A stretch of DNA of 57,268 nt, the filler included, from Stramenopiles sp. TOSAG23-6 (taxonomy: Eukaryota): the NCBI GenBank assembly GCA_900128565.1. It is 4 parts of 4 records of this genome, joined end to end, with 100 filler letters (N's around TTAATTAATTAA, not from the genome) between each part and the next. Parts side by side here need not be neighbours in the genome. Positions count along the whole stretch, not along the records: positions 1 to 14,330 come from LT636143.1; 3 more parts are not named here. The stretch is one strand, 5' to 3'. The notes beneath the pieces were generated by a model. The model was not told the origin of the DNA and did no database searches. It saw only the letters and a program-made list of their open reading frames with translations. Below, piece by piece: positions 1 to 57,268 of this stretch. The position numbers and the translations under genes are program-made. Positions within the stretch are counted from its first letter, which is position 1, and each line of letters begins with the position of its first letter.

Positions 1-309
1 ATGCTTCAAAATGACAAAAATAATTAATTTTATGACAAAAGCCCACGACAAAAGTTTTGAAATAGTGTCAAGTTCATTATTATCTTGCTTAGCACCCAAT
101 GAGATAATTTGTCTAGTAGCCCCATTAAAATCACCTCTGAAATCAGCAAATTCCAGAAAAATGGAGTCACACAAGATCATTTTAATGGGGCTACTAGAAA
201 AATTATCTCATTGGTACCTAAGCATGGTAATAATGAACTTGACACTATTTCAAAACTTTTGTCGTGGGCTTTTGTCATAAAATTAATTATTTTTGTCATT
301 TTGAAGCAT
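1..309. mobile_element. Foldback/MITE-like element with ~130-bp terminal inverted repeats (left end may extend beyond the window)
   Basis: 1-82 is the exact reverse complement of 228-309. Pairing continues with a few mismatches to about 130/180, leaving a ~50-bp spacer. No credible coding content. Confidence 0.75.
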
Positions 310-465
310 CTATTGTCTCAGAAATGACCGAAATCACGAAAAACGTACCCGACTACCTTAAATTGCTAAATTGGAAAATTTATTCAGTGGAGGAGAGAGC
401 GAGTCTAAAACACGATGCCAAGAAGAAGCGAATTCATTACTCTCCAAAGGTTTTTAGTTAACTAA

Positions 466-2090
466 ATGATGAATTTTAAAAAAGAAATGGAAGAGCCATT
501 TGTTCGATTAGAAACTGGAAATTTATCTGTCGACAGTAGTACGAAGGTAAATGATTTTCGCAATGCCCCTAAAAGTCTTCATTTAGAGAGGAATCAAAGA
601 CAGCCTCAAGCACGGAGTATAGTTGCTTTCCTTCGTATTCATCTTACTGCAGTCGTTTTGTTCACGTCTTTGATAATGGCGTCTTTACAAACTGCAGCTA
701 TGAAAGAATTATCTGATGCAGGTGCACAGAATTGCACGTATACTATATCTGGTAAACGGGATAAACATGCACCCCCAAGACGAACACTTCTGGCAACAAA
801 CTCCACAGGAATTCAATATCTCGACAGACGTTTAGCTCGAAACGGTAGAAAGTATCACCGCCCGACGAATATATTGAATAATGCTGTGAGTCCTTTCAAC
901 ATATTAGTATACGGAAATGTTGTCATTTTTTTTGTTATGTTGACTATTTATGGAAGAATTGAAGTTGTTCGGTCGGCAAAAAAGCTAACAAAGAAGCAGT
1001 GGCTTGTACGTTTTCAAAATTGAACTTCGATTTTTTTTTACTAAGAAAATTTTGTACCTAACGATTTTTTTACTAAAAGAAATATTTCTGCACAATACTT
1101 GCTTTGAGTATGGGGTCATTGTTATATTCCGCGCTATGTCAGTCGTTTACATATTTGGCCCTTCAAGAGACATCTGCAATTAATGTGTCAGTATTGACTA
1201 GACTGGAACCTATAATGATTATGGTTCTAGCGAGGGTTATTTTAAATGAAAAAGTACCAATACATAATATTGCTGCAGCTATTATCTCATTGGTTGGGAT
1301 TTGTATGACTTTTGTTTACCCTACCATCTTTTTAGATACTGATTTTGAGTTTGGTTTAGGTGAGATATTTGCAATAATTGCTGCTACATGTGTTTCATTT
1401 AGTAGTATAATATCAAAAACAATGTTAAAGGAAGTTCCTCTTGGGCTATTCATTATTTATAGATGTTTTCTAGGGACAATTTTATTCTCAATCATAGGTG
1501 CAGTGCTAAATGGAGAATCAAACCTCGTAAATCCTTTTCAACTTTGTTCTGGTGTGTGGTTTTGGATTTTTGAATATGCCGGTCTATCAGTACTAGCTTT
1601 GATATTGTGGTTTGGTGCTGTTAAGCGGGCATCAGCGCAGTTATTATCACTCGCTACTAGTTTTGGATTTGTTATATCTTTAGTTGTATCATACTTTGCT
1701 CTCGGAGAAGTTCCAAGTGAAGCAGAATGGGTTGGTGCAGCACTTATCATTCTTTCATTATTAACTGCTCAGATCGGTGAAGCCTTGAAAGCAAAGCGTG
1801 AAAGATATGTCGTACTTGAAGACGGTAGAAGAGAAACAAGGATAATGTCAGCGGATGGTGAACGTCTTGAAATTTGCTGCTCTTTAGGTGATGCACCACA
1901 TGGAGGTTCTGAAACTAGTATCACTCTCTTACCTTTACATAACAGCAATGGTGAAGATGATAATAATCTAGAAGATACGAATTTCGTAGATGAATTGAAC
2001 AATCTTCGTTTAGGTATTGTGGAAGCATTAGGAGATAACATCGGTGAGGAATGTGCTCCAATAGGTGCAGGAGCTATTATAAGATATTAA
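466..2090 (+). CDS. EamA/DMT-family membrane transporter; exons 466-1005 and 1101-2090
   Basis: Many hydrophobic helices with EamA-like motifs (ALQETSAINVSVLTRLEPI; LGEVPSEAEWVGAALII). The two ORFs join in frame after removing the repeated intron. Confidence 0.8.
1006..1100 (+). other. Repeated-family intron, GT...TT (95 nt)
   Basis: Donor GTACGT, core TTTTGTACCTAAC, end CACAATACTT. Exon TT precedes the donor. An in-frame AAG at 1077-1079 is a possible canonical alternative acceptor. Confidence 0.65.
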
Positions 2091-2120
2091 ATTATAAGAT
2101 ATTAAATTATAAGATATTAA
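2076..2120 (+). repeat. 15-bp tandem repeat x3 (ATTATAAGATATTAA) spanning the EamA stop codon
   Basis: Three exact copies at 2076, 2091 and 2106. Confidence 0.9.
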
Positions 2121-2161
2121 ACTCACACAATAAATACTATTCCATTTATTATTAATCTAAA

Positions 2162-4051
2162 TCATTTTGATTCTTCTAAGTCACATACTACTGGAAGTGA
2201 CATTTTTTTAAGATTTTCAAGATGCCCTGAAAGCTCTGCAGCATTTAATTTATTTTTTTCTAATATATGTTTTACTTTAGAATCTATACTATTCGTTGTC
2301 TTTACTGGTATTTCTGGTATTTCTGATGTTTTTGTGTCAGTTCCACTATGGATTTCTCCAATTGGAGGCTGTATGATAGATTGTTTTGCCTTGAACTGCT
2401 CTAAATCGTGTATTTGTTGAGTGTAATGTTTTATGCGAATATTATAAGATTTCTTCATTTTTTCATGCTCTACTTTTTTCTTTGCAGCACTTACCTTGAC
2501 GCGTTTCAATTCCTTCTTTAATTTGGTCGTTCGCCGCTCGGAAGACTCAACTCGTTTATGTGCTTTTAGAAGAGTTCTCTTTGCTAAAGCGCGAACTTCT
2601 TTCAACGCTATTTCTAATTCACTTATTCTATTTTCATTTCCATTTTTTGATTTTTGGGTTTCTGAATTTTTTTTTCCACCTTCAACATTTGATGTATTCA
2701 TATCTTCATTTTGATTTTTATCACAGTCCCCATTTCTTAACTTTTGAATCAAAATATCTCTCTCGTTTATTTTTTTTCTTGCATCAGAACGAATCTCATT
2801 ACACTCAGCTTGCAATCGGGTAATTTGATCATGTGCATCATGCCGAAGATCAGCAAGCTGTCGAATAATAGATTCTTCCTCCAGACGAATTTTAGTATTT
2901 AATTGTTCGGATTTTTCTATTTTTTTTTGAGCATTTGATTTTGCAACTGATGCCTGTAGTCTGAAAGCTTCCTTCTGTTGAAGCAAAGATTCTTTGCAGC
3001 TCTGAAGTTGGAGCTTTAATTCAAGACGTTCAGATTTTAAGGTATTAATATGCTGATTTAACATTTTCTTTTGTTTATTACCTGCTGCTCTTTCATCCAT
3101 CAGTTTTGTATCAAAAGTATCGCGTTCTCTTTTCCGTTTCATTTCTAAATCTTCACATCGAATTTGTAATGTTCTTATTCTATCTTCAAAATCTGAAACT
3201 TGTTGCAACGATGACTTTAACTGTAAATGAAGTTTTGCATTGATTGAATCAGATGCTTCCGCTTTTTTTTCAGCCATTCGTTTTTGAGAAGAACTTGATT
3301 TTGTCTGAGCTTCAAATTCGGCTAATTTTCTTGCAGTTTCAAGTTTTGTAGTTTGACTCTGGACGTAAATTTCATCACGATTTGATGTGATTTCTTCTAA
3401 CTCAACAGAAAGCATTCGGTTTTGCACATTCAAATCATCTATTTTACCTTGCATTGATCGAAGACGTTCAGGCCATCCCATACTATTTGCTTTTTTTCTA
3501 ACTGACTGAATTTGTTGCTGAAGTTCCTCGACTGTTGCACGGTGGGACTCCTGTTGAGTTGCCAATTCAATATCTTTATGCATAGTAAATTCCTCAAATT
3601 CTGATTTTAATAACTCATATTTATGCTGCATACTAAAAGATTGTTCCTGGTACTTTTCTTTCTCTGTCTTAATTGCTAACAAATGCTCTTTGTGTTTTAC
3701 AGAAACTTCTTCCTGAATTTTCAGTCGCATGAGCTCTTCTTTTCGAGGTGGAGGTAGCTTTGAACGTAATTCATTCAAATTGCTCACTTGTTCTGCCAAT
3801 TGATTATTTAAAATCTGAGTTATATCAGCGTGATTGGATTCACAGTTTTCTTTCTCCTTTATAATATCATCATACTGTTTCTGAAGTTCTGCAAAATTAC
3901 CTCGTCCCTTTATGTGATCTGCTTTTAAACGGTCGTAATTTGACTTGAGTACTTCATTTTGATCCCGTAGAGTACGACACATTGAAACAGTTTTTGCTAG
4001 ATCCACTTGAAGCTCTGTAATTTGATCCATCAATGTGTTGTGTCGTTTCAT
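2162..4051 (-). CDS. CEP83: Centrosomal/distal appendage coiled-coil protein, CEP83 (CCDC41)-like
   Basis: 629-aa coiled coil. N-terminal segments KSNYDRLKADH, PPPRKEELMRLKIQEE and EKEKY...YELLKSEFE resemble the CEP83 N-terminal region as I recall it. Confidence 0.6.
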   Translation of the reverse strand: MKRHNTLMDQITELQVDLAKTVSMCRTLRDQNEVLKSNYDRLKADHIKGRGNFAELQKQYDDIIKEKENCESNHADITQILNNQLAEQVSNLNELRSKLPPPRKEELMRLKIQEEVSVKHKEHLLAIKTEKEKYQEQSFSMQHKYELLKSEFEEFTMHKDIELATQQESHRATVEELQQQIQSVRKKANSMGWPERLRSMQGKIDDLNVQNRMLSVELEEITSNRDEIYVQSQTTKLETARKLAEFEAQTKSSSSQKRMAEKKAEASDSINAKLHLQLKSSLQQVSDFEDRIRTLQIRCEDLEMKRKRERDTFDTKLMDERAAGNKQKKMLNQHINTLKSERLELKLQLQSCKESLLQQKEAFRLQASVAKSNAQKKIEKSEQLNTKIRLEEESIIRQLADLRHDAHDQITRLQAECNEIRSDARKKINERDILIQKLRNGDCDKNQNEDMNTSNVEGGKKNSETQKSKNGNENRISELEIALKEVRALAKRTLLKAHKRVESSERRTTKLKKELKRVKVSAAKKKVEHEKMKKSYNIRIKHYTQQIHDLEQFKAKQSIIQPPIGEIHSGTDTKTSEIPEIPVKTTNSIDSKVKHILEKNKLNAAELSGHLENLKKMSLPVVCDLEESK

Positions 4052-4390
4052 TCTAAACTTTCAAAACAAAGTTGTGTGTTGATATCAATAGTAATGCGTA
4101 AAGAAGTCGTGAAAAAAGTGAAGTTTGAATTTTTGAAAGTTTCGAAAATTTGAATTCAAAATATCACGAAATCGGAGTTTCGGAGTTATAATTAGCAAAA
4201 TGCGGCATATTTCGTGCGTAACTTACGGTAGCTGACTCTATTACCGGCGACTACCGGGCGCGCTCTCATTTATGAAAAACAATCAGTACTAAATATAACA
4301 GGAACTATAAAGCGTTTGATTTTTTACCAACGAACTCGAAGACACATTATTACATCCCCAATATTATTTGCTGAACTTGGCTGAACTCCA

Positions 4391-7300
4391 ATGAAGATTT
4401 TATGGAAAGTGCTCCTTCTCATTTGTAGTGCTCATGAAACACTTGCGTCTCTTTCGTCACAACCACAAGGTCCGCCAGGACAAATAGTTGTTGACCTTAC
4501 TGAGTCTGACAAAATTCCAAGTCAACACCAATTTTTAGGTGCTTCGGTTGGATATCAACTACCAATGGTTGCAGCACAGCCAGTTCTGCCCAATAATCCT
4601 CAGCCTTTTGTAATGCAGTCTACATATCAAGGATATCAACCCTCGTCTTATCATCAACAACAATCGCAATATGGTCAAGGTCCGGGTCAAGGTAACCAAC
4701 AAGGGCTTCAAGAGGACACATCCATGTCTTTAAATGAATTTTCTGATCATCTTCCTGGTTCAGGAATACATCTACCTTTACCTAATTATAATGAACAATA
4801 CGCACAGCAATTACGTCAGCAGCAACAACATCAATTGCAGCAACAACGGCTCTTGCAACAACAACTCTTGCAACAGCAACACTTGCAGCAACAACATTTG
4901 CAACAGCAACGATTGCAACAGCAACGATTGCAACAGCAACACTTGCAGCAGCAACACTTGCAACAGCAACACTTGCAACAGCAACACTTGCAACACTTGC
5001 AGCAGCAACACTTGCAACAACAAAACTTGCAGCAGCAACACTTGCAGCAGCAACACTTGCAACAGCAACACTTGCAACAGCAACGATTGCATCAACAAAA
5101 GCTTGTCCACATGAAACGAGGTCTACAAGTACTGAAGCAAATGCAAGTGAAGCAAGATAAGGCTATTGAAAACGAAAATCTACAAGTCCAAAAAAAGCAA
5201 AAACAAGAAAGAGAATCATTCGATCGTGAATGGGCAGCGAAAGTGGCAATGCAAAAGCAAATGCTAATTGAAAAGCAGAATAAAATAAGCAATCAAAGAT
5301 TGGAAATTGCAGCAAAATTTGACAGTAGAGAATTCTATTTACAATCTGACTTGGAATTTGAAATGAAGAGAAATTCCGACAAAATGGAAGAATTCGAAGG
5401 AATGAAAGTGAAAATAATAATGCAAATTGAGGAGCAAATGAAAGCAAAAAGGGAAGCGTTTGAGAATAAGCAGAAATTATTTGCAGCACAGGTACTTAAA
5501 AAAAACAGTGAAATGCAAGAAAAACTTTCTTATCAAATAATGCAGCAAAGTCAATCAATTGCCGAACATCAAAGTAGTACTACCCAGTCGCCAATTGGTG
5601 TTGGTGGGGCGGGCAGCACAAAGGGCACAAAATCAAAAAAAAATGTTGGTGGTGGGGCGGGCAGCACAAAGGACACAAAATCAAAAAAAAACAAAAAAAA
5701 AAAGTCAAAAACAAAACAAAAAAAATTGTTGAAGATTCGTTTCTTTCCAGAAAATGATGGGGGTGAAGATTTTCGACTCGCTGTAAAAGAAGTGAAGGCA
5801 TTGCCACAATTTATATATGGTATTAATCAATGGACGTCTGTTGAACATAACGGTAATCCCCTGTTTCACAGTGTATTAAAGAAACATATTATAAATACAA
5901 AGATACTTCTTGAAAATGGTGCAAAACCAAATATATCGAATCGTATTACAGGAATGCTTCCGTTGTACGTAGCAGTTCGTCAACAAAGTTCAAAAATTGT
6001 AGAAATGTTATTGAAGATAAATACAGAACAAAAAGGAACAAAGAGAGTATGGTTAATTCCGCAATTCGGTAAAATGAGAAGAGATGCATGTTTTATTTTT
6101 TGCAATTTCGAATTTTCTTTTTTTCGTACGAAATTTTGTACCTAACAAAACAAATATCTTTTTCTTTTCACAATACATGCAGAAAATACCGTGAATTTTC
6201 CTACACCTTTTCATCAAGTTGCGCAAAATGGAAATGTGGAAATCATGAAGTCTCTATTGCAACATCCCATAAAACAGAAAACAAGAGCTAAAATTCTCGA
6301 TGTAAGGAAAAAAGATTCTGGTCACACTGCGTTACATATTGCTTCATTCTATGGACACGTAGAAATTGTAAAATTATTATTGTCAAATGGTGCATCTCCG
6401 GATATTAAGGAGAATCAAGGTCTAACTCCAGTGGAGGTTGCAAACGATAATCAAGAAGTTATTTCTTTATTCAAAAGTTATATACCACAGAAAAAAAGAA
6501 AGACTCGAAAAAAACAAGATGTTGTAAGTAGAGCCAGAAGTGTTGTTCCTGATGATTTTGAATCTGAAAGTGAATCTGAAAGTGAATCTGAAAGTTACGA
6601 ATATCCAGATTCAGGTTCGCTTCATCATAATAATGGTGATGAAGATTATGTGGGAACAGAACATTCAAGACCAGGGACCAGACGAAGTACCAGACGAAGT
6701 AGTGGACTATCCGCCATCGAAAATAAATTATTTTTGAATTCAGATGACGTTGAGACATTGCGCGTATCACTGCACAATAATAGAGCATTTTTGACTCGAA
6801 GGAATAAGCAAGGCGATACAGTTTTATTTCATGTAGTTAGGAATAATTATGTAGACAGTGCAGACCTTGTTTTACAGGCTCTAATACGAAATTCAGGACG
6901 CCGAATGAATGGAACGGATAGTAAGGGTTTTACGCCGCTTCATTTGGCTGTATTTAATGACAGTAGAGATATGGTAATGAAGTTACTTGAATATGGTGCA
7001 AATCCGAGTATACCTATTAAAGCACCGATTCAGAACGAATTTGAAGAGAAATCTCACATTAAATATCAAGGTATGACGCCTTTACATTTAGCTGCACTTA
7101 GCGGACATCTCAATATCTTGTACATATTATTACAAGACAAAAGAATGGACAATCACTTGAACAGTATAGATGATAAAGGTAACACAGCTTTGCACTACGC
7201 TTGCTCTCAGGGACATACAAGATCTGTGTCACATGTATGTTTTATTTTTTTTTCAATTTTGAATTGTTTTTGCGTACGAAAATTTGTACCTAACATTTTT

Positions 7301-8353
7301 TTTTTGAAATATTTTTCCAAAATACATCTCGTCCGAAATTATGTCTCAACCAAAATCAGGAATGATGATGGTAAAAGTGCATACACAATGGCACTTGACA
7401 GTGGTCATACGGAGACAGCTCGAGTATTACTTGAAACAGAGCAACACTTAAAACAACAGAGTAAAGATGAACGTATGGCAAGAAAACGAAAACAAGGTAG
7501 ATTTGTCATTAAAGTTCCACTAAAGGTTCTTTTACAACATCAAAAAGCTTGTAGAGTTGGAGGACCAAAGGGATTTCGTAAAGAAAAACACACCACTACG
7601 ACACTTCTTCTTCCAAGGCTCTTTGGTCATTTTGTTAATGATGATGGTGATGGTGCATTTGATGATGGCGACGAAGGACCATCAAAGAAGAAACAACGTA
7701 TTTCTACTAATTTTAATACTGGTCCAAATTCAGTTACTGCTATCGATGATTCAGGTATTGGCCTTCAAAGTCAAAGCTTACCAACTGAGAAAGATTTAAA
7801 TGCCGTAAGACGTTCTCTATTGACTATACAAAATAATCCAGACTTCAACACCAAGGCTAGATTATCAAAAATACAAAACAAAAACGATTCTTACGGCCTG
7901 ATTGCGACAAAACCGATAAAAAAAGACGAATTAATTGCGTATTATGTGCTTGATCTTTTCGATGGTAGACAGGCAAAGCATGCAGAAAAAGTAATTCAAG
8001 ATTATTATGTTGATATTCCTGAATTTTTGATAAAAGAATCCGAAGTTGATGTGGTAGGTGTGCCACATTTACAAAGTGTTGTAAAATCTGGTCTAAAAAA
8101 CGATGACAACATCAGTTTCTTGGGGTTATTTTCAAATGAGCCAAATCCGCACGAATCTTCAAATGCTGACTTAGGTTGGCTTGAAAACGAAGATGGAAAA
8201 TTAAAAGATGTTGGAGGCCAGGTGAAATTTGCATTATATGCGACTACTGATATACCAATAGGAATTGAAATACTATGGTGTTATCGAGGGTTGTATGTAC
8301 GAGATTATAAAACAAGTTGCCCAAATGATTCATCTTCACCTGGTAACGCATGA
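4391..8353 (+). CDS. Signal peptide + polyQ + ankyrin repeats + C-terminal SET-like domain; exons 4391-6085, 6179-7234, 7328-8353
   Basis: Hydrophobic N-terminus MKILWKVLLLICSAHETLA. Several ankyrin motifs (GHTALHIAS, GFTPLHLAV, GNTALHYAC). SET-like motifs YGLIATKPIKKDE, FSNEP and YATTDIPIGIEILWCY. Confidence 0.8.
4838..5097 (+). repeat. 15-nt coding tandem repeat encoding (QQQHL)n
   Basis: Repeated CAACAGCAACACTTG-like units within the ORF. Confidence 0.9.
6086..6178 (+). other. Repeated-family intron, GC...AT (93 nt)
   Basis: Donor GCATGT, core TTTCGTACGAAATTTTGTACCTAAC, end CACAATACAT. Contains an in-frame stop. ATGCA flanks both sides. The next AG (6181-6182) is out of frame. Confidence 0.8.
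7235..7327 (+). other. Repeated-family intron, GT...AT (93 nt)
   Basis: GTATGT...GTACCTAAC...AAAATACAT. Removal restores exact ankyrin spacing GHTRSVSH|LVRNYVSTKIRNDDGKSA. Confidence 0.85.
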
Positions 8354-8493
8354 ATGATATGAAAATTATTATATTGCAAATTACATTATGTTGCTTCATT
8401 TGTAAGGCATTTTATTTTTATTATTATGATTTTCTAAATAAATTGCCCAATGAAAAAATAGTACTTCAGCGTACACAAACACAAATCAAAACA

Positions 8494-11400
8494 TTAACGG
8501 CGATTTCGATTGTTTCGATTTCCACGATTGTTGGGAGAAACTTTTTTTTTTCCGTTTCTATTGCCGTCACCATTTACTCCAAGACTTTTACGCCCACCAG
8601 ACTGCCTACGAGAGTTTTGTCTTCCGCCATCTCTATTGTCCCGAGAAGATTTTTTTGAACTTTCTCGATGTTTCTCAGCATCCTTCTTATTCTCTCTACC
8701 ATTTGCTCTTGGAGACCTACGAGGTGACTTCGGACGAGTTTTCAATTTATCTTGTTTTGCTTTTTCCAATTTTAGACGTAATGCGCTTTCCGTATTTAAA
8801 CTCGTTCTATTTGAATTTTGTTTCTGTGATCTAGAATTAGAGCTAGGTGGCACTGGGCTGTTATTACCTCGATCTCTCTTGGAACTATTCATATTACTAG
8901 TATTACCATTGTTCATACTACGGTGTCGCTTCACAGGTCTATTAGAAGAAAAAGATATACCTTTAGATTTATTAGCATTTACAACAGTTTCTCTACTTCG
9001 TTTAGAACCTACCTTTGGATTCGAATCTTTATCTCTATCACGGCCACGATCTCTTTTAAAGTTATTTGTATTTGGACGTTCACGACTTCGACTACGATCA
9101 CGACGATCTTTATCACCGCGGATATTTTTTTCTCTATCAAGAGTAGCCCGACCAACATTATTCATATCTTTCCTATACGAACCTCGAGGATCATCTCTAT
9201 TGCGTTTAGGTCCATCACGTCTATCATCACGTTTAGGACCATCACGTCTAGGACCATCGCGTCTATCATCACGTCTAGGACCATCACGTCTAGGACCATC
9301 GCGTCTATCATCACGTCTATCATCACGTTTAGGACCATCGCGTCTTCGATCATCCCCATCTCGACGCTTACCATCTTCGCGGTCTTTCAATCTAGATGAA
9401 GACTGCATCGCTCCATTTCCCGAAACAGCTCTTTCAGATGAAGAATTTTTACGCGTAGATCTACCTTTTTTTGAGTTTGATTTAGCGACTACATCTCCAA
9501 CTGCAGGTTTGAAGCCTTTAAGTAGTTTAGATAATGTCGCATGGTATCGAGATGCCATAATACGCAAATCTTCACGTTCTTCTGCATCTACAAGTTTCGC
9601 CGTATATTTTTCCAGAAGGGCTGAAGTTTTGTAACACCAAGGAAATATTTCAGATATTTTTAGCAAGACTATCAAACCATTTCTAATTTGCATGTAATCA
9701 GATGAATCGAGACATTGCATCATCACTTGCGCAACACGGTCATACCATTTTTGTGATAACTTCTTGAACTGAACATAGGTCAATTTCGTCTTATTCTTAG
9801 AATTACTAGGTTCTACCAGAAAACCGACTTTGCTCTGAGCTCCTAAACCAAATAATTTTGTTGAAGATCGCCAAGATTTAATTAATTGAAATATCTCTTT
9901 TAGGAATATACCAAGGTTACCAGCTTCACACTCAGAAAGACACAACACCGTCGCGGGTAGTGCATTGAAACAGATTTCCAAACACTTTGTCGTGGAGAAT
10001 GAAGGCGTGTTAAGATTGTGTAATAAAAGTATAAATTTGGCAGAGTAACTTGCTCCAGCAGGTGAATACTTCAAACGAGGAAATAATAATCTTCGTACAA
10101 TCTGTTCTGATATAGATTCGGAATCCTTTTCATCAGAGATATTGCAAAGCCAATTTGACTTGGTAAGATTCATCGATTGAAGAACGACACGTGAGCATGC
10201 TTGCTGTGCTGCAAGTTCCCTTTTAAGTTTTGATAAAGAACTAGACAAATTATCATTTGTTTTCCTCCTCAATTTCTCTTCAGCTTTCACCTCAGAACTT
10301 AATTTTCCAAATGTTGAAACAGGTTTATTTGCCAATGCAGCAATACGATCTTTAATTGATTTAATACGGGATTGATATAGTGTTTCTGGTACATATATGT
10401 CATATAACTCATATGTCCAAAAAGTCATATATAATTCAGGCGACAAAGAATTCCATTGATCGGCGAATATTGTTCTAATTGCATTTATCATTGGATTAGC
10501 AAAAGGTTGCCATGGGATTAGGCATGCATTAGAAGATTTATCATCTTTGACTTGTAAAGCACGTCTAAGTGAAGAGCGACACATATTAAACGCAGCAGCA
10601 GGTGACACATTATAATCTAATATAAGCGACGACAACGACGGTAGTGGCAACCTTGAGACAATTTCTTCTGGACTAAGATGCTGGTTTAAAAATTCGCAAT
10701 ACATTCGAAGAGTCACCTGAACATCATCAAAATTTCCACCGATCATTTTAAGATGAGTTCCGGCCACAGATGACTGTGAAAACACAGTCGCATCTAGTTG
10801 TTGACTAATCATAACTAATAAAGGTAAAGCAAATGGTTTCTCGCCGTCCACTAAAGCTTTCTTTAATGATGATGTAGCCCGCGAAGAAATATGTGTAGAT
10901 GATATCGCAAGGATTGAAGTCTGTTGCTTCAATTCACTTCCACCAGCGAGGCCTTCCAACTGTTGATCAGATATCTGATCAAATGTTTCAAGACCTGCAA
11001 CTCGAGCTAATAGCTGCTGCAATATACAAAGATCTACAGATTCATTCGCTTTTAATTTAGTCGTGATAAACTGTAACAATCCAGACATCTCAGTTGTGTG
11101 GTACTTTTTAAAAAATGAGCCAGTGAATTTTGCAAGAGAATTCAACCAATGACTGATATTTGCACCATCCGCTTTTATCCGAGATCGACTACCCCCACCA
11201 AGTTTTGAGACAAGAACACAAACGAGACAATCAGCGGCCATTGGAGTAAGGTATCTAAGTGAATCGACGACGGGTTGAATAAGATTATCAAATGCTTCAA
11301 TACGCATAATAATTGTTTGAAAGACATGCAATGGGTTTGAGTGTGATAGCTTACCAATCTGGCGACCAACAAGACGTACAGTTTCTAATGCTAAACGTTT

Positions 11401-13248
11401 CAAAACCGTTTTTGTAGCATACTCAGTCTTCTTACGAATGCGATGCATCAAAGGATGAGAACCTAAAATATGCAATCCTGCATGCCACTTTCCGTACATA
11501 TCATATCTTTCACTACACGAAAACTGACTAAAGAACAACCATAATTCAGACACAACAGCTGGATTTGGACCAACAAGAGATAATCCTGGGAGTAATATGT
11601 CACTAACGATTTTACGCATACATTTGGATTCTTCTGGATCACTGAGAACATCACAATGTGGTGGAGTGGAACAATCATATTTCCCATACACTAACTGCAT
11701 CAAACGACAAAGTTTTGTATATAATTTAATGTCTCTTGCTACTAAGGGTCCAATTTCTGAAAGAACAGGTAGTAAAGTTGATGCTAAATTATCAAATCTT
11801 TCTGGGGCTTTAATAAAATTTGAAGAAAATGATTCATTTTCATCATCAATGATCATTCTAGACGTCGTGATCTGGTGACTATCTCTTGGCTTTATGGAAG
11901 GTATCTCAGATTGTGCTCGAAAACGCACATTTACACAAGAAATTTCAGAATTGTATATTGGTTCTATGAGATAATTGACCAATCGAATTAAAGCTAATAA
12001 AACATCTTTGTCATCTGTTGCATCAATTCCAAGCGATTCAAATCGGCGAAGCAGTTTTACAGCCAATGACCAACAACGCATATCTAACGCACCTACAAGT
12101 AGTCTGAATTTAGAATTTTGTCCAGCCTCTTCTCGGTCTTCATCAGACATTGCAATAAAAGGTTCAATTAAATAGGGTTTATCCACGAATTTGTCGCGCT
12201 GAGAATCTGATTTACCTGTGAGTGACACAACACCAATTTTTTTTAGTTTTGCTGCCATATCTTCACGATATTCTTTACTTGCTGTAATAAGTTCTGCGTC
12301 TGATGGAGATAAATGTGGCCACAGTTGGTCAACTCCATTCACTCCAAGTTTAGATTGGGCTAAAAGAAGTGCACTCAAACGACAAAGTGATACAGGAACT
12401 TGTTGAAATGCATTTGCGAAACACTGGAACTTAAAACCAAGTACATGTACAATATTATCTTCTTTAAATAAAGATACAAGTGAGTTATAACAAGGGTTTG
12501 ATAAATTATTTTCGTAACTTTCGAGTACAAGGTCAAACACTCGATTAGGATCAAGGAAAAATTGACCAATTAAACCCCGAATATTTTTCTTTACCGCGGG
12601 AAGTGTCTTATAATTTATATCTTGGTTAAGCGCAGTGATAAGCTTTGAATAACCTTCTGTTTCTTCACGAAGCAAATTAAATTTTGACTGTGTGTACAGT
12701 TGTTTAGTATTGCTTTTCACTAATTTTTTATGAATTGCATTTCGGCTTGGGATTAGGTTGGAAGATTCTAAGATATATAAATCGAGCCTTTCTTGTGCAA
12801 GATCCTTTGAAATAATTCCCTGTGATGCAAGTAAGTTAATAAGACAAGAAAGACGAGTCATACCGTCACTACTGTTACCAAGCGCGGCGCGACATTGACA
12901 GGCGACTAACCATAATACGTCTACGAGTAAAGTCATAATTCCCTCTTTTTTAGAATTACAAGCAAATTCCAAGATAGAAACAGCAACTTTTGGGGTAAAC
13001 AATTCTCCAACAACATGCCAAAGTATTTCGAGAAAGCATCGGTGAAGCTTCGCCGGAGCAGAGATAGTGTCAAGAGACGCAGCTGACAAACTGTCATCGA
13101 CAAGGGAAAACGAGTCAACACATTCCGAGACGATTTTTTTTGAAGCTATACCACTTTTGTCCTTTGAAGCCATCTTAACCGGTAGTAATTCAAATTTGCA
13201 GAAAACCATTGGATTAAACAAAAGTGGTGTAGCATCAGAGTTCGCCAT
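8494..13248 (-). CDS. THOC2: THO complex subunit 2
   Basis: Conserved motifs YTQSKFNLLREETEGYSKL, LIGQFFLDPNRVFDLVLE, NLIQPVVDSLRYLT and YMQIRNGLIVL, plus an R/D-rich tail. ATG at 13248. Confidence 0.95.
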   Translation of the reverse strand: MANSDATPLLFNPMVFCKFELLPVKMASKDKSGIASKKIVSECVDSFSLVDDSLSAASLDTISAPAKLHRCFLEILWHVVGELFTPKVAVSILEFACNSKKEGIMTLLVDVLWLVACQCRAALGNSSDGMTRLSCLINLLASQGIISKDLAQERLDLYILESSNLIPSRNAIHKKLVKSNTKQLYTQSKFNLLREETEGYSKLITALNQDINYKTLPAVKKNIRGLIGQFFLDPNRVFDLVLESYENNLSNPCYNSLVSLFKEDNIVHVLGFKFQCFANAFQQVPVSLCRLSALLLAQSKLGVNGVDQLWPHLSPSDAELITASKEYREDMAAKLKKIGVVSLTGKSDSQRDKFVDKPYLIEPFIAMSDEDREEAGQNSKFRLLVGALDMRCWSLAVKLLRRFESLGIDATDDKDVLLALIRLVNYLIEPIYNSEISCVNVRFRAQSEIPSIKPRDSHQITTSRMIIDDENESFSSNFIKAPERFDNLASTLLPVLSEIGPLVARDIKLYTKLCRLMQLVYGKYDCSTPPHCDVLSDPEESKCMRKIVSDILLPGLSLVGPNPAVVSELWLFFSQFSCSERYDMYGKWHAGLHILGSHPLMHRIRKKTEYATKTVLKRLALETVRLVGRQIGKLSHSNPLHVFQTIIMRIEAFDNLIQPVVDSLRYLTPMAADCLVCVLVSKLGGGSRSRIKADGANISHWLNSLAKFTGSFFKKYHTTEMSGLLQFITTKLKANESVDLCILQQLLARVAGLETFDQISDQQLEGLAGGSELKQQTSILAISSTHISSRATSSLKKALVDGEKPFALPLLVMISQQLDATVFSQSSVAGTHLKMIGGNFDDVQVTLRMYCEFLNQHLSPEEIVSRLPLPSLSSLILDYNVSPAAAFNMCRSSLRRALQVKDDKSSNACLIPWQPFANPMINAIRTIFADQWNSLSPELYMTFWTYELYDIYVPETLYQSRIKSIKDRIAALANKPVSTFGKLSSEVKAEEKLRRKTNDNLSSSLSKLKRELAAQQACSRVVLQSMNLTKSNWLCNISDEKDSESISEQIVRRLLFPRLKYSPAGASYSAKFILLLHNLNTPSFSTTKCLEICFNALPATVLCLSECEAGNLGIFLKEIFQLIKSWRSSTKLFGLGAQSKVGFLVEPSNSKNKTKLTYVQFKKLSQKWYDRVAQVMMQCLDSSDYMQIRNGLIVLLKISEIFPWCYKTSALLEKYTAKLVDAEEREDLRIMASRYHATLSKLLKGFKPAVGDVVAKSNSKKGRSTRKNSSSERAVSGNGAMQSSSRLKDREDGKRRDGDDRRRDGPKRDDRRDDRRDGPRRDGPRRDDRRDGPRRDGPKRDDRRDGPKRNRDDPRGSYRKDMNNVGRATLDREKNIRGDKDRRDRSRSRERPNTNNFKRDRGRDRDKDSNPKVGSKRSRETVVNANKSKGISFSSNRPVKRHRSMNNGNTSNMNSSKRDRGNNSPVPPSSNSRSQKQNSNRTSLNTESALRLKLEKAKQDKLKTRPKSPRRSPRANGRENKKDAEKHRESSKKSSRDNRDGGRQNSRRQSGGRKSLGVNGDGNRNGKKKVSPNNRGNRNNRNRR

Positions 13249-13355
13249 TTTTTTAGACAAATTACCCTTTATTAATTATAATATGGGTGAAAGTCTGTGT
13301 ACAACACGACATCATGACACTCGAGTTGTTCGAACTTCGAAGTTCGACCTGTACG

Positions 13356-13370
13356 TAACCCTAACCCTAG
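13356..13370. promoter_or_regulatory. Telomere-type motif TAACCCTAACCCTA in divergent promoter
   Basis: One of five similar motifs, all in 5' intergenic regions. Confidence 0.5.
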
Positions 13371-13663
13371 TAGGTAGAACAAAATCGCGAGTCAAAGTCA
13401 ACACGACGACGACAGTCAACACTTGACGTAGCTACATGTCATGATTTACAAAATTTAATTGTCGACAAAATACTACAAGTAGCTACACATTAAAGCACAG
13501 AGTAATCTTCTTGATCAGCAGCAGTCATTGATGATAATAATTACGTACACTAGCTAGCTAGCTTTCGTGCCATTTTAGTCTGCTAGAGATAGAAGAATTA
13601 AACGTAGTTTTTTATGGATCTATTTGTATCAATAATTTAGACACTTTTAACTTGAGTCAATAA

Positions 13664-14263
13664 ATGTTTTCGACAACCGATTCTGTTCCAAGGTTACCTC
13701 ACCCTGTGACTAGTTTGGATTTACGAAGTCTCTCCAGATTTTCAGCTCTTCTTTCATTGGGATCTGGATTGAAGTGCGGATATTTATTAGAGCGTTCTAG
13801 AACTAGTAAGTCATTTGAGACTGATTGGCGTAGGCGCTGGTTTGTGTTAAAGGAACGTCAACTTTTTCATTATTCACATAATTATAGTGATAGCCAAGAA
13901 GCCTCTAACAACCGAAGTAATTTTGGTACAGATGTGGGTTCAATATCTCTGGTAGGTGTTGAGCCATGTGACATTTCGGAGTACGTTTTAGTTTTTTTCA
14001 ATTTTTATCTACATTTTTTTTCATACGAAATTTCGTACCTAACGATTTTTTTTAAAAAGAAAATATTTTTTCACAATATATGTCGCAAGATTCAAAATCC
14101 TCGTTTATATTTGAACTTGATTTACCACGAAGTTTTCATCAGCTAAGAGCATCTACTCGAACTGAAGCACAAGAGTGGGTTCAGATTCTACAAGAACAAG
14201 TCCGCTTGGTAAAAGAGAACGAATACTTTAATATGGCTGAACTCATCATTGCTGATAGTGAAT
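13664..14263 (+). CDS. PH-domain protein, 3' truncated by contig end; exons 13664-13980 and 14082-14263
   Basis: KCGYL...WRRRWFVLK...GSISL...FIFEL...LRAST..EAQEWVQIL forms one PH domain only after splicing. Confidence 0.8.
13981..14081 (+). other. Repeated-family intron, GT...AT (101 nt)
   Basis: GTACGT...TACGAAATTTCGTACCTAAC...CACAATATAT. The phase-2 join GA|G restores the PH frame. AGs at 14058-14059 and 14088-14089 are out of frame. Confidence 0.8.
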
Positions 14264-14330
14264 GTATATTTTATTTTTTTTTTTTACAAAAAAATCGAAT
14301 TTTTTTTTCATACGAAATTTTGTACCTAAC
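14264..14330 (+). other. Repeated-family intron, 5' part (contig ends in the conserved core)
   Basis: AT|GTATAT...TACGAAATTTTGTACCTAAC followed by Ns. Confidence 0.8.
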
Positions 14331-14430
14331 NNNNNNNNNNNNNNNNNNNNNNNNNNNNNNNNNNNNNNNNNNNNTTAATTAATTAANNNNNNNNNNNNNN
14401 NNNNNNNNNNNNNNNNNNNNNNNNNNNNNN
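14331..14430. other. Artificial contig linker
   Basis: 44 N + TTAATTAATTAA (stops in six frames) + 44 N. Confidence 0.95.
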
Positions 14431-14457
14431 AGGGAGGATTTTGTCTGTCCCATGAAG

Positions 14458-14555
14458 ATATATTTCAAAAAAAAAAAAAAAAAAAATCATTAGTACAACA
14501 TTTTTGTACGAAAAAAAAAATAAATTTAAAATTTCAAATTGAAATGAAAACATAC
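14458..14555 (-). other. Repeated-family intron, GT...AT (98 nt)
   Basis: Minus strand AT|GTATGT...CGTACAAAAATGTTGTACTAAT...GAAATATAT. The host exons are not identified, so the acceptor is less certain. Confidence 0.6.
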
Positions 14556-14651
14556 ATGTCTTTTTTTTTGTGTATCAGTAATGAGTCCTTCAGATACCAA
14601 ATCTGAGTAAGGTATATTGACCCCCTTAAGAGCAAGGGCACTACCATTATA

Positions 14652-14743
14652 CTGTATTTTGGAAAAATATTTCAAAAAAAAAATCGTTAGGTAAAAAATT
14701 TCGTACGAAAAAAAAATCGAATTTGAAAAAAAATAAAACATTC
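14652..14743 (-). other. Repeated-family intron, GA...AG (92 nt), possibly chimeric
   Basis: Minus strand AT|GAATGT...TTCGTACGAAATTTTTTACCTAAC...AAAATACAG. Confidence 0.6.
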
Positions 14744-15250
14744 ATAAAGCATAGGTTTCACAATGTTTTGTGTCTGAAGAAAACGTTTAAAGATTTCAAA
14801 TAAACAGAGAGGCGGTAGCGCAAGTGTCATAATTCGAATATATACACAAACTAAAGATACAACAGTTTCGTCTTGTCCTAGTGAGATAAGACATGGTGAT
14901 ATAAAGAAAAGCCATAATAAAGTTATAGGTAACCACGCTGCCACACAAATACATATTGCACGTAAAGTTAAAATTCCTATTGTATGCATGTCTCCTCGAC
15001 CGTATGCTTGGGAACACAAAGTGTCCATCCCACTTAGTAAACCAATAAGGACACTGGCTCCTGTAATATTGAACGTCATTTGCGAAAGTGAAGCAGCCGA
15101 AAGATAGATAGGTGAAAGTCTACGACCGACAAACGATATAGTTATCAAAGTAATACTAAAATTCAAAAAGTATGTGAGTATAAGCGGCCACGCAAGGTAC
15201 CATAGCTTAGGTAACTCTTTCAATGAAGTTGAAAAGAAATTAGGAATCAT
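14744..15250 (-). CDS. MATE-family efflux transporter, first exon only
   Basis: LAWPLIL...SFVGR...LSAASL...GLLSGMDTLCSQAYG...RFLQTQNIVKP is a typical MATE N-half. ATG at 15250. Confidence 0.85.
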
Positions 15251-15739
15251 TTTACAAAGCAGTGCTTTTTCCTTGAACACTAACTAGAGCACTTGATAAT
15301 GTTGCGTGTGTGGAACTAATAATACATTCAAATCGTCAACGGAACAAAATAGTACTATATCACATATATGATATCATTGTGTATTATCCTCTTCTTGATA
15401 GAAATGTATTATGATTTTTATTCAATTTTCTGCTTTCTGAATTCGATAATGATTTCAATTGATGATTTAGATGAAGCTCCAAGATAATAAACTTTATAAG
15501 TTTATAAGGAACGAACGAAGTGATGCTTGAATGTCAACAACATCATTTCGATTTGATTTGACCGGTGTCGTCCGATACCCGGGACCGAAGGTTTTTGCTA
15601 AAATTTTTATTTTTAGCGAGAAGATTTTTTTTCTGCCTTTGTTGTTGTTTGTGTGCACTTCAAAAAAAATAAATTTAAATTGGTTTCATGAAACATTTAA
15701 AAACGCAGCATTTGTTTACATAGTTTTTATTAGTTAGTT

Positions 15740-16393
15740 ATGCGTTTTATTTTCTTAATGCTATTTTCAGTTCAACGGCTAGGTTCGTCAAAGTTTCTTC
15801 GTGGACCGTTGAAAAGTTCATTACCGTGTACTACAGTAGTAACGTCCCCTTCATTTTTGGAATTATCTGAACATGGGGAAAGTGTCTTTCTCGTTCAACC
15901 GACTCAAGTTGCCCCTGCGACTTCTTACTTGCAGCAAATACCCTCGTTTTCTTGGGACAGTATGCAACAATCTGCCAGAATGTCAAATGCCAACAGGGCA
16001 ACTCCAAAGGTGTTGGATACTGGTTATGGTACAATGAATGATTTTCCGTATGGTTTTACTTCTGGTCGTCTGAATAAATTACCATGGCATCTTTATAAAG
16101 GTTTAGATTTAATGAGCTTATTGAAGGATTATTCAGGAAGGGGAACAAGTGGAAAGCCAGACACCTATAGAAATTGGAATTCAATTAGTCCAGAAAAGGG
16201 TTCAAAAAGTCCTGCTGTTGGTGATGAAATGAATGACTATCAAAAAGCTATGTTGTATAGTAGCATTAATCAGCTTGGCGCGGCCACTGTACCAATAAAT
16301 GTAATTTCTCCTCCGCAACAGCAGGGGATAATCGGTCCGACTTTGGGTAGTGCACAATATTATGGAGGTTTACCTTCAAGTTCATACTACTGA
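15740..16393 (+). CDS. Uncharacterised protein with possible signal peptide
   Basis: 217-aa ATG-initiated ORF with a short hydrophobic N-terminus. No recognised domain. Confidence 0.6.
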   Translation: MRFIFLMLFSVQRLGSSKFLRGPLKSSLPCTTVVTSPSFLELSEHGESVFLVQPTQVAPATSYLQQIPSFSWDSMQQSARMSNANRATPKVLDTGYGTMNDFPYGFTSGRLNKLPWHLYKGLDLMSLLKDYSGRGTSGKPDTYRNWNSISPEKGSKSPAVGDEMNDYQKAMLYSSINQLGAATVPINVISPPQQQGIIGPTLGSAQYYGGLPSSSYY

Positions 16394-16452
16394 AAGTCAT
16401 CAATAATATTTCGTAATATGTACATAAAAGTAGTATGTTGTAAACTAATAAA

Positions 16453-17889
16453 TTATTGTAAAGGTTTATTTTCTGTTGTATTACTTTTGAATGATGAATT
16501 TTCATCAAGCACTATATTTACCATTTGTTTTCCATTATTTATAGAATCAATTGTCTTTTTAGAAACTGTATCCTTACTAATGGAATCCATTGTCTTGGTA
16601 GTTTTATCAATCATTCTTTGAAGAACATTTTGTCTTTTCATAACTCTTTTTAGTGCATTTAATTCTCCAGTAACACAACTAAGTTTTGTATTTAAAGATT
16701 GTATAGAATGTTTGGTATTATTTAATTCTATATCAGACAATCTTTTTCCATCTTTACTTTTCTCTAATTCTGTCTTTAAATATTGAATACGATTTCGCAT
16801 TCCACCCAAGGAATTTTCATCTGAACCATTCAATATCAACATTTCTTTCTCTAAATTTTCCACACGTGTTGTTTTTATTTTTAATAATTCACATATTGTT
16901 GACAGCTCATCGTGTGCCTTCTGTTTTACATCAACAAAGGTGGATTCAGTGATTTTCTGTCGTTTGTCAGCTTCAGCGACAGTCTTGAATGCCTTTTCCA
17001 ATTCATCTTTTTGAGATATTTGAATACTTTTAAGTTCCTCCAATTCATTAACTAAAAAACATACTCTATCTGAAAGATCTTGAGCATAATCTAATGCACC
17101 ATCTCTATCCACAACTAATTTATTGATTTCTTTTTTTAAAGTATTAATTGTAACACTTTGGTTTGAAAGTTGCTTAGATAGACTTTCCTGAGCTTTGCAA
17201 GCTATTTGACGATCACGCGCAAGTCTAAGGCTAGCATCCTGTTCTTCTGCTAATGCACACTCAATTGTATTTAATCGACCAGTTAGATCGGACACTTGGT
17301 TGACTAGTGTTTTTTTTTGCTTTTGGCTCTTTGCGAGTTCTATAAGTAACTCTGAACTGATTGTATTCTCAACATTATTTTTATTATGACCTCTTGCGGC
17401 TAAACGACTTTGATTAGACATGCTTTTTGCACGAATTTTCACAGCATTCTTCAGTATTGCAATTTCTTCATTGATGACTTCTGTTTCACTATTTTTTTCA
17501 GAAAGTTTATTTTGGAGAGTTGTACGCTCGGTTTGCAAAGAATTAACTTTCTTGCGTAAACTTTCAATCTTTGATACAAGATACCCATTTTTCCCACCCT
17601 GTGTAAGCTTTAGCTCTAGTGATCGGATATAATGAGTATTGATTTTAGTATTTTCCTCTAATGATACGATATTGCTCTTTAATCGCGTACACTCGCGCTT
17701 GTACTTCAATACGTCTCTTTCGATCATACTTTTCTTGGAACGCTGATCTCTCACGTCACGAAGAGCTACCTCCAACTTTCCTTCCAAAGTAGATAGCTTT
17801 TTTGTTGTACGCTGAAACGCAATTTTTAAAGATGAATGTGCTTTTGAGGCTGCGATTTTACGCGCTTCAGAAGGCCGCACTTGAAACAT
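16453..17889 (-). CDS. Coiled-coil protein
   Basis: 478-aa ORF with heptad-rich composition. Confidence 0.75.
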   Translation of the reverse strand: MFQVRPSEARKIAASKAHSSLKIAFQRTTKKLSTLEGKLEVALRDVRDQRSKKSMIERDVLKYKRECTRLKSNIVSLEENTKINTHYIRSLELKLTQGGKNGYLVSKIESLRKKVNSLQTERTTLQNKLSEKNSETEVINEEIAILKNAVKIRAKSMSNQSRLAARGHNKNNVENTISSELLIELAKSQKQKKTLVNQVSDLTGRLNTIECALAEEQDASLRLARDRQIACKAQESLSKQLSNQSVTINTLKKEINKLVVDRDGALDYAQDLSDRVCFLVNELEELKSIQISQKDELEKAFKTVAEADKRQKITESTFVDVKQKAHDELSTICELLKIKTTRVENLEKEMLILNGSDENSLGGMRNRIQYLKTELEKSKDGKRLSDIELNNTKHSIQSLNTKLSCVTGELNALKRVMKRQNVLQRMIDKTTKTMDSISKDTVSKKTIDSINNGKQMVNIVLDENSSFKSNTTENKPLQ

Positions 17890-18159
17890 GGTGGAACAAA
17901 ATAATATCTAAGTAGAGAAGAACTTTGTGGTTAATTTGAAATTGGAATTCAAATTTTTGAAAATTATTCAAAAAAACCGTTTTGAAAATTTTCATTTTTT
18001 TCAATTTTTCTATTTCGATTTATTTCGTGTTTTTTGAATGACATTTTTTGCTACTCTGGTCTGGTTATGACAGGACGTTAAAACTTAAAATAGGTACAAC
18101 AAAAAGCATATAATTAATTTGGTCTTTCTAATAGTTTCTATCTTCAGGGAAAGGCCATA

Positions 18160-19209
18160 ATGCAAAGTTTAATAGGAGTACGCCCTGTGCTTGGGACAAT
18201 GACATTTTCTGGGCAAACTAATAAAGAGGGTTCGATTAAGCAGTTGACAGTATTTGCTGAAAAAGCTAAGGACTTTGGCTTTAACTGTGAACTTGACACA
18301 GCTAGGATGTATCAACACGGTGAAACAGAAGAGCTACTTGGTGAGATTTTAGGTTCTAATGCTCAAGGTCCATGTTGTCAAAAGTACATTGCTGCGTCAA
18401 AGATAAATCCATTTAAAGGATATGATGAATGCCTCTCACCTAAAGATTGTGAGCGTCAGTGTAATGCAACACTCAAGTCATTGAAATCTGGCAAACTGAA
18501 CATTCTATACTTGCATGCACCGTGCCGAAAAACCAAACTCTTGGATACGCTATTTGCTGTCAAGAAGCTTCACGATGAAGGTAAATTTGTTGAACTAGGT
18601 CTTTCGAATAGTTCTGCTTCAGAGGTAATGCAAATCTGGCATCTTTGTAAGAAACATGATATTGTTCTTCCTACTGTATATCAAGGAATGTACAACGCAA
18701 TCACTCGCCAGATAGAGACAGAGCTTCTTCCTGTTTGTCGTCAACTTGGTATTAGATTTTATGCGTACAATCCACTGGCTGGTGGATTGTTAACGGGGAA
18801 ATATTCTCTTGATCAGTTAAAAGCAAATAAAACCCCCAAAACGGGTCGTTTTAATAATCCCATGTACAGAGAGAGATTCTTTAGACCAGCTTACTTTTCT
18901 GCTATTGAAATGATGAGCGTGGTTTGTGCGGCCTCAGGTATTTCAATGGCTGATGCTGCTCTTCGATATTTATCCCAACACTCTCTTCTTACTGCTGAGC
19001 ATGGTGATGCCATTATCATAGGCGCTAGTAACTTTGATCATTTTACTGCTAACATTGATTCTTTAACAAAGCAGGAGAAACTTCCAGATGCAGTTGTAGC
19101 TGCTTATGATATGTGTTGGAAAATGTGTCGTGGTGAGTGTCCTCTTTATTTTAGGGGATTTTCAGGTATGGATCTTACTGCTGTAGATATTAAAAAATAT
19201 GAAGAGTAA
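18160..19209 (+). CDS. Aldo-keto reductase, AKR7 (aflatoxin B1 aldehyde reductase)-like
   Basis: VLGTMTF, ELDTARMY, ILYLHAP, GKFVELGLSN, PTVYQGMYNAITR and FYAYNPLAGGLLTGKY. Confidence 0.9.
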   Translation: MQSLIGVRPVLGTMTFSGQTNKEGSIKQLTVFAEKAKDFGFNCELDTARMYQHGETEELLGEILGSNAQGPCCQKYIAASKINPFKGYDECLSPKDCERQCNATLKSLKSGKLNILYLHAPCRKTKLLDTLFAVKKLHDEGKFVELGLSNSSASEVMQIWHLCKKHDIVLPTVYQGMYNAITRQIETELLPVCRQLGIRFYAYNPLAGGLLTGKYSLDQLKANKTPKTGRFNNPMYRERFFRPAYFSAIEMMSVVCAASGISMADAALRYLSQHSLLTAEHGDAIIIGASNFDHFTANIDSLTKQEKLPDAVVAAYDMCWKMCRGECPLYFRGFSGMDLTAVDIKKYEE

Positions 19210-19320
19210 AAACTTGACCATAATTATTGTGGACTTTGTCTATTGAAAATTAATATGTGTTTTTTGTTTGGTGGAGACTTGAAAAATAAATAAAAAGTAA
19301 AAAAGTTGAATTCATTGTAT

Positions 19321-22300
19321 TTATTTCGCTCCTAATTTTGATCTTCTCTTTCTACCTCTTTCTCTATCAACAGATGCAGCATATCGTGACATTGACATAC
19401 TTCGCGGAGCACCCGAAACAGCTGCTGCAGCTAAATAAGTTTCAATCATTTTGATACGCTTGAATATATCCATTCCTTCTGTTTGACGTTCTTGTAATGT
19501 TTTTATGCGAGCTTCGAAAAGTGCTGTTTCAGATTTAGCTTCTGATTTACTACACATTAAACGAATAAGTTCACATCGCAATAAAATCATTTCTTCTCTT
19601 GCATCAACAGAATCATTCATCACATATGTTCGAATTGAATTATTTTTTCTGTGTAAATCTTTAATCTTTTGATGATCTATACATGCTGCAACTAAATCAT
19701 CAGCATCGACAAGTACTCTGCGATATTTTCTACACATACGCTTTGATTTTACCTTTCCTTGAAGAGTTTGGCGAAACTGTCTAGATTTGTCTAACTTAGC
19801 TTTAACAGCATTTTCATATGTTTTATTCAGGTTGTACTTTGTAGCAGGCGGCAAGGTGCTATCTTTATTCTTATCTATGACTCTTGTTTTATGTGTACCA
19901 ACACCTTCCCTCTTTTTCCATCTAACCTTTGCTTTTGTTTTACCCTGAATACTTCGGCGACCTCCTACTTGCCTCTTTGGCGAGTTGGGGAGTTCACCTA
20001 AATGCTGTAATTTAGTTTTTTTACTAAGCGCCTTTTTTACACCATATGTATCAGATAGTACACTCTGATCTTTAATGAATCTCCCACTATCGTCTACTAC
20101 AAGTTTTTTATCATTTTGATACTCCGATACAATTTCTATGGTCATCTTTAAATGGTTCCATAAATCAGTTTTATCGCTCGTTAAAGAAAGTGACTTTGAT
20201 TTCAATAAGTTTGTAATAGATGCTCTTAAATCTTCGATTTGTTTTTCACCTAGAGCCACAGAATTTTCAGCTGCTATGACTGTTTCTCTTTTGGCTTCGA
20301 ATGCGAGGTCGGGACCAGTATAACAGCTACTATCTCGAACTAATTTGTTGCCATTCGGCGGAAGATATAAACTACCTATTTCACAACTTCCGCGGATTGT
20401 ATCGGTAGTCTTTGAACAAGAATCTCTTTCATCTAAAGTGTTGTTGATAAATTTAATAAAATCAAATTTATCTTTTGGATCTTCCCAGTCAGGTAATAAA
20501 TGTGGTGGTGGAATATTTTGTTGGTCCATTGCATTAGACTTCATCTTTTCCCTTGTGTCTTCTTCCCATTTCATAAGATCAATCATGCGCTGCTTTTGAC
20601 GCATATAAATTTCTTCTTGGTGCAACTCTGTAAGCTTCTTGTATGTATGGTGTAGTTGCTGATGTCGCTTCATTTTATTTTCTGTGCACACACTCAATAA
20701 TTTAGCAGCATGTAGTAAATCACTCCACAATTCGTTTTCAGAAGTTTTTAATGCCAAGTTCTTGATATTACTCGCTCGTATTATCCCGTGTATGTGTTTC
20801 GAAATCATTGCATCCACCAAAATTGGGCAGATATCATTCTTCAAAACCCATCGAAATCTAGTTGATATAGGAACGGGTCTACCAGAAATTGCAGACAATG
20901 CGAATTCAAATCTCGCTTTTATATTATATGGAGGATATGATGGAGCAATAGCATGTGATACACATTCTGATTCACTAACTGGCGTTTTATTAAAAGCCAT
21001 CCATGAAGCTTCACTTGCATTACATGAAATGTACTTTGAAATACTTCTTGTCATGGCTTGCTGTTTACTATATTGGAATCCCGTATAATCTACTCCATGA
21101 CTACCACTTTCATTGATATAATTTTGTTGTATTTTTTTATAATCTTTAAACCTATCTACGATCAAGGCAATCGTCTTTAATATGGATGACAGTTTGTTTT
21201 CTATATTTTTTCTTTCTTCTGTAACAAAATGAGACATTGCTTTAGCACACAGATCCCAATGAACACGGTTTTTTTCTTCTTGTTTACATCGTGTACTTAC
21301 CAGGATGGAAGCACATTTACCTTGATATTCTATAAAGTCTAAGTCTAACGATGATTTCTTTGTTTTTACAGTTTTCTTTGCGTCAAGAAGGTTTTGGATA
21401 GGAACTAGATCAGAGTTTCCCGCTTCAAAAACTTCTAAGCGATGAGTTAATTCTTTCACTAATTTTCTTTCTTTTAAAATATGCATGACTTTCTCCTTTG
21501 TTTTATTGAGTTCTTTCATACATGCTCTGTTCTCTCTTTCATTGCGAGCCAAGAGTTGCTCGGCTGTTGAATCTTCTGAGGGGGGATGACTGACGTAATA
21601 TGCCGCGTCTTCATTGGCTTCACATTCTGCCTCGGCCTCTAATTCCTCTTCATCACCGTATGTAAGGTCCTGTAGATCTTCAGATTTTTGTGTGACTTTT
21701 TCAAGAGAAACGTTTGCCTGATCTATTATAGAAGGTAAAGCTTTAGCTCTTTCATGAAGTTTATCAATATCTTCACGAAGTTTGCTACATTCTTTCTGAT
21801 AAGGAGCAAGGTAAGTTATTTCAACCTCTTTATCACATTCTGATATAGCAATGGATAAAGCATTCGCTTCTGCGTTCAAAGCTTGCTCTTTCAATAATAA
21901 TTCTTCCATTTCCGCTGAATGTATGGCTTTTCGCGTTTGTGTTTTCATCATTATTTCATTAATATTTGCATCAGATTCCTTCTCTATAATTTCTATAGTT
22001 TCCTTTTCTTTTTCTATGGACTCTTGTAAAGTTGAATTTAATTCTTTTTCCGCCTTTGCCCAAATATCTTTTGCCTCGTGTAATCTTTTTTGAACATCAG
22101 ATGTGACTAATACTGCCGCATCAAACTGATTTTTAATTGTGGATTCTTTTTCACGCAATTTATCCAACTCGGGTATTGATTTCTCCAGTCGAGCTAATGC
22201 TTCCATATCACCCATCATAGCACCTGATCCACCATCATCCTTACCTGTAGATCGTTGAGCATTTCTCAAAGTACTTTTGAATGAATCACTTTCTATCTTT

Positions 22301-23527
22301 TCTTTAAAACCATCAATCATGCTTTGTAATTTTGCTCTTGTTACTTTTAATTTTTCTAATTCCATTTCTTCATCTTGACTTCTTTCCTCTCCGAGATTCC
22401 TCTCCTGTTCAAGCTCCGCCTCTGCTTGTGTAAGCAAAAGTGACTTGGTACCATGAACTTTGAATAAGGCATTATACCGAGCTTGAACTTGGATCAGATA
22501 TTCATTCTCTGAGGTTTTATCTGAGGTTTTAGTATCTTGAACGCCTGTAAGAAGGCTCAACTCAGCTCTCGTGTCTTCCGTGTGCTCAGTCAATCTTTTT
22601 GCAGCTATTTGAAGATTTTTCCGAAGTTTAGTTATATTTTTACCTAGCTCCACAAGAGTATGTGCGCCTTCTTTGATTAAAAGCTTTGCCATTGTTGTGG
22701 TATTATCATATTCTTGCATAACTTTATCACTTGTTTCATCTTTACTATCATCATTTTCATCTATTTCTTGACTTTTTTCTGCATCTTTACTACATGTTTT
22801 ACCTGAACTTTCATCTTTTTCATCATCTATTTCTTCCCCTGAAATCATACCTTTTATTTCAGTTCTATCTGAATCCAAACGGATTATATCTGAGTGTCTT
22901 TTGGTATAACTATTCAACCACTTATGAAGTGCTATCGTACTATCGCATTCACCTTGACGGCGACTCAATTCTTGTTCAAACCAACTTTGAAGAGCATCGG
23001 AACGTTGCTTTTGTGCTGGAGCTGTCTTTACACTATCCCAACGCATGTATTGCAGTATATATATGTAGTATACTTTTGTCAAAATGAATAATAATGTGAT
23101 GAAGGTTTTGATAATTATGGACAAACATTTTGATTTAAAAAAAAAAAAAAGCATATTATGACTAGATTATTTGATAGTACGATACTATAGATATTTTACC
23201 ATAATTTGTATTATTTGATAGTACGATACTATAGATATTTTACCATAATTTGTATTATTTGGTAGTACGATACTATAGATATTTTACCATAATTTGTATC
23301 TTATGCTTTGTGAGAAATGAAACATACTTATTCACTGTGCTTAATCGTTTCCGTATTTTTCTTGCATTTCGACGACACTCTCTTTCTAGTTGGATAGATC
23401 GCGCACATAGTTCATCTGGTGTAAGATCAGATGTCGTTTTTCGGAAAGCAGTAGCTAATTTCAAGCGCAACGAAGTTTTGTTTGATTTGGCTGACTTTAG
23501 CTTGTTCCATTTTGAACCGGCTGACAT
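19321..23527 (-). CDS. Large coiled-coil protein; exons 23527-23328 and 23044-19321
   Basis: The ATG ORF at 23527 joins the long ORF in frame (AA|G CGT TGG) across a GT...AT intron. Confidence 0.7.
23045..23327 (-). other. 283-nt intron, GT...AT, containing a minisatellite
   Basis: Donor GTATGT, end GCAATACAT. An in-frame AG 12 nt downstream is a possible alternative acceptor. Confidence 0.6.
23166..23297. repeat. 44-bp tandem repeat x3 (intronic minisatellite)
   Basis: Unit ATTATTTGATAGTACGATACTATAGATATTTTACCATAATTTGT at 23166, 23210 and 23254 (one mismatch in the third copy). Confidence 0.95.
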
Positions 23528-23752
23528 GGGTAACTATCCAAAGTAGATCAAGTAGAAGTAAGCTTACGTTATATACATTTATTAAAGATGGTCTGTCTCA
23601 TAGGCTTTGGATATCGCTTTGTCAATGAGTATCGTTCATATACAACTTGAGTTTAGTAGGTAGAAAGACTCAAAAAATGTTGTTGAAAAACGGTTACATT
23701 CGTGTGACTCGACTCATAATTTGATTATTTGATTTGATCAATATTTCGTGGA

Positions 23753-23764
23753 TTAGGGTTAGGG
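23753..23764. promoter_or_regulatory. TTAGGGTTAGGG motif upstream of the gene starting at 23527
   Basis: Exact double telomere hexamer, next to a TTTCGTG motif. Confidence 0.5.
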
Positions 23765-24077
23765 TACATTATATCTACTTGTAGTAGTAGAGGTATCCTA
23801 TCTATAATAAGGTTTTCTTCATGTTTGACAATATAATAATCTCAAATATTTTTTATCAATATTTATCCTTTGGAACATACGTATGAGAAAAAAACATTCA
23901 ATTCATGAAAAATTCCTTTTCAGTGGAATTTGACTGAACTGAACAAATTGAAGAGAAAATACCAGAAAAACGATTTCTAAAACTACTATAAAAATATTCA
24001 ACAGTAGTCAAAATTAAGTTTTCTTCCTTTATTATTTCATTCGTATCCATTTTCCATCAATAATGTATTTATAATAA

Positions 24078-24476
24078 CTACTTTTTAGAGGATTTCTTCT
24101 TCTTCTTCTTCTTCTTCCCAGTATCAAATTCTGCAAACATTGCTAATTCCGCAGCTTTCTTTTCAGCTTTCGTCATTTTGGTAGCTTTTACCTTACCATT
24201 CTGTTTCTTCTTTGAAGCTCCTACTTTAGCGATAAGACTTTCCATGACTTTGGTTGCACCAGGAAAACATATTTCTATACCTTTGCCTTCCTTTTCAGAG
24301 TGCGCTTTAATTTCTGAATTCGTCTTGGTTGGCTTGATTTCTACGTTGCACACTGTGCACTTGAGAAGTGATACACTTTCCTTGACACGTACAATACGAC
24401 CATCCTTATCACCAAGACCGGCGAGTCGATTTGCTTTTAGCCTAGCGGCATTGAGCATCTTCTTGGAAGCTGGCAT
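24078..24476 (-). CDS. Small basic zinc-finger protein, ZNF706/zf-met2-like
   Basis: Basic N-terminus, CTVC...KAHSEKE..K.IEICFP, lysine-rich tail. Confidence 0.6.
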   Translation of the reverse strand: MPASKKMLNAARLKANRLAGLGDKDGRIVRVKESVSLLKCTVCNVEIKPTKTNSEIKAHSEKEGKGIEICFPGATKVMESLIAKVGASKKKQNGKVKATKMTKAEKKAAELAMFAEFDTGKKKKKKKKSSKK

Positions 24477-24649
24477 ATTTCTGAAAAACTGAAATTTCTA
24501 GGGAAGTCAAGTGGTACACCAAAAAAAAAGACATGGATTTTGAAATTTGACCGGTGCAAAAATATTTAAGCTGAAATTATTATTGAATGAGCAGGTTTGT
24601 TCTTTTTTCTCTCTCTCAAATGGAGCGCTCAAATGCAGATGTACAACTA

Positions 24650-24784
24650 AACTTTGGATGTTAAAATAATACTATAACTTTGGATGTCAAAATAACACTA
24701 TAACTATTTCAATGACAAAATAATACTATAACTTTGAATGTCAAAATAACACTATAACTATTTCAATGACAAAATAATATAACT
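24650..24784. repeat. 26-28 bp tandem minisatellite (~5 units)
   Basis: Alternating AACTTTG(G/A)ATGT(C/T)AAAATAA(C/T)ACTAT and AACTATTTCAATGACAAAATAATACTAT units. Confidence 0.85.
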
Positions 24785-24898
24785 GTGTAAAAATATTTAA
24801 ATGTCAATATAATAATATTGTAAATTCAATAAGGCCGTGTACTAAAAATTCAATACTAATTAGTGACTAAAAACTTTAATTCTGAATATAAAAAGAAA

Positions 24899-27800
24899 TC
24901 ATGTGATAGTACGAGCCCTAACTCTCTCAATAGTTAGGACACTAAATGGGCCTACAGCACGGACAATACTCAATATACATCTTGAACATTTTGATAACTG
25001 GCTTTGCATCGTTTCATCATCATCGTGTAATAACGATATATCTTCAAAATCATTTCCAATAGGCTCTCGTAAAGTAGCAACTTGACCGCGCGCCCGTGAT
25101 TCGCTGGTATTGGTATCATAATCTAATAATGAATTATCGACTCGTTCAAGCAGAATATCTGTTCTTTCTTTTAATGCCAGCTGAAATGTACGCGTGATTA
25201 GTTGCCCAACAACAATAGAACCAAAAGCGCCTGCTAATAAAATCCACGAACCTGTTGAAAATTTTGCAGTTACTTCAAAGCATGTATTAGCTGATAATAC
25301 GCCAGGAAAATGTTTCGCTAAAATTTCGTTAATTATATCACATTTCCCACCAATAATAAAATCCGTAAATTGTGATATTTGTGCAATACTAGCCAGTAAT
25401 GATACAACGACAACTTCAAGAGCACCACAAGAGTGCAATACTTCCACAATTAAAAAGAGAAATCTTTGAGTTCGTAATGAATGAGGTTTTATCCACATCC
25501 AAACAAGTAATACTAAATGTAATACAGGCACAACAACAGCAAATGTAATAAATACTGATTGAATAAAGAATAAACCTATCCCAGATGAAAATGCATCACT
25601 AGCAGAGTCTGTACCACCAGCACCAATGATTGAGCCTTGAATCGATTGAGCAAGTGATATTAATGAATAATGACTTTTTATCTGTGATGGTGGAAGAACA
25701 AATCCTGCCAAGCCTTTAAATACAAAACAAAATGAATTCACGTATGTTCCTAAACAGACTAGTATTATAGATGTTACAAGTAAAATTTGAATACCTATTT
25801 GGCCAAATATAGAATATCTGACAACTAAGCCATGATCAAACAGGAATCGATGATTTCGGAGACTTTCTTTTGTTTTACCTGATCGTTTCTCTGCCAAAGC
25901 AGTTCCTGGATTATCTGCATACATATTACAAGTTGTAATAATATGCCCCATAATTAAAGATAAAATGGCACCCAAAAGAAATGCATAAAATCCCCATTCA
26001 GGGACAACTACTACATCTGCGGCGAGCCATTGTACAGATAGAAACAGACTCGTACCATACATAGGAATGGAATCTGTTTGAGCAGTCCATTCACGATTTT
26101 CAGAGTTTACAATACGAAAACGAAACGCTACCATAAATATTACCATTACATATGTATCAATTAGAGACCATTTACCTAATGCATCTAATGCATGCAACAT
26201 TCTTCCCCTATCAACACCTTTGACAAAAAGTCTACGGGGAAGATGCCAACATAAGAGCATCAACGTTAGTTTAACATATGGCCATAAACCTGAGAATAAT
26301 GCAATAAGTATAGACAATGGATACACCCCAGCATTCCAAGAATCTTTAATTGAATTCATTAAAGAAAATTCAAATAAAGGTGGGAGAATTTTACGCGTTT
26401 CTCCAACAGAACCAACCATTATTACGTTTGCACCAATGTTTGTGTGAGCATCAACAAATATAGCAATACCGACAATCAAAATTGGAGTAACACATATTCG
26501 AAGTACCATTGGGACATGTGGATCAAATACTAGTGCACCATTGTATAAAGTATGTGTAGTAGAAATATCTGTATTTTTTTGATTATTTCGTGAGGAGCCA
26601 TTTATCGCAAATGTTTCATTGTTTACTGTATGTTGTATATTTCCGTCCCTGGTAGTCACCTTGGTATTGTTTTCTTCATCAACTGGATCATCTAGTGACG
26701 TATACATGGAATGAACATGAATTGAATGTGGCACATCATCTTCATCATTTGCAGTCATATACATAAATGTAGGATTATCATTCATATCAGCATGTTTATC
26801 ACTTGTTTGATGTGTTGTGTAAAACCATACAATAAAACACCATACTAGAGATAAAAATACGACAACAGTAATAATTACAATTCTAATTATACTAATACTT
26901 TTTGTTTTTACTTCAGTCTTCATACATCGATGAGTCGCATCTTGAATATGTTGATTTATCAATGGTGTAATCATCTTTGGCATAATACCCAAAGGATCTT
27001 TTTCAATATAGGAAAACAACGTTGAAGCTACATCAGTCCATTTACCATTTTTCATGAGTTCTTTCATTTCACGGAGCTGTATTACATCTCTCTTGTTGCA
27101 ATTACTATTGCTTTTAACAGTATCACCGATGCATTCTACGTCAATATCTAAAGATGTAATACTTAAAGAAAGACTTTCTAGTGCTGCATCAACAATAGGT
27201 AAAACGTAACAATCAATATTACTATAATCACGAAATGGCAATCGTCTTAATAATTCTAAATCAATTTTTGTCATTAATTGTAAACCAGCTGTTGCATTTC
27301 GAATAGTGGAAGATATAGTAAATATTTTAGACATTGATTTTGGTTTTAGCTTTTCAAAAGAGACCATATCATTGTCAATATTATGTGCATTGGTAATATT
27401 ACGTGCATTTTCAATAGTATGTGCATTTTCAATAGTATGTACATGTACATTGTCAATATTATGTACATTTTTAATAGTATGTACATTTTTAATAGTATGT
27501 ACATTTTTAATAGTATGTCCAGGTGTAAACACTAGAGCTATGACTGTTTTTACTTGAATAGGTCCATCTATACCAGCACCGATTATGTTGCGAAGTGAAT
27601 AAGGACCACCATGACGAGGATTTAACAAATCTGCACTAAATGTATTATTCATACCCATTACGGTAATGTTTCTCATCTCTATAGTAACAGTACTGTTTGT
27701 GAAGAGTTTGTTTGATATACCAACGGGTATTGTCAAGGCACCAATATGAGAATCACTAGATAATATATTACGCCCATTAGTTACTATATGTATTGCTTTG

Positions 27801-28624
27801 TTGATTCGTTGCTCGAATGTTTTCATTGCCCAAAATAAATATTTAAATATGGTACTATTACCAAATGTTTTGAAATTTAAGTAATCTGGAGTATGTCCGT
27901 GTTTCGTGTACGTTTTTGGATTTAAAGATTTAGCGACCGGACATTCGTCTTGTTTCATATCGTTTACAAAGTTCTCGAAATTTCTAAAAAGTTTTGTGAT
28001 TTCAGTCTGGGGCGAAGAATTATTTTTGAAATTATGTTTTTCATCATTATTTTTTTCATTACTTTGATGATGTTTTACATTATTATTTACATTGAACATT
28101 GTAGATATACTTTTTGGTATTTCAAATGTTACATTTGGATGTCGCGAATTGTCTACTACTGCTTGAGACATATCATTTATTTTCTGAGCAATTGCTCCGC
28201 CCAACATATTATTTAGTACAGTAAGTGTAGTATTACCATATGAAGCATTGAATACTTGAAACAATTCATTGATTACTTTAACAACATCAGTAGGAAGAAT
28301 AAGATTACTACACATTGGAATACTAGAATCAACAGAATTATTTGAATCAACAGAATTATTTGAATCAATAGAATAAACAGAACCATTTGAATCAATAGAA
28401 TCAACAGAACCATTTGAATCAATAGAATCATTTGAACCATTTGAATCAACAGAACCATTTGAATAATGTTCACATACTGGGGTAACTTTCAGTGGAGCAT
28501 TTACATTTGAATTAAAAGAAACATTAGTAAAATTTGCTGCGTATACTTTTGGTAGAAAACAACTACTCAAACCTCCAGGTTTCATAAATTGACCTAAAGT
28601 CATTTCACCAAGAGAAGATAAATT
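24899..28624 (-). CDS. Large membrane protein with two PqiA-like domains, 5' truncated by contig end
   Basis: ILIALFSGLWPYVKL...LDALGKWSLIDTYVMVI, and a second copy ITFAVVVPVLHL...LHSCGALEVVVVSL. The frame is open upstream of ATG 28603 to a putative CTACAT acceptor at 28625. Confidence 0.75.
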   Translation of the reverse strand, partial: NLSSLGEMTLGQFMKPGGLSSCFLPKVYAANFTNVSFNSNVNAPLKVTPVCEHYSNGSVDSNGSNDSIDSNGSVDSIDSNGSVYSIDSNNSVDSNNSVDSSIPMCSNLILPTDVVKVINELFQVFNASYGNTTLTVLNNMLGGAIAQKINDMSQAVVDNSRHPNVTFEIPKSISTMFNVNNNVKHHQSNEKNNDEKHNFKNNSSPQTEITKLFRNFENFVNDMKQDECPVAKSLNPKTYTKHGHTPDYLNFKTFGNSTIFKYLFWAMKTFEQRINKAIHIVTNGRNILSSDSHIGALTIPVGISNKLFTNSTVTIEMRNITVMGMNNTFSADLLNPRHGGPYSLRNIIGAGIDGPIQVKTVIALVFTPGHTIKNVHTIKNVHTIKNVHNIDNVHVHTIENAHTIENARNITNAHNIDNDMVSFEKLKPKSMSKIFTISSTIRNATAGLQLMTKIDLELLRRLPFRDYSNIDCYVLPIVDAALESLSLSITSLDIDVECIGDTVKSNSNCNKRDVIQLREMKELMKNGKWTDVASTLFSYIEKDPLGIMPKMITPLINQHIQDATHRCMKTEVKTKSISIIRIVIITVVVFLSLVWCFIVWFYTTHQTSDKHADMNDNPTFMYMTANDEDDVPHSIHVHSMYTSLDDPVDEENNTKVTTRDGNIQHTVNNETFAINGSSRNNQKNTDISTTHTLYNGALVFDPHVPMVLRICVTPILIVGIAIFVDAHTNIGANVIMVGSVGETRKILPPLFEFSLMNSIKDSWNAGVYPLSILIALFSGLWPYVKLTLMLLCWHLPRRLFVKGVDRGRMLHALDALGKWSLIDTYVMVIFMVAFRFRIVNSENREWTAQTDSIPMYGTSLFLSVQWLAADVVVVPEWGFYAFLLGAILSLIMGHIITTCNMYADNPGTALAEKRSGKTKESLRNHRFLFDHGLVVRYSIFGQIGIQILLVTSIILVCLGTYVNSFCFVFKGLAGFVLPPSQIKSHYSLISLAQSIQGSIIGAGGTDSASDAFSSGIGLFFIQSVFITFAVVVPVLHLVLLVWMWIKPHSLRTQRFLFLIVEVLHSCGALEVVVVSLLASIAQISQFTDFIIGGKCDIINEILAKHFPGVLSANTCFEVTAKFSTGSWILLAGAFGSIVVGQLITRTFQLALKERTDILLERVDNSLLDYDTNTSESRARGQVATLREPIGNDFEDISLLHDDDETMQSQLSKCSRCILSIVRAVGPFSVLTIERVRARTIT

Positions 28625-28642
28625 ATGTAGATTAGGAAAATT

Positions 28643-28696
28643 ACTATCAAATAATACAAATTATGGTAAAATATCTATAGTATCGTACTATCAAAT
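28643..28696. repeat. Inverted copy of the 44-bp minisatellite, running into the contig end
   Basis: Reverse complement of the unit at 23166-23209. Confidence 0.9.
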
Positions 28697-28796
28697 NNNN
28701 NNNNNNNNNNNNNNNNNNNNNNNNNNNNNNNNNNNNNNNNTTAATTAATTAANNNNNNNNNNNNNNNNNNNNNNNNNNNNNNNNNNNNNNNNNNNN
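28697..28796. other. Artificial contig linker
   Basis: 44 N + TTAATTAATTAA + 44 N. Confidence 0.95.
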
Positions 28797-28847
28797 CGAA
28801 ATTTTGTACCTAACGATTTTTTTTTCAAATATTTTTCCAAAATACAT
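28797..28847 (+). other. Repeated-family intron, 3' part ending ...AAAATACAT
   Basis: The contig starts within the core CGAAATTTTGTACCTAAC. An open coding frame follows. Confidence 0.8.
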
Positions 28848-30308
28848 CCTCATGATAGGGGATGTTCACTCGATCAAGCACTGAAAGATGATGACGCGTT
28901 TGATAAGACAACTACATTATCGTCAAAAGAATTCAAACACCTTCCAAAACCAACAAAGCTGCAATTACGTCGAGGTGCTTCTGTAGTTGTTGGTGGTCTA
29001 AATACAAAGAAATTCAACGGTCGCATTGCCAAGGTAAATGGTACATTAAATGATAGAGGTCGCGTTCCTATTTTATTACGTCCTAAAAAATGGAAATATT
29101 CACCTGATGAAGATAAAACATCATGGGAAACAATTTCAGTAAAGCCAGAAAACATTGTTATCGGTTGCTCTTATTGTGCGAAACCTCAACCTGCTCTTAA
29201 ATGTTCAGGTTGTAAGATCGCTTTGTATTGCACGAAAGAATGTCAGAAGGTGCACTGGAAATCCAATGGACACAAGAAGGAATGTAAAGAGATGGCTAAT
29301 TATTACAAATCAGATTGGAGTGCTGAAGATGATCATGAATCTTGGGCTGGATTGAGTAAGAAACATTTAAAGATTTTGCGTAAACTTCATCAAGAACAAA
29401 ATCTTCATACAAAAGATCAGCTTTGGAAAGTGACATGCGAAACTAAGGCAATGCTAGATTCTTTAAACTTCTGCACTATGCATCCGAATATGCTTTTCAA
29501 GGCAAAGATGGAAATGCTAGAAGGTGTAGAGAAAACACCATTTCAAAAACAGTCTGGCGAAATTTGTGTGGTGATGAGCTCGGAATCGTCTGGCAGTGAA
29601 CTACAATTAATGATTGAGGAAGATCTCGCAGGTCTTGCACCAGCCCCAGGAGAAAAAATTCTTACTCCAAGTTCAAGAAAACGTAAGCCTGTACCATGTC
29701 ATTTAGATGTACCTGTGAAATACGCTTTGATTGGTGAATGTGTATATACCCCTCAAAATAGATTAGATTTTATGGAATATTTTTCTAAAACTGGCTCAAA
29801 TAAAGGTAAAAAGTGTGAGTGGCCAGACGGAGAAGCAGTGGAAACGTGCCCTGGAACTGGAAAGAAGGTTCCTTGTGACTTTACTACTAAGCATTTATTA
29901 GTTGCTGGAATGTTTCGTGGACTGGCAACCGGTGGTGGAATAACTAGTCGTATTATGCCTCGAATATTAACGATGGAGGGATATCATAAACTAATGGGTG
30001 GGGAAGGTAAGCATACTAAAGTTCCTGTCGCAACAAAGTGTCTAAATGTTGGTGGACCATTGAGAAGTGAGGATCTTGAGGAATTGAAAAATAAGATGAT
30101 GGAGGAGGAGGAGGACCAGTTGTTACAATCTAATGATATCTTAGATATGATGCGAATGTTACAAAAACAAACCTATGCTAACATCTTCGAACACAGGGGA
30201 TTAAAATACCCTACATCAAGCCAGCTATATGAACAATGGGAGAACTCAGGCAGATTGAAAGCCTGTGACATAATATGGAATAGAAGTTTTAAATCTCGAA
30301 ATAGTTAA
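28848..30308 (+). CDS. MYND zinc-finger protein, 5' truncated
   Basis: Frame open from 28848. VVVGGLNTKKFNGRIAKV...ISVKPENI is followed by CSYC...CSGCKIALYCTKECQKVHWK...HKKEC. Confidence 0.85.
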   Translation, partial: PHDRGCSLDQALKDDDAFDKTTTLSSKEFKHLPKPTKLQLRRGASVVVGGLNTKKFNGRIAKVNGTLNDRGRVPILLRPKKWKYSPDEDKTSWETISVKPENIVIGCSYCAKPQPALKCSGCKIALYCTKECQKVHWKSNGHKKECKEMANYYKSDWSAEDDHESWAGLSKKHLKILRKLHQEQNLHTKDQLWKVTCETKAMLDSLNFCTMHPNMLFKAKMEMLEGVEKTPFQKQSGEICVVMSSESSGSELQLMIEEDLAGLAPAPGEKILTPSSRKRKPVPCHLDVPVKYALIGECVYTPQNRLDFMEYFSKTGSNKGKKCEWPDGEAVETCPGTGKKVPCDFTTKHLLVAGMFRGLATGGGITSRIMPRILTMEGYHKLMGGEGKHTKVPVATKCLNVGGPLRSEDLEELKNKMMEEEEDQLLQSNDILDMMRMLQKQTYANIFEHRGLKYPTSSQLYEQWENSGRLKACDIIWNRSFKSRNS

Positions 30309-30497
30309 AAAGGTAAATGAGACCAACAGAAGTTTGTGTATGATGTCATTAGTGTTTTTATTACATATGACTCATTGATAAAATTAATCTTCGATGGTTA
30401 TAAGTATTAGTAGTTATCCGACAAAGATGTAAATTTACCCTAATTAATTGTCATTATTCAAAATTGCACAATAATTCTTTTTTTACATAAAAATATT

Positions 30498-33400
30498 TTA
30501 TTTTAAGATTTCATCTAAATTAGTTTCGATACTTGCAGTGTCTGTTGTGTCAACTTCCACAACTTTATCAGCATAAAGTTTACAAATTCCAGCAATTTCC
30601 CTTTGAAATATATCATCTGATTGTCTGACTACCTTTTCACCAGCCCGCTCATTGCGAACGTTCACAGATGCAGTCAGTTTAATAACATGCTCAACAACAC
30701 CAATATTTTCTTCAAGATAAAAAGCTTGATCATGATGCATTGGAAAACCTGCAGAAATTGTTCGAGGATATCCCGATATGAGAAACTTCTTCCCACTTCC
30801 AGCACTTCGCATTTGAACATGAGCTACTCTTGCAACCACGTCATTTGGTACTGTGCGCTTGAGACGTATACATTTTGCAATAACCTTACCATCTTCAGAT
30901 CCCATTGATGCTTCGTTATCAAGAAGTAAAGGAATATTGAGATGAACATATCCATATCGTCTCCCTAAATGTATTACTACATCATCCGAAGCAGTACCTG
31001 CTGGGGATAAGAGAAGTGAAACGTTCGGTAAGAAGATTTTTTCGCATTGGCTGAATGTTTCATCAATACTTCCATTCGCATCAACCATTCGTAACATGTT
31101 TCTTCTTTTTAGTTCGGGAATTACTGGTTTAGTCAAAAGATTCCATGTATTAAATCGTTGTGCGATTGCTACTGATGATAATCCCAAACGTTCCGCAGCG
31201 ATATTTTCTTCGACATTAAAGTAAAGGCAAGAAGAATGTGACGATAATCCAATTGTTTCTTGAAAACGTTGGATTTGTTCTCGAGAACGGGGATATCCAT
31301 CAATAAGAAATCTCCGTTTACCAGATGCTTTCATTGCGTTGTGTAACATTCGAAGTAAAATAAAAGATGGAATAATTTTTCGTTTCGCCATCATACTTTG
31401 TACCATTTTCCCTGAAGGAGTTCCCCTCTCACATTCCGCCTTGAGCAGCGTTTGTAAACACAATCTTTGATAACCAAATGTAGATGCTAGTTTGTTGCAT
31501 ATAGTTGTTTTTCCTGCCCCAGGTGGACCTATCGCAAATACAATCTCATTGATAAACATTGAATGTGACCGTTGGTAAACGATTTCATTACCTAATGCAG
31601 AATCAGCATAAGTTACGAGTCCTCGCTTTGAGAAGTAATTGATGACAGGTAAACATTGCTTATCAAAGAGCATTCTTTTTCTAGCTTCGCTACTGTTTTT
31701 CTTGACTGAACCATCAGCATCCTTTTTTATGTACAAAACACCCGTTACATCAGCCACTCTTTGCTCAAATGCTTTTGCTTGATCAAGTGCACGTGGAAAT
31801 CCATCAATAACATAACCCCTTGCTCGACCACCACATGCGCTCATGGCTTTGCGAATAATAGACAGTGTTAGTGAAATTGGTACAATTTGCCCCCCGCGAA
31901 TGATTTGATCAAGTTGCTTGCCCTCAGCTGATCCACGAGCTACCTCTGAGCGAAGTAAATCGTCCACGCTAAGATGTACTAAGTTGAACTCCGTTGCAAC
32001 GCGATCACATAATGTTGTTTTTCCAGATGAAGAAGCACCTAAAACAAAATAAACTTTTGGTTCCAATGCTAGCTGCACATCTTGCCATACCTTATCGCTT
32101 GGATGGTTTGCATCGACAACTCTTTCAAGGCCAGATCTCGAGTAGAATTCTGCCATTGGCTTGATGGATGCAGTATATGTCGCAAAACTCTCTTCAATGG
32201 ATTTTGCATCACGACCAAGTTGAGCAAGACGTGTTTTACATACCTTGACCGTAGTAGAAAGATGAAGTACACATTGAGGAGAGCCAATACACTTCTCAAA
32301 CATAGCAGCGTCTGATCGAGAGTTTGGCCAACCACTTATTAAAAATTTATCATTGGTACTCTTCTCCATTGCAGCTTGAAGGACTTCAACGACAACAGGT
32401 GCTTCTACTTCTCTACCTGCATTAGCTCTGGCTGAAATTAGTTGACCAACTTTTGATCCAGTATTTTCTTGAGCAGCCAAAAGTTCAGGCACAGAAATGT
32501 TTTGAAAACCATATTTTTCTGAAATTTTTCTACAATGAACAGACTTGTCACAACCCTCTGGACCAATGACAAACACTGTCCGTGGCATAAATGCAGTATG
32601 TGCCTGAGTCCAAACCTGTTCTGCGCTTTCACTTGCAGATATGTTCCATACTATACCAAGTTTGCGATAAAAATCAATCAAAGGTTTTGAAAATTTATGA
32701 AACAAATCTATTCGCTTTTGGTAGACTTCCTCGTTATCATCACTGCGTTTTTCAGTCTTTGCACGATTTCTTAATCGCCGTTTCATGATGTGGTCTGAAG
32801 TATCCAAATTAAGGACAAAGCGACATGGAGCAACTTCACGCTCAAAGAGATATGCTTGGTCAATTTGTCGAGGGTAGCCATCAATTAGAAATTTTTTCGA
32901 TGGATTTGACATGATTGCATCCTTTAGTAGTCGGAGTACGTGTTTAGTTGGTACAAGTTCACCCTTGCTAATATGCGCATTTATCGTTTTACCAAGTGGT
33001 GTCTCTCTTTTCTGTTCTCTTCGAAGTAAATCTCCTGTGCTTATATGAGCATATCCAAATTCTTTACTGATACGTGCACACACCGTTCCCTTACCACTAC
33101 CTGGACCACCGAGGACAAATACAATTTGTTTTTCATTTGGTTTTGAAACAACTCCAGCTGGAAGAACTGTATCGACTAAAGTAGCTTCAGGAAGTTCATC
33201 TGAATCTTCAACTACATAATAATCTGCAAAACCTTCGTCAACAACAGGATTGCTTGGATTATTATTACGTAACCAATAGCCAAGCCATCGTATGGCATCT
33301 GAACCGATAGGTTTTTCTTTGCATAGTTCAGTGAGTCCATATATTGTGAAAAATATGTTACATTTGAGATTCGTTAGGTACAACATTTCATAAGGAAAAA

Positions 33401-34271
33401 AAAAATATTTGAAATGCATTATGAAAACGCACTTCAACAAGTGTAGAGTGAAGTGTTCGTTTTGATGATGGGCCAGCACATGCAGATGACAAATAACCAC
33501 GAGCTTCATTGACTGTTTGTTCGCCTTGTTTGTTTAACTGTGGGAAGAAAAATGAAATTTCTCTATTTGCACTCTTTGTCGAATCTGACCCATGAACAGC
33601 ATTTCGTTGCCCATTTAAACCAAATTGAGCTCGAATTGAATCAGGAGCATCAACACGAGCGGTATTTGAGTTTGTGGGCCCACATAATAAACGCCAATGA
33701 CTGATAGCACCAGGTTTGGCAAGCACCATTGCATGAAGAGGACCAGATGACATGTATTTTGGAAAAATATTTCAAAATGTTTTCTGTTAGGTACAAAATT
33801 TCGTATGAAAAATAAATTCGATTTTTTTGTTAAAAAAAAAAATAAAACATACATGAAGTCTGTAAGACCATTAAAGAAAGACCTTTTTGAATGTTCCGCA
33901 TAAAACATTTCAGCACGAGATTTTGTTAATGTAACATTTAATTTCTGCACTATCGTAAATCCAGCATTCTCCACCATTGCGACAATTTTTGCTGCATTAT
34001 TATTAGCAAAAGCATCCGGTTTGATCAGCGCAAGAGTTTTTTCCACTTCCAATCCATCAGGAAACCAAAATTTAAGTTCCCGATCAGCGTCGTTGCCAGT
34101 GGCAGATCCATGTGCTGCATTAGATTGCTTATTTTCTCCATATTGGGCTCTAATTGTATCAGGTGCAATTTTGCGTGCCTCGTCACTATCAGTTGGGCCA
34201 ATAAACTGGCGCCACGCATCCACAGCATTTTCTTTTTCTAATGCTAAAATTACAGTTTTCCCCGAAGACAT
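30498..34271 (-). CDS. NDP kinase domains + Dpy-30 motif + five adenylate/UMP-CMP kinase-like domains, 5' part missing; exons 34271-33853, 33751-33433, 33338-30498
   Basis: NAAHGSA and NAVHGSD NDPK motifs, EKTLALIKPDA, Dpy-30 TLVE|GLTELCKEKP...WLGYWL. P-loops GGPGSGKGT, GASSSGKTT, GPPGAGKTT plus two degenerate ones. Confidence 0.9.
33339..33432 (-). other. Repeated-family intron, GT...AT (94 nt)
   Basis: AA|GTGCGT...GTACCTAAC...CACAATATAT|GGA. Removal restores the Dpy-30 motif. The next AG is out of frame. Confidence 0.85.
33752..33852 (-). other. Repeated-family intron, GT...AT (101 nt)
   Basis: AT|GTATGT...GTACCTAAC...AAAATACAT|G. Removal restores the NDPK motif LTDFMSSGP. Confidence 0.9.
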
Positions 34272-34364
34272 ATGTATTTTAGAAAAATATTTCAAAAAAA
34301 ATTCGTTAGGTACAAAATTTCGTAAGAAAAAAAATTCAAATTTGAACAAAAAAAAACAACATAC
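34272..34364 (-). other. Repeated-family intron, GT...AT (93 nt), joining two unrelated coding regions
   Basis: AT|GTATGT...GTACCTAAC...AAAATACAT|ATG. The upstream exon is phase 2 and the downstream exon is phase 0. Confidence 0.75.
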
Positions 34365-35788
34365 ATGGGTATATTAATCATGAGGGACAATCGTTCACCA
34401 GAAAATTGCATCTCTTGAAAAGTATCATCATATTTTTGTATTGAAATACGATCCATATCCATAAATAATGAAAGTGCCTCTCCATGTGATACGAGCCATT
34501 CAACAGCACCATTTCTATCATTTTTATAGACAGATAAAACTTGAAGAACGATATGAATAGGATAGCCCATATTACTAATCATTTGAGCCGAAGGTATTGC
34601 TTCACAATCATTTGAATATTTTGCATCTGTCATCACTTCAGAAATGCATTCATTGTTTTTGTGTGTGTCATCAATATTACGAGGTTTCTTCAAAGGGCAT
34701 CGTTTGTCCGATGGTGCATGTATAGGAACTTGAAGAGAGTTCATGATACGCAGCATATGTACCGCCATGTTTGATATCGGCGTCGGTAGTAATATACCCT
34801 GGACAACATTTTCCGAACTATTATTGGGTAATCCAAAAGTAAGAAGCGTTAAAACTAATTCCAGCATAATCGTAGCTGACCCAAGAGCTACAGCTGACGC
34901 TTGTAATGTTAATAACAGACAAATTCTTTTTTGTTTTATTTTTTCATCATTGAAACTAAGAATACCCTGTTGCAGTGATGCAAGGATCTTACTCATTTCT
35001 TCACACATTTGATGCCTTTTTGGATGATACAGGAGAGCGCATGGTGCAACATCAGTAAGTGATAAGAGGTTGTCCTCGATATCTGTAGAATTTTCATTGG
35101 GGTTTTGTAGTAAAAGGTATAAATTTTCAAGATTATTTTTTAACCACTCAATATATAAAGGAATGCTTCGTTTAGGGTCAGCATCACCACTCTGTGCACC
35201 AGCAGAATCTTTGGAAATATGATATTGTGAAACTGATACTAAAGCTGCAAGTGCATTGGAACCTACACAACCAAGAAGCTGCGGTGTTTTTTTATAACAA
35301 ATTGGGGGTGAATGTTTTTTTTTCCTTCTAATATTCTCAAGCTCGTCAAGAGCAGCCCAAACACTCAACAGCAATAACTTGCGACGCATGAAAGCCGTGG
35401 TTAATATCGGTATAACTGATTCCTCCCCTAAACCATATGGAGAGACTAATATAGCTAACTCAGCACAGGCGGCCGAAATGACGCAAGAACTTCGACACTC
35501 CACTCCAGCAGCTATAGCACGATATTGTAATGACCTTGCTCTTGCAATTTGCGAACTCATTTTTGCTACGCATATACTAAGCGATCTAGAGAATAAAGAT
35601 GAACTTTTTGCTATTTTGAGTAGTTCTTCGCCAATAACATCGGCTACAAAAATATCATCAATAATTGCATCAGTGAGTATTCGAAACAGCTCTGTCTTTT
35701 TATGCTCAACTAGAGCAAGTAATCGTAAAGCAACACGATGAATTAGCTTCTGCATACTATGATCTATATTATCCTCCCCATAACTCAT
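34365..35788 (-). CDS. First exon of a large protein with a UBA-like motif (possibly a giant E3 ligase N-terminus)
   Basis: Helical region LLLTLQASAVALGSATIMLELV, and UBA-like MISNMGYP...ND.NGAVEWL. Ends at an intron donor. Confidence 0.6.
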
Positions 35789-36053
35789 CTTATTCGCATA
35801 ACAACGTTCTGCAAATCATAAAATTAAACTATAAGATGATTTGTGTGTAGCCTCTTTTTTTTCGAATGACTAGCGAAGCTTGCTTAGCCCTTACAGTTTC
35901 ACTTTTTGGAAAAATCAGTTTTTTTCGTGTCACGGCTTCGCAGAGCGGAACCTTGTCGTTGTGTTTCAAAGTTCAAACTTGTGTTACACTTTTGCTAATA
36001 CTGGAATAGTTACCAGCTGTCTATTTACTCATACACTCGTATAATTGAGAATA

Positions 36054-36614
36054 ATGCCTGTGATATGTATAGGACCACTTTGTGTACCTATTTGGGGCCT
36101 TCTTCCAGTTATAGCCCTTTTTTTTCAGCGAATATGGAATTGGTTTATGGGTAAAAATTCGTTGATTAATAAGCCTGTAGATAGGGAGAAGGGTCGTGGC
36201 GGTGTCATTGAGGTCAGAACCAAGATAAACTGGATGGCGGCGCGCAAAAGCGCAGTTGTCCACGATAGACCAATGATAGTCCAGTGGAGTACACCTACGT
36301 GTGGACCATGTAAGAAGATATACCCATTATTTGAGTCTTTAAGTCATCTATATAAAGATCTTATCTTCGTGAAAGTTGGAGACTCACAAAGCGTTGAGCT
36401 GTCAGGCATAGCGAAAAGTTGCGCAGTCGCAGCTTTCCCAACATTTCAAATGTATCACGGTGAAGAAAACAGTCCATGTTTAGAATCATTCATCGGAGGT
36501 TATGAAACACAATTGCGAGAGTTAGTTCAAAAATATTCAATTTGCAATCCCTCCAATATAGCAACTTCGAAGTTTGATCTTGCTCCTTCCAACTGTAAAG
36601 GTGGGCAATGATAA
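36054..36614 (+). CDS. Membrane-anchored thioredoxin (CGPC), candidate selenoprotein ending CKGGQ-U
   Basis: Hydrophobic N-terminus, WSTPTCGPCK and AFPTF motifs. TGA 36609-36611 is followed directly by TAA 36612-36614. Confidence 0.85.
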
Positions 36615-36676
36615 TTCATTTCCTACCATAATGTTATGCAAATACCATATTGGTAGAATCTAGTGATTTACGATAC

Positions 36677-36735
36677 TGTAGCCATTGACAGCTTTGTTCA
36701 AAATCTTATGCTGAAGAATAGAGCCTGAGGTTGCA
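36677..36735 (+). promoter_or_regulatory. SECIS-like element in 3' UTR
   Basis: Helix I TGTAGC/GTTGCA, core TGAC (36686) / TGAG (36726), helix II GCTTTGTTC/GAATAGAGC, unpaired AAAA at 36700. The base before TGA is T rather than the usual A. Confidence 0.65.
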
Positions 36736-36846
36736 TGTTTCGAAGTCAATTTAATAAAAAAATAAATACTGAAAAGTATAAGAAATTGAAATTTTTAATA
36801 TGCAAGTACCTTAAAGTATTTGTACACGCTTGATATTTGCGATCTA

Positions 36847-39203
36847 TTATGCATTGCTTCCTTCCCTTACGAAAGCAAACTTACTAAATCGCATGCTAGG
36901 TGCATTCCCAAGATTTCGTGATGACTCTGTTTTAATAGTGAATTGGATTTTTCTATGTTTCATTTCCAATATTGGAGTTTCAGGAATAAAACTGATTTCG
37001 CTTTCTTCTGAGCATTGGGATTGTTCAATAGTTTCTTCTGTAGTAGATTGAAGCATTACTTCACTCTTTATATTATTACAACTAGAATTTGTATTTATCA
37101 ATCTTCGTTTTTGTTTGGGTTGCGAAGATTCAGATTCGTCTTCAACTGTCGAAGAGCATCGTTTCGTTGGCTTTTTTTTATCTTGAAGTTCCTCAACAGC
37201 AAAAGTATTAGTACTATTTTTATGACACAATGAAGATTTCTCAAAACTACTATTATGATATATGTTGCATAGGTTTGGATCGTTCTGTTCATTTTTAGTT
37301 ATCTTTTGATCACATATGAATCTATTTTGTGATGTCATTCTTTGAAGAACGAGTTCATTTACTGGTGCCGTAGCAGCAGAACTTCGAGATTCTTGTCGAA
37401 TCATAGCAAATGACTTATTCATATGATCACTATGAGGTACCTGAGTGTTGCTTTTACTTTGACGAAATTTATCTAGACGATTTTTGATAGATTTTGTTGN
37501 ATGATTTTTTTTTTGGCTTTTTATTTCTCGTTCACTTTTATCATCGTTTTTATTCGTCTGTTGACGGAAATCGAATCGCGAAAATTGTGACAAATTATTA
37601 GTATACTTTTGTTTGCGGCTTCTTTTACTGGCACCACTATTAGAATTGAACCTTTTTAATGAAGGTATAGAAGATTTTATAGATGTACTAGATTTTCCAT
37701 TTGAAGAGTTCCAGAATCGACTAACTCCCAGACTCTTCCTACTATTTGAAGAATTTGACGTATTTTCAGAATATTTATCATTTTCATGTACATCGGAATT
37801 AATTGAAGTTTCTCTCGGTGCTTTAAAGGGAAATGCAACTTTAGCAGAGTCTGGAACTTTCGGGTGATGTGAAGCATATTTTGTGTTACGATGGCCTAAC
37901 CCTATCATTTGATTTTTACTTTTGTTTACAGTTGAAGGATTTTTACTTTTATTTACATTTGAAGGATAATTTCTATTATCTGTTCGCGTGAAGAAGTTAT
38001 CTATGGTAGCATTCTGACTTATTTTTGACCCAACTTGTTTAGCATCTTTACGAGAATTTGTAGTTGTAGGAATATTTATAGTCTCATAAGGTTTTTTAGT
38101 GATGGGATCAATTTCTCCTATTGCAATTGCGTGGACAATATCATCATCAATAAGCGGACCAAGAAAGTCAATGGCTTGAGGTGGCAATCTTTCCATTTCT
38201 TCTGGAAGTGGATGCAACGGAATGATAGATTTCTTGCATGGACTATATACTCTATGATGAAGAAACGTAAGTCTCGCGCGTTTGAACATCTTATCATGTA
38301 TTGTGTGAAATAATTTAGAAATGTGGAATTAGTGAAAAAAAATGTTAGGGACTAAAAAAAAAGATAAATTTAAAATTCACCATTAAAAAGTACATAATCT
38401 AATGGAATATGTTTTAACCTCCCATTTAATCGTAGTTTTGATAGCAATTGTTTTGTGTTTCGAGCCCCGGAAGTCGCTCGATGGGCAGTAATAATTCCCA
38501 TTCCTTTCAAATTTGGGAGGTAGTCACATCCGGCGAGAATGCACATGTTGAGTAATTTATCTGACGTCCAATTTAGTAGAGATATTTTTTCACAACTTCC
38601 CAAGTTGTTGCGATCATATTCCTGGCCACACAATGTATCTGGATTTAATTTAAACAAAACTTTCTTACAACCATACGGGATACAGTCTGAGTCTTCAGAG
38701 ATTACAAAATCGACAAGATCATTCATAGACATATATGCCATTTGGGCGTCTGCTTCATAAGGTGCGACTATATATTGCAAATTACGCTTCTTCATCTCCT
38801 GTATAACTTCATACGCCATTTGAGGACTGACATCAACGGACATTGCAAAGCATTGATTCGCTGCACTATATTCACCTTTTCGGGCGAATTCTTCAGCCTT
38901 TCGTTTGTTCTCGGCACGCGATTCAGCGCGTTTTTCTTCGGTACCAGATTTACTTGGCAATGGCCCCCCATCAAATATCATGATAGGCTTTACACCATAA
39001 CGTATCAAATCATCTAGGCGTTTCATGATGTATTGAATATGTTTCCTTGTCGGCCGACCGTGGGCAAGGTCACTCGCACAGCAGTACACTGACCTATGCA
39101 GCCACGCGTATCCGTCAATTGCACAAGTTTGACCAGCATATGAAGACAAGTGTACATCATCTAACACATCCTTGATTGCTGAAAGTAAGCCCCCGATACC
39201 CAT
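36847..39203 (-). CDS. EXO1: Exonuclease 1 (XPG/RAD2 family); exons 39203-38394 and 38295-36847
   Basis: MGIGGLL, AIDGYAWLHR, IFDGGPLPSK, VAPYEADAQMAY, SEDSD, CILAGCDYL, and spliced PLDY|DKMFKRARLTF. Confidence 0.95.
38296..38393 (-). other. Intron, GT...AT (98 nt), diverged family member
   Basis: AT|GTACTT...CCCTAAC...CACTAAT...CACAATACAT|GAT. The AT acceptor keeps EXO1 Y-x-x-x-F spacing. An in-frame AAG 6 nt downstream would delete two residues. Confidence 0.75.
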
Positions 39204-39504
39204 GCTACAAATAGAACACCAGTACTATTCGTTTACACTCTTTCTTTTCGTTGTTATTGTACTAAGAATAAGAATATACTATTTTTAGGACTCCTAATTG
39301 ATGGATTTCAGATTCCAAAAATCGGCCGCGGCCAAAAATTATTGAAAAATAATACGTTCAAAAAATCAAGTGAAAATTCTAAAATCGAAAAAAATTCTAT
39401 AATCAATCAATATAGCATATGCATTATCTATTTATTATTATTACCAATCAATCTAAAATCATAATTTTCACTCTTAGAAATGATTCTAATGAAACGTTAC
39501 TAAT

Positions 39505-40050
39505 TTATTTGACCCATGGAGGGTGATGTGAGTCACTACCAAAACCATTAATCTGTCCACTAAAATTATTCGCTAAAGCATCTTCAAGCATCCTTACTTG
39601 TTTTTCATATTCTTGAAGCCGAGTTCGAAGTAACTTCATTTCTTGGAAACCTTCTTGCTGGCGTCGCACAAGTACTTTTGCACTATCAGTCAATGTAGCA
39701 ACATGATGCTTGAGTTCAATGTTACGTGCTATCATATCATTTATTTGTTTATCTTTTTGTTCTACTATATCAGTCATTTGACGCTCTAGTACGTCTCTTG
39801 CAGCAGTGTAACTCTCACTTAACTGTACATTCTGCGCAGAAAGTTCATCTAACTGTGCTCTACTTTGACGCAAAGCTTGGTCCCTTTCCCGTATAACAGT
39901 CTCCAAGTGTTCTATACGGGACAATCCTGCTGAATGAGACATTTTCCCACGGTGGCAATTTCTTCTACCAGTATTTGAAGAGCGGGTTGGCGTCCCACTG
40001 TTGGTAGGATCAAAACCCATTCCTGCAAGTCTGTTTGACAGCTGCTCCAT
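39505..40050 (-). CDS. Small coiled-coil protein
   Basis: 181-aa ATG ORF with a coiled-coil core. Confidence 0.65.
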   Translation of the reverse strand: MEQLSNRLAGMGFDPTNSGTPTRSSNTGRRNCHRGKMSHSAGLSRIEHLETVIRERDQALRQSRAQLDELSAQNVQLSESYTAARDVLERQMTDIVEQKDKQINDMIARNIELKHHVATLTDSAKVLVRRQQEGFQEMKLLRTRLQEYEKQVRMLEDALANNFSGQINGFGSDSHHPPWVK

Positions 40051-40361
40051 TATTTAACTATCACTTGAAGGATATACTACTCAGATGAATGAAGAACAAC
40101 TTTCAGTTCACAGTTGAGGTACTTGGCCAGTCAAGTTTGTATGCAGTGACTGTAGTCGTTGCCAGTCAAGTTTTTGTGCATGCCAATCAGTTACAAAAAA
40201 AAGTCCTCAGACTTTTTGGGTTAGGGTTGGGGTTTCTTTAAAGTGTCAGTTTAAATGCATCTTGTCAATTGTAGTAGCAAATACGGTACCGTTAATTCTG
40301 TGTATTTCAACAGTTCTACGATACGCCCCGGTATCTTGCATATCATTCAGTGAAAACACAT

Positions 40362-40436
40362 TGAATGCTCGGATAAACTTGATATCCCTTGGAGCATAGC
40401 ATTTAAGGGAAGGTTATAAATTTATCCGAGCATTCA
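40362..40436. repeat. 16-bp perfect inverted repeat with inner 6-bp stem
   Basis: TGAATGCTCGGATAAA (40362) / TTTATCCGAGCATTCA (40421); inner TCCCTT/AAGGGA. Confidence 0.8.
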
Positions 40437-41022
40437 CAAGCTACAAATATTTTTTTGTTGAAGATGGATGAAGCACTAGTGGATGGCGTGCTTTCAAGCT
40501 GGACCAAGACAAAAGTATCCGATACTGTCAGACTTTTTCAGAGTGAGAAATGTGGGATTCCATGTAGTACTTTATCGAAACATTTTAGTTATTCGTCCGT
40601 ATGAAAGAACCAAAGTCAAATAAAATATAGTGAAATTGATGTTCACTCAGATAATGAACGAGAAATATGGGGCTACTTTACATTTGGGGAACGCTACAAT
40701 CTATGAGTGAACTTTTTGGAGGTCTTGGTAATTCAAACACACAAGATATATGAAAATGTATTCAATTGAAACGAAATTTTACTGATAATAAAGTTGCTTA
40801 TCAGTCAGAGTATTGTTGATTATATTGATCATATTGAAAAAAACATAAAAAAAAATCGAACGCCTTTTTTGTACCAAATTTTATACGTAACAAATTTCAA
40901 AATTTTTGTTCTGATTTGTTCAATTTGTTCATTTTTTTTTTTCGCTTGCTAATATTGTGATTTGTTTTGTGATTTGAAAGGTTTCGTGACAAAATCAACT
41001 CATAAAATACGAAATAATTGAA

Positions 41023-41102
41023 NNNNNNNNNNNNNNNNNNNNNNNNNNNNNNNNNNNNNNNNNNNNNNNNNNNNNNNNNNNNNNNNNNNNNNNNNNNNNN
41101 NN
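41023..41102. other. Assembly gap (80 N)
   Basis: Plain N run without linker. Confidence 0.95.
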
Positions 41103-42410
41103 TTTGAGTCAAATTTGGGTTCTTGTGGTTCTGCTGGTTGGCATTGTATTACCTCTTCGACTGGGGTATGATCCCACCGTTGTCGAAGTGATGGCATGTC
41201 GGGACAACTTATTAAATTTTTCATATTATCTGAAAGAGAATTTTGATAATATTCATTTGACACACATAGACAAGTTCTTTTTAATTCATCTTTGTGAACA
41301 AATTCTTCAGAGAACATTGTTTCATCAATGCGAAATGAAGTTTCTTGTCTTATGGAATGTAAAAAATATTTTTTTTTGTACAATTTGTTAGGTACAAAAT
41401 TTAGTATGAAAAAAAAACATTTCAACTAAAAAAAAAAAAACCTACATGCTAAACCCTGGATGCTCTTCTATGGCACAGTCAATTATTGGCAGTGGTGATT
41501 CACTATTGTCAATGAAACCATTCTCTCGTGCTTTATTAAGCTCTGATGTTATATTCTCCATGAGATGTATAAGCGAAACTTCATTCAATTTATCTGTCAA
41601 CATGTTTCCAGCTGCTCTAAATTTAGGGTATATTGTGATTGTTTTTCCAAGTAAATTGTTATTTCTCCAATAATAATTTTTTTTAATGGGTTTGTTATTT
41701 TTTGTTGACCAACCCGGGAAATCTCGGTAATTGGAGCGAGACAAGTCTTGATTATCATTGTCAGTATTTATAATCTTGAAACAAAACTCCATATCCATAA
41801 GTTTATCCATGACAACTCTCAGTGCATTAGCCATAACTTCAGGCGTTCCAATGGGTGGAGAATAATGCAATTTCATTGGTTGCCAATATCTTCTTCTATT
41901 TTTAATTACCTCCGATTGTGTAGGATTAAACAAATCAAAACTTGAGGAGGTAAAACCCCATTTTGCGTTATCCTGCCATTCTTCGATAACTTTTGCATAC
42001 TCTACTGCATAAGCATAATCTGAGGAATCATCAGATTGATCATTTTCATAAAAAGGAATATTATCTTGGCAAAATGTTTTCAATTGACCTCGTGAATAAA
42101 AATGTGTCGTTAACGGCGCTAAACCAGATAGCAAAATTTTCGCTTTATTGAGACTCTCCTTTATCTTCTCTATTCCCTTTATCGAATGATCAGCATTTTG
42201 TTTTTGTTGTGCGTTGCTGTCCAAAAGTCCCAAAGTTTTACTGGAGGTAATCATTATTTCATCATTTAGTTTTTGAAGTTCAAATAGTTTCGAAAGAAAC
42301 GACGAAAGGTCGTTTATTTTTATGCCTTGTATGCCTTCCTTGGCGTGTACAACAAACTCTGTGTTATACAGTATAACCAGGAAAATAAAGAATACATAGG
42401 TTGTTTTCAT
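41103..42410 (-). CDS. Secreted phosphothreonine lyase-like protein (OspF/SpvC or LanL/LanKC lyase fold); exons 42410-41446 and 41351-41103, 3' end in gap
   Basis: Signal peptide, then ordered motifs MKLHYS, FCFKII, GKTITIYP, ELNKARENG...PIIDC and spliced FSI|RQE. Confidence 0.6.
41352..41445 (-). other. Repeated-family intron, GT...AT (94 nt)
   Basis: AT|GTAGGT...AAATTTTGTACCTAAC...TACATTCCAT|A, phase 2. An in-frame AAG 3 nt downstream would delete the motif Arg. Confidence 0.7.
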
Positions 42411-42737
42411 TGTGAAATACGTTGCTTGTTTTGTCTGTTTTTCTGTGTAATAGTATACTTCTACAAGTTTTATAACTCAGTGAATAAAGTAAGGAAGATA
42501 TGCATTGCGAGAAAAAAACAGTCGAACGCGACGGTTATAATGAAAACGACAATTTTATAACCGCTCTCCACGAAATCACTGCTATCCAGAACAGGTTTGT
42601 CCCAGCAAATCCCATTCACTACAATCGAGTCAGTTATACTCACAAATATGCCGAAATATGCACAAATTGCAAGAAGATGTTTGCACCACGTTTATCTCGA
42701 GATTGACTGAATCAGTTATTATAAGACTTAACGCCAG

Positions 42738-43036
42738 ATGCGTTTGCAAACACTTGAAGTTCAATTGTATTTATTGACATTAATTTCTTTTGCTTTGTTT
42801 GTAACAAATGCACAAGCGGCAGTAATATCCGCGGAACCGTTGATTCGAGAACTAACGGCTCCAGAAATATCAGAAATATATGCGAAGCGGCACAATATTC
42901 CCAACGCTCTGCCTCTTAAGTATCACAAATACTTTCGCAACTTTCGTCTCCTTCAAAAATTGGATCATGGACTCGGGCTAGTCTATGTAGCAGATGATTT
43001 TACAACTGATACAAAAGTTGTCCTTAAATTTGTAAA
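42738..43036 (+). CDS. Signal peptide followed by protein-kinase N-lobe-like sequence, truncated by contig end
   Basis: Hydrophobic LYLLTLISFALFVTNAQA, then FRLLQKLDHGLGLVYVADDFTTDTKVVLK resembling subdomains I-II. Confidence 0.5.
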
Positions 43037-43136
43037 NNNNNNNNNNNNNNNNNNNNNNNNNNNNNNNNNNNNNNNNNNNNTTAATTAATTAANNNNNNNN
43101 NNNNNNNNNNNNNNNNNNNNNNNNNNNNNNNNNNNN
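43037..43136. other. Artificial contig linker
   Basis: 44 N + TTAATTAATTAA + 44 N. Confidence 0.95.
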
Positions 43137-46100
43137 TCATTCAAAGTCAAATTTTGTATATTTGTTAAATTACCAATTTCAGTTGGAATTGTACCAGTAA
43201 GCTGATTCGTTTCTGAAAGCAAATCTGTCATTTTACTTAATTTACCAATTTCAGTTGGAATTGAATCGCTTAGTTGATTTGTACGCAAAGCCAAAGCTTG
43301 AAGTTTTGTTAGTTGACCAATTTCTGTTGGAATTGCACCAGATAGTTGGTTGCCATTCAAGTACAAAATTTGAAGTTTTCTTAGTTGACCAATTTCAGAT
43401 GGTATTGTACCAGATAGGTTGTTGTTGTACAAGTCCAATTCTACTGTAAGGTTTGTTAGTTGACCAATTTCTGTTGGTATTGTACCAGATAGTTGGTTAT
43501 TGCTCAAGCTCAAATCTCCGAGATTTGTTAGTTGAACAATTTCTGTTGGTATTGTACCAGATAGTGTGTTGTTGTTTCTCAAGGACAATGCTGTGAGAAA
43601 GGTTAGTTGACCAATTTCTGTTGGAATTGAACCAGATAAATTGTTTTGTAACAAGCTCAAGACTGAGAGATTTGTTAGTTGACCAATTTCTTTTGGAATT
43701 GGACCAGATAGATCGTTTTCATTCAAAGTCAAATTTTGTATATTTGTTAAATTACCAATTTCAGTTGGAATTGAACCAGATAGTTTGTTGCTGTACAACC
43801 ACAATGTTTGGAGATTTGATAGTTGACCAATTTCTTTTGGTATTGGACCAGATAGTTTGTTATCATTCAAAGTCAAATTTTGTATATTTGTTAAATTACC
43901 AATTTCAGTTGGAATTGTACCAGTAAGCTGATTCGTTTCTGAAAGCAAATCTGTCATTTTACTTAATTTACCAATTTCAGTTGGAATTGAATCGCTTAGT
44001 TGATTTGTACGCAAAGCCAAAGCTTGAAGTTTTGTTAGTTGACCAATTTCTGTTGGAATTGCACCAGATAGTTGGTTGCCATTCAAGTACAAAATTTGAA
44101 GTTTTCTTAGTTGACCAATTTCAGATGGTATTGTACCAGATAGGTTGTTGTTGTACAAGTCCAATTCTACTGTAAGGTTTGTTAGTTGACCAATTTCTGT
44201 TGGTATTGTACCAGATAGTTGGTTATTGCTCAAGCTCAAATCTCCGAGATTTGTTAGTTGAACAATTTCTGTTGGTATTGTACCAGATAGTGTGTTGTTG
44301 TTTCTCAAGGACAATGCTGTGAGAAAGGTTAGTTGACCAATTTCTGTTGGAATTGAACCAGATAAATTGTTTTGTAACAAGCTCAAGACTGAGAGATTTG
44401 TTAGTTGACCAATTTCTTTTGGAATTGGACCAGATAGATCGTTTTCATTCAAAGTCAAATTTTGTATATTTGTTAAATTACCAATTTCACTTGGAATTGG
44501 ACCAGATAGTTTGTTGTTGTTCAACCACAATATTTCAAGATTTATTAGTTGACCAATTTCTTTTGGAATTGGACCAGATAGATCGTTTTCATTCAAGGCC
44601 AATTCTTTGAGATTTGTTAGTTGACGAATTTCATTTGGAATTGGACCAGATAGATCGTTGTCAAACAACCACAAATATTCGAGATTTCTTAGTTGACCAA
44701 TTTCCGCTGGAATTGATCCAGATAGTTCGTTGTTTTTCAATTCCAACCTTTCAAGCTTTGTTAGTTGACAAATTTCCGTTGGTATTGTACCAGTTAGATT
44801 GTTGTCTAGCAAGATCAAATATACAAGACTTACTAGTTGACCAATTTCTTTTGGAATTGAACCAGATAGTTGGTTAGTTGACAAGTCCAACAATTGGAGA
44901 TTTGTTAGTTGACCAAATGCCATTGGAATTGGACCAGATAGTTTGTTCCCTGTTAACTCCAACTCTTTAAGATTTGTTAGTCGACCAATTTCCTTTGGAA
45001 TTGAACCAGATAGTTCGTTGCTGTCCAAGTGCAATAATTCGAGATTTTTTAATTGACCAATTTCTTTTGGTATTGGACCAGAAAGGTTGGTGCTTGACAA
45101 GTCCAAACCTTCAACAAGATTTGTTAGCTGACCAATTTGCGTTGGTATTGTACCAGATAGTGTGTTGTTCTTTCTCAAGGACAATGCTGTGAGAAAGGTT
45201 AGTTGACCAATTTCTGTTGGTATTGTACCAGATAGTTGGTTAGTGCTCAAGCTCAAATCTTTGAGATTTGTTAGTTGAACAATTTCTGTTGGTATTGTAC
45301 CAGATAGTTTGTTATGATCCAAATGCAACAATTGGAGCTTTGTTAGTTGACCAATTTGTGCTGGTATTGTACCAGATAGTTGGTTAGTGCTCAAGCCCAA
45401 TTCTCCGAGATTTGTTAGTTGAACAATTTCTGTTGGAATTGTACCAGATAGGTTGTTGTTGTACAAGTCCAATTCTAATGTAAGGTTTGTTAGTTGACCA
45501 ATTTCTGTTGGTATTGTACCAGATAGTTGGTTAGTGATCAAGCTCAAATCTCCGAGATTTGTTAGTTGACCAATTTCTGTTGGAATTGAACCAGATAGAC
45601 TGTTTTTGTACAAGTGCAAATATTTAAGATTTGATAGTTGACCGATTTCCGTTGGAATTGAACCAGTTAGTAGTTTGTTTTCGTTCAACAACAATTTTTC
45701 GAGCTTTGTTAGTTGACCAATTTCCGTTGGAATCGAACCAGATAGTTTGTTATCATTCAAAGTCAAATTTTGTATATTTGTTAAATTACCAATTTCAGTT
45801 GGAATTGTACCAGTAAGCTGATTCGTTTCTGAAAGCAAATCTGTCATTTTACTTAATTTACCAATTTCAGTTGGAATTGAATCGCTTAGTTGATTTGTAC
45901 GCAAAGCCAAAGCTTGAAGTTTTGTTAGTTGACCAATTTCTGTTGGAATTGCACCAGATAGTTGGTTGCCATTCAAGTACAAAATTTGAAGTTTTCTTAG
46001 TTGACCAATTTCAGATGGTATTGAGCCAGATAAGTTGTTCACTGACAAGTCTGATTGTAGGAGAATTGTTAGTTGACCAATTTCTTTTGGAATCGAACCA

Positions 46101-46866
46101 GTTAGTTGGTTGTTGCTGAAGTACAAAGTTCCGAGATTTGTTAGTTTACCAATTTCTATTGGTATTGTACCAGTTAGATTGTTGTTGTACAACCACAATT
46201 GTATGAGATTTGATAGTTGACCAATTTCTGTTGGTATTGTACCAGATAGTTGGTTAGTGCTCAAGCTCAAATCTTTGAGATTTGTTAGTTGAACAATTTC
46301 TGTTGGTATTGTACCAGATAGTGTGTTGTTGTTTCTCAAGGACAATTTTTTGAGATTTGATAATCGACCAATTTCACTTGGTATTGGACCAGATAGGTTG
46401 TTATAACTCAAGTACAAAGTTCCGAGATTTGTTAGTTTACCAATTTCTGTTGGAATTGAACCAGTCAGCTTGTTATTAAAATACAATTCCCTGTAAAGTA
46501 ATAAATATATGTCATGAAAATAACTTTTTAGAGTCTAGATATACATAATTATTGAAATGTAATGAAGTAAGACAATACTACGTACAAATCGGTAAGTTTA
46601 GTTAAATTACCAATTTCAGTTGGAATTGTACCACTTAGATGGTCGTTTGATGCACTAGATAATAAATGGAGTGTTGTAAGATTTGTTAAGCCACCAATTT
46701 CAGTTGGAATTGTACCGGTACCACTTAGTGCATCTTGTACCAATTTCAATTCAGTAACAATGTCAGGATCGGATGAACCACATATTATCACAGCCCCACA
46801 TACATCATCCAAATCTTTACCAGTTAATGCCTTATATACAGTCTTTGCTGTTTCAATCTCACTCAT
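43137..46866 (-). CDS. Plant-type LRR protein with >45 repeats, 3' truncated; exons 46866-46586 and 46490-43137
   Basis: Continuous 24-25 aa LxxLxLxxNxLSGxIPxEIG repeats. Confidence 0.9.
46491..46585 (-). other. Canonical GT...AG intron (95 nt), not of the repeated family
   Basis: TT|GTACGT...TTTACAG|G gives in-frame TDLELYFNNKLTG. No family core sequence. Confidence 0.8.
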
Positions 46867-47095
46867 TACGTAGTATACTTGGATTATATATTAGAAGTCA
46901 CGTAGTAGCGCGGCCGTTTTCAGTTAGACTTTATATTCAGTACTTATCGTATAGGCGGTATATAATTGAGTCGAGTCGAAGTGTAACGGAATTAGATCAC
47001 ACGGGTACAAAAAACAACAAAAAAATACGTCACGTAGTACACGTACACATGTCGTTGGCGTTGGGTGTCACTGTCACGAATTGCAAAAGATCGAT

Positions 47096-48988
47096 TTAAC
47101 AACTAATAAATCCTTTATTATTCTTTCCTTCGCAAAATTTTGATTTCAATATTTCATTTCCATTCTTATATATTATTTCAATATAATCTTCTGAATGCGA
47201 TTGTATGTCATTAAAATAGATAATGATGAGTATCAAAAAGGCAAACGGCAGCGCGATGCAACATGTTAAATCGATAAATCCAGCAAGGCGTCTTGCGGAA
47301 CTTTGTGTAAAATCATCAATATCCATATCTTTTTGTACCATTTGAGCAATTTCACAATATTTAGTATCACTGGATTTTTTCATGATATTCTCTTTCACAG
47401 AATCACCAGATAATGGTGCAACTTTGGCATTTTGATGCTTCGATCGCCGTTGAAGGACTTCAATACGTTCTACGTTTGGATCGCCTCGACAACATAATGG
47501 AAGTCTAAGGGCTAGATTGGCCCACATGTGCAGTAGTCTTGCAATCAAAATGTTGTGTGAATCTTGATATCTCCATCGTGTATTTGCTTGATTAATAATT
47601 AATGCCCACTCTGAAAATGTAATCATATCAATAGGTTTATTTGTGTTTTCATCAAAAATACCATTCGACTTTCCTTCACTAATATTATTCACCTTTTTAT
47701 TTCTACCATCAGCTTCTTTTAAAATTGAAAGTGTGGTCATATCAATATCATCATTTGTGTTTTTATCAAAATTCATCTTTTTATTTTCCGTCTGCTTTTT
47801 CATTTTACCTTCCAATACTCGATGAACAATCTTTAAAATTGAATTTGCGCTGATGTCGTCTATTCCCAATTTACTCATACCATTGACAATTTCTGTTTTA
47901 TCAAGAAACCCATCTTTGTTGACGTCAAGCTCTGAGAAAAGCGTCAAGAGTTGCGATGTGCTTTTGTATCCTGAAGGGGTCTTTACATTATATAAAGATA
48001 CTACAACTATAGATGCTGCAACCGTGGCGAGCATCATAAACATACACGTCATATATAGTTTCGACATGACCGTCCATTCACCAACCTTTGGGATTTCATC
48101 GTGGGCTACAAAATATATTGCTACTACTGTTAGAAGGGTGGTAATACCAAGACCAATCCGTTCGCCACTATCAGGGTTTAAGAGAAAACCCAAGAAACCC
48201 ACAATTGTACAAAGAGCCATTGGTGCAATAATAGAGTATACATAAGAGAGAGACTCACGCTTCACTACTAAAGTATACTCAATTACGGCATATGGCTCGG
48301 GGCAACATGAATAAATTGTCTCTACGTATTCAGTTTCTATTCTAATAAGCCTCATTTCAGTATGTTGCTTAAAGCTGTCAACCGTAACTGCTGCTATTTT
48401 ATTTCCTGTTGACCTCGGTATTATATCAAAATCATTTTTATTCATTGCCCAAGACCCTAGAGTAAACTTGCAACTTTGGACATCAAATGGGAATTTTTTC
48501 AGATCTAGACTGCAACCCATTTTTATGGTTTTTGGCTGGCTGTAAAATATTTCTCCACTTTCATAAACTGTGATCTGGGGCTTAATTGCTTCGTTAACAT
48601 CAATTGATTCGTATACAACATCATCAGGAACCCATAATTCTTCTCGTGGCACAAGGAGAACTTTTTCGTTTTTATAACCAGCTGTATTTTTATCCCACTT
48701 CAATCTGGCATCTTGCCAATAATGCCGCCACCACCCATTGACAGTAATTGTCTGGCTCGCTGTATCAAAATTGACAATACTCTGAAGAGAAAGCTGTATT
48801 CGAAGCTTCTGCTGGCCGTCTAGGTCTGTGGGCGTTCCTGTTTTTTTCTTGTCATAGCTATTAAAAAGAGTATCTCGCAAAGTTGTTGCAACCACCATAG
48901 TTTTTCCAACCTCCCGAAATGGAGTGATAACATTCAAGCATATGACACAAAAATATATTGAACTAGTTTTAAAGGCATACATTTTCAT
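47096..48988 (-). CDS. Pentameric Cys-loop ligand-gated ion channel, nicotinic alpha-like, with intracellular EF-hand
   Basis: WQDARLKW, LWVPD, Cys-loop CSLDLKKFPFDVQSC, LGSW, loop C YSCCPEPY, DSGERIGLGITTLL, four TM helices, EF loop DVNKDGFLDKTE. Confidence 0.9.
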   Translation of the reverse strand: MKMYAFKTSSIYFCVICLNVITPFREVGKTMVVATTLRDTLFNSYDKKKTGTPTDLDGQQKLRIQLSLQSIVNFDTASQTITVNGWWRHYWQDARLKWDKNTAGYKNEKVLLVPREELWVPDDVVYESIDVNEAIKPQITVYESGEIFYSQPKTIKMGCSLDLKKFPFDVQSCKFTLGSWAMNKNDFDIIPRSTGNKIAAVTVDSFKQHTEMRLIRIETEYVETIYSCCPEPYAVIEYTLVVKRESLSYVYSIIAPMALCTIVGFLGFLLNPDSGERIGLGITTLLTVVAIYFVAHDEIPKVGEWTVMSKLYMTCMFMMLATVAASIVVVSLYNVKTPSGYKSTSQLLTLFSELDVNKDGFLDKTEIVNGMSKLGIDDISANSILKIVHRVLEGKMKKQTENKKMNFDKNTNDDIDMTTLSILKEADGRNKKVNNISEGKSNGIFDENTNKPIDMITFSEWALIINQANTRWRYQDSHNILIARLLHMWANLALRLPLCCRGDPNVERIEVLQRRSKHQNAKVAPLSGDSVKENIMKKSSDTKYCEIAQMVQKDMDIDDFTQSSARRLAGFIDLTCCIALPFAFLILIIIYFNDIQSHSEDYIEIIYKNGNEILKSKFCEGKNNKGFISC

Positions 48989-49198
48989 CTAGTTCTATGG
49001 CGACGGCGACAAGCAAAGGGTATAAATAAAGATGGAATTTCAAATTTGAAATTTAAATTTGAAATTTAAATTTAACGCTTTATTCGCTCCTCTGCGATCT
49101 GCTTGTATTTTTGTGTGTGTTTACATTGTAAAGTTGTAAGACTATAAATTCCCTTTGGTACAAGTGTAATTCCTATACCGTATATAGATTAGCTACGT

Positions 49199-49723
49199 AT
49201 GTCAACAAAAACACATTATGATAAAATTCCTAAAAAGGGGGAATTCTCATCAAATATTTGCGAATGCTTAGATGACTTACCCTCTTGCTTGTGTTCAGCG
49301 GTATGCTTTCCATGCCAATATGGAAGATTAGCTCAAAGAGTGAGGTTTGAACTTTTAGGTGTTTCGGGACAGTGGCTCTGGACCTTCATTCAGATTTTAT
49401 TAAATGCTCTCCCATGGATAATAGCTACTATATTCACAGTGATAGCTAAAAAGAAATATGAATATCGAATATTAGTTTCATTTATATTCTGGATATTTTC
49501 CGTGATAATTCTCCTCCTGCTGAGGTTCAAAATGAGACGTGTTTTTCGTATTGAAAAACACGATTGTCAAGACTGTTTATCATCATTCCTCCTTCCTTGG
49601 TGTATGCTGGCTCAAATGTCCAGACATGTTGAACTCACCACATGCGATCTTGAAGCTCCACCTCTCGATAATATACAAATGGAGGATAATGATGAGGGAA
49701 ATTTTAAGACAATGAAAATGTAA
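49199..49723 (+). CDS. PLAC8-family Cys-rich membrane protein
   Basis: FSSNICECLDDLPSCLCSAVCFPCQYG...R.KMRRVFRIE..DCQDCL..FLLPWCMLAQMSRH. Confidence 0.9.
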   Translation: MSTKTHYDKIPKKGEFSSNICECLDDLPSCLCSAVCFPCQYGRLAQRVRFELLGVSGQWLWTFIQILLNALPWIIATIFTVIAKKKYEYRILVSFIFWIFSVIILLLLRFKMRRVFRIEKHDCQDCLSSFLLPWCMLAQMSRHVELTTCDLEAPPLDNIQMEDNDEGNFKTMKM

Positions 49724-49797
49724 AGAAAAAGTTCAATTGTGGTAAAACAAAGAAAAATACAATAAAATTTTATACACGACTTCATATAGCATTCAAA

Positions 49798-51132
49798 TCA
49801 CTCTCTGTCTTCTCGAACAAAAATGTCACGTCCATTCAGTTCAGTATCATTGAGCGTATTAATCGCATTTCGCGCGTCGGCTGCGTTTGTATATTCCACA
49901 ACTCCGCCGCCAGAGGATCTTCCATCTCTGTATTTAAGAACTTCTGCATGTTTAACATCACCAGCAGCTCTCATGTGATCTTTTAGATCTTGCCATTCAA
50001 CTGACCAATCCAAGTTACCGACAAAGACCGAACATCCTCTACCCCCACTTCTTCCCCCACCTCTTCTTGAATTTCTTTGATTTCCTCTTCGTAAATCCTG
50101 TTGGGAATTCGATGGCTTTAGGTGAGAGCCAACGAATCTGTTGGTATTACTCTTACCTTGGCTTCTTCTTGAGTTGTAATTGGAATTGGATTTGGAATTG
50201 GAATTAGAAATGAAATCATTTGTATTTGAAATTCCTTCCCGATTTTCGCGCACATGAATTGATCGATCATTCAACATTGTATTATCCAAGAGTTTTATCG
50301 CAGCAAGTGCATCGCCTCCATTGCTAAATTCCACAACACCACCGCCAGTAGACCTTCCATCCTCGTACATGAATACGTCTGCACGTACGACATCACCTGC
50401 AGCTCTCATGTGATCTTTTAAATCCTGCCAAGTGACGGACCAAGCCAAATTACCGACATATACAGATGTCCCGACAGTCGCGTTGCTCGAAACATACTTA
50501 TCGTTAAGGGGAACACCTCCAACTGTTCTTGAATTTTCTTCTCGATTTTCGCGGACAAGAATTGGTCGATCATTCAACATTGTATTATTCAACAATTTTA
50601 TCGCATCATATGCATCGCCTCCATTGCTATATTCCACAACACCACCGCCAGTAGACCTTCCATCCCTGAATTTGAATACATCTGCACGTACGACATCACC
50701 AGCAGCTCTCATGTGATCTTTTAAATCCTGCCATTCAACAGACCAATCCAAGTTACCGACGTATACTGAAAAACACGTATCCTGCACATCATTTTTGACA
50801 GATTTTCCTCCATATTCGTCAGCATATATTCTCGCATATACTACCTTTCCGTCAAAATCTTGGTTGGATAGCAACGGAATAGCTCGTTTTGCATCTTCCG
50901 CACTTTGAAACTCAACCACGCCGGCGCCACCAGAAGGAAGAATATCAGCACGCAACACTTCGCCTCCAATCATAGCAAAATCTTTCAAATCTTGCCACCG
51001 GCAGTTGTATGGGAGATTCCCAATATAAACACGCTGGTTCGTTCCAGCGTGAGAAGAACGCCTGTTTCCTCCGTTCATTTTTGAATATGGTGACCTCCTA
51101 GCTGAAGATGTTCTACGACGCTGAGCTGGCAT
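49798..51132 (-). CDS. Gbp2/Hrb1/hnRNP M-like RNA-binding protein with four RRMs
   Basis: Four copies of VY(I/V)GNL.W...WQDLKD...G.V..A.V...GGGVVE...VRE.RE. Confidence 0.9.
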   Translation of the reverse strand: MPAQRRRTSSARRSPYSKMNGGNRRSSHAGTNQRVYIGNLPYNCRWQDLKDFAMIGGEVLRADILPSGGAGVVEFQSAEDAKRAIPLLSNQDFDGKVVYARIYADEYGGKSVKNDVQDTCFSVYVGNLDWSVEWQDLKDHMRAAGDVVRADVFKFRDGRSTGGGVVEYSNGGDAYDAIKLLNNTMLNDRPILVRENREENSRTVGGVPLNDKYVSSNATVGTSVYVGNLAWSVTWQDLKDHMRAAGDVVRADVFMYEDGRSTGGGVVEFSNGGDALAAIKLLDNTMLNDRSIHVRENREGISNTNDFISNSNSKSNSNYNSRRSQGKSNTNRFVGSHLKPSNSQQDLRRGNQRNSRRGGGRSGGRGCSVFVGNLDWSVEWQDLKDHMRAAGDVKHAEVLKYRDGRSSGGGVVEYTNAADARNAINTLNDTELNGRDIFVREDRE

Positions 51133-51369
51133 AAATTTACCCGGTTTCCTTTGTCCACTAACTCTGTTTCTTTGACCTTTCTTAATTTTCCCTCGCTTTT
51201 ACTTTAGGAATTCTAAGAAAAAAAGAAAATTTACAATGGAAATTTGACTTAAGAGACTGCTAAAAACAGTATCCGTTGTTTTTACAACTATAACAACACA
51301 CGCGACGAGAGATCTTGATCTCAAGATCTTGAGATTCCAGTTGAGCTTGCAATTATTGAGCGAACTTTA

Positions 51370-51381
51370 TTAGGGTTAGGG
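51370..51381. promoter_or_regulatory. TTAGGGTTAGGG motif in divergent promoter
   Basis: Exact double hexamer between genes starting at 51132 (-) and 51483 (+). Confidence 0.5.
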
Positions 51382-51482
51382 TTGCTAGATAAATGTAACT
51401 GTACGTAGGCTACTAGGTCAAAAGTTAATCAAAAACTAATAAATATAATCAATTAACACGAAATTGTAGATCAGCGAGATAG

Positions 51483-54400
51483 ATGCTAATATCTAATGCT
51501 CTTTACACGGACACAAAAATTGTTGATGCATTAGACACTGTGGAATCTGATCTGTCTTCCTTTTCAAAACGTCTTTGTAAGGCTGCTTTGAATGAAATGA
51601 TTGACTTAGAGAACACCATCCTTTCTAAATCAAATGGTAGTCTCATAGAGGAAGTCAATAGTAATATCATAGAGGAAGTCAAGAGTAATATGTACATGCA
51701 TCCAACGCCAGTATGTTGGGGCAGTAGTCGTTGTCAGAGTACAGACGCTCATGATAAATTAGTTAGGTCGATACAAAATCATTATCAAGAAGCTAAGCAA
51801 CAACAGATAAATCCTACAGCCAAAGAATCCAAGCAACTTCCTCAGTGGATTTGCGAACTACCAACAAAACTTCCTGATGTACCACAAGGGCTTCGTGAGT
51901 ATTGCAAAAGTGTGGTTGAAAGTGGATTAGTTGCCGCCGCTAAAAGTTTTCTTAAAGATGAAAATATTCCAGATTCATTACTTTCACCTGTGAAACACGT
52001 TATTAGTGGAAGAAGCGAACAAATTAGGGAATTAAGAGACCCAAAATGCGCACAATTTTTTGCTACATTATTTCATCATATTCAATTCAACGCACCTACG
52101 GCTTGCGAGTTTACAGGTTGGGATCTTTACCATGGACATTTATTTCTTCACAGAAGAGATTCTTTACGAAAAGGTGTCACTCAAAATAAATTGCTACAAA
52201 ATTCTGTACTTACTGAGTACTTGCAAAGTACGTATGACATGGGAATACTCTTTCACGCGAAGGAGCATCCTCGTGAATATTCTTGTACTGGTAAAAAAAT
52301 ATATCCTATCGGTCATAAATTAATGGGTGGTACAAAAGATCCTCGCTCAGGCTCGAAATGTAGTGTTCGTGATACTGACTACGGTCTCCGAAATTATCTC
52401 TGGCTCATGTCGTGTGTACGTTTTCATTTTAATTTTTTTTTGTTTTTTTTGTTTTTAGTACGAAATTCTGTACCTAACGATTATTTTTTTGAAATATTTT
52501 TTCACGATACGTAATAAAATCGTAGTGTTAGACCCAACAGTTGAAAAGGGCTTTCCCAGCCAACTTTTTCAAGATGGAACTGCTGGTAGTATTTTTCTTT
52601 CAGTGAATGCTTTTGGATTTGGCCTGTATCTTGGAGATGTTAATTATTTTCCTGGAATCACAACCAATTTTGATTGTACGAATCATAAATTTAGTTGCAA
52701 AAATAGTACAAAAAATAGTTGTGTCAAAAAAACATGCAAACTCATAAGGGTAAAACAGCTTTGTGCTATTGCTGATAAACAAAGAGCTTCAATTGGAATA
52801 CAATACACATGTGAGAAACAAAAGAAACAAAAGGGTACTCATATAAGACAAAAAAGCGATGAAAGTTCGAATAATGATGCAGATAGTGACACTAGTGGTG
52901 ATAATGGAACTATTTTGGAAAGTTCGAATAATGATGCAGATAGTGACACTAGTGGTGATAATAGAACTATTTTGGAATCATTGAATTCAACTATAAATTA
53001 CACGGAAGGTAAGGTGAACGCCATGGAGCAGTTGGAAACAGGTAATTCAGAGACAAATGGCATACGCAATAATGACATAAATGAAGATTCAAAATGTATT
53101 GGTGGTACGATAAATAAATCACTAAATGACATAAATGATACTGAAAGTGGAGTTTGTCTAGGTGGATTGAGTGCTAATCGATTGAGAGAAATATCAGCTT
53201 GGCGAAAGAAGCACAAAAGTAGCTATAGTATTGATGCTATCTTGGGTTCTGGAGATTATGGTTCTGATATACAGATTGCTCTTACGAGTTCAAAAGCATA
53301 TAATGCACCAGCTTCGGATTTTTGTCTTTATGTTCTCAGTTTAATTGGTATAGCCATAGATAACGCAGAGGCATATAATAGAATAAATGGCGCAGCTAAT
53401 ATAGAGCACAAACGGGTAAGTTCACTTGAAGACCATCAAGTTCTTCACACATCAACATTCAATATTTATTCTGTTGCAGAAGCTGCAGAAGCCCTAGACC
53501 TTTTAAGTGGATGCAAGATTGCTCAAGGGTTAAAAATTATTCTGAATTCTTTGAATAAAATTGTCAATCCTGTTCTATCTATGCTATGCGCTGAATCAAG
53601 GGCAGTTGCAACAGCTTCGTTTACAAAGGCAACAATGCGTTTATCGCGGATAGAGTCAGAGGTGGAACAAAAACGCGAAAAGTCTTTTTTGGAAGAAATG
53701 GCTAAACTTCAGAGTAATGTTGGTGCATTCGGTCTTACTCGATTGCATGCCGCGAAGAGCTTGGATTTAACAAAAAAACTATGTTTTACTGAAGGAAGAA
53801 TAGCCTATAGTGCTTTTAGAGCTGAATGTTTATTGTCTGTAGCATTTCCTCAATATAGAATAAATTTAATTAAAGAACAACAAAAGAGAATTTCAACACC
53901 TCATATTGGAAAGGCTAAAAGTGACTGTGTTCATATAAAAGATGTATTATTTCAAAGACTTACTCTAGAAAAGATTGTAGGCAAAACTCGAAAGCGAAAC
54001 AATAGTAATGTACAAGACATTAAGAGTACATGGAAGGAGTCATCGATTAGTGGTATCCAATCACAATCATTGCTGTCTAAAACAGAGGCCTATAAAAACC
54101 TAGTGCATCGTAATTGTGTGACGTGTGCATCTTCAATAAAAATGCACTCTGAAGACATTGATATTGGTTCTTTACACTCCCGTCGTCGCGGTATTCGTTC
54201 TTCGAAACCTATTCTAACAAGAGGTGACTCAATTCAAAATCTTTCTGTATCTGAAGAAACAAAAGAAAATATGTTATGCTTGTTCTGTGGTAATGTATTT
54301 TGCGGTCGATATACAAATCGCCACATGTTAGATCATATGAAAAGTAGTGGTCATTTGGTAGTTATTGGATTAAAAAAAGGCACCATTTGGTGTTACGGAT

Positions 54401-54888
54401 GTGACACAGCTCTTGACCCTACAATACCGGAATTAAGACGTTATCACCGCGCTGTACTTCGAGGTCATGGTACAAAACGAAGAAGACGATCGGCAACAAA
54501 TGTTTCAGATAGTACTTCAACTAGCACAGAATATCAAACGGATAAGTCAACATCGACAGTGTGTGTTGAGAGTGATGAACAACCGGAACTTCCTCTGTGG
54601 GCTAACATTGGGCCCTTTACATTTGAGCTAGCATATAAGGTTCTTCATAGTGTCCACAGTTCCTGTACGAGACCAACAAGAGCTTTACAGGCGCTTTTAT
54701 TGGCTACTGAAGAGCAAATGAGAAAAACAAATGCAACTGACAAAGAAAAAACAAATCTTGAACTGGAGATCGATACAGCAATATCAAAAGCTATTCAAGA
54801 AGATGAAAATGCCTGGTTAGCCGAAAATAAACGTGTCACAGCGAAATTTGCTAAGGCTATTGCGATATTTGGAGAAGAGGAAGAGTAA
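51483..54888 (+). CDS. Protein with uncharacterised N-terminal domain and C-terminal zf-UBP zinc finger; exons 51483-52415 and 52513-54888
   Basis: CLFCGNVFCGRYTNRHMLDH...GH..VIGL....IWCYGCD is a zf-UBP motif. The two ORFs join in frame (WLMSC|NKIVVLD). Confidence 0.8.
52416..52512 (+). other. Repeated-family intron, GT...GT (97 nt)
   Basis: GT|GTACGT...GTACGAAATTCTGTACCTAAC...CACGATACGT|AAT. The next two AGs (+13, +19) are out of frame. Confidence 0.8.
52861..52974 (+). repeat. 57-bp in-frame tandem duplication
   Basis: ESSNNDADSDTSGDN(G/R)TIL encoded twice. Confidence 0.9.
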
Positions 54889-55216
54889 CACCCACCTTAA
54901 CTTGATTAAATTATAGTGTAAATGGTAGATACTAGTTCTACTTAAATAACTTATTGTAAATAAATGAAATCATAGAAAAATTTAGCCATTTGTAACAAAA
55001 ATAAGATTCCTTATTTACCTAGCTAGGCTATAGAGACAATTACTGCGGGTAACAACAATACCATAGTAAATATAGCTAAAAGTAAAATATTGAGAAGTCT
55101 TTATTAAAATTATTATTAGCTAATTATTGATATTAAATGCAGTACCAACATTTGTTAACAAAATGCATGTAATTCAAATATTATCTAAAATTCTGTTTTA
55201 ATTTATCTATTTTATC

Positions 55217-56440
55217 TTATAAAAATATTGTACGACTTTTAGCAGCAGCTTCTTCTTCATTTGTGAAGAAGAATAGCATTTGTTGAATATCTTCCACGGA
55301 AAATTTCGTTCCTTCTGGTCCGTAGGGTGGTCCGTAGGGAGGTGCACTACTTTCCGGGGCTGTGGGGAATAAATCTGGATGTGATGAAGAACAAGTCATT
55401 TTTGTTGGTGAATATACAACAACAAGTTTACCTCGGAACCCATTCGAAGGTCTACCCATTCTCTTGTAAGTAGGTGTCGCATTATAAATGAGTTCACCAA
55501 TATGGTTTACTGGTCCAGTGGTGTTATTCATATCAAAATAAACTTGGAAATCTGGTTTCACAGCATTCTTGCTCGGAAAGCCGAATAGAATTGGTTTTGA
55601 AAATTCTCTGTTACAAAGAAAGTTTTTTTCTTCTTCCCAATTTTTTGGCCAATTTTTTATTCCAGATACAGGAATATCAGGCGCTGTGCTGATCTGTTCA
55701 GACGTGCATGGCAATATCTCAAGTGCAGCATATTTCAGGTGTTTATTATCCCAGTCTTTATGCGCCTGGGCAAGTTTCTCTTCACTGAACATTCCATCAT
55801 CGTCATACATGTTTTTGAACAAATACATATTTTTTTCACTCTCTTCAGCATCAAAATCATCAGTGAGTGGAGGTAGATTTATCCGTGCAATCGGAAAGGG
55901 GGGATAATATCCTGTTTGATGTGTACGACCAGGTAAAATTGTAATGATGCCACTGGCTTTGAGAGCTTCAAACACCTGTTTGAACTTCTTTATATGAAAG
56001 CAGGCGTCTTGTGGGCCAAGGAGGGCGCGTTCATGAGGTGGATGTACAGGTATAGTAGCTATACACCACATGCAGTCTTCGCTTTCCGCCAGAATCTTAG
56101 CGGCACTATCCAAGTCACTGTCATCGGCTGGAAGCATCCGCCTGGCCCACTTGTGAAGGGCTTTCAAACCCATGTGAAGAGAGTATCGCACAACCAACGA
56201 CGCTTTACCAAATCCATCTCGTCCAAGTTGTGCACGAAGGGGTAGAGGATCAATGGTGCCGTTATTTGGATCACGAACATGTATCGTGAAGGTTGGGTCC
56301 ACTGCTAGTACTGGTGCACCACCACCACCAATAGGAGGAGGTGGAGGTTTTTGTGCACAGTCAGCGATTTGCTCTTCGTCGTCACTACTAGTATTTTGCT
56401 CCGCAGCCCAAGCATCCCACTTGCTATAGTTTGTTGCCAT
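55217..56440 (-). CDS. Uncharacterised protein starting with an NYSKWD motif
   Basis: 407-aa ATG ORF, MATNYSKWD...SSDDE N-terminus. No other domain recognised. Confidence 0.7.
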   Translation of the reverse strand: MATNYSKWDAWAAEQNTSSDDEEQIADCAQKPPPPPIGGGGAPVLAVDPTFTIHVRDPNNGTIDPLPLRAQLGRDGFGKASLVVRYSLHMGLKALHKWARRMLPADDSDLDSAAKILAESEDCMWCIATIPVHPPHERALLGPQDACFHIKKFKQVFEALKASGIITILPGRTHQTGYYPPFPIARINLPPLTDDFDAEESEKNMYLFKNMYDDDGMFSEEKLAQAHKDWDNKHLKYAALEILPCTSEQISTAPDIPVSGIKNWPKNWEEEKNFLCNREFSKPILFGFPSKNAVKPDFQVYFDMNNTTGPVNHIGELIYNATPTYKRMGRPSNGFRGKLVVVYSPTKMTCSSSHPDLFPTAPESSAPPYGPPYGPEGTKFSVEDIQQMLFFFTNEEEAAAKSRTIFL

Positions 56441-56558
56441 TTCCTGAAATAAAACTTGTTTAAATCAAAGTGTCACTCACGTCACGCATGCAATCGCAAT
56501 ATCGCAATATCATTGTATTCGAATTTCAAAAAAGCTCCAAAACCAGCTAATACCTATA

Positions 56559-56573
56559 CTAGGGTTAGGGTTA
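56559..56573. promoter_or_regulatory. CTAGGGTTAGGGTTA motif in divergent promoter
   Basis: Lies between genes starting at 56440 (-) and 56734 (+). Exact reverse complement of 13356-13370. Confidence 0.5.
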
Positions 56574-56733
56574 TAGTAGTCAGTGAAGCCTATACGTCAG
56601 TCGATCTTATACAAGCTATTTACTACTGTAGGTACAATTCAGTTACTTCCCAGTAGTTCATTGCATGTACTTGGGTATCCTCTTATTTGTTATCAACTAG
56701 TAATTAAACTATTGCATGTTGTAATTTGCTTGG

Positions 56734-57207
56734 ATGGAGTCCTTAAATCAAGAGTATAATATTGCGGTAGAGCGGGTAAAAAAGTCAGCTAAAGAATTAC
56801 GTTTTGCTCTCGCTGCTGATGCACAACCTTTGCTAAGTAGTACCATAGAGACTCTCCGAAAGGAACTCTGCCAGTCACAAACTCATCTTTCTGCTGTAAA
56901 GTTAGCAAGAAAAAAAGAGATTCGAAAAGCACGGTCTCGTGCTGCTAATAAAAATCCTAACCCTAATCTTACTCCCTCAGAAGCAGCAAGGCTCCGTGTG
57001 ACAGGTCTACCCAGCTCTAGTTATTGGTCAAGTCAACCAGATAAACATTCCTGGAAATATTATCCAAAACCTCGTGACATTCCACAGGATTGCGATTCCT
57101 GGACAATAAGTTTCGATATCAGAGACACAAAAGCTGCAAGAGAATTCTGGGAAGAATGGGGATTTGTCATATTTCGAAACGTATTATCTTCAAAAGAGTG
57201 TTCTGAT
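56734..57207 (+). CDS. First exon of a probable phytanoyl-CoA dioxygenase (PhyH)-like protein
   Basis: AREFWEEWGFVIFRNVLSSKEC resembles the start of PhyH-type 2OG-Fe(II) domains. Catalytic motifs would lie outside the window. Confidence 0.55.
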
Positions 57208-57268
57208 GTATGCTTTATTTTTTTTTCAATTTCGAAGTTTTTTTTTCGTACGAAATTTTGTACCTAAC
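57208..57268 (+). other. Repeated-family intron, 5' part
   Basis: AT|GTATGC...TTTCGTACGAAATTTTGTACCTAAC at the window end. Confidence 0.8.

Follow-up and report, generated by a model that had tools for sequence, protein, structure and literature searches.

In the 57-kb window (the whole stretch of DNA analyzed, 57,268 nt), we found that one repeat family of ~91 to 104 nt underlies the introns that lack a terminal AG, with 13 strong copies (nhmmer, all E ≤ 2.6e-07) besides two weaker look-alikes. Most probably these copies are introners, that is, short non-autonomous DNA-transposon-like copies that create introns when they insert into genes, spliced here by the host without AG. A sequence-only reading had proposed that U2-like introns are spliced without AG in this organism, and for introns that are U2-like by motif this holds within the 57-kb window, on RNA at 33339-33432 and on four gap-free homologue junctions. 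To that reading we add that the introns form one repeat family with transposon hallmarks, and that their 3' dinucleotide copies the exon bases preceding the donor. An identical protein in the database bears a label that indicates an uncultured marine stramenopile, a placement in line with oomycetes being the nearest relatives.

Few signals of eukaryotic gene expression are as strongly conserved as the AG at the intron end. To our knowledge, large-scale departures from it, such as those of Fritillaria, Amoebophrya, and euglenids, alter both intron ends or the machinery together. In the one abundant intron family described here, the 5' site and branch box have a textbook appearance and the departure is confined to the 3' end. 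Since only this end departs, the choice of 3' splice site is separable from the other signals.

One repeat family interrupts many genes

The family copies and one further intron-like segment are as follows.

1006..1100, plus strand: family intron, 95 nt, GT..TT, in an EamA/SLC35-type transporter gene; nhmmer E 2.5e-08; frames fit, junction ungapped against five homologues, 3-nt direct repeat CTT
6086..6178, plus strand: family intron, 93 nt, GC..AT, in an ankyrin/SET gene; nhmmer E 4e-15; joins open frames of 1701 nt and 2172 nt, stop on read-through, Pfam ankyrin on both sides
7235..7327, plus strand: family intron, 93 nt, GT..AT, in the same ankyrin/SET gene as 6086..6178; nhmmer; in frame, stop-free
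13981..14081, plus strand: family intron, 101 nt, GT..AT, in a PH-domain gene; nhmmer, frames
14264..14330, plus strand: 5' part of a family copy cut by a contig end, starts GT, in the same PH gene as 13981..14081; nhmmer
14452..14555, minus strand: weak family member, 104 nt, GT..AT, in a MatE gene; nhmmer E 0.12; spliced frame
14652..14743, minus strand: family intron, 92 nt, GA..AG, the sole AG-ending copy, in the same MatE gene as 14452..14555; nhmmer, frames
28797..28847, plus strand: 3' part of a family copy cut by a contig start, ends AT, precedes an exon of a zf-MYND gene; nhmmer
33339..33432, minus strand: family intron, 94 nt, GT..AT, in the Dpy-30 motif of an NDK-Dpy30-adenylate-kinase gene; RNA joint, homology
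33752..33852, minus strand: family intron, 101 nt, GT..AT, in the second NDK domain; homology, PDB NDK7
34270..34364, minus strand: family intron, 95 nt, GT..AT, in the first NDK domain at the same codon as 33752..33852; nhmmer, frames, homology
38320..38393, minus strand: intron-like segment in an EXO1-like gene, donor GTACTT at 38393; candidate 3' ends at 38323 (AC), 38320 (TT), or 38290 (AG)
41352..41445, minus strand: family intron, 94 nt, GT..AT; RNA joint in run X2, frames
52416..52512, plus strand: family intron, 97 nt, GT..GT, in a zf-UBP gene; nhmmer, frames, 2-nt direct repeat GT
57208..57268, plus strand: 5' part of a family copy cut by the window end, starts GT; nhmmer

All 13 strong copies lie in sense orientation, each interrupting an ORF, and by our own arithmetic the two-sided chance of such uniformity is ~2e-4. 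The family is spread over at least 10 genes in the 57-kb window, so that, as with introners, many similar introns stand in unrelated genes of one genome. Pairwise identity between copies ranges from 61% to 88%, with a median of 71% and 88% for the top pair. A core 11-mer occurs 10 times exactly and three times with one mismatch, and with up to two mismatches it is found 28 times versus 16.05 expected. Three contig or window ends fall inside family copies, and in RNA runs X2 and X3 the summed word depth is 451 to 2309 for element sequence against 0 to 10 for exons. The 57-kb window gave no Rfam match. As a separate observation, the window's THO2 gene has a database protein that already fails to match the uninterrupted ORF.

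Only the 3' end departs from classical splicing signals

Intron ends were tabulated for 11 copies, comprising the 10 complete strong copies and the weak member 14452-14555. Eight of them end in AT (6086-6178, 7235-7327, 13981-14081, 14452-14555, 33339-33432, 33752-33852, 34270-34364, and 41352-41445), one in GT (52416-52512), one in TT (1006-1100), and one, which starts with GA, in AG (14652-14743), so that the YAG end of U2-type introns is lacking in 10 of 11; the contig-cut copy 28797-28847 ends in AT too. The sequence-only reading had counted 14 introns, 10 ending in AT, one in GT, one in TT, and two in AG; the AT majority and the GT and TT ends stand, and the recount is 11 with the distribution given here. 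A putative intron at 23327 is not established as such, its site being a 44-nt tandem repeat upstream of an ORF. The segment at donor 38393, which has no family match by nhmmer, may end at 38323, at 38320, or at the AG at 38290, an AG alternative for this donor having been noted earlier.

The remaining signals are classical. The 11 copies start with GT (nine), GC (one), or GA (one), in keeping with a GTRNGT-type donor, and in the copy alignment conservation is above 90% or complete in the columns of GTAYGTTTT and CTAAC, and complete for G at +1. The candidate branch box, CTAAC in 10 copies and CTAAT in one, lies 32 to 38 nt from the 3' end and is followed by T-runs, a match to the CTRAY box plus pyrimidine tract of U2-type introns. 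Donor and branch box are retained even in diverged copies (61 to 76% identity), although this conservation is not independent evidence because the copies share descent. AG is rarer inside the copies than composition predicts, at 0.82 per intron versus 2.45 expected, and AG recognition may therefore still be present.

We consider it unlikely that the introns are removed by a route other than U2-type splicing, either a U12-like system that tolerates non-AG ends or structure-guided excision of the kind proposed for euglenid non-conventional introns and for the introners of Amoebophrya. U12-type introns have their branch box about 10 to 15 nt from the 3' end, a distance well short of that in the family, and the most conserved parts of the copies are the classical U2-type signals. 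The U12-type donor RTATCCTT, already thought to be lacking, is indeed absent from all 12 aligned copies; its four matches in the window, versus 3.78 expected, include none at family intron sites. As for structure, both intron ends pair in one of six folded copies (z = -2.79), the only one with z below -2, but the other five are no more stable than their shuffles (z from -0.97 to +0.34). What speaks for such a route, besides that one fold, is that splicing of GT-AT introns has been reported for the minor spliceosome (PMC1557818) and that the layout of direct plus inverted repeats resembles that of the Amoebophrya introners (PMC7789003).

The 3' dinucleotide matches the exon end upstream of the donor

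The last two intron nucleotides equal the last two nucleotides of the upstream exon in 8 of 11 copies, among them those ending in GT and TT; the repeat is missing in the other three, and the permutation P of 0.017 is only modestly significant. Because it repeats the bases before the donor, the 3' dinucleotide looks like the target-site duplication of a transposon-like introner. AT precedes 9% of all GTs in the window versus 7 of 11 family donors, and two independent copies occupy the same codon of paralogous NDK domains, both at CAT|GTC. The copies end in short inverted repeats, as read from the listed ends, and both the target-site duplication and the terminal inverted repeats that mark introners are thus present. 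No transposase or autonomous partner was seen in the window.

The direct repeat also allows the boundaries to be drawn 2 nt to the left, in which case young copies would be AT..AC introns and GT..AT an artefact of the repeat. Such a shift leaves the mRNA identical in the same 8 of 11 copies and would give five of them an AC end, and both spliceosomes accept A at +1 paired with C at -1. However, the RNA-verified intron 33339-33432 permits only GT..AT or TG..TG, and 13981-14081 permits shifts of 0 to +2 only. Moreover, the 2-nt shift would leave 34270-34364 with an AT end, 41352-41445 with CC, and 14452-14555 with TC, and introns would begin with AT, TT, or GT, whereas the unshifted boundary has G at +1 in all 11 copies and a GTAYGT-like donor. 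We therefore give the shifted boundaries little probability and retain those of the list.

RNA and homologues support exact excision

The segments described by the sequence-only reading are present in the window, and exact removal joins two long open frames in all 11 copies with defined ends. In nine of the 11 the length is not divisible by three, and in nine stops interrupt read-through; only 13981-14081 and 7235-7327 read through without one, the latter, as noted earlier, being 93 nt long and in frame. Removal of 7235-7327 gives the 33-residue ankyrin spacing, as read by eye from the sequence. The PH profile ends at position 55 of 105 where the exon before 13981-14081 ends, and the MatE profile covers positions 1 to 146 of 161 up to the exon end at 14652-14743.

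Homologues align without gaps across four junctions (34270-34364, 33752-33852, 33339-33432, and 1006-1100), a fit that requires non-AG ends. With its three introns removed, the gene at 35815-30498 becomes one ORF of 1675 aa whose three junctions are ungapped against eight homologues. Among these, the Dpy-30 motif is restored exactly as TLVE|GLTELC by removal of 33339-33432, and the NDPK motif FM|SSGP by removal of 33752-33852, the point at which the PDB NDK7 alignments abut; both restorations had been anticipated. The junction of 1006-1100 is ungapped at 38 to 62% identity to its five homologues.

RNA contigs from four runs were compared with the window. The intron 33339-33432 is skipped exactly in contigs of two of the four runs, X1 and X6, which belong to two metatranscriptome studies of seawater, with a joint from 33337 to 33432 that omits 94 nt; it is the one intron with a clean RNA joint. 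In run X2, a 94-nt skip at 41351-41444 (corresponding to 41352-41445) comes from a slightly different strain and lies one base off GT..AT, being TA..TA or GT..AT plus a base difference, and an AG 3 nt downstream is unused. For 33752-33852 and 34270-34364 the RNA runs hold no clean joint, only cross-copy joints with sides of 20 to 24 nt, and contigs of other copies (X2 and X3) lose their match at 28847. Unspliced X3 contigs run on at 33339-33432 and at the donor of 38393. An independent RNA-run contig spans 33228-33478 in unspliced form; it agrees at every base and departs only by a 2-nt gap within the intron, so the AT end is genuine and not a read error. The copies are thus removed from mRNA as introns, at one junction on RNA and at a second on RNA with a one-base ambiguity, at four on homology, and at the others on reading frame.

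Ordinary AG acceptors, some paired with other donors, would give proteins with small indels relative to exact excision. Within a shift of at most 45 nt for donor and for acceptor, 9 of the 11 introns have GY..AG pairs that are in frame and free of stops; with the consensus donor retained, such pairs occur at 1006, 41445, and 52416, the last having a usable in-frame AG 36 nt downstream. The in-frame AG alternatives anticipated for 1006 and 41445 therefore exist. Of the five cases formerly held decisive for having no nearby in-frame AG, 33752-33852 has no GY..AG alternative within 45 nt, but the other four do have such pairs. Because these pairs exist nearby, RNA and homology, rather than the absence of AG, are the decisive evidence. 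Both RNA joints fall off AG, the four homologue junctions are gap-free, and the 7235 copy contains no AG at all, which makes AG acceptors very improbable.

It is equally hard to believe that the copies are plain transposon insertions that are never removed. Deleting an element plus one repeat would restore the frame whether or not splicing occurred, unspliced contigs exist, presence/absence polymorphism of introners is common in other species, and the RNA joints could in principle derive from insertion-free alleles. However, such insertions would have disrupted no fewer than 10 separate genes in 57 kb, mostly by frameshift and stop, the strong copies are without exception in sense, and diverged copies keep donor and branch box between host ORFs that are intact over 300 to 2800 nt on both sides.

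A proposed route from insertion to excision

As introners, the elements would supply their own 5' splice site (GTAYGT), branch-site box (CTAAC), and T-rich tract between short inverted terminal repeats. Insertion, presumably by transposition, appears to duplicate a 2- to 3-nt target, mostly (C)AT before a G. The host splicing machinery, probably a U2-type spliceosome, would then excise the element together with the downstream copy of the target, and because one target copy leaves with the element, the original mRNA sequence would be regained. The 3' end of the intron would simply be the target, mostly AT, with GT, TT, or AG in single copies, and since it follows the target, the second splicing step would need no AG here.

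How the 3' cut is positioned is a matter of conjecture. It may depend on a conserved A-rich ..AATAY motif that immediately precedes the duplicated bases, a pyrimidine occupying -3 and U being tolerated at -1. We tentatively suggest that in this stramenopile lineage an otherwise classical major spliceosome ignores the last two intron bases, the cut being set by ..AATAY and the 2 to 3 duplicated target bases that follow. If the cut is set by such an internal cue and the last two bases go unread, a transposon with an AT target could colonize thousands of coding sites as instantly spliceable introns. With the terminal dinucleotide apparently set by target duplication, introns could be gained in great numbers by simple means. 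In such genomes, genes will be mis-annotated by gene finders that insist on AG (or AC), and introner surveys with the same requirement will overlook families of this sort.

Comparison with known systems

Introners and non-canonical introns are both known kinds, and the present family is a variant of these. Introners are transposon-derived repeated introns found in Micromonas, Aureococcus, Chrysochromulina, dinoflagellates, and others. Like them, the family consists of many near-identical short sense introns in unrelated genes, with terminal inverted repeats and a short target-site duplication, and its splicing restores the original mRNA (PMC9860276, PMC12130899). As in Chrysochromulina, one splice site is carried by the element and the other lies within the duplication (PMC9860276). 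In contrast, the introner families described end in AG, whereas here the end is mostly AT, with GT and TT in single copies. Surveys of introners accept AG and AC 3' ends and drop families with unfamiliar ends unless these are backed by RNA (PMC12130899).

The introners of the parasitic dinoflagellate Amoebophrya are also repeated transposon-like introns without GT-AG, with direct repeats of 3 to 5 nt across exon/intron borders and inverted end repeats of 8 to 20 nt that are predicted to form hairpins; they have no dominant terminal dinucleotides, and the U1/U5 set is incomplete (PMC7789003). Unlike them, the present family has a classical 5' site and branch box, departs only at the 3' end, and forms no stable hairpin in five of six copies.

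The tunicate Fritillaria borealis likewise has introns with 3' AC or AT, there on a genome scale and with a modified major spliceosome in which extra diverged U2AF1/U2AF2 paralogues bind non-AG ends, but most of its introns are also non-GT at the 5' end (PMC13326754). The identical terminal pair occurs in rare mammalian GT-AT introns, of U2-type in DGCR2, conserved in human and mouse, and of U12-type in four human and three mouse cases. These are isolated and amount to well under 1% of introns (PMC1557818), whereas GT-AT introns predominate in the window and are members of a single repeat family.

Copies of one repeat family interrupt long open reading frames

At the coordinates proposed by a sequence-only reading of the window, we found short AT-rich segments that break long ORFs. 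The segments are real, and they are not independent introns but copies of one repeat family. Searching the window with a family profile built from six copies, we obtained 13 matches with E <= 2.6e-07, plus three weak ones, and the window holds 10 exact and three single-mismatch occurrences of an 11-nt core surrounding the branch box. Pairwise identity among copies is 61-88% (median 71%), and each of the 13 strong matches has the same orientation as the ORF it interrupts. Eleven copies are complete with definable ends. A contig end falls inside a family copy at two of the three joins between parts and again at the window end, and the three copies cut in this way are the expected effect of a high-copy repeat on assembly:

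14264-14330, family copy cut by contig or window end
28797-28847, family copy cut by contig or window end
57208-57268, family copy cut by contig or window end

A weak partial profile match outside long ORFs (40862-40901, plus strand, E 0.016) may derive from a fragmentary non-genic copy. In the seawater metatranscriptome runs X2 and X3, bins with family copies (28797-29271, 33547-34496, 41147-41621) reach a summed word depth of 451-2309, exons reach 0-10, and 225 and 247 placed contigs, respectively, fit two places. Thus, the family is very abundant in these samples, at many loci or in relatives. Scanning JGI metagenome contigs with a 19-nt element core gave three loci, all unrelated chance matches, and neither further copies nor empty sites, while a loose donor-plus-branch motif scan for more introns was too noisy.

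The window is eukaryotic and dense in coding sequence, and its four contigs are joined by N runs around a 12-nt linker with stops in all frames (14331-14430, 28697-28796, 43037-43136). Pfam identifies THO2, a multi-domain adenylate kinase, an LRR protein, a Cys-loop channel, an EXO1-like protein, MatE, and EamA; Rfam has no match anywhere in the window. The THO2 ORF (8494-13275, minus strand) is uninterrupted over 1593 aa and 100% identical to a database protein labelled as probably from a marine stramenopile, with oomycetes next best at 34-35% identity. That protein, P0001, has 1318 aa and lacks several in-frame stretches present in the ORF, and the annotation it comes from may contain superfluous introns. 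The LRR gene (43305-46478, minus strand) has a 72-nt period repeated ~44 times, plus several near-identical longer blocks, and the Cys-loop ligand-gated channel (47096-48988, minus strand) has an EF-hand located after the transmembrane region.

Exact excision without an AG acceptor

Reading frame alone is weak evidence for these introns, since any frame is automatically regained when a transposon is taken out with one copy of its target. Once donors and acceptors are allowed to shift by up to 45 nt, 9 of the 11 introns also have a stop-free GY..AG alternative. The segment at 52416, previously put forward as a decisive AG-less case, has such an alternative even with its own donor. The case for AG-less exact excision therefore rests on RNA and homology, and the segments at 6086, 7235, 13981, 14452, 14652, and 52416 are candidate introns by frame and family membership.

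Placing contigs of four seawater metatranscriptome runs (X1, X2, X3, and X6) on positions 28797-43036, we found one contig in each of X1 and X6, two runs of separate studies, with a joint between 33337 and 33432 that leaves out 94 nt and can slide by one base. Read on the gene's strand, this joint is GT..AT or TG..TG. It agrees exactly with the boundaries 33339-33432 that had been drawn from sequence, and the first AG downstream of the 3' end is unused. In X2, a contig of a slightly different strain, with three mismatches and a 5-nt gap, omits the 94 nt at 41351-41444; its joint lies one base off GT..AT, can be read as TA..TA or as GT..AT with a mismatch, and clearly bypasses an in-frame AG 3 nt further on. 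X3 holds unspliced contigs over 33339-33432 and over the donor at 38393. The independent contig that reads through 33339-33432 shows no mismatched base, which rules out the AT end as a sequencing error. For 33752-33852 and 34270-34364, the four runs gave no clean RNA joint, only cross-copy joints with sides of 20-24 nt and an undefined link between the sides, which we treated as repeat artefacts.

Homology is the second line of evidence. With its three introns removed (33339-33432, 33752-33852, and 34270-34364), the gene at 35815-30498 (minus strand) becomes a single 1675-aa ORF. Against eight homologues, picked from 26 matches for their NDK-NDK-Dpy30-adenylate-kinase architecture, this ORF aligns without a gap at all junctions (..NIPM/SSGK.., ..LTDFM/SSGP.., and ..TLVE/GLTELC..), and separate exons aligned to PDB NDK7 abut at the same residues. 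Similarly, the transporter gene at 466-2090 has no gap over the 1006-1100 junction relative to the best 5 of 150 relatives listed (38-62% identity), which favors the GT..TT end over the in-frame AGs available 21 nt upstream and 42 nt downstream. These gap-free junctions and the RNA joints support the earlier proposal that U2-like introns are spliced here without AG.

None of the longer database proteins listed is a gene model for the NDK-adenylate kinase gene, and the only identical match to its middle exon, P0040, comes from an ORF that reads through unspliced. Related NDK-Dpy30 proteins encoded on other environmental contigs (P0048 and P0055, compared with P0058) show in-frame insertions, ~15 and ~25 residues long and differently placed, that may represent short introns which ORF callers translated. 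Two other proposed introns fared less well. At 38393 the 3' end is undecidable, the junction falling in a loop left unaligned in EXO1 structures. The segment at 23327 is at most a candidate intron; it runs through a tandem repeat at 23166-23299 (44-nt unit, 3.0 copies, 98% identity) that lies just before a 1281-aa ORF.

The 3' end as a probable copy of the insertion target

The 11 complete copies start with GT (nine), GC (one), or GA (one) within a conserved GTAYGTTTT. The branch box is CTAAC in 10 copies and CTAAT in one, lies 32-38 nt before the 3' end, and is followed by T-runs and a conserved A-rich ..AATAY motif with two further bases after it. The final dinucleotide is AT in 8/11 and GT, TT, and AG in one copy each. 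No copy has a U12-type donor, a motif that the window contains about as often as expected (4 occurrences versus 3.78). The sole AG-ending copy (14652-14743, minus strand) is also the sole GA-starting copy, a single coincidence from which no conclusion is possible. AG is scarce inside copies (0.82 per copy versus 2.45 expected), so that it may still compete as an acceptor, though we give this little weight because the copies share ancestry. Stwintron-like two-step splicing is ruled out by the 5 of 11 copies that have no AG at all.

In 8/11 copies the intron ends with the same two bases as the exon just upstream of the donor, and in 5/11 with the same three. The two odd-ended copies match as well (GT at both exon and intron ends in one, CTT at both in the other), and permuting the ends between copies yields 5.3 matches on average (P = 0.017). 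AT precedes 9% of all GTs in the window versus 7/11 family donors, and the element ends are short inverted repeats. These direct and inverted repeats are the signature of a putative non-autonomous DNA transposon that duplicates 2-3 nt of its target. The copies at 33752-33852 and 34270-34364 (minus strand) occupy the same codon (the M of FM/SSG) of two paralogous NDK domains, both at CAT/GTC, which suggests parallel insertion by target preference rather than shared ancestry. What is new here is that the 3' dinucleotide is a copy of exon bases, and the family is better described as introners that use a duplicated non-AG target as their 3' splice site.

The same direct repeat makes boundaries ambiguous by up to four positions in young copies, and AT..AC instead of GT..AT is a formal alternative there. 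However, AT..AC is excluded for the RNA-verified copy (33339-33432) and gives inconsistent ends in three other copies, whereas unshifted boundaries (shift 0) put G at +1 in 11/11. Most likely, the element itself brings the donor, branch box, and T-tract, and the machinery cuts after the duplicated bases, splicing out the element and the downstream duplicate. As a working guess, the ..AATAY context may be recognized with a pyrimidine at -3, and U at -1 tolerated in the second step. A strict ruler from the branch box is unlikely, since the distance varies over 32-38 nt, and an end-joining hairpin is not supported, as five of six folded copies are no more stable than shuffles.

Comparison with known systems

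Introners are established in many protists, where surveys, as described in PMC12130899, accept 3' AG or AC. Non-AG introns are reported on a genome scale in Fritillaria, with diverged U2AF paralogues (PMC13326754), and in Amoebophrya, where direct and inverted repeats accompany introns lacking any dominant termini (PMC7789003), and single GT-AT introns are described in mammals (PMC1557818). The searchable text of four marine stramenopile genome papers makes no mention of the present introns, their supplements, possibly with intron statistics, lying outside the search; nor did our literature search, likewise excluding supplements, return an account of a classical 5' half combined with a target-set 3' end. 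As in some introner families outlined in PMC9860276, splicing removes the element with the downstream duplicate; unlike in the families outlined there, the duplicated target is not AG. The present family joins a classical 5' half with a 3' end apparently dictated by the insertion target.

Follow-up and report, generated by a model that had tools for sequence, protein, structure and literature searches.

A high-copy family of introner-like introns with predicted non-AG 3' ends in a MAST-3-like stramenopile genome

Repeated elements in the window

The window (the whole stretch of DNA analysed, 57,268 nt from the uncultured marine protist Stramenopiles sp. TOSAG23-6) has the character of an intron-poor eukaryotic genome, and its nearest labelled proteins belong to stramenopiles with a MAST-3-type label. 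Whole-window motif and repeat scans identified a single element of 92-104 nt in 14 copies, together with one diverged relative (intron N) and one degenerate fragment of the element core (Table 1). Eleven copies are full (five on the plus strand, six on the minus strand), and the other three are cut by contig or window ends. Counting N as a diverged copy, every intron in the window belongs to this element. The 14 family copies lie in at least nine genes, that is, as many similar sequences at unrelated positions, a pattern expected of introners. All 15 intron copies are in sense orientation relative to the flanking ORFs. Mean pairwise identity among the 11 full copies is 64% (range 48-85%); some pairs in unrelated genes are far closer, including E and J (96% over 69 nt), the partial copy at 28797 and I (94% over 51 nt), and C and the copy at 28797 (92% over 52 nt). 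A first-pass annotation of this DNA had described AT-ending repeated introns at 6084-6181 and elsewhere, in unrelated genes and always in sense, and both statements hold; 6084-6181 resolves into AT, the intron at 6086-6178 (GCATGT...CACAATACAT, 93 nt) and GCA.

Table 1. Copies of the element and related sequences in the window, with predicted intron borders
Feature	Position	Strand	Length (nt)	5' end	3' end	Upstream exon bases	Gene and remarks
Copy A	1006-1100	+	95	GTACGT	CAATAC+TT	TT	EamA-type transporter gene (466-1005 + 1101-2090)
Copy B	6086-6178	+	93	GCATGT	CAATAC+AT	AT	Ankyrin/SET gene; site of the first-pass annotation
Copy C	7235-7327	+	93	GTATGT	AAATAC+AT	AT	
Copy D	13981-14081	+	101	GTACGT	CAATAT+AT	GA (mismatch)	PH-domain gene
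Copy E	14264-14330	+		GTATAT		AT	5' part only; contig ends inside
Copy M	14452-14555	-		GTATGT	ATATAT (14458) or CTTCAT (14452)	AT	MatE gene; internal TACTAAT
Copy L	14652-14743	-	92	GAATGT	AAATAC+AG	AT	MatE gene; sole copy with AG end
3' partial copy	28797-28847	+			GTACCTAAC...CCAAAATAC+AT		Contig start
Copy K	33339-33432	-	94	GTGCGT	CAATAT+AT	AA (mismatch)	NDK-ADK gene; most diverged family member
Copy J	33752-33852	-	101	GTATGT	AAATAC+AT	AT	Splits Met codon of NDK motif FM↓SSG
Copy I	34270-34364	-	95	GTATGT	AAATACAT+AT	AT	Same site as J, in preceding NDK repeat
Intron N (diverged)	38296-38381	-	86 or 83	GG or GT	AT or AC		EXO1-like gene; borders GG...AT (86 nt) or GT...AC (83 nt, 38298-38380)
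Degenerate core fragment	40846-40891	+					Neither splice end; between two minus-strand ORFs; 78% over 46 nt
Copy H	41352-41445	-	94	GTAGGT	ACATTCC+AT	AT	No ATAY box
Copy F	52416-52512	+	97	GTACGT	CGATAC+GT	GT	zf-UBP gene
Copy G	57208-57268	+		GTATGC		AT	5' part only; window ends inside

The copies start with G[T/C/A]AYGTTTT and end with ATAY followed by two bases; base +5 of the donor is G in 11 of 11 aligned copies. Between these ends lie a T-rich body and a 16-nt palindrome placed directly before a CTAAC branch box, which is 32-38 nt from the 3' end. Most copies contain stop codons. The first-pass annotation gave the ends as GTAY and ATAC or ATAT; a short inverted pair GTAT...ATAC is visible, although copy B starts with GCAT. 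Intron N has CTAAC and CACAATACAT without the palindrome, and its GT start and an end at ATAC plus two bases are mutually exclusive.

Intron borders from reading frame and protein homology

Once the predicted intron is taken out, the frame stays open across 150 nt to either side in every one of the 10 copies tested (nine family copies and N). The rule that the intron ends two bases beyond ATAY yields the frame in seven of the nine family copies (A, B, C, D, F, J and K), against a chance of 1 in 3 per copy. The exceptions are H, which has no ATAY box, and I, which needs four bases after ATAC, as its frame requires the second of two tandem ATs. In copy M, whose downstream exon runs off the contig, two candidate 3' borders remain, and in copy L the next exon (32 codons) can be read in two frames that neither Pfam nor solved structures separate, the alternative border giving 93 nt.

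Canonical GT/GC-AG borders, as in Micromonas-type introners, are the exception here: the acceptor is AG in one of the 11 complete copies. For B, C, I and K, no GY-AG pair retains the conserved donor, and for J the sole such pair would delete 17 aligned residues; the acceptor thus cannot be AG in at least five of the 10 copies tested, in agreement with the earlier claim that AG is not needed. Comparison with homologous proteins points to the same borders. In printed alignments with the multi-NDK proteins P0153, P0155, P0156 and P0157, there is no gap at junctions J and I (P0153: 0 gaps in 213 residues). The homologues usable at these two junctions are distant ones only; searches for a close orthologue across them found none above 55% identity among proteins of near length and none above 47% among longer ones. 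Removal of copy C leaves exactly 33 residues between ankyrin repeats, which is the ankyrin period.

These results bear on the possibility that the element is not removed at the predicted borders at all, but that AG sites are used, or that it stays in the mRNA, with the open frames arising by chance. Frame-keeping AG alternatives with the same donor do exist for A (ending at 1079), F and H (3 nt further on), copy C is open in frame, and the element is abundant in contigs of poly(A) RNA. With 10 of 10 model products open, gap-free junctions at I and J, the ankyrin period at C, stop codons in most copies and no AG solution for B, C, I and K, however, we consider this explanation barely credible. 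A general AT-AC reading, with each intron placed 2 nt upstream, was rejected as well: it leaves mixed 5' ends elsewhere, turns I into AT-AT and puts a stop codon in L (92-nt model). For AT/AT copies, such a shift gives the same mRNA, and intron N fits AT-AC.

We mapped three poly(A) metatranscriptome runs and one seawater DNA run to positions 28797-43036 (14.2 kb). Poly(A) run X6 contributed 751 contigs, and the four bins containing copies of the element reached depths of 894-3,195. Among the 15 joints listed out of 118, all connect different copies of the repeat and none is a spliced joint; the repeat swamps the mapping, which speaks neither for nor against splicing. The ends of two RNA contigs lie beside predicted 3' borders and are not counted as evidence: that of X8 record 30, at 34273, agrees better with the first tandem AT of I, a border that would shift the frame, and that of X6 record 14, at 41350, adjoins the 3' border of H.

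Exon-end and intron-end dinucleotides

The two terminal intron bases of the 11 complete copies are AT in eight and TT, GT and AG in one each; 10 of 11 therefore end in T. Of the 13 family copies with a 5' end present, nine have AT just before the donor (10 of 16 in the first-pass annotation). The first-pass annotation also stated that the two bases after the element usually equal the last two exon bases, and it proposed tabulating the two. Within the window, the dinucleotides agree in eight of 11 complete copies, compared with 5.3 expected in shuffles (P=0.017); the matches TT/TT at 1006 and GT/GT at 52416 are as it reported, and two such non-AT matches have P=0.009. At copy A this repeat is direct (CTTG/CTTG) rather than inverted. 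In contrast to the first-pass description, the dinucleotides of copies D (GA vs AT), K (AA vs AT) and L (AT vs AG) differ, and copy I keeps its frame with four bases after ATAC, not two. The correlation is thus modest but significant. Two read-through peptides were ambiguous and were left out of the counts: the second copy in P0217 is compatible with GT/GT, whereas P0218 has AT upstream and a terminal codon that needs G at -2.

The same annotation went further and held that the duplicated dinucleotide serves as the 3' splice site whatever its sequence. That wording was too broad. Four copies have an upstream dinucleotide other than AT; two of them match (A and F), and two, the only mismatches apart from L, do not (D and K). 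Because T is final in 10 of 11 copies and the introns of D and K end in AT after exons ending in GA and AA, the AT, or T at the very least, appears to be an independent signal. That any dinucleotide will do as an acceptor is unproven.

Splicing signals and RNA structure

A minor (U12-type) or U12-like spliceosome might handle these introns, an explanation that concerns the machinery and is compatible with mobility of the element. Passages of PMC1557818 place GT-AT among the non-canonical U12-type introns of human and mouse and describe it as spliceable by the minor machinery. A preprint on Physarum (10.1101/2020.10.12.336362) describes a massive expansion of transposon-like U12-type introns with a TA duplication, in which GT-AT makes up 17% of the non-canonical introns; against the consensus sequences quoted there, the donor GTATGTTTT has seven of nine bases in common with GTATCCTTT, and the box TACCTAAC has six of eight in common with TCCTTAAC.

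Other features of the element do not fit U12-type introns. Donor base +5 is G in every aligned copy, as in the U2-type GTATGT, whereas the U12-type consensus has C. U12-type branch sites lie roughly 10-15 nt from the 3' end, but the box here lies 32-38 nt away. Neither the U12-type donor RTATCCTT nor the branch sequence TTCCTTRAC near the 3' end was found in the copies, and no snRNA gene was found in the window, which had no Rfam match of any kind. We regard a U12-type or U12-like machinery as unlikely.

Euglenid nonconventional introns lack a conserved donor and a polypyrimidine tract, and a stable helix joins their ends. In contrast, the donor here is conserved, the body is T-rich, and no consensus fold of the element was predicted. 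The inverted repeat at the ends (GTAT...ATAC) spans about 4-9 nt. When GTAT(G)TTTT is set against AAAATAC, 81% of cells pair over nine positions, which is not above shuffles, and one pair is changed on both sides; among the aligned copies, neither this terminal helix nor the central palindrome has covariation beyond shuffles.

Copy number and spread

The seawater DNA run (X3) gave 4,799 contigs mapped on the 14.2 kb, with depth peaks at four element sites: 3,043-12,934 in four element bins, compared with 2.6-10.6 in copy-free bins. The bin of copy K had a depth of 24. Of the mapped contigs, 1,312 are at least 99% like window copies. Presence across strains could be compared for K only, which is present in both; in the strain of the metagenome, K has lost 2 nt internally, and such a deletion fits non-coding sequence. 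A 20-mer of the element matched no metagenome contig and no viral contig, and scanning metagenome contigs with protein guidance turned up no relative. A single match of the 20-mer in a Bacteroidales MAG was dismissed as chance, its flanks being unrelated.

Intron-poor eukaryotes typically have long, rigid donor and branch signals. The copies might be ancient, conventional introns that strong selection on such signals has kept alike, with no recent mobility. Intron N retains only CTAAC and the CACAATACAT end, as expected of signals, and I and J occupy the same site of duplicated domains. The likeness, however, extends over all ~95 nt and takes in segments without a known signal function; unrelated genes share copies at 92-96% identity, and more than a thousand DNA contigs nearly match the window copies. 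Moreover, I and J are only 0.74 alike, and I is closer to copies in other genes (L, 0.85; C, 0.81) than to J. We consider ancient introns very improbable; recent spread of the family would best explain why copies in unrelated genes are still 92-96% alike.

How the family spread is a separate matter. Instead of moving as a DNA transposon, it might have spread through reverse splicing of excised intron RNA into further transcripts and subsequent reverse transcription and recombination; the AT before the donor would then be the exon end preferred by the spliceosome rather than a target duplication. Each of the 15 intron copies sits in a gene in the sense direction, and its ends coincide exactly with those of the intron. 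The very short inverted termini lack covariation, D and K have no matching dinucleotide, and Pfam scans of the 30 larger ORFs identified no transposase in the window. ORFs of at least 120 aa cover 83% of the window, and an outcome of 0 in 15 intergenic copies has P ~0.06, so orientation and location do not discriminate. The co-variation of TT/TT and GT/GT (P=0.009) is not expected from reverse splicing, and the degenerate fragment at 40846-40891 is intergenic, on the strand opposite both neighbours. Spread through reverse splicing is thus an alternative that we doubt. The analysis found neither an autonomous copy nor an empty site nor a presence/absence polymorphism, and an origin of the family from a DNA transposon is unproven.

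Proposed mechanism and comparison with known introners

Our preferred reading, to which we assign a probability of about 0.6, is that the copies are spliceosomal introns, all from one high-copy introner-like family, and that the stramenopile genome carrying them is compact and poor in introns. On this view, the element would bring a strong donor (G[T/C/A]AYGTTTT), the T-rich body, the palindrome with its CTAAC branch box and the 3' ATAY box. The first splicing step would proceed conventionally from the donor and branch box; in the second, the cut would fall 32-38 nt past the branch box, two bases beyond ATAY and after a T (usually AT), without AG. Since the two bases after ATAY usually equal the last two exon bases, splicing would remove the element and one repeat and restore the original coding sequence, as would follow from target duplication of 2 bp at (C)AT↓G sites. 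We infer spliceosomal removal at the RNA level, target duplication and mobility as DNA; the family, its orientation and copy number, and the borders as fixed by reading frame and protein homology are shown by the analysis.

The introners of Micromonas pusilla (IE1), as summarised in PMC11282704, are short non-autonomous repeats that form introns of many unrelated genes in sense orientation; the donor lies on the element and the acceptor comes from a short target duplication, which allows scar-free splicing, so the earlier statement that some introners take a splice site from the target duplication is in print. The duplication in Micromonas is 3 nt with a canonical AG, whereas the putative one here is ~2 nt, with AT as the acceptor apart from single cases of TT and GT. 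The same text describes MITE-derived introns of Fritillaria borealis, which have inverted ends and duplications, use the exon repeat as a non-AG 3' splice site (AC, AT) and are removed by an adapted U2 spliceosome. Fritillaria is a tunicate, and its 5' ends are also non-canonical (AG-AC, AG-AT); here the host is a protist with a single family, in which donor and branch box are strongly canonical and the acceptor alone is odd.

Introners of the marine protist Amoebophrya, in the portions of PMC7789003 that deal with them, are repeated non-canonical introns with inverted repeats and with 3-5 nt direct repeats across the borders. Their ends are highly variable, their inverted repeats of 8-20 nt form a hairpin, and U1 was not detected, in contrast to the uniform termini, short inverted ends and lack of a supported hairpin here. 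In Physarum polycephalum, the preprint noted above (10.1101/2020.10.12.336362) describes a mass gain of U12-type introns with inverted ends, a 2-bp direct repeat and tolerance of GT-AT; the U12-type donor there reads RTATCYTT, with a branch motif 9-12 nt before the 3' end and TA as the repeat, compared with G at +5, 32-38 nt and AT here. Transposon-like introns with non-AG ends are thus on record for both Physarum and Fritillaria (10.1101/2020.10.12.336362; PMC11282704). We found no paper on the introns described here; the passages on introns in papers on single-cell MAST genomes are silent about them, and supplements may bear on the matter.

An extended version of the preferred reading, which we put forward only tentatively, is that a MAST-3-like spliceosome no longer needs AG: the branch box and ATAY would set the 3' cut two bases beyond the latter, the 2-bp duplication of a transposon could serve as the acceptor, and practically all introns of an abundant marine grazer would come from one family, missed by public gene models that would then be systematically wrong at these sites. 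Few signals of eukaryotic genes are as constant as AG at the 3' splice site. An abundant free-living marine protist in which nearly all introns end in AT would be a natural system for studying site choice in the second splicing step, and an example of how genes can be invaded by a mobile element that does not depend on AG.

This family would escape introner surveys based on annotated introns, the approach outlined in PMC12130899. The public-label gene models that match the window sequence read through the introns or excise wrong pieces nearby; with gene models wrong at element sites, proteomes of the group predicted from GT-AG introns only would be damaged wherever the element sits. Read-through copies were found in 12 more representative proteins from other genes, and eight of the 10 that were looked up are gene models carrying one source label. 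Copy C is in frame and stop-free, so ORF callers read through it, and a public gene model retains it as 31 residues.

Repeated intron family

Repeat and motif scans of the window, followed by reading of each site, confirmed the repeated intron family reported in the first-pass annotation. We identified 11 complete copies (A, B, C, D, F, H, I, J, K, L, and M) and three copies cut by contig ends (E, G, and a 3' part), besides one diverged intron (N) and one degenerate fragment. The complete copies are 92-104 nt long with a mean pairwise identity of 64% (range 48-85%), and all 15 intron copies are in sense orientation, within or between same-strand ORFs. The aligned consensus begins CAT/GTATGTTTT (slash, exon border) and continues with a T-rich stretch and CGTACGAAATTTTGTAC-CTAAC; another T-rich stretch, GAAATATTTTT, C(A/C)AAATAC, and two bases then precede the exon. 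Intron ends were read starting at the conserved G, and T is the final intron base in 10 of the 11 complete copies. A scan of the window for other donor-plus-branch combinations found no introns of any other kind; one element family seems to make up all introns of this compact stramenopile genome.

Coordinates of introns and other features in the window, with terminal dinucleotides of introns
Feature	Position (strand)	Intron ends
Copy A		GT-TT
Copy B	6086-6178	GC-AT
Copy C	7235-7327	GT-AT
Copies D, H, K		GT-AT
Copy F		GT-GT
Copy I	34270-34364 (-)	GT-AT
Copy J	33752-33852 (-)	GT-AT
Copy L		GA-AG
Copy M		GT-AT at either candidate border
Copy cut by contig end, 3' part	28797	
Intron N	38296-38381 (-)	GG-AT or GT-AC
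Degenerate fragment	40846-40891	
ORFs linked by intron N	38370-39203 (XPG_N/XPG_I), 36847-38289	
Ankyrin/SET gene	4391-8353	
Leucine-rich repeat ORF	43085-46486 (-)	
Inverted arms	1-309	
44-nt tandem repeat	23166-23299	
Reverse complement of 44-nt repeat	28642-28696	
CCCTAACCCTA sites	13359-13369, 23754-23764, 40216-40232, 51371-51381, 56560-56570, 37894, 56955	
Linkers	14331-14430, 28697-28796, 43037-43136	
Contig or window ends inside element	14330, 28797, 57268	

Intron borders and reading frames

Each intron was modeled from the conserved first G through the two bases beyond ATAY, the 3' box of the element. The modeled spliced product is open for 150 nt on each side in all 10 copies tested, and the ATAY+2 rule by itself yields a frame in seven of nine family copies tested (A, B, C, D, F, J, and K); copy H is without the ATAY box, and in copy I, which ends in ATACATAT, the frame requires the second AT.

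Junctions J, I, and C have confirmation at the protein level. Excision of copy J restores the nucleoside-diphosphate-kinase (NDK) motif FM/SSG, and in the printed alignments the product is gap-free at the junction against the distant multi-NDK homologues P0153, P0155, P0156, and P0157 (0 gaps over 213 residues for P0153). The preceding NDK repeat regains the same motif on removal of the upstream copy, I, and without copy C the spacing between two ankyrin repeats is exactly 33 residues. In a metagenome strain, copy K has lost 2 nt, a deletion that would not be tolerable in a coding region, although the naive ORF reads through this copy.

Canonical AG alternatives were listed exhaustively with the conserved donor retained. 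Since this listing returned none for B, C, I, and K, and the sole alternative for J would remove 17 aligned residues, at least 5 of the 10 copies have an acceptor other than AG. Frame-keeping AG sites are present in A, D, F, and H, the nearest being 21 nt upstream in A and 3 nt downstream in H. An AT-AC reading, displaced by two bases, leaves the mRNA unchanged for copies with AT both before the donor and at the intron end (AT/AT copies); it fails for copy I, leaves mixed 5' ends elsewhere, and creates a stop codon in copy L under the 92-nt model. Both frames of the exon following L are possible after comparison with Pfam and solved structures.

Proposed insertion site and target duplication

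The proposal that a 2-bp target duplication becomes the acceptor of a transposon-derived intron, whatever its sequence, is partly supported. The terminal exon dinucleotide equals the terminal intron dinucleotide in 8 of 11 complete copies, compared with a mean of 5.3 in shuffled pairings (P = 0.017), and the non-AT matches TT/TT and GT/GT have P = 0.009. Among the 13 family copies that retain a 5' end, 9 have AT directly 5' of the donor (background AT frequency, 0.096); C at -3 and a G opening the next exon are also frequent, and the preferred site thus reads (C)AT/G. Because CATG is palindromic, direct and inverted repeats are indistinguishable in the AT/AT copies; copy A is flanked by CTTG on both sides, which is a direct and not an inverted repeat. 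The duplication rule is broken in L, which has AT upstream and an AG end, and in D and K, which still end in AT with GA and AA upstream, respectively. As D and K are among the more diverged copies, later mutation is a possible cause of their mismatches. An acceptor of any sequence goes beyond these data, given the ends of D and K; equally, splicing may depend on AT, or at minimum on the final T, as a signal.

Intron N is without the palindrome, and at its borders a GT start and an ATAC+2 end are incompatible. The ORFs that it links form an EXO1-like gene.

Probable splicing mechanism and comparison with known introners

In the aligned copies the donor G is invariant at +1 and +5, and the 3' cut falls 32-38 nt past the CTAAC box, behind ATAY-N-T. 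Both the donor and the CTAAC box are consistent with ordinary recognition by U1/U6 and U2. We infer that the element inserts at (C)AT/G and makes a 2-bp duplication, so that excision of the element plus one repeat would be scar-free; a U2-type spliceosome would carry this out, with a second step that accepts T, usually AT, at a position that the branch and ATAY boxes define. Consensus folding and covariation supported no RNA structure of the element. Handling by U12-like machinery is a live alternative, as GT-AT is a known minor-spliceosome variant (PMC1557818; 10.1101/2020.10.12.336362), but neither the donor nor the branch distance is that expected of U12-like introns.

In PMC11282704, the acceptor of Micromonas introners is supplied by the target duplication and is AG, whereas the present family has a near-uniform AT; the same source describes transposon-like introns of Fritillaria borealis in which an exon repeat forms a non-AG acceptor. 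Two further sources describe repeated non-canonical introns with direct and inverted repeats in Amoebophrya (PMC7789003) and, in Physarum, a transposon-like expansion of introns that have a 2-bp repeat and include GT-AT variants (10.1101/2020.10.12.336362). No description of these AT-ending introns was found in literature searches and article passages. What sets the present family apart is that its donor and branch box are fully canonical while its acceptor is almost always AT, all within a single family.

Probable mobility and copy number

Pairs of copies from unrelated genes resemble each other far above average: identity is 96% over 69 nt for E and J, 94% over 51 nt for I and the 28797 copy, and 92% over 52 nt for C and the 28797 copy. 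Copies I and J occupy the same codon, the Met of FM/SSG, in the tandem NDK domains of one gene, which are an ancient duplication. The identity of copy I to J is 0.74, below its identity to two copies in other genes, L (0.85) and C (0.81), and this pattern argues against simple inheritance with the domain duplication; the shared site means either that a CATG hot spot received insertions in parallel or that an old position was refilled. The family may instead spread through reverse splicing.

One 14.2-kb contig of the window (28797-43036) received 4,799 contigs from an independent run of seawater DNA, 1,312 of them ≥99% alike. Depth was 3,043-12,934 in four bins with well-conserved copies compared with 2.6-10.6 in copy-free bins, and only 24 at the diverged copy K. 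A profile of the element's read-through peptides identified 12 representative proteins in public collections, and several copies (two or three) occur in some of these; of 10 looked up, eight are gene models sharing one source label and two come from ENA contigs. Based on the seawater depth and these proteins, the copy number is on the order of a thousand. Public gene models take the element for coding sequence.

MAST-3-type gene models (the ankyrin/SET gene; P0215-P0224) read through the element, with 31 extra residues at copy C; the same models excise other pieces at invented canonical sites and elsewhere match the window exactly. Among 185,579 prokaryote genomes, the sole exact match to a 20-mer of the element (L001:6187-6206, Bacteroidales MAG) has unrelated flanks and was attributed to chance.

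Gene content and affiliation

N-TTAATTAATTAA-N linkers join the four contigs (57,268 bases), and the repeated element is cut by contig or window ends at three places, as expected where an assembler meets a high-copy repeat. The GC content of the window is 31-40%, and ORFs of ≥120 codons cover ~83% of it when summed. Pfam identified eukaryotic nuclear genes: THO complex subunit 2, a multi-adenylate-kinase protein, a Cys-loop channel, an RRM protein, XPG-type nuclease domains, MatE, EamA, and ankyrin/SET. For the RRM protein, the top labeled relative (89% identity) is a EukProt CDS labeled MAST-3-type, followed by diatoms, Triparma, and brown algae, and one gene model of that label matches the window's translation identically across all aligned blocks. 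On the basis of these two matches, we assign the source organism to uncultured marine stramenopiles of the MAST-3 kind.

The leucine-rich repeat ORF (1,133 codons) holds ~48 repeats of 72 nt, and its duplicated blocks are 100% identical. At the start of the first contig, inverted arms of 136 nt with 94% complementarity enclose a 37-nt spacer; this structure could be a chimera from amplification or assembly, or else a hairpin-like end. A 44-nt unit occurs three times in tandem in the second contig; its reverse complement forms the final 55 nt, and folding of the contig end back onto the repeat is therefore possible. The telomere-like word CCCTAACCCTA occurs eight times with at most one mismatch, compared with 0.22 expected, mostly in short spacers adjoining ORF starts, several of which separate ORFs of opposite strands; the word probably represents a promoter box.

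Follow-up and report, generated by a model that had tools for sequence, protein, structure and literature searches.

A marine protist gene that is spliced and transcribed retains the catalytic residues of the bacterial phosphothreonine lyases. It lies on the minus strand of LT636145.1, i.e., positions 28,797-43,036 of the window (the whole stretch of 57,268 nucleotides that we analysed, four records of Stramenopiles sp. TOSAG23-6 joined by artificial spacers), and, judging from its sequence, its product is probably a eukaryotic phospho-Ser/Thr lyase superfamily member, divergent and active. Phospho-Thr/Ser lyases modify proteins irreversibly, and are known both as type III effectors with which bacteria shut down the MAP kinases of a host and from lanthipeptide biosynthesis. 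To our knowledge this chemistry has so far been described from bacteria only, and the literature that we searched yielded no report of a eukaryotic phosphothreonine lyase sequence homologue. In a 2014 study, BLAST, PSI-BLAST and HHpred found no eukaryotic sequence homologue of the SpvC or VenL lyases, and BLES03/C11orf68-like proteins were put forward as phosphothreonine lyases of eukaryotes because of their fold (PMC4159009). That proposal claims the same chemistry for eukaryotes, but for proteins without the OspF/LanL sequence motifs. If our reading is true, a eukaryote-encoded, secreted and fast-evolving member would extend lyase chemistry to protists, provide a concrete candidate route for dehydroamino acids in eukaryotic proteins, and hint that effector-type enzymes of bacterial origin are in use among uncultured marine grazers or parasites.

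Gene structure, expression and residency

The first-pass annotation had placed the gene at 41103-42410. Its start stands, as the ATG at 42410 is the first in a stop-to-stop frame of 41442-42476 on the minus strand (an open frame of 344 codons has a chance of ~3e-12 at the given base composition), but 41103 is not the 3′ end, since the second exon merely enters a gap of 80 Ns, and owing to this gap the C-terminus of the protein is not readable. A 685-nt DNA contig of run X1 extends some 437 nt past 41103. The parts of the gene are as follows:

42342..42410, minus strand: signal-peptide-like N-terminus, residues 1-23 (from sequence and hydropathy), likely cleavage after VHA
41964..42341, minus strand: N-terminal helical region, residues 24-149, without Pfam match, predicted long helical hairpin
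41445..42410, minus strand: exon 1 of the lyase-like gene (P0001), 322 codons, ATG at 42410
41351..41444, minus strand: intron of 94 nt, a copy of an introner-like repeat (core TTTGTACCTAAC), with the direct repeat CATG/CATA at its flanks
41103..41350, minus strand: exon 2, 82 codons, open into the N gap, starting R323-Q-E325-T-S327-F-R329
41023..41102, no strand: gap of 80 Ns that conceals the 3′ end of the lyase-like gene

RNA contigs from two runs of two studies (X3 and X5) lie on exon 1; stretches of the gene outside such contigs speak neither for nor against transcription. In a polyA-metatranscriptome contig (run X3, depth 4.3) position 41445 is joined straight to 41350, the 94 nt between them being skipped, so that the gene contains an intron as had been claimed; in two DNA runs the 5′ part of the intron is contiguous with exon 1 and the joint between 41445 and 41350 is absent. 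Support for the splice joint comes from this single contig at a depth of about 4, which belongs to a close relative of the strain (its exon 2 differs by three letters and a gap of 5 nt) and reads S-M-R-Q-E. Owing to the 4-nt direct repeat CATG/CATA flanking the intron, there are five equivalent 94-nt registers on the window's own sequence, four of which yield the S-I-R-Q-E that had been predicted after splicing and one S-M-R-Q-E. A canonical GT..AG alternative (97 nt) is also in frame, but the RNA contig shows otherwise. Two further candidates were rejected, a 20-nt GT..AG mini-intron that leads into a stop and the AT..AC register of the sister elements, which gives a stop in this gene.

The core TTTGTACCTAAC occurs in seven copies in the window (0.05 expected) that have common ends, and the same introner-like element is also found, on the coding strand, within other genes of the window, which marks the lyase-like gene as a resident of this genome. 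Its GC content is similar to that of the rest of the window, and no paralogue is present there. The host was taken to be a protist, and both its stramenopile relatives and the seawater origin of the runs agree with a marine stramenopile. The gene is thus native to and expressed in a marine stramenopile genome. A bdelloid-rotifer-like animal, suggested at first by the gene density and by a Cys-loop channel gene of the window, was rejected as host in view of the stramenopile relatives and the seawater runs.

The predicted protein begins with MKTT and 11 hydrophobic residues and reaches VHA before the K of the likely mature start (the Kyte-Doolittle mean over 11 residues peaks at 2.85), in agreement with the signal peptide annotated earlier, and from this sequence it probably enters the secretory pathway or is secreted. 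By sequence, residues 24-149 appear to belong to no known family; AF2 predicts helices at 32-63 and 69-101 (pLDDT 73-87), and structure matches to this region are generic helical ones only. We consider it likely, though by no means settled, that the protein of at least 404 residues consists of a signal peptide, this helical N-terminal region and a very divergent lyase domain of the OspF/SpvC - RamC_N type.

Motifs and catalytic residues

The motifs first noted by eye (KLHYS, FKI, GKTITIYP, ENG...P..D and S-[M/I]-R-Q-E) are all present, in the order and with the spacing of SpvC/OspF and of the RamC_N lyase domain, and their attribution to the OspF/SpvC and LanKC/LanL (RamC_N) lyases holds in both respects:

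41445..41963, minus strand: lyase-like core in exon 1, residues 150-322 (from hhalign, ESM Atlas features at 0.88 and invariant alignment columns)
41859..41873, minus strand: K180-L-H182-Y-S184 (residues 180-184), corresponding to SpvC K104/H106/S108 and ThurKC K65/H67
41772..41780, minus strand: F211-K212-I213, with K212 the presumed general base (SpvC K136, ThurKC K94)
41664..41771, minus strand: N/D/K-rich insertion of 36 residues (214 to 249, the last being R249) that separates the base strand from the T-x-Y strand
41625..41648, minus strand: G255-K256-T-I-T259-I-Y261-P262, seven of eight residues as in the RamC_N hallmark GKFITIYP
41478..41525, minus strand: E296-N-G ... P308-I-I-D311 (ENG, 296-298, at 41517-41525; PIID, 308-311, at 41478-41489)

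Published work assigns catalytic or phosphate-binding roles to K104, H106, K136, Y158, D201, R213 and R220 of SpvC (PMC2843593) and to K65, H67, K94, K117, D152 and R163 of ThurKC (PMC10604976). In a hand alignment, every one of these role-assigned residues has a counterpart with matching spacing in the lyase-like protein. K180 and K212 are 32 residues apart, exactly as in SpvC; by alignment K256 corresponds to ThurKC K117, T259 and Y261 to SpvC T156 and Y158, and D311 to both SpvC D201 and ThurKC D152. Together with exon 2, S321 forms S-x-R-x-E (SpvC S211/R213/E215), followed by S-x-R (SpvC S218/R220), and the distances from D to S (10) and from D to R (12) are again those of SpvC. For SpvC R148 the candidates are K256 and R249, the latter two residues off the family Arg, so that by hand alignment counterparts are present for all catalytic and phosphate residues of PF03536 (K104, H106, K136, R148, Y158, D201, R213 and R220). 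About 15 of the 26 invariant columns of a 27-sequence OspF-family alignment are kept by the same kind of alignment, and the SpvC-family invariants G102, D103, P131, Q154, S200, W207, Y212 and N214 are lost. The site of the insertion is prone to indels, as the OspF alignment has indels there too and the variants between strains cluster there, and ThurKC, too, carries a loop insertion there (PMC10604976).

We infer the fold, activity, secretion and substrate of the lyase-like protein, and its mechanism by analogy with SpvC and ThurKC. K212 would take the alpha proton of phospho-Ser/Thr and H182 would give a proton to the departing phosphate, while K180 and Y261 would polarise the backbone carbonyl; the phosphate would be held by K180, K256 (or R249), R323 and R329, with D311 in an assisting role. 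Such an irreversible 'eliminylation' would leave dehydroalanine or dehydrobutyrine. Possible substrates are proteins of prey, host or competitor, or a secreted peptide that a partner kinase has phosphorylated. The protein may act as an effector or as a peptide-modifying enzyme.

Relationship to the two lyase families

Within the family-derived spacing windows, the pattern K.H.S / [FWY]K / G...T.Y / P..D / S.R.E was found in none of 200,000 composition-matched shuffles, and likewise its exon-1-only part (0/200,000). As a single sequence against a RamC_N-type profile of 72 domains, the protein scored Prob 83% and P 9e-6 over 78 columns in hhalign, a score that is inflated by the choice of the profile loci by the exact octapeptide; with GKTITIYP masked, the alignment still fell on the correct K-x-H-x-S...FK columns (P 0.005), and none of 206 shuffles that retained the motif matched the real score. 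The combined RamC_N and OspF profile gave P 2e-5. The C-terminal half alone gave P 0.79 against the RamC_N profile, neither the whole (P 0.17-0.19) nor the C-terminal block alone (P 0.16) was significant against the 27-member OspF-only profile, and a glocal alignment with the profile of the OspF core followed a different path (z 1.7, with 16 of 200 shuffles equalling the real score). K180, G255, T259 and Y261 fell in invariant columns of an unsupervised MAFFT alignment of 84 sequences, in which the columns of H182 and S184 were at least 90% conserved. ESM Atlas features of the whole protein reached 0.80, the ten best family-bearing matches being all VRP3/RamC_N, and those of residues 165-322 reached 0.88, with 200 of 256 features in common with a VRP3 cluster. 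The hmmalign counts of invariant columns, 2/26 for the OspF set (equalled by 22/300 shuffles) and an octapeptide-driven 8/20 for the RamC set (0/300 shuffles), are uninformative, as most of the query was left unaligned.

RamC_N (PF25816) was the sole Pfam family listed for fragments of the protein, on the octapeptide region, where a 155-aa fragment stayed below the gathering threshold (12.6 vs 27 bits, E 0.09, positions 87-110 of 191), and the whole protein was not listed. VRP3 (PF03536) was not listed even at E 10, and NCBIfam gave no match for the protein. The PF25816 hallmarks G-W-K-I-H-x-S, F-K and G-K-F-I-T-I-Y-P are matched in order by M-K-L-H-Y-S, F-K-I and G-K-T-I-T-I-Y-P; against its C-terminal G-P-Y-I-L-S-D ... 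R-Y-G-G-F, P-I-I-D311 and F320-S-x-R323 can be placed by eye, with 12 from D to R, in the part where the profile comparison gave P 0.79. That GKFITIYP is a hallmark of lanthipeptide-synthetase lyase domains, as the first-pass annotation had stated, agrees with its occurrence at a minimum of 120 genome loci, eight of eight tested ORFs from which were PF25816. From the single sequence AF2 reached a pLDDT of 35. With the family alignment the core rose to 64-93, but here the alignment itself imposes the fold, and the same circularity applies to the Foldseek top rows of that model (ThurKC, CuvL, PneKC and SalKC; prob up to 0.96, E 0.68) and to its VIA comparison with the ThurKC lyase domain (Z 9.0 over 123 residues).

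With the lyase domain of class III/IV synthetases (ThurKC, PDB 8SAM/8SAP) the protein shares W/M-K-[IL]-H-x-S, F-K, G-K-x-I-T-I-Y-P (7/8), a D followed by R 11-12 residues on, and the loop insertion between the base and octapeptide strands, and it is the profile of this type that the protein matches best (P about 1e-5). However, LanKC and LanL are single polypeptides with lyase, Ser/Thr kinase and LanC-like cyclase domains, encoded next to a precursor peptide gene, whereas the 404 residues read here hold no kinase or cyclase; the window's gene is eukaryotic and has an intron, a predicted signal peptide and a helical N-terminal region of 125 residues, and its C-terminal half lacks the RamC_N profile match. 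With OspF/SpvC/HopAI1 (PF03536) it shares the stand-alone architecture and the (here predicted) export from the producer cell, the 32 residues from K-x-H-x-S to the catalytic K, and E-N-G...P-x-x-D-(10)-S-x-R-x-E...S-x-R in SpvC spacing, and by language-model features the VRP3 cluster is nearest (0.88). It differs in having no Pfam match to this family (hhalign P 0.17), in the 36-residue insertion, in the eight lost invariants and in the predicted signal peptide that replaces the type III secretion N-terminus.

A divergent neighbouring reading frame

Head-to-head with the lyase-like gene, with 327 bp between the two start codons, lies a second frame:

42738..43034, plus strand: neighbouring ORF, possible partner, 99 codons, signal-peptide-like start, truncated where the record stops at 43036

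The last 20 residues of this ORF look like the beginning of a protein-kinase domain (the glycine-loop/VAIK region), and hhalign against the kinase profile of 66 LanKC/LanL ORFs gave P 3.6e-4, with none of 338 shuffles equalling the score. Class III/IV lanthipeptide synthetases carry out dehydration by kinase and lyase in one polypeptide. It is conceivable, albeit doubtful, that the two genes together make up a system for Ser/Thr dehydration, in which the neighbour would phosphorylate Ser/Thr of a secreted peptide or protein, from which the lyase-like protein would then eliminate the phosphate, and the divergent arrangement, the kinase-like end and an N-terminal half of the lyase core that is nearest to synthetase-type (RamC_N) motifs all suit such a system. 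The kinase match, however, spans just 18-20 residues of a frame ended by the record end, and its motif is generic among protein kinases; Pfam and PDB sequence searches with the neighbour's 99 residues gave no match, no continuation was found at the other record starts of the window, no precursor peptide or cyclase was seen, and gene adjacency alone is weak evidence. In its widest form, which we put forward just as tentatively, a heterotrophic marine stramenopile would have domesticated, for its secretory pathway, the dehydration chemistry that bacteria perform with a kinase and a phospho-lyase. Two head-to-head genes for proteins with signal peptides (42738, plus strand, and 42410, minus strand) would then make dehydroamino acids in secreted peptides or proteins, be it as a eukaryotic split counterpart of LanKC/LanL or as a secreted effector pair against the phospho-signalling of prey or host.

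Strain variation

Strain differences in the lyase-like gene amount to 21 nonsynonymous and 2 synonymous changes, a ratio that marks it as fast-evolving and that fits relaxed constraint as well. We regard it as unlikely that the protein is a lyase homologue that is no longer an enzyme, whether it evolves fast as a secreted binder of phosphopeptides, has been put to some other use, or comes from a gene on its way to loss. The ratio would suit such a fate, as would the loss of several non-catalytic family-invariant residues and the lack of detectable orthologues despite a related stramenopile proteome in the searched collection. Yet all role-assigned catalytic and phosphate-binding residues are kept and none is altered among the variants seen, the long frame is unbroken, the gene is transcribed and spliced, and the indels of the relative (+2/-1/-1) preserve the frame.

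Searches for relatives and origin

A word-indexed search with exon 1 against 5.8 billion proteins returned 1658 candidates, none at E <= 0.01, and phmmer over 1.84 billion representatives returned a single match (P0003, 3056 aa, E 2.3e-8). This long tandem-repeat protein was dropped, as five of its repeated stretches fall on residues 77-126 of the helical N-terminal region; we take the score to be summed over repeats, an artefact with no bearing on the lyase part. There was no pairwise similarity to 120 family ORFs (best E 0.06), BLASTP against SpvC gave no match, PDB sequence searches with the lyase-like protein gave nothing relevant, and a metagenome scan with the protein produced 66 pattern matches and no relatives. 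Nothing below E 5 came from tblastn against 50,697 phage records, and PF25816 had no match in one plasmid record and 14 control genomes. Two function-unknown PHROGs (phrog_35064, E 0.006, and phrog_11900, E 0.05) are not attributable to the lyase family, since none of seven RamC_N/OspF proteins matched any PHROG at E 0.01.

Could the motif likeness be coincidental, and the protein a lineage-specific secreted orphan of unrelated fold? Standard tools find no significant family match, and the coding pattern of GKTITIYP by itself, scanned in metagenomes, occurs at 65 loci, mostly in unrelated proteins (three RamC-like, none eukaryote-like). Against this, K.H.[SAT] lies within 110 residues upstream in just 4 of these 65 loci, three of the four RamC-like, the colinear five-motif pattern never arose by shuffling, hhalign with the octapeptide masked still found the correct region, and language-model features independently give the same two families, so that we deem a coincidence very unlikely. 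Bacterial or viral contamination mis-joined into the eukaryotic assembly can hardly be entertained, for although only the 80-N gap links the piece 41103-43036 to the remainder of its record, in a window of four artificially joined records, its intron is removed in polyA RNA and is the same introner-like element as in other window genes, its GC resembles that found elsewhere in the window, and it has no bacterial or phage sequence match.

We infer horizontal acquisition from bacteria on the known bacterial distribution of the superfamily only; as there is no sequence relative, no donor or tree can be derived. Holosporaceae- and Paracaedibacteraceae-type alphaproteobacteria are protist-associated, and are potential donors that a protist could meet. 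Stand-alone RamC_N proteins, which like the window's protein carry a lyase-type domain in an ORF that, as far as read, has no kinase, were found in MAGs of Holosporaceae (L010), Paracaedibacteraceae (L026) and an alphaproteobacterium (L027) and in a nanohaloarchaeon (L079). They are uncharacterised, lack pairwise similarity to the window's protein and, in contrast to it, lie above the Pfam threshold (60-89 bits); the one from L027 starts with a hydrophobic signal-like segment.

Gene structure and an introner-like intron

The third record (28797-43036) carries, behind an internal gap, a minus-strand gene for which the first-pass annotation had claimed a spliced product with phosphothreonine lyase-type motifs, and this observation is confirmed, with the frames, an RNA joint and the motifs all present.

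Gene model of the lyase-like gene
41442..42476, minus strand: stop-to-stop frame, first ATG at 42410
42410..41445, minus strand: exon 1, 322 residues (product P0001, residues numbered from the ATG)
41350..41103, minus strand: second frame (exon 2), open until the 80-N gap
41023-41102: internal 80-N gap, adjoining exon 2

The chance of a 344-codon open frame was computed as ~3e-12 at 33% G+C. P0001 begins with MKTT, eleven hydrophobic residues and ..VHA/K, a signal-peptide-like N-terminus (hydropathy peak 2.85), and the exon 1 frame terminates in ATG-TAG. Parts of the stretch are present in 13 of the 15 public runs listed, eight of these 13 being seawater metatranscriptomes (polyA or rRNA-depleted), and 87% of the words sampled from the stretch occur in the best DNA run. 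Splicing and variants were read from contigs of two RNA and two DNA runs aligned to the window. RNA contigs from two studies (runs X3 and X5) cover both exons, and one contig (X3, depth 4.3) joins 41445 to 41350, the 94 nt at 41351-41444 being absent; in both DNA runs (X1 and X2) the 5' part of the intron is continuous with exon 1 and the joint is absent, bearing out the intron as claimed. The spliced contig translates ...H-P-G-F-S-M / R-Q-E-T-S-F-R-I-D-E and disagrees with a canonical GT..AG reading (97 nt, in frame, S-I-Q-E-T-S-F-R-I-D-E). Placed on the window, the skipped piece has non-canonical ends, TA..TA, and the direct repeat at this intron is CATG/CATA. Four of the five equivalent 94-nt registers on the window sequence give the spliced S-I-R-Q-E that had been predicted, and the fifth gives S-M-R-Q-E, as read in the RNA contig, whose source strain differs slightly.

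Seven copies of the intron core, TTTGTACCTAAC, lie in the window (0.05 expected), every copy on the coding strand of the surrounding frames.

Copies of the TTTGTACCTAAC core (window positions)
1051-1064, 6135-6148, 7283-7296, 28803-28816: plus strand
33784-33797, 34303-34316, 41385-41398: minus strand

Element copies are ~90-100 nt long and have common ends, CATG followed by TATGTTTT and AAAATA followed by CATG, with inverted-repeat-like termini and a 4-nt direct repeat on either side. Because the core is repeated seven times and the ends are shared across the window, the lyase-gene intron is, by its sequence, a copy of an introner-like element, and RNA processing takes out the element together with one copy of the direct repeat. 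In the dinoflagellate Amoebophrya, introners are described that have non-canonical ends, inverted repeats and short direct repeats spanning the exon/intron junction; those described in the stramenopile Aureococcus are canonical (PMC7789003). RNA removal was seen for one introner-like copy, with its TA..TA ends as aligned; the element also lies at a record end (14320-14330), and copies are broken by record ends in two sequence records. At 4385-8353 (plus strand), two same-phase long frames of 586 and 735 codons, the second with ankyrin repeats, are split only by a stop within an introner-like element at ~6087-6182; they probably form a single gene interrupted by a 93-nt intron, whose register is readable as GT..AG or AT..AC. 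A putative 29-nt GT..AG mini-intron (GTGAAT...TTTAG) at 38352-38380 (minus strand) separates a FEN1-type XPG frame (38370-39224) from the frame 36847-38328.

Catalytic residues

As comparators we used SpvC from Salmonella plasmid pSLT, the OspF/SpvC family (PF03536; 93 members collected, 27 aligned) and RamC_N (PF25816), the lyase domain of lanthipeptide synthetases. Invariant in the 27-member alignment are, among others, K104, H106, K136, R148, G152, T156, Y158, P198, D201, S211, R213, E215, S218 and R220. The G-K-F-I-T-I-Y-P coding pattern is found at at least 120 loci in prokaryote genomes, whose flanks, among the loci listed, form one family with the consensus ...Q-G-W-K-I-H-V-S-A...F-K...N-S-K...R..S-G-K-F-I-T-I-Y-P...G-P-Y-I-L-S-D...R-Y-G-G-F. 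All eight octapeptide ORFs tested belong to PF25816; four also have a protein-kinase domain (synthetase type), and the other four show none within the ORF examined (L010, L026 and L027 from MAGs of Holosporaceae, Paracaedibacteraceae and one further alphaproteobacterium, and L079 from a nanohaloarchaeon). These four are possibly exported lyases, and L027 has a signal-like N-terminus.

Each of the motifs named by the first-pass annotation (KLHYS, FKI, GKTITIYP, ENG...P..D and spliced SIRQE) could be mapped to its SpvC counterpart.

Residue map of the lyase-like protein against SpvC and the class III/IV synthetase ThurKC
K180, H182, S184: SpvC K104, H106, S108; ThurKC K65, H67
F211-K212: SpvC W135-K136; ThurKC K94; 32 residues past K180, equal to SpvC
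K256, within G-K-T-I-T-I-Y-P: functional counterpart of SpvC R148; ThurKC K117
G255, T259, Y261: SpvC G152, T156, Y158
E296-N-G: SpvC E189-N-G
P308, D311: SpvC P198, D201; ThurKC D152
S321, R323, E325: SpvC S211, R213, E215; ThurKC R163; D to S 10 and D to R 12, equal to SpvC
S327, R329: SpvC S218, R220; spacing one residue shorter than in SpvC

In SpvC, the carbonyl is acted on by K104 and Y158, with K136 as base and H106 as acid (PMC2843593); the phosphate is held by K104, R148, R213 and R220, and D201 takes part in acid/base catalysis (PMC10604976). We took ThurKC numbers from the residue spacing of a Lysinibacillus family member alignable to ThurKC chains, and infer the correspondence by reading it against the mutagenesis account in PMC10604976. 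Residues 214-249 form a 36-residue N/D/K-rich insertion at the same position as OspF-family indels and ThurKC's extra loop (PMC10604976).

Homology to phospho-Ser/Thr lyases

The literature-defined catalytic-residue pattern alone, with generous spacing, matches 756 of 200,000 composition-matched shuffles (1,247 of 200,000 for the canonical-splice variant). When family-invariant neighbours are added (K.H.S, [FWY]K, G...T.Y, P..D, S.R.E), none of 200,000 shuffles matches, nor does any for the part confined to exon 1, which is independent of splicing; a rough analytic estimate is ~1e-9 per protein. In hhalign, the single sequence matches a 72-domain RamC_N-type profile with Prob 83% and P 9e-6 over 78 columns (177-278), and a combined RamC_N and OspF profile with P 2e-5. 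Since the loci of the RamC_N-type profile had been picked by the exact octapeptide, we masked it in the query; the best alignment then falls on the K-x-H-x-S...F-K columns (177-216, P 0.005), and none of 206 octapeptide-keeping shuffles reaches the real score of 41.9 (mean 32.0, maximum 40.8). Unsupervised MAFFT alignment of 84 sequences places K180, G255, T259 and Y261 in invariant columns; the columns that hold H182 and S184 show ≥90% conservation. Only 4 of 65 metagenome ORFs with G-K-T-I-T-I-Y-P have K.H.[SAT] within 110 residues upstream, and three of these four resemble true RamC_N proteins. In an ESM Atlas feature search the whole protein falls with clusters of VRP3 and RamC_N (0.80; the best 10 family-bearing matches are one clan), and residues 165-322 do so more strongly (0.88; 200 of 256 features in common), a lead and not proof by the tool's own calibration.

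Several searches returned nothing. Pfam with the whole protein yields only irrelevant rows (Cpf1 REC2, E 0.18; ETRAMP, E 0.38), and there is no match in NCBIfam, nothing relevant in PDB sequence searches, no BLASTP match to SpvC, no homologue among 5.8 billion or 1.84 billion proteins and no pairwise similarity to 120 family ORFs. With 155- and 192-residue fragments the sole Pfam row is RamC_N (E 0.09-0.16, octapeptide region), scoring 12.6 bits where the cut-off is 27. Taken by itself, the OspF profile reaches no significance in hhalign (P 0.17-0.19), though the expected alignment is drawn; a glocal alignment to it has z 1.7, and 16 of 200 shuffles do as well. The C-terminal block on its own has P 0.16 with OspF, where the alignment again follows expectation, and 0.79 with RamC_N. 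About 11 of 26 OspF-invariant columns are lost. In the structural check proposed earlier, AF2 failed on the single sequence (pLDDT 35); given the 84-row family alignment, it modelled the core (176-300) at pLDDT 64-93. Foldseek of that model returned class III/IV synthetases in its top rows (ThurKC: prob 0.96, E 0.68, 100 columns, rmsd 2.3) and VIA-align gave Z 9.0 over 123 residues against the ThurKC lyase domain; as the family alignment imposes the fold, these results indicate compatibility only.

Judging from sequence, we consider it very probable that the protein is homologous to the phospho-Ser/Thr lyase superfamily, and we favor, with less confidence, a secreted and catalytically competent lyase. 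The core resembles RamC_N in its N-terminal half and OspF in its C-terminal half, and we interpret the protein as a third, very divergent branch of the superfamily, outside both Pfam families.

Sequence variation

The contigs differ from the window at 23 single coding bases (21 nonsynonymous, 2 synonymous; most at contig depth <5), 12 of them recurring in both an RNA and a DNA run of separate studies, and a +2/-1/-1 indel cluster alters residues 216-220 with the frame kept. The differences map to the N-terminal region, to the helix that follows K-L-H-Y-S, to the insertion loop and to the tail, and neither the 23 differences nor the indels touch a motif residue. The nonsynonymous excess has p ~0.06 (hand calculation under neutrality, ~76% nonsynonymous sites), and the pattern fits either diversifying selection, as in secreted effector-type proteins, or relaxed constraint, the sites being too few to separate them. 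The pattern also accounts for the lack of any homologue despite a related stramenopile proteome in the searched collection.

A divergent neighbour ORF

42738-43034, plus strand: neighbour ORF, 99 residues, starting 327 bp upstream of the lyase-gene ATG and cut by the record end at 43036

This ORF has a signal-peptide-like start (..T-N-A-Q-A/A). Its 99 residues match nothing in Pfam or PDB sequence searches, and no continuation lies at other record starts within the window. Over its last 20 residues the ORF matches the opening columns, from glycine loop to VAIK lysine, of a kinase-domain profile made with 66 LanKC/LanL ORFs (hhalign P 3.6e-4, Prob 37%), and none of 338 shuffles reaches the real score of 27.1 (mean 12.2, maximum 25.2). 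As the signature is short and generic, a kinase start is only a lead, and it seems unlikely that such a kinase works with the lyase-like protein; if it did, a secreted kinase beside a secreted phospho-lyase would represent both activities that lanthipeptide synthetases unite.

Host genome and origin

The assembly is, from its gene content, eukaryotic (THO2, FEN1-type XPG domains, ankyrin, a multi-adenylate-kinase protein, RRM, zf-UBP). The four-RRM protein at 49798-51198 shares 89% identity with a EukProt coding sequence that, by its label, looks to be from a MAST-type stramenopile, and has further named relatives in diatoms, brown algae and a haptophyte. This gene set and these relatives uphold the protist host of the first-pass annotation, and the stramenopile relatives rule out a rotifer-like animal, although the Cys-loop channel gene described below had pointed to an animal host. 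The lyase-like gene is tied to the same genome, arguing against a contaminant, by an introner family common to other window genes, ordinary G+C for the window, presence in polyA RNA and the lack of any match to bacterial or phage sequences.

Horizontal origin from bacteria is plausible given the distribution of the superfamily, and stand-alone RamC_N proteins exist in alphaproteobacteria (Holosporaceae, Paracaedibacteraceae) that we take to be protist-associated. The lyase chemistry and catalytic set have precedents; new are the kingdom, the introner-derived intron and an architecture of signal peptide, helical region and stand-alone lyase core. Full-text literature searching found no eukaryotic or protist OspF/LanL-type lyase among the entries listed. 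A 2014 survey using BLAST, PSI-BLAST and HHpred placed SpvC-like and VenL-like lyases in bacteria only, and BLES03 proteins, unrelated in sequence, were proposed there as eukaryotic analogues (PMC4159009).

The window's four records are joined by three N44-TTAATTAATTAA-N44 spacers (14331-14430, 28697-28796, 43037-43136), which place a stop in all six frames. ORFs reaching a spacer are cut, and genes on opposite sides of one need not be adjacent in the genome. A 1011-codon frame at 30498-33533 (minus strand) has about five tandem adenylate-kinase domains (Pfam ADK, E 7e-133, five stretches). A frame of >1100 codons at 43139-46534 (minus strand) encodes plant-type 24-residue leucine-rich repeats (LRR_1 x23, LRR_8 x24) and contains long internal duplications that are nearly identical, its 3' end cut by the spacer, and a Cys-loop ligand-gated ion-channel gene, here in a stramenopile assembly, lies at 47096-48988 (minus strand; Neur_chan_LBD E 3e-41 and a membrane region); both are on another record, and adjacency to the lyase-like gene is therefore not established.
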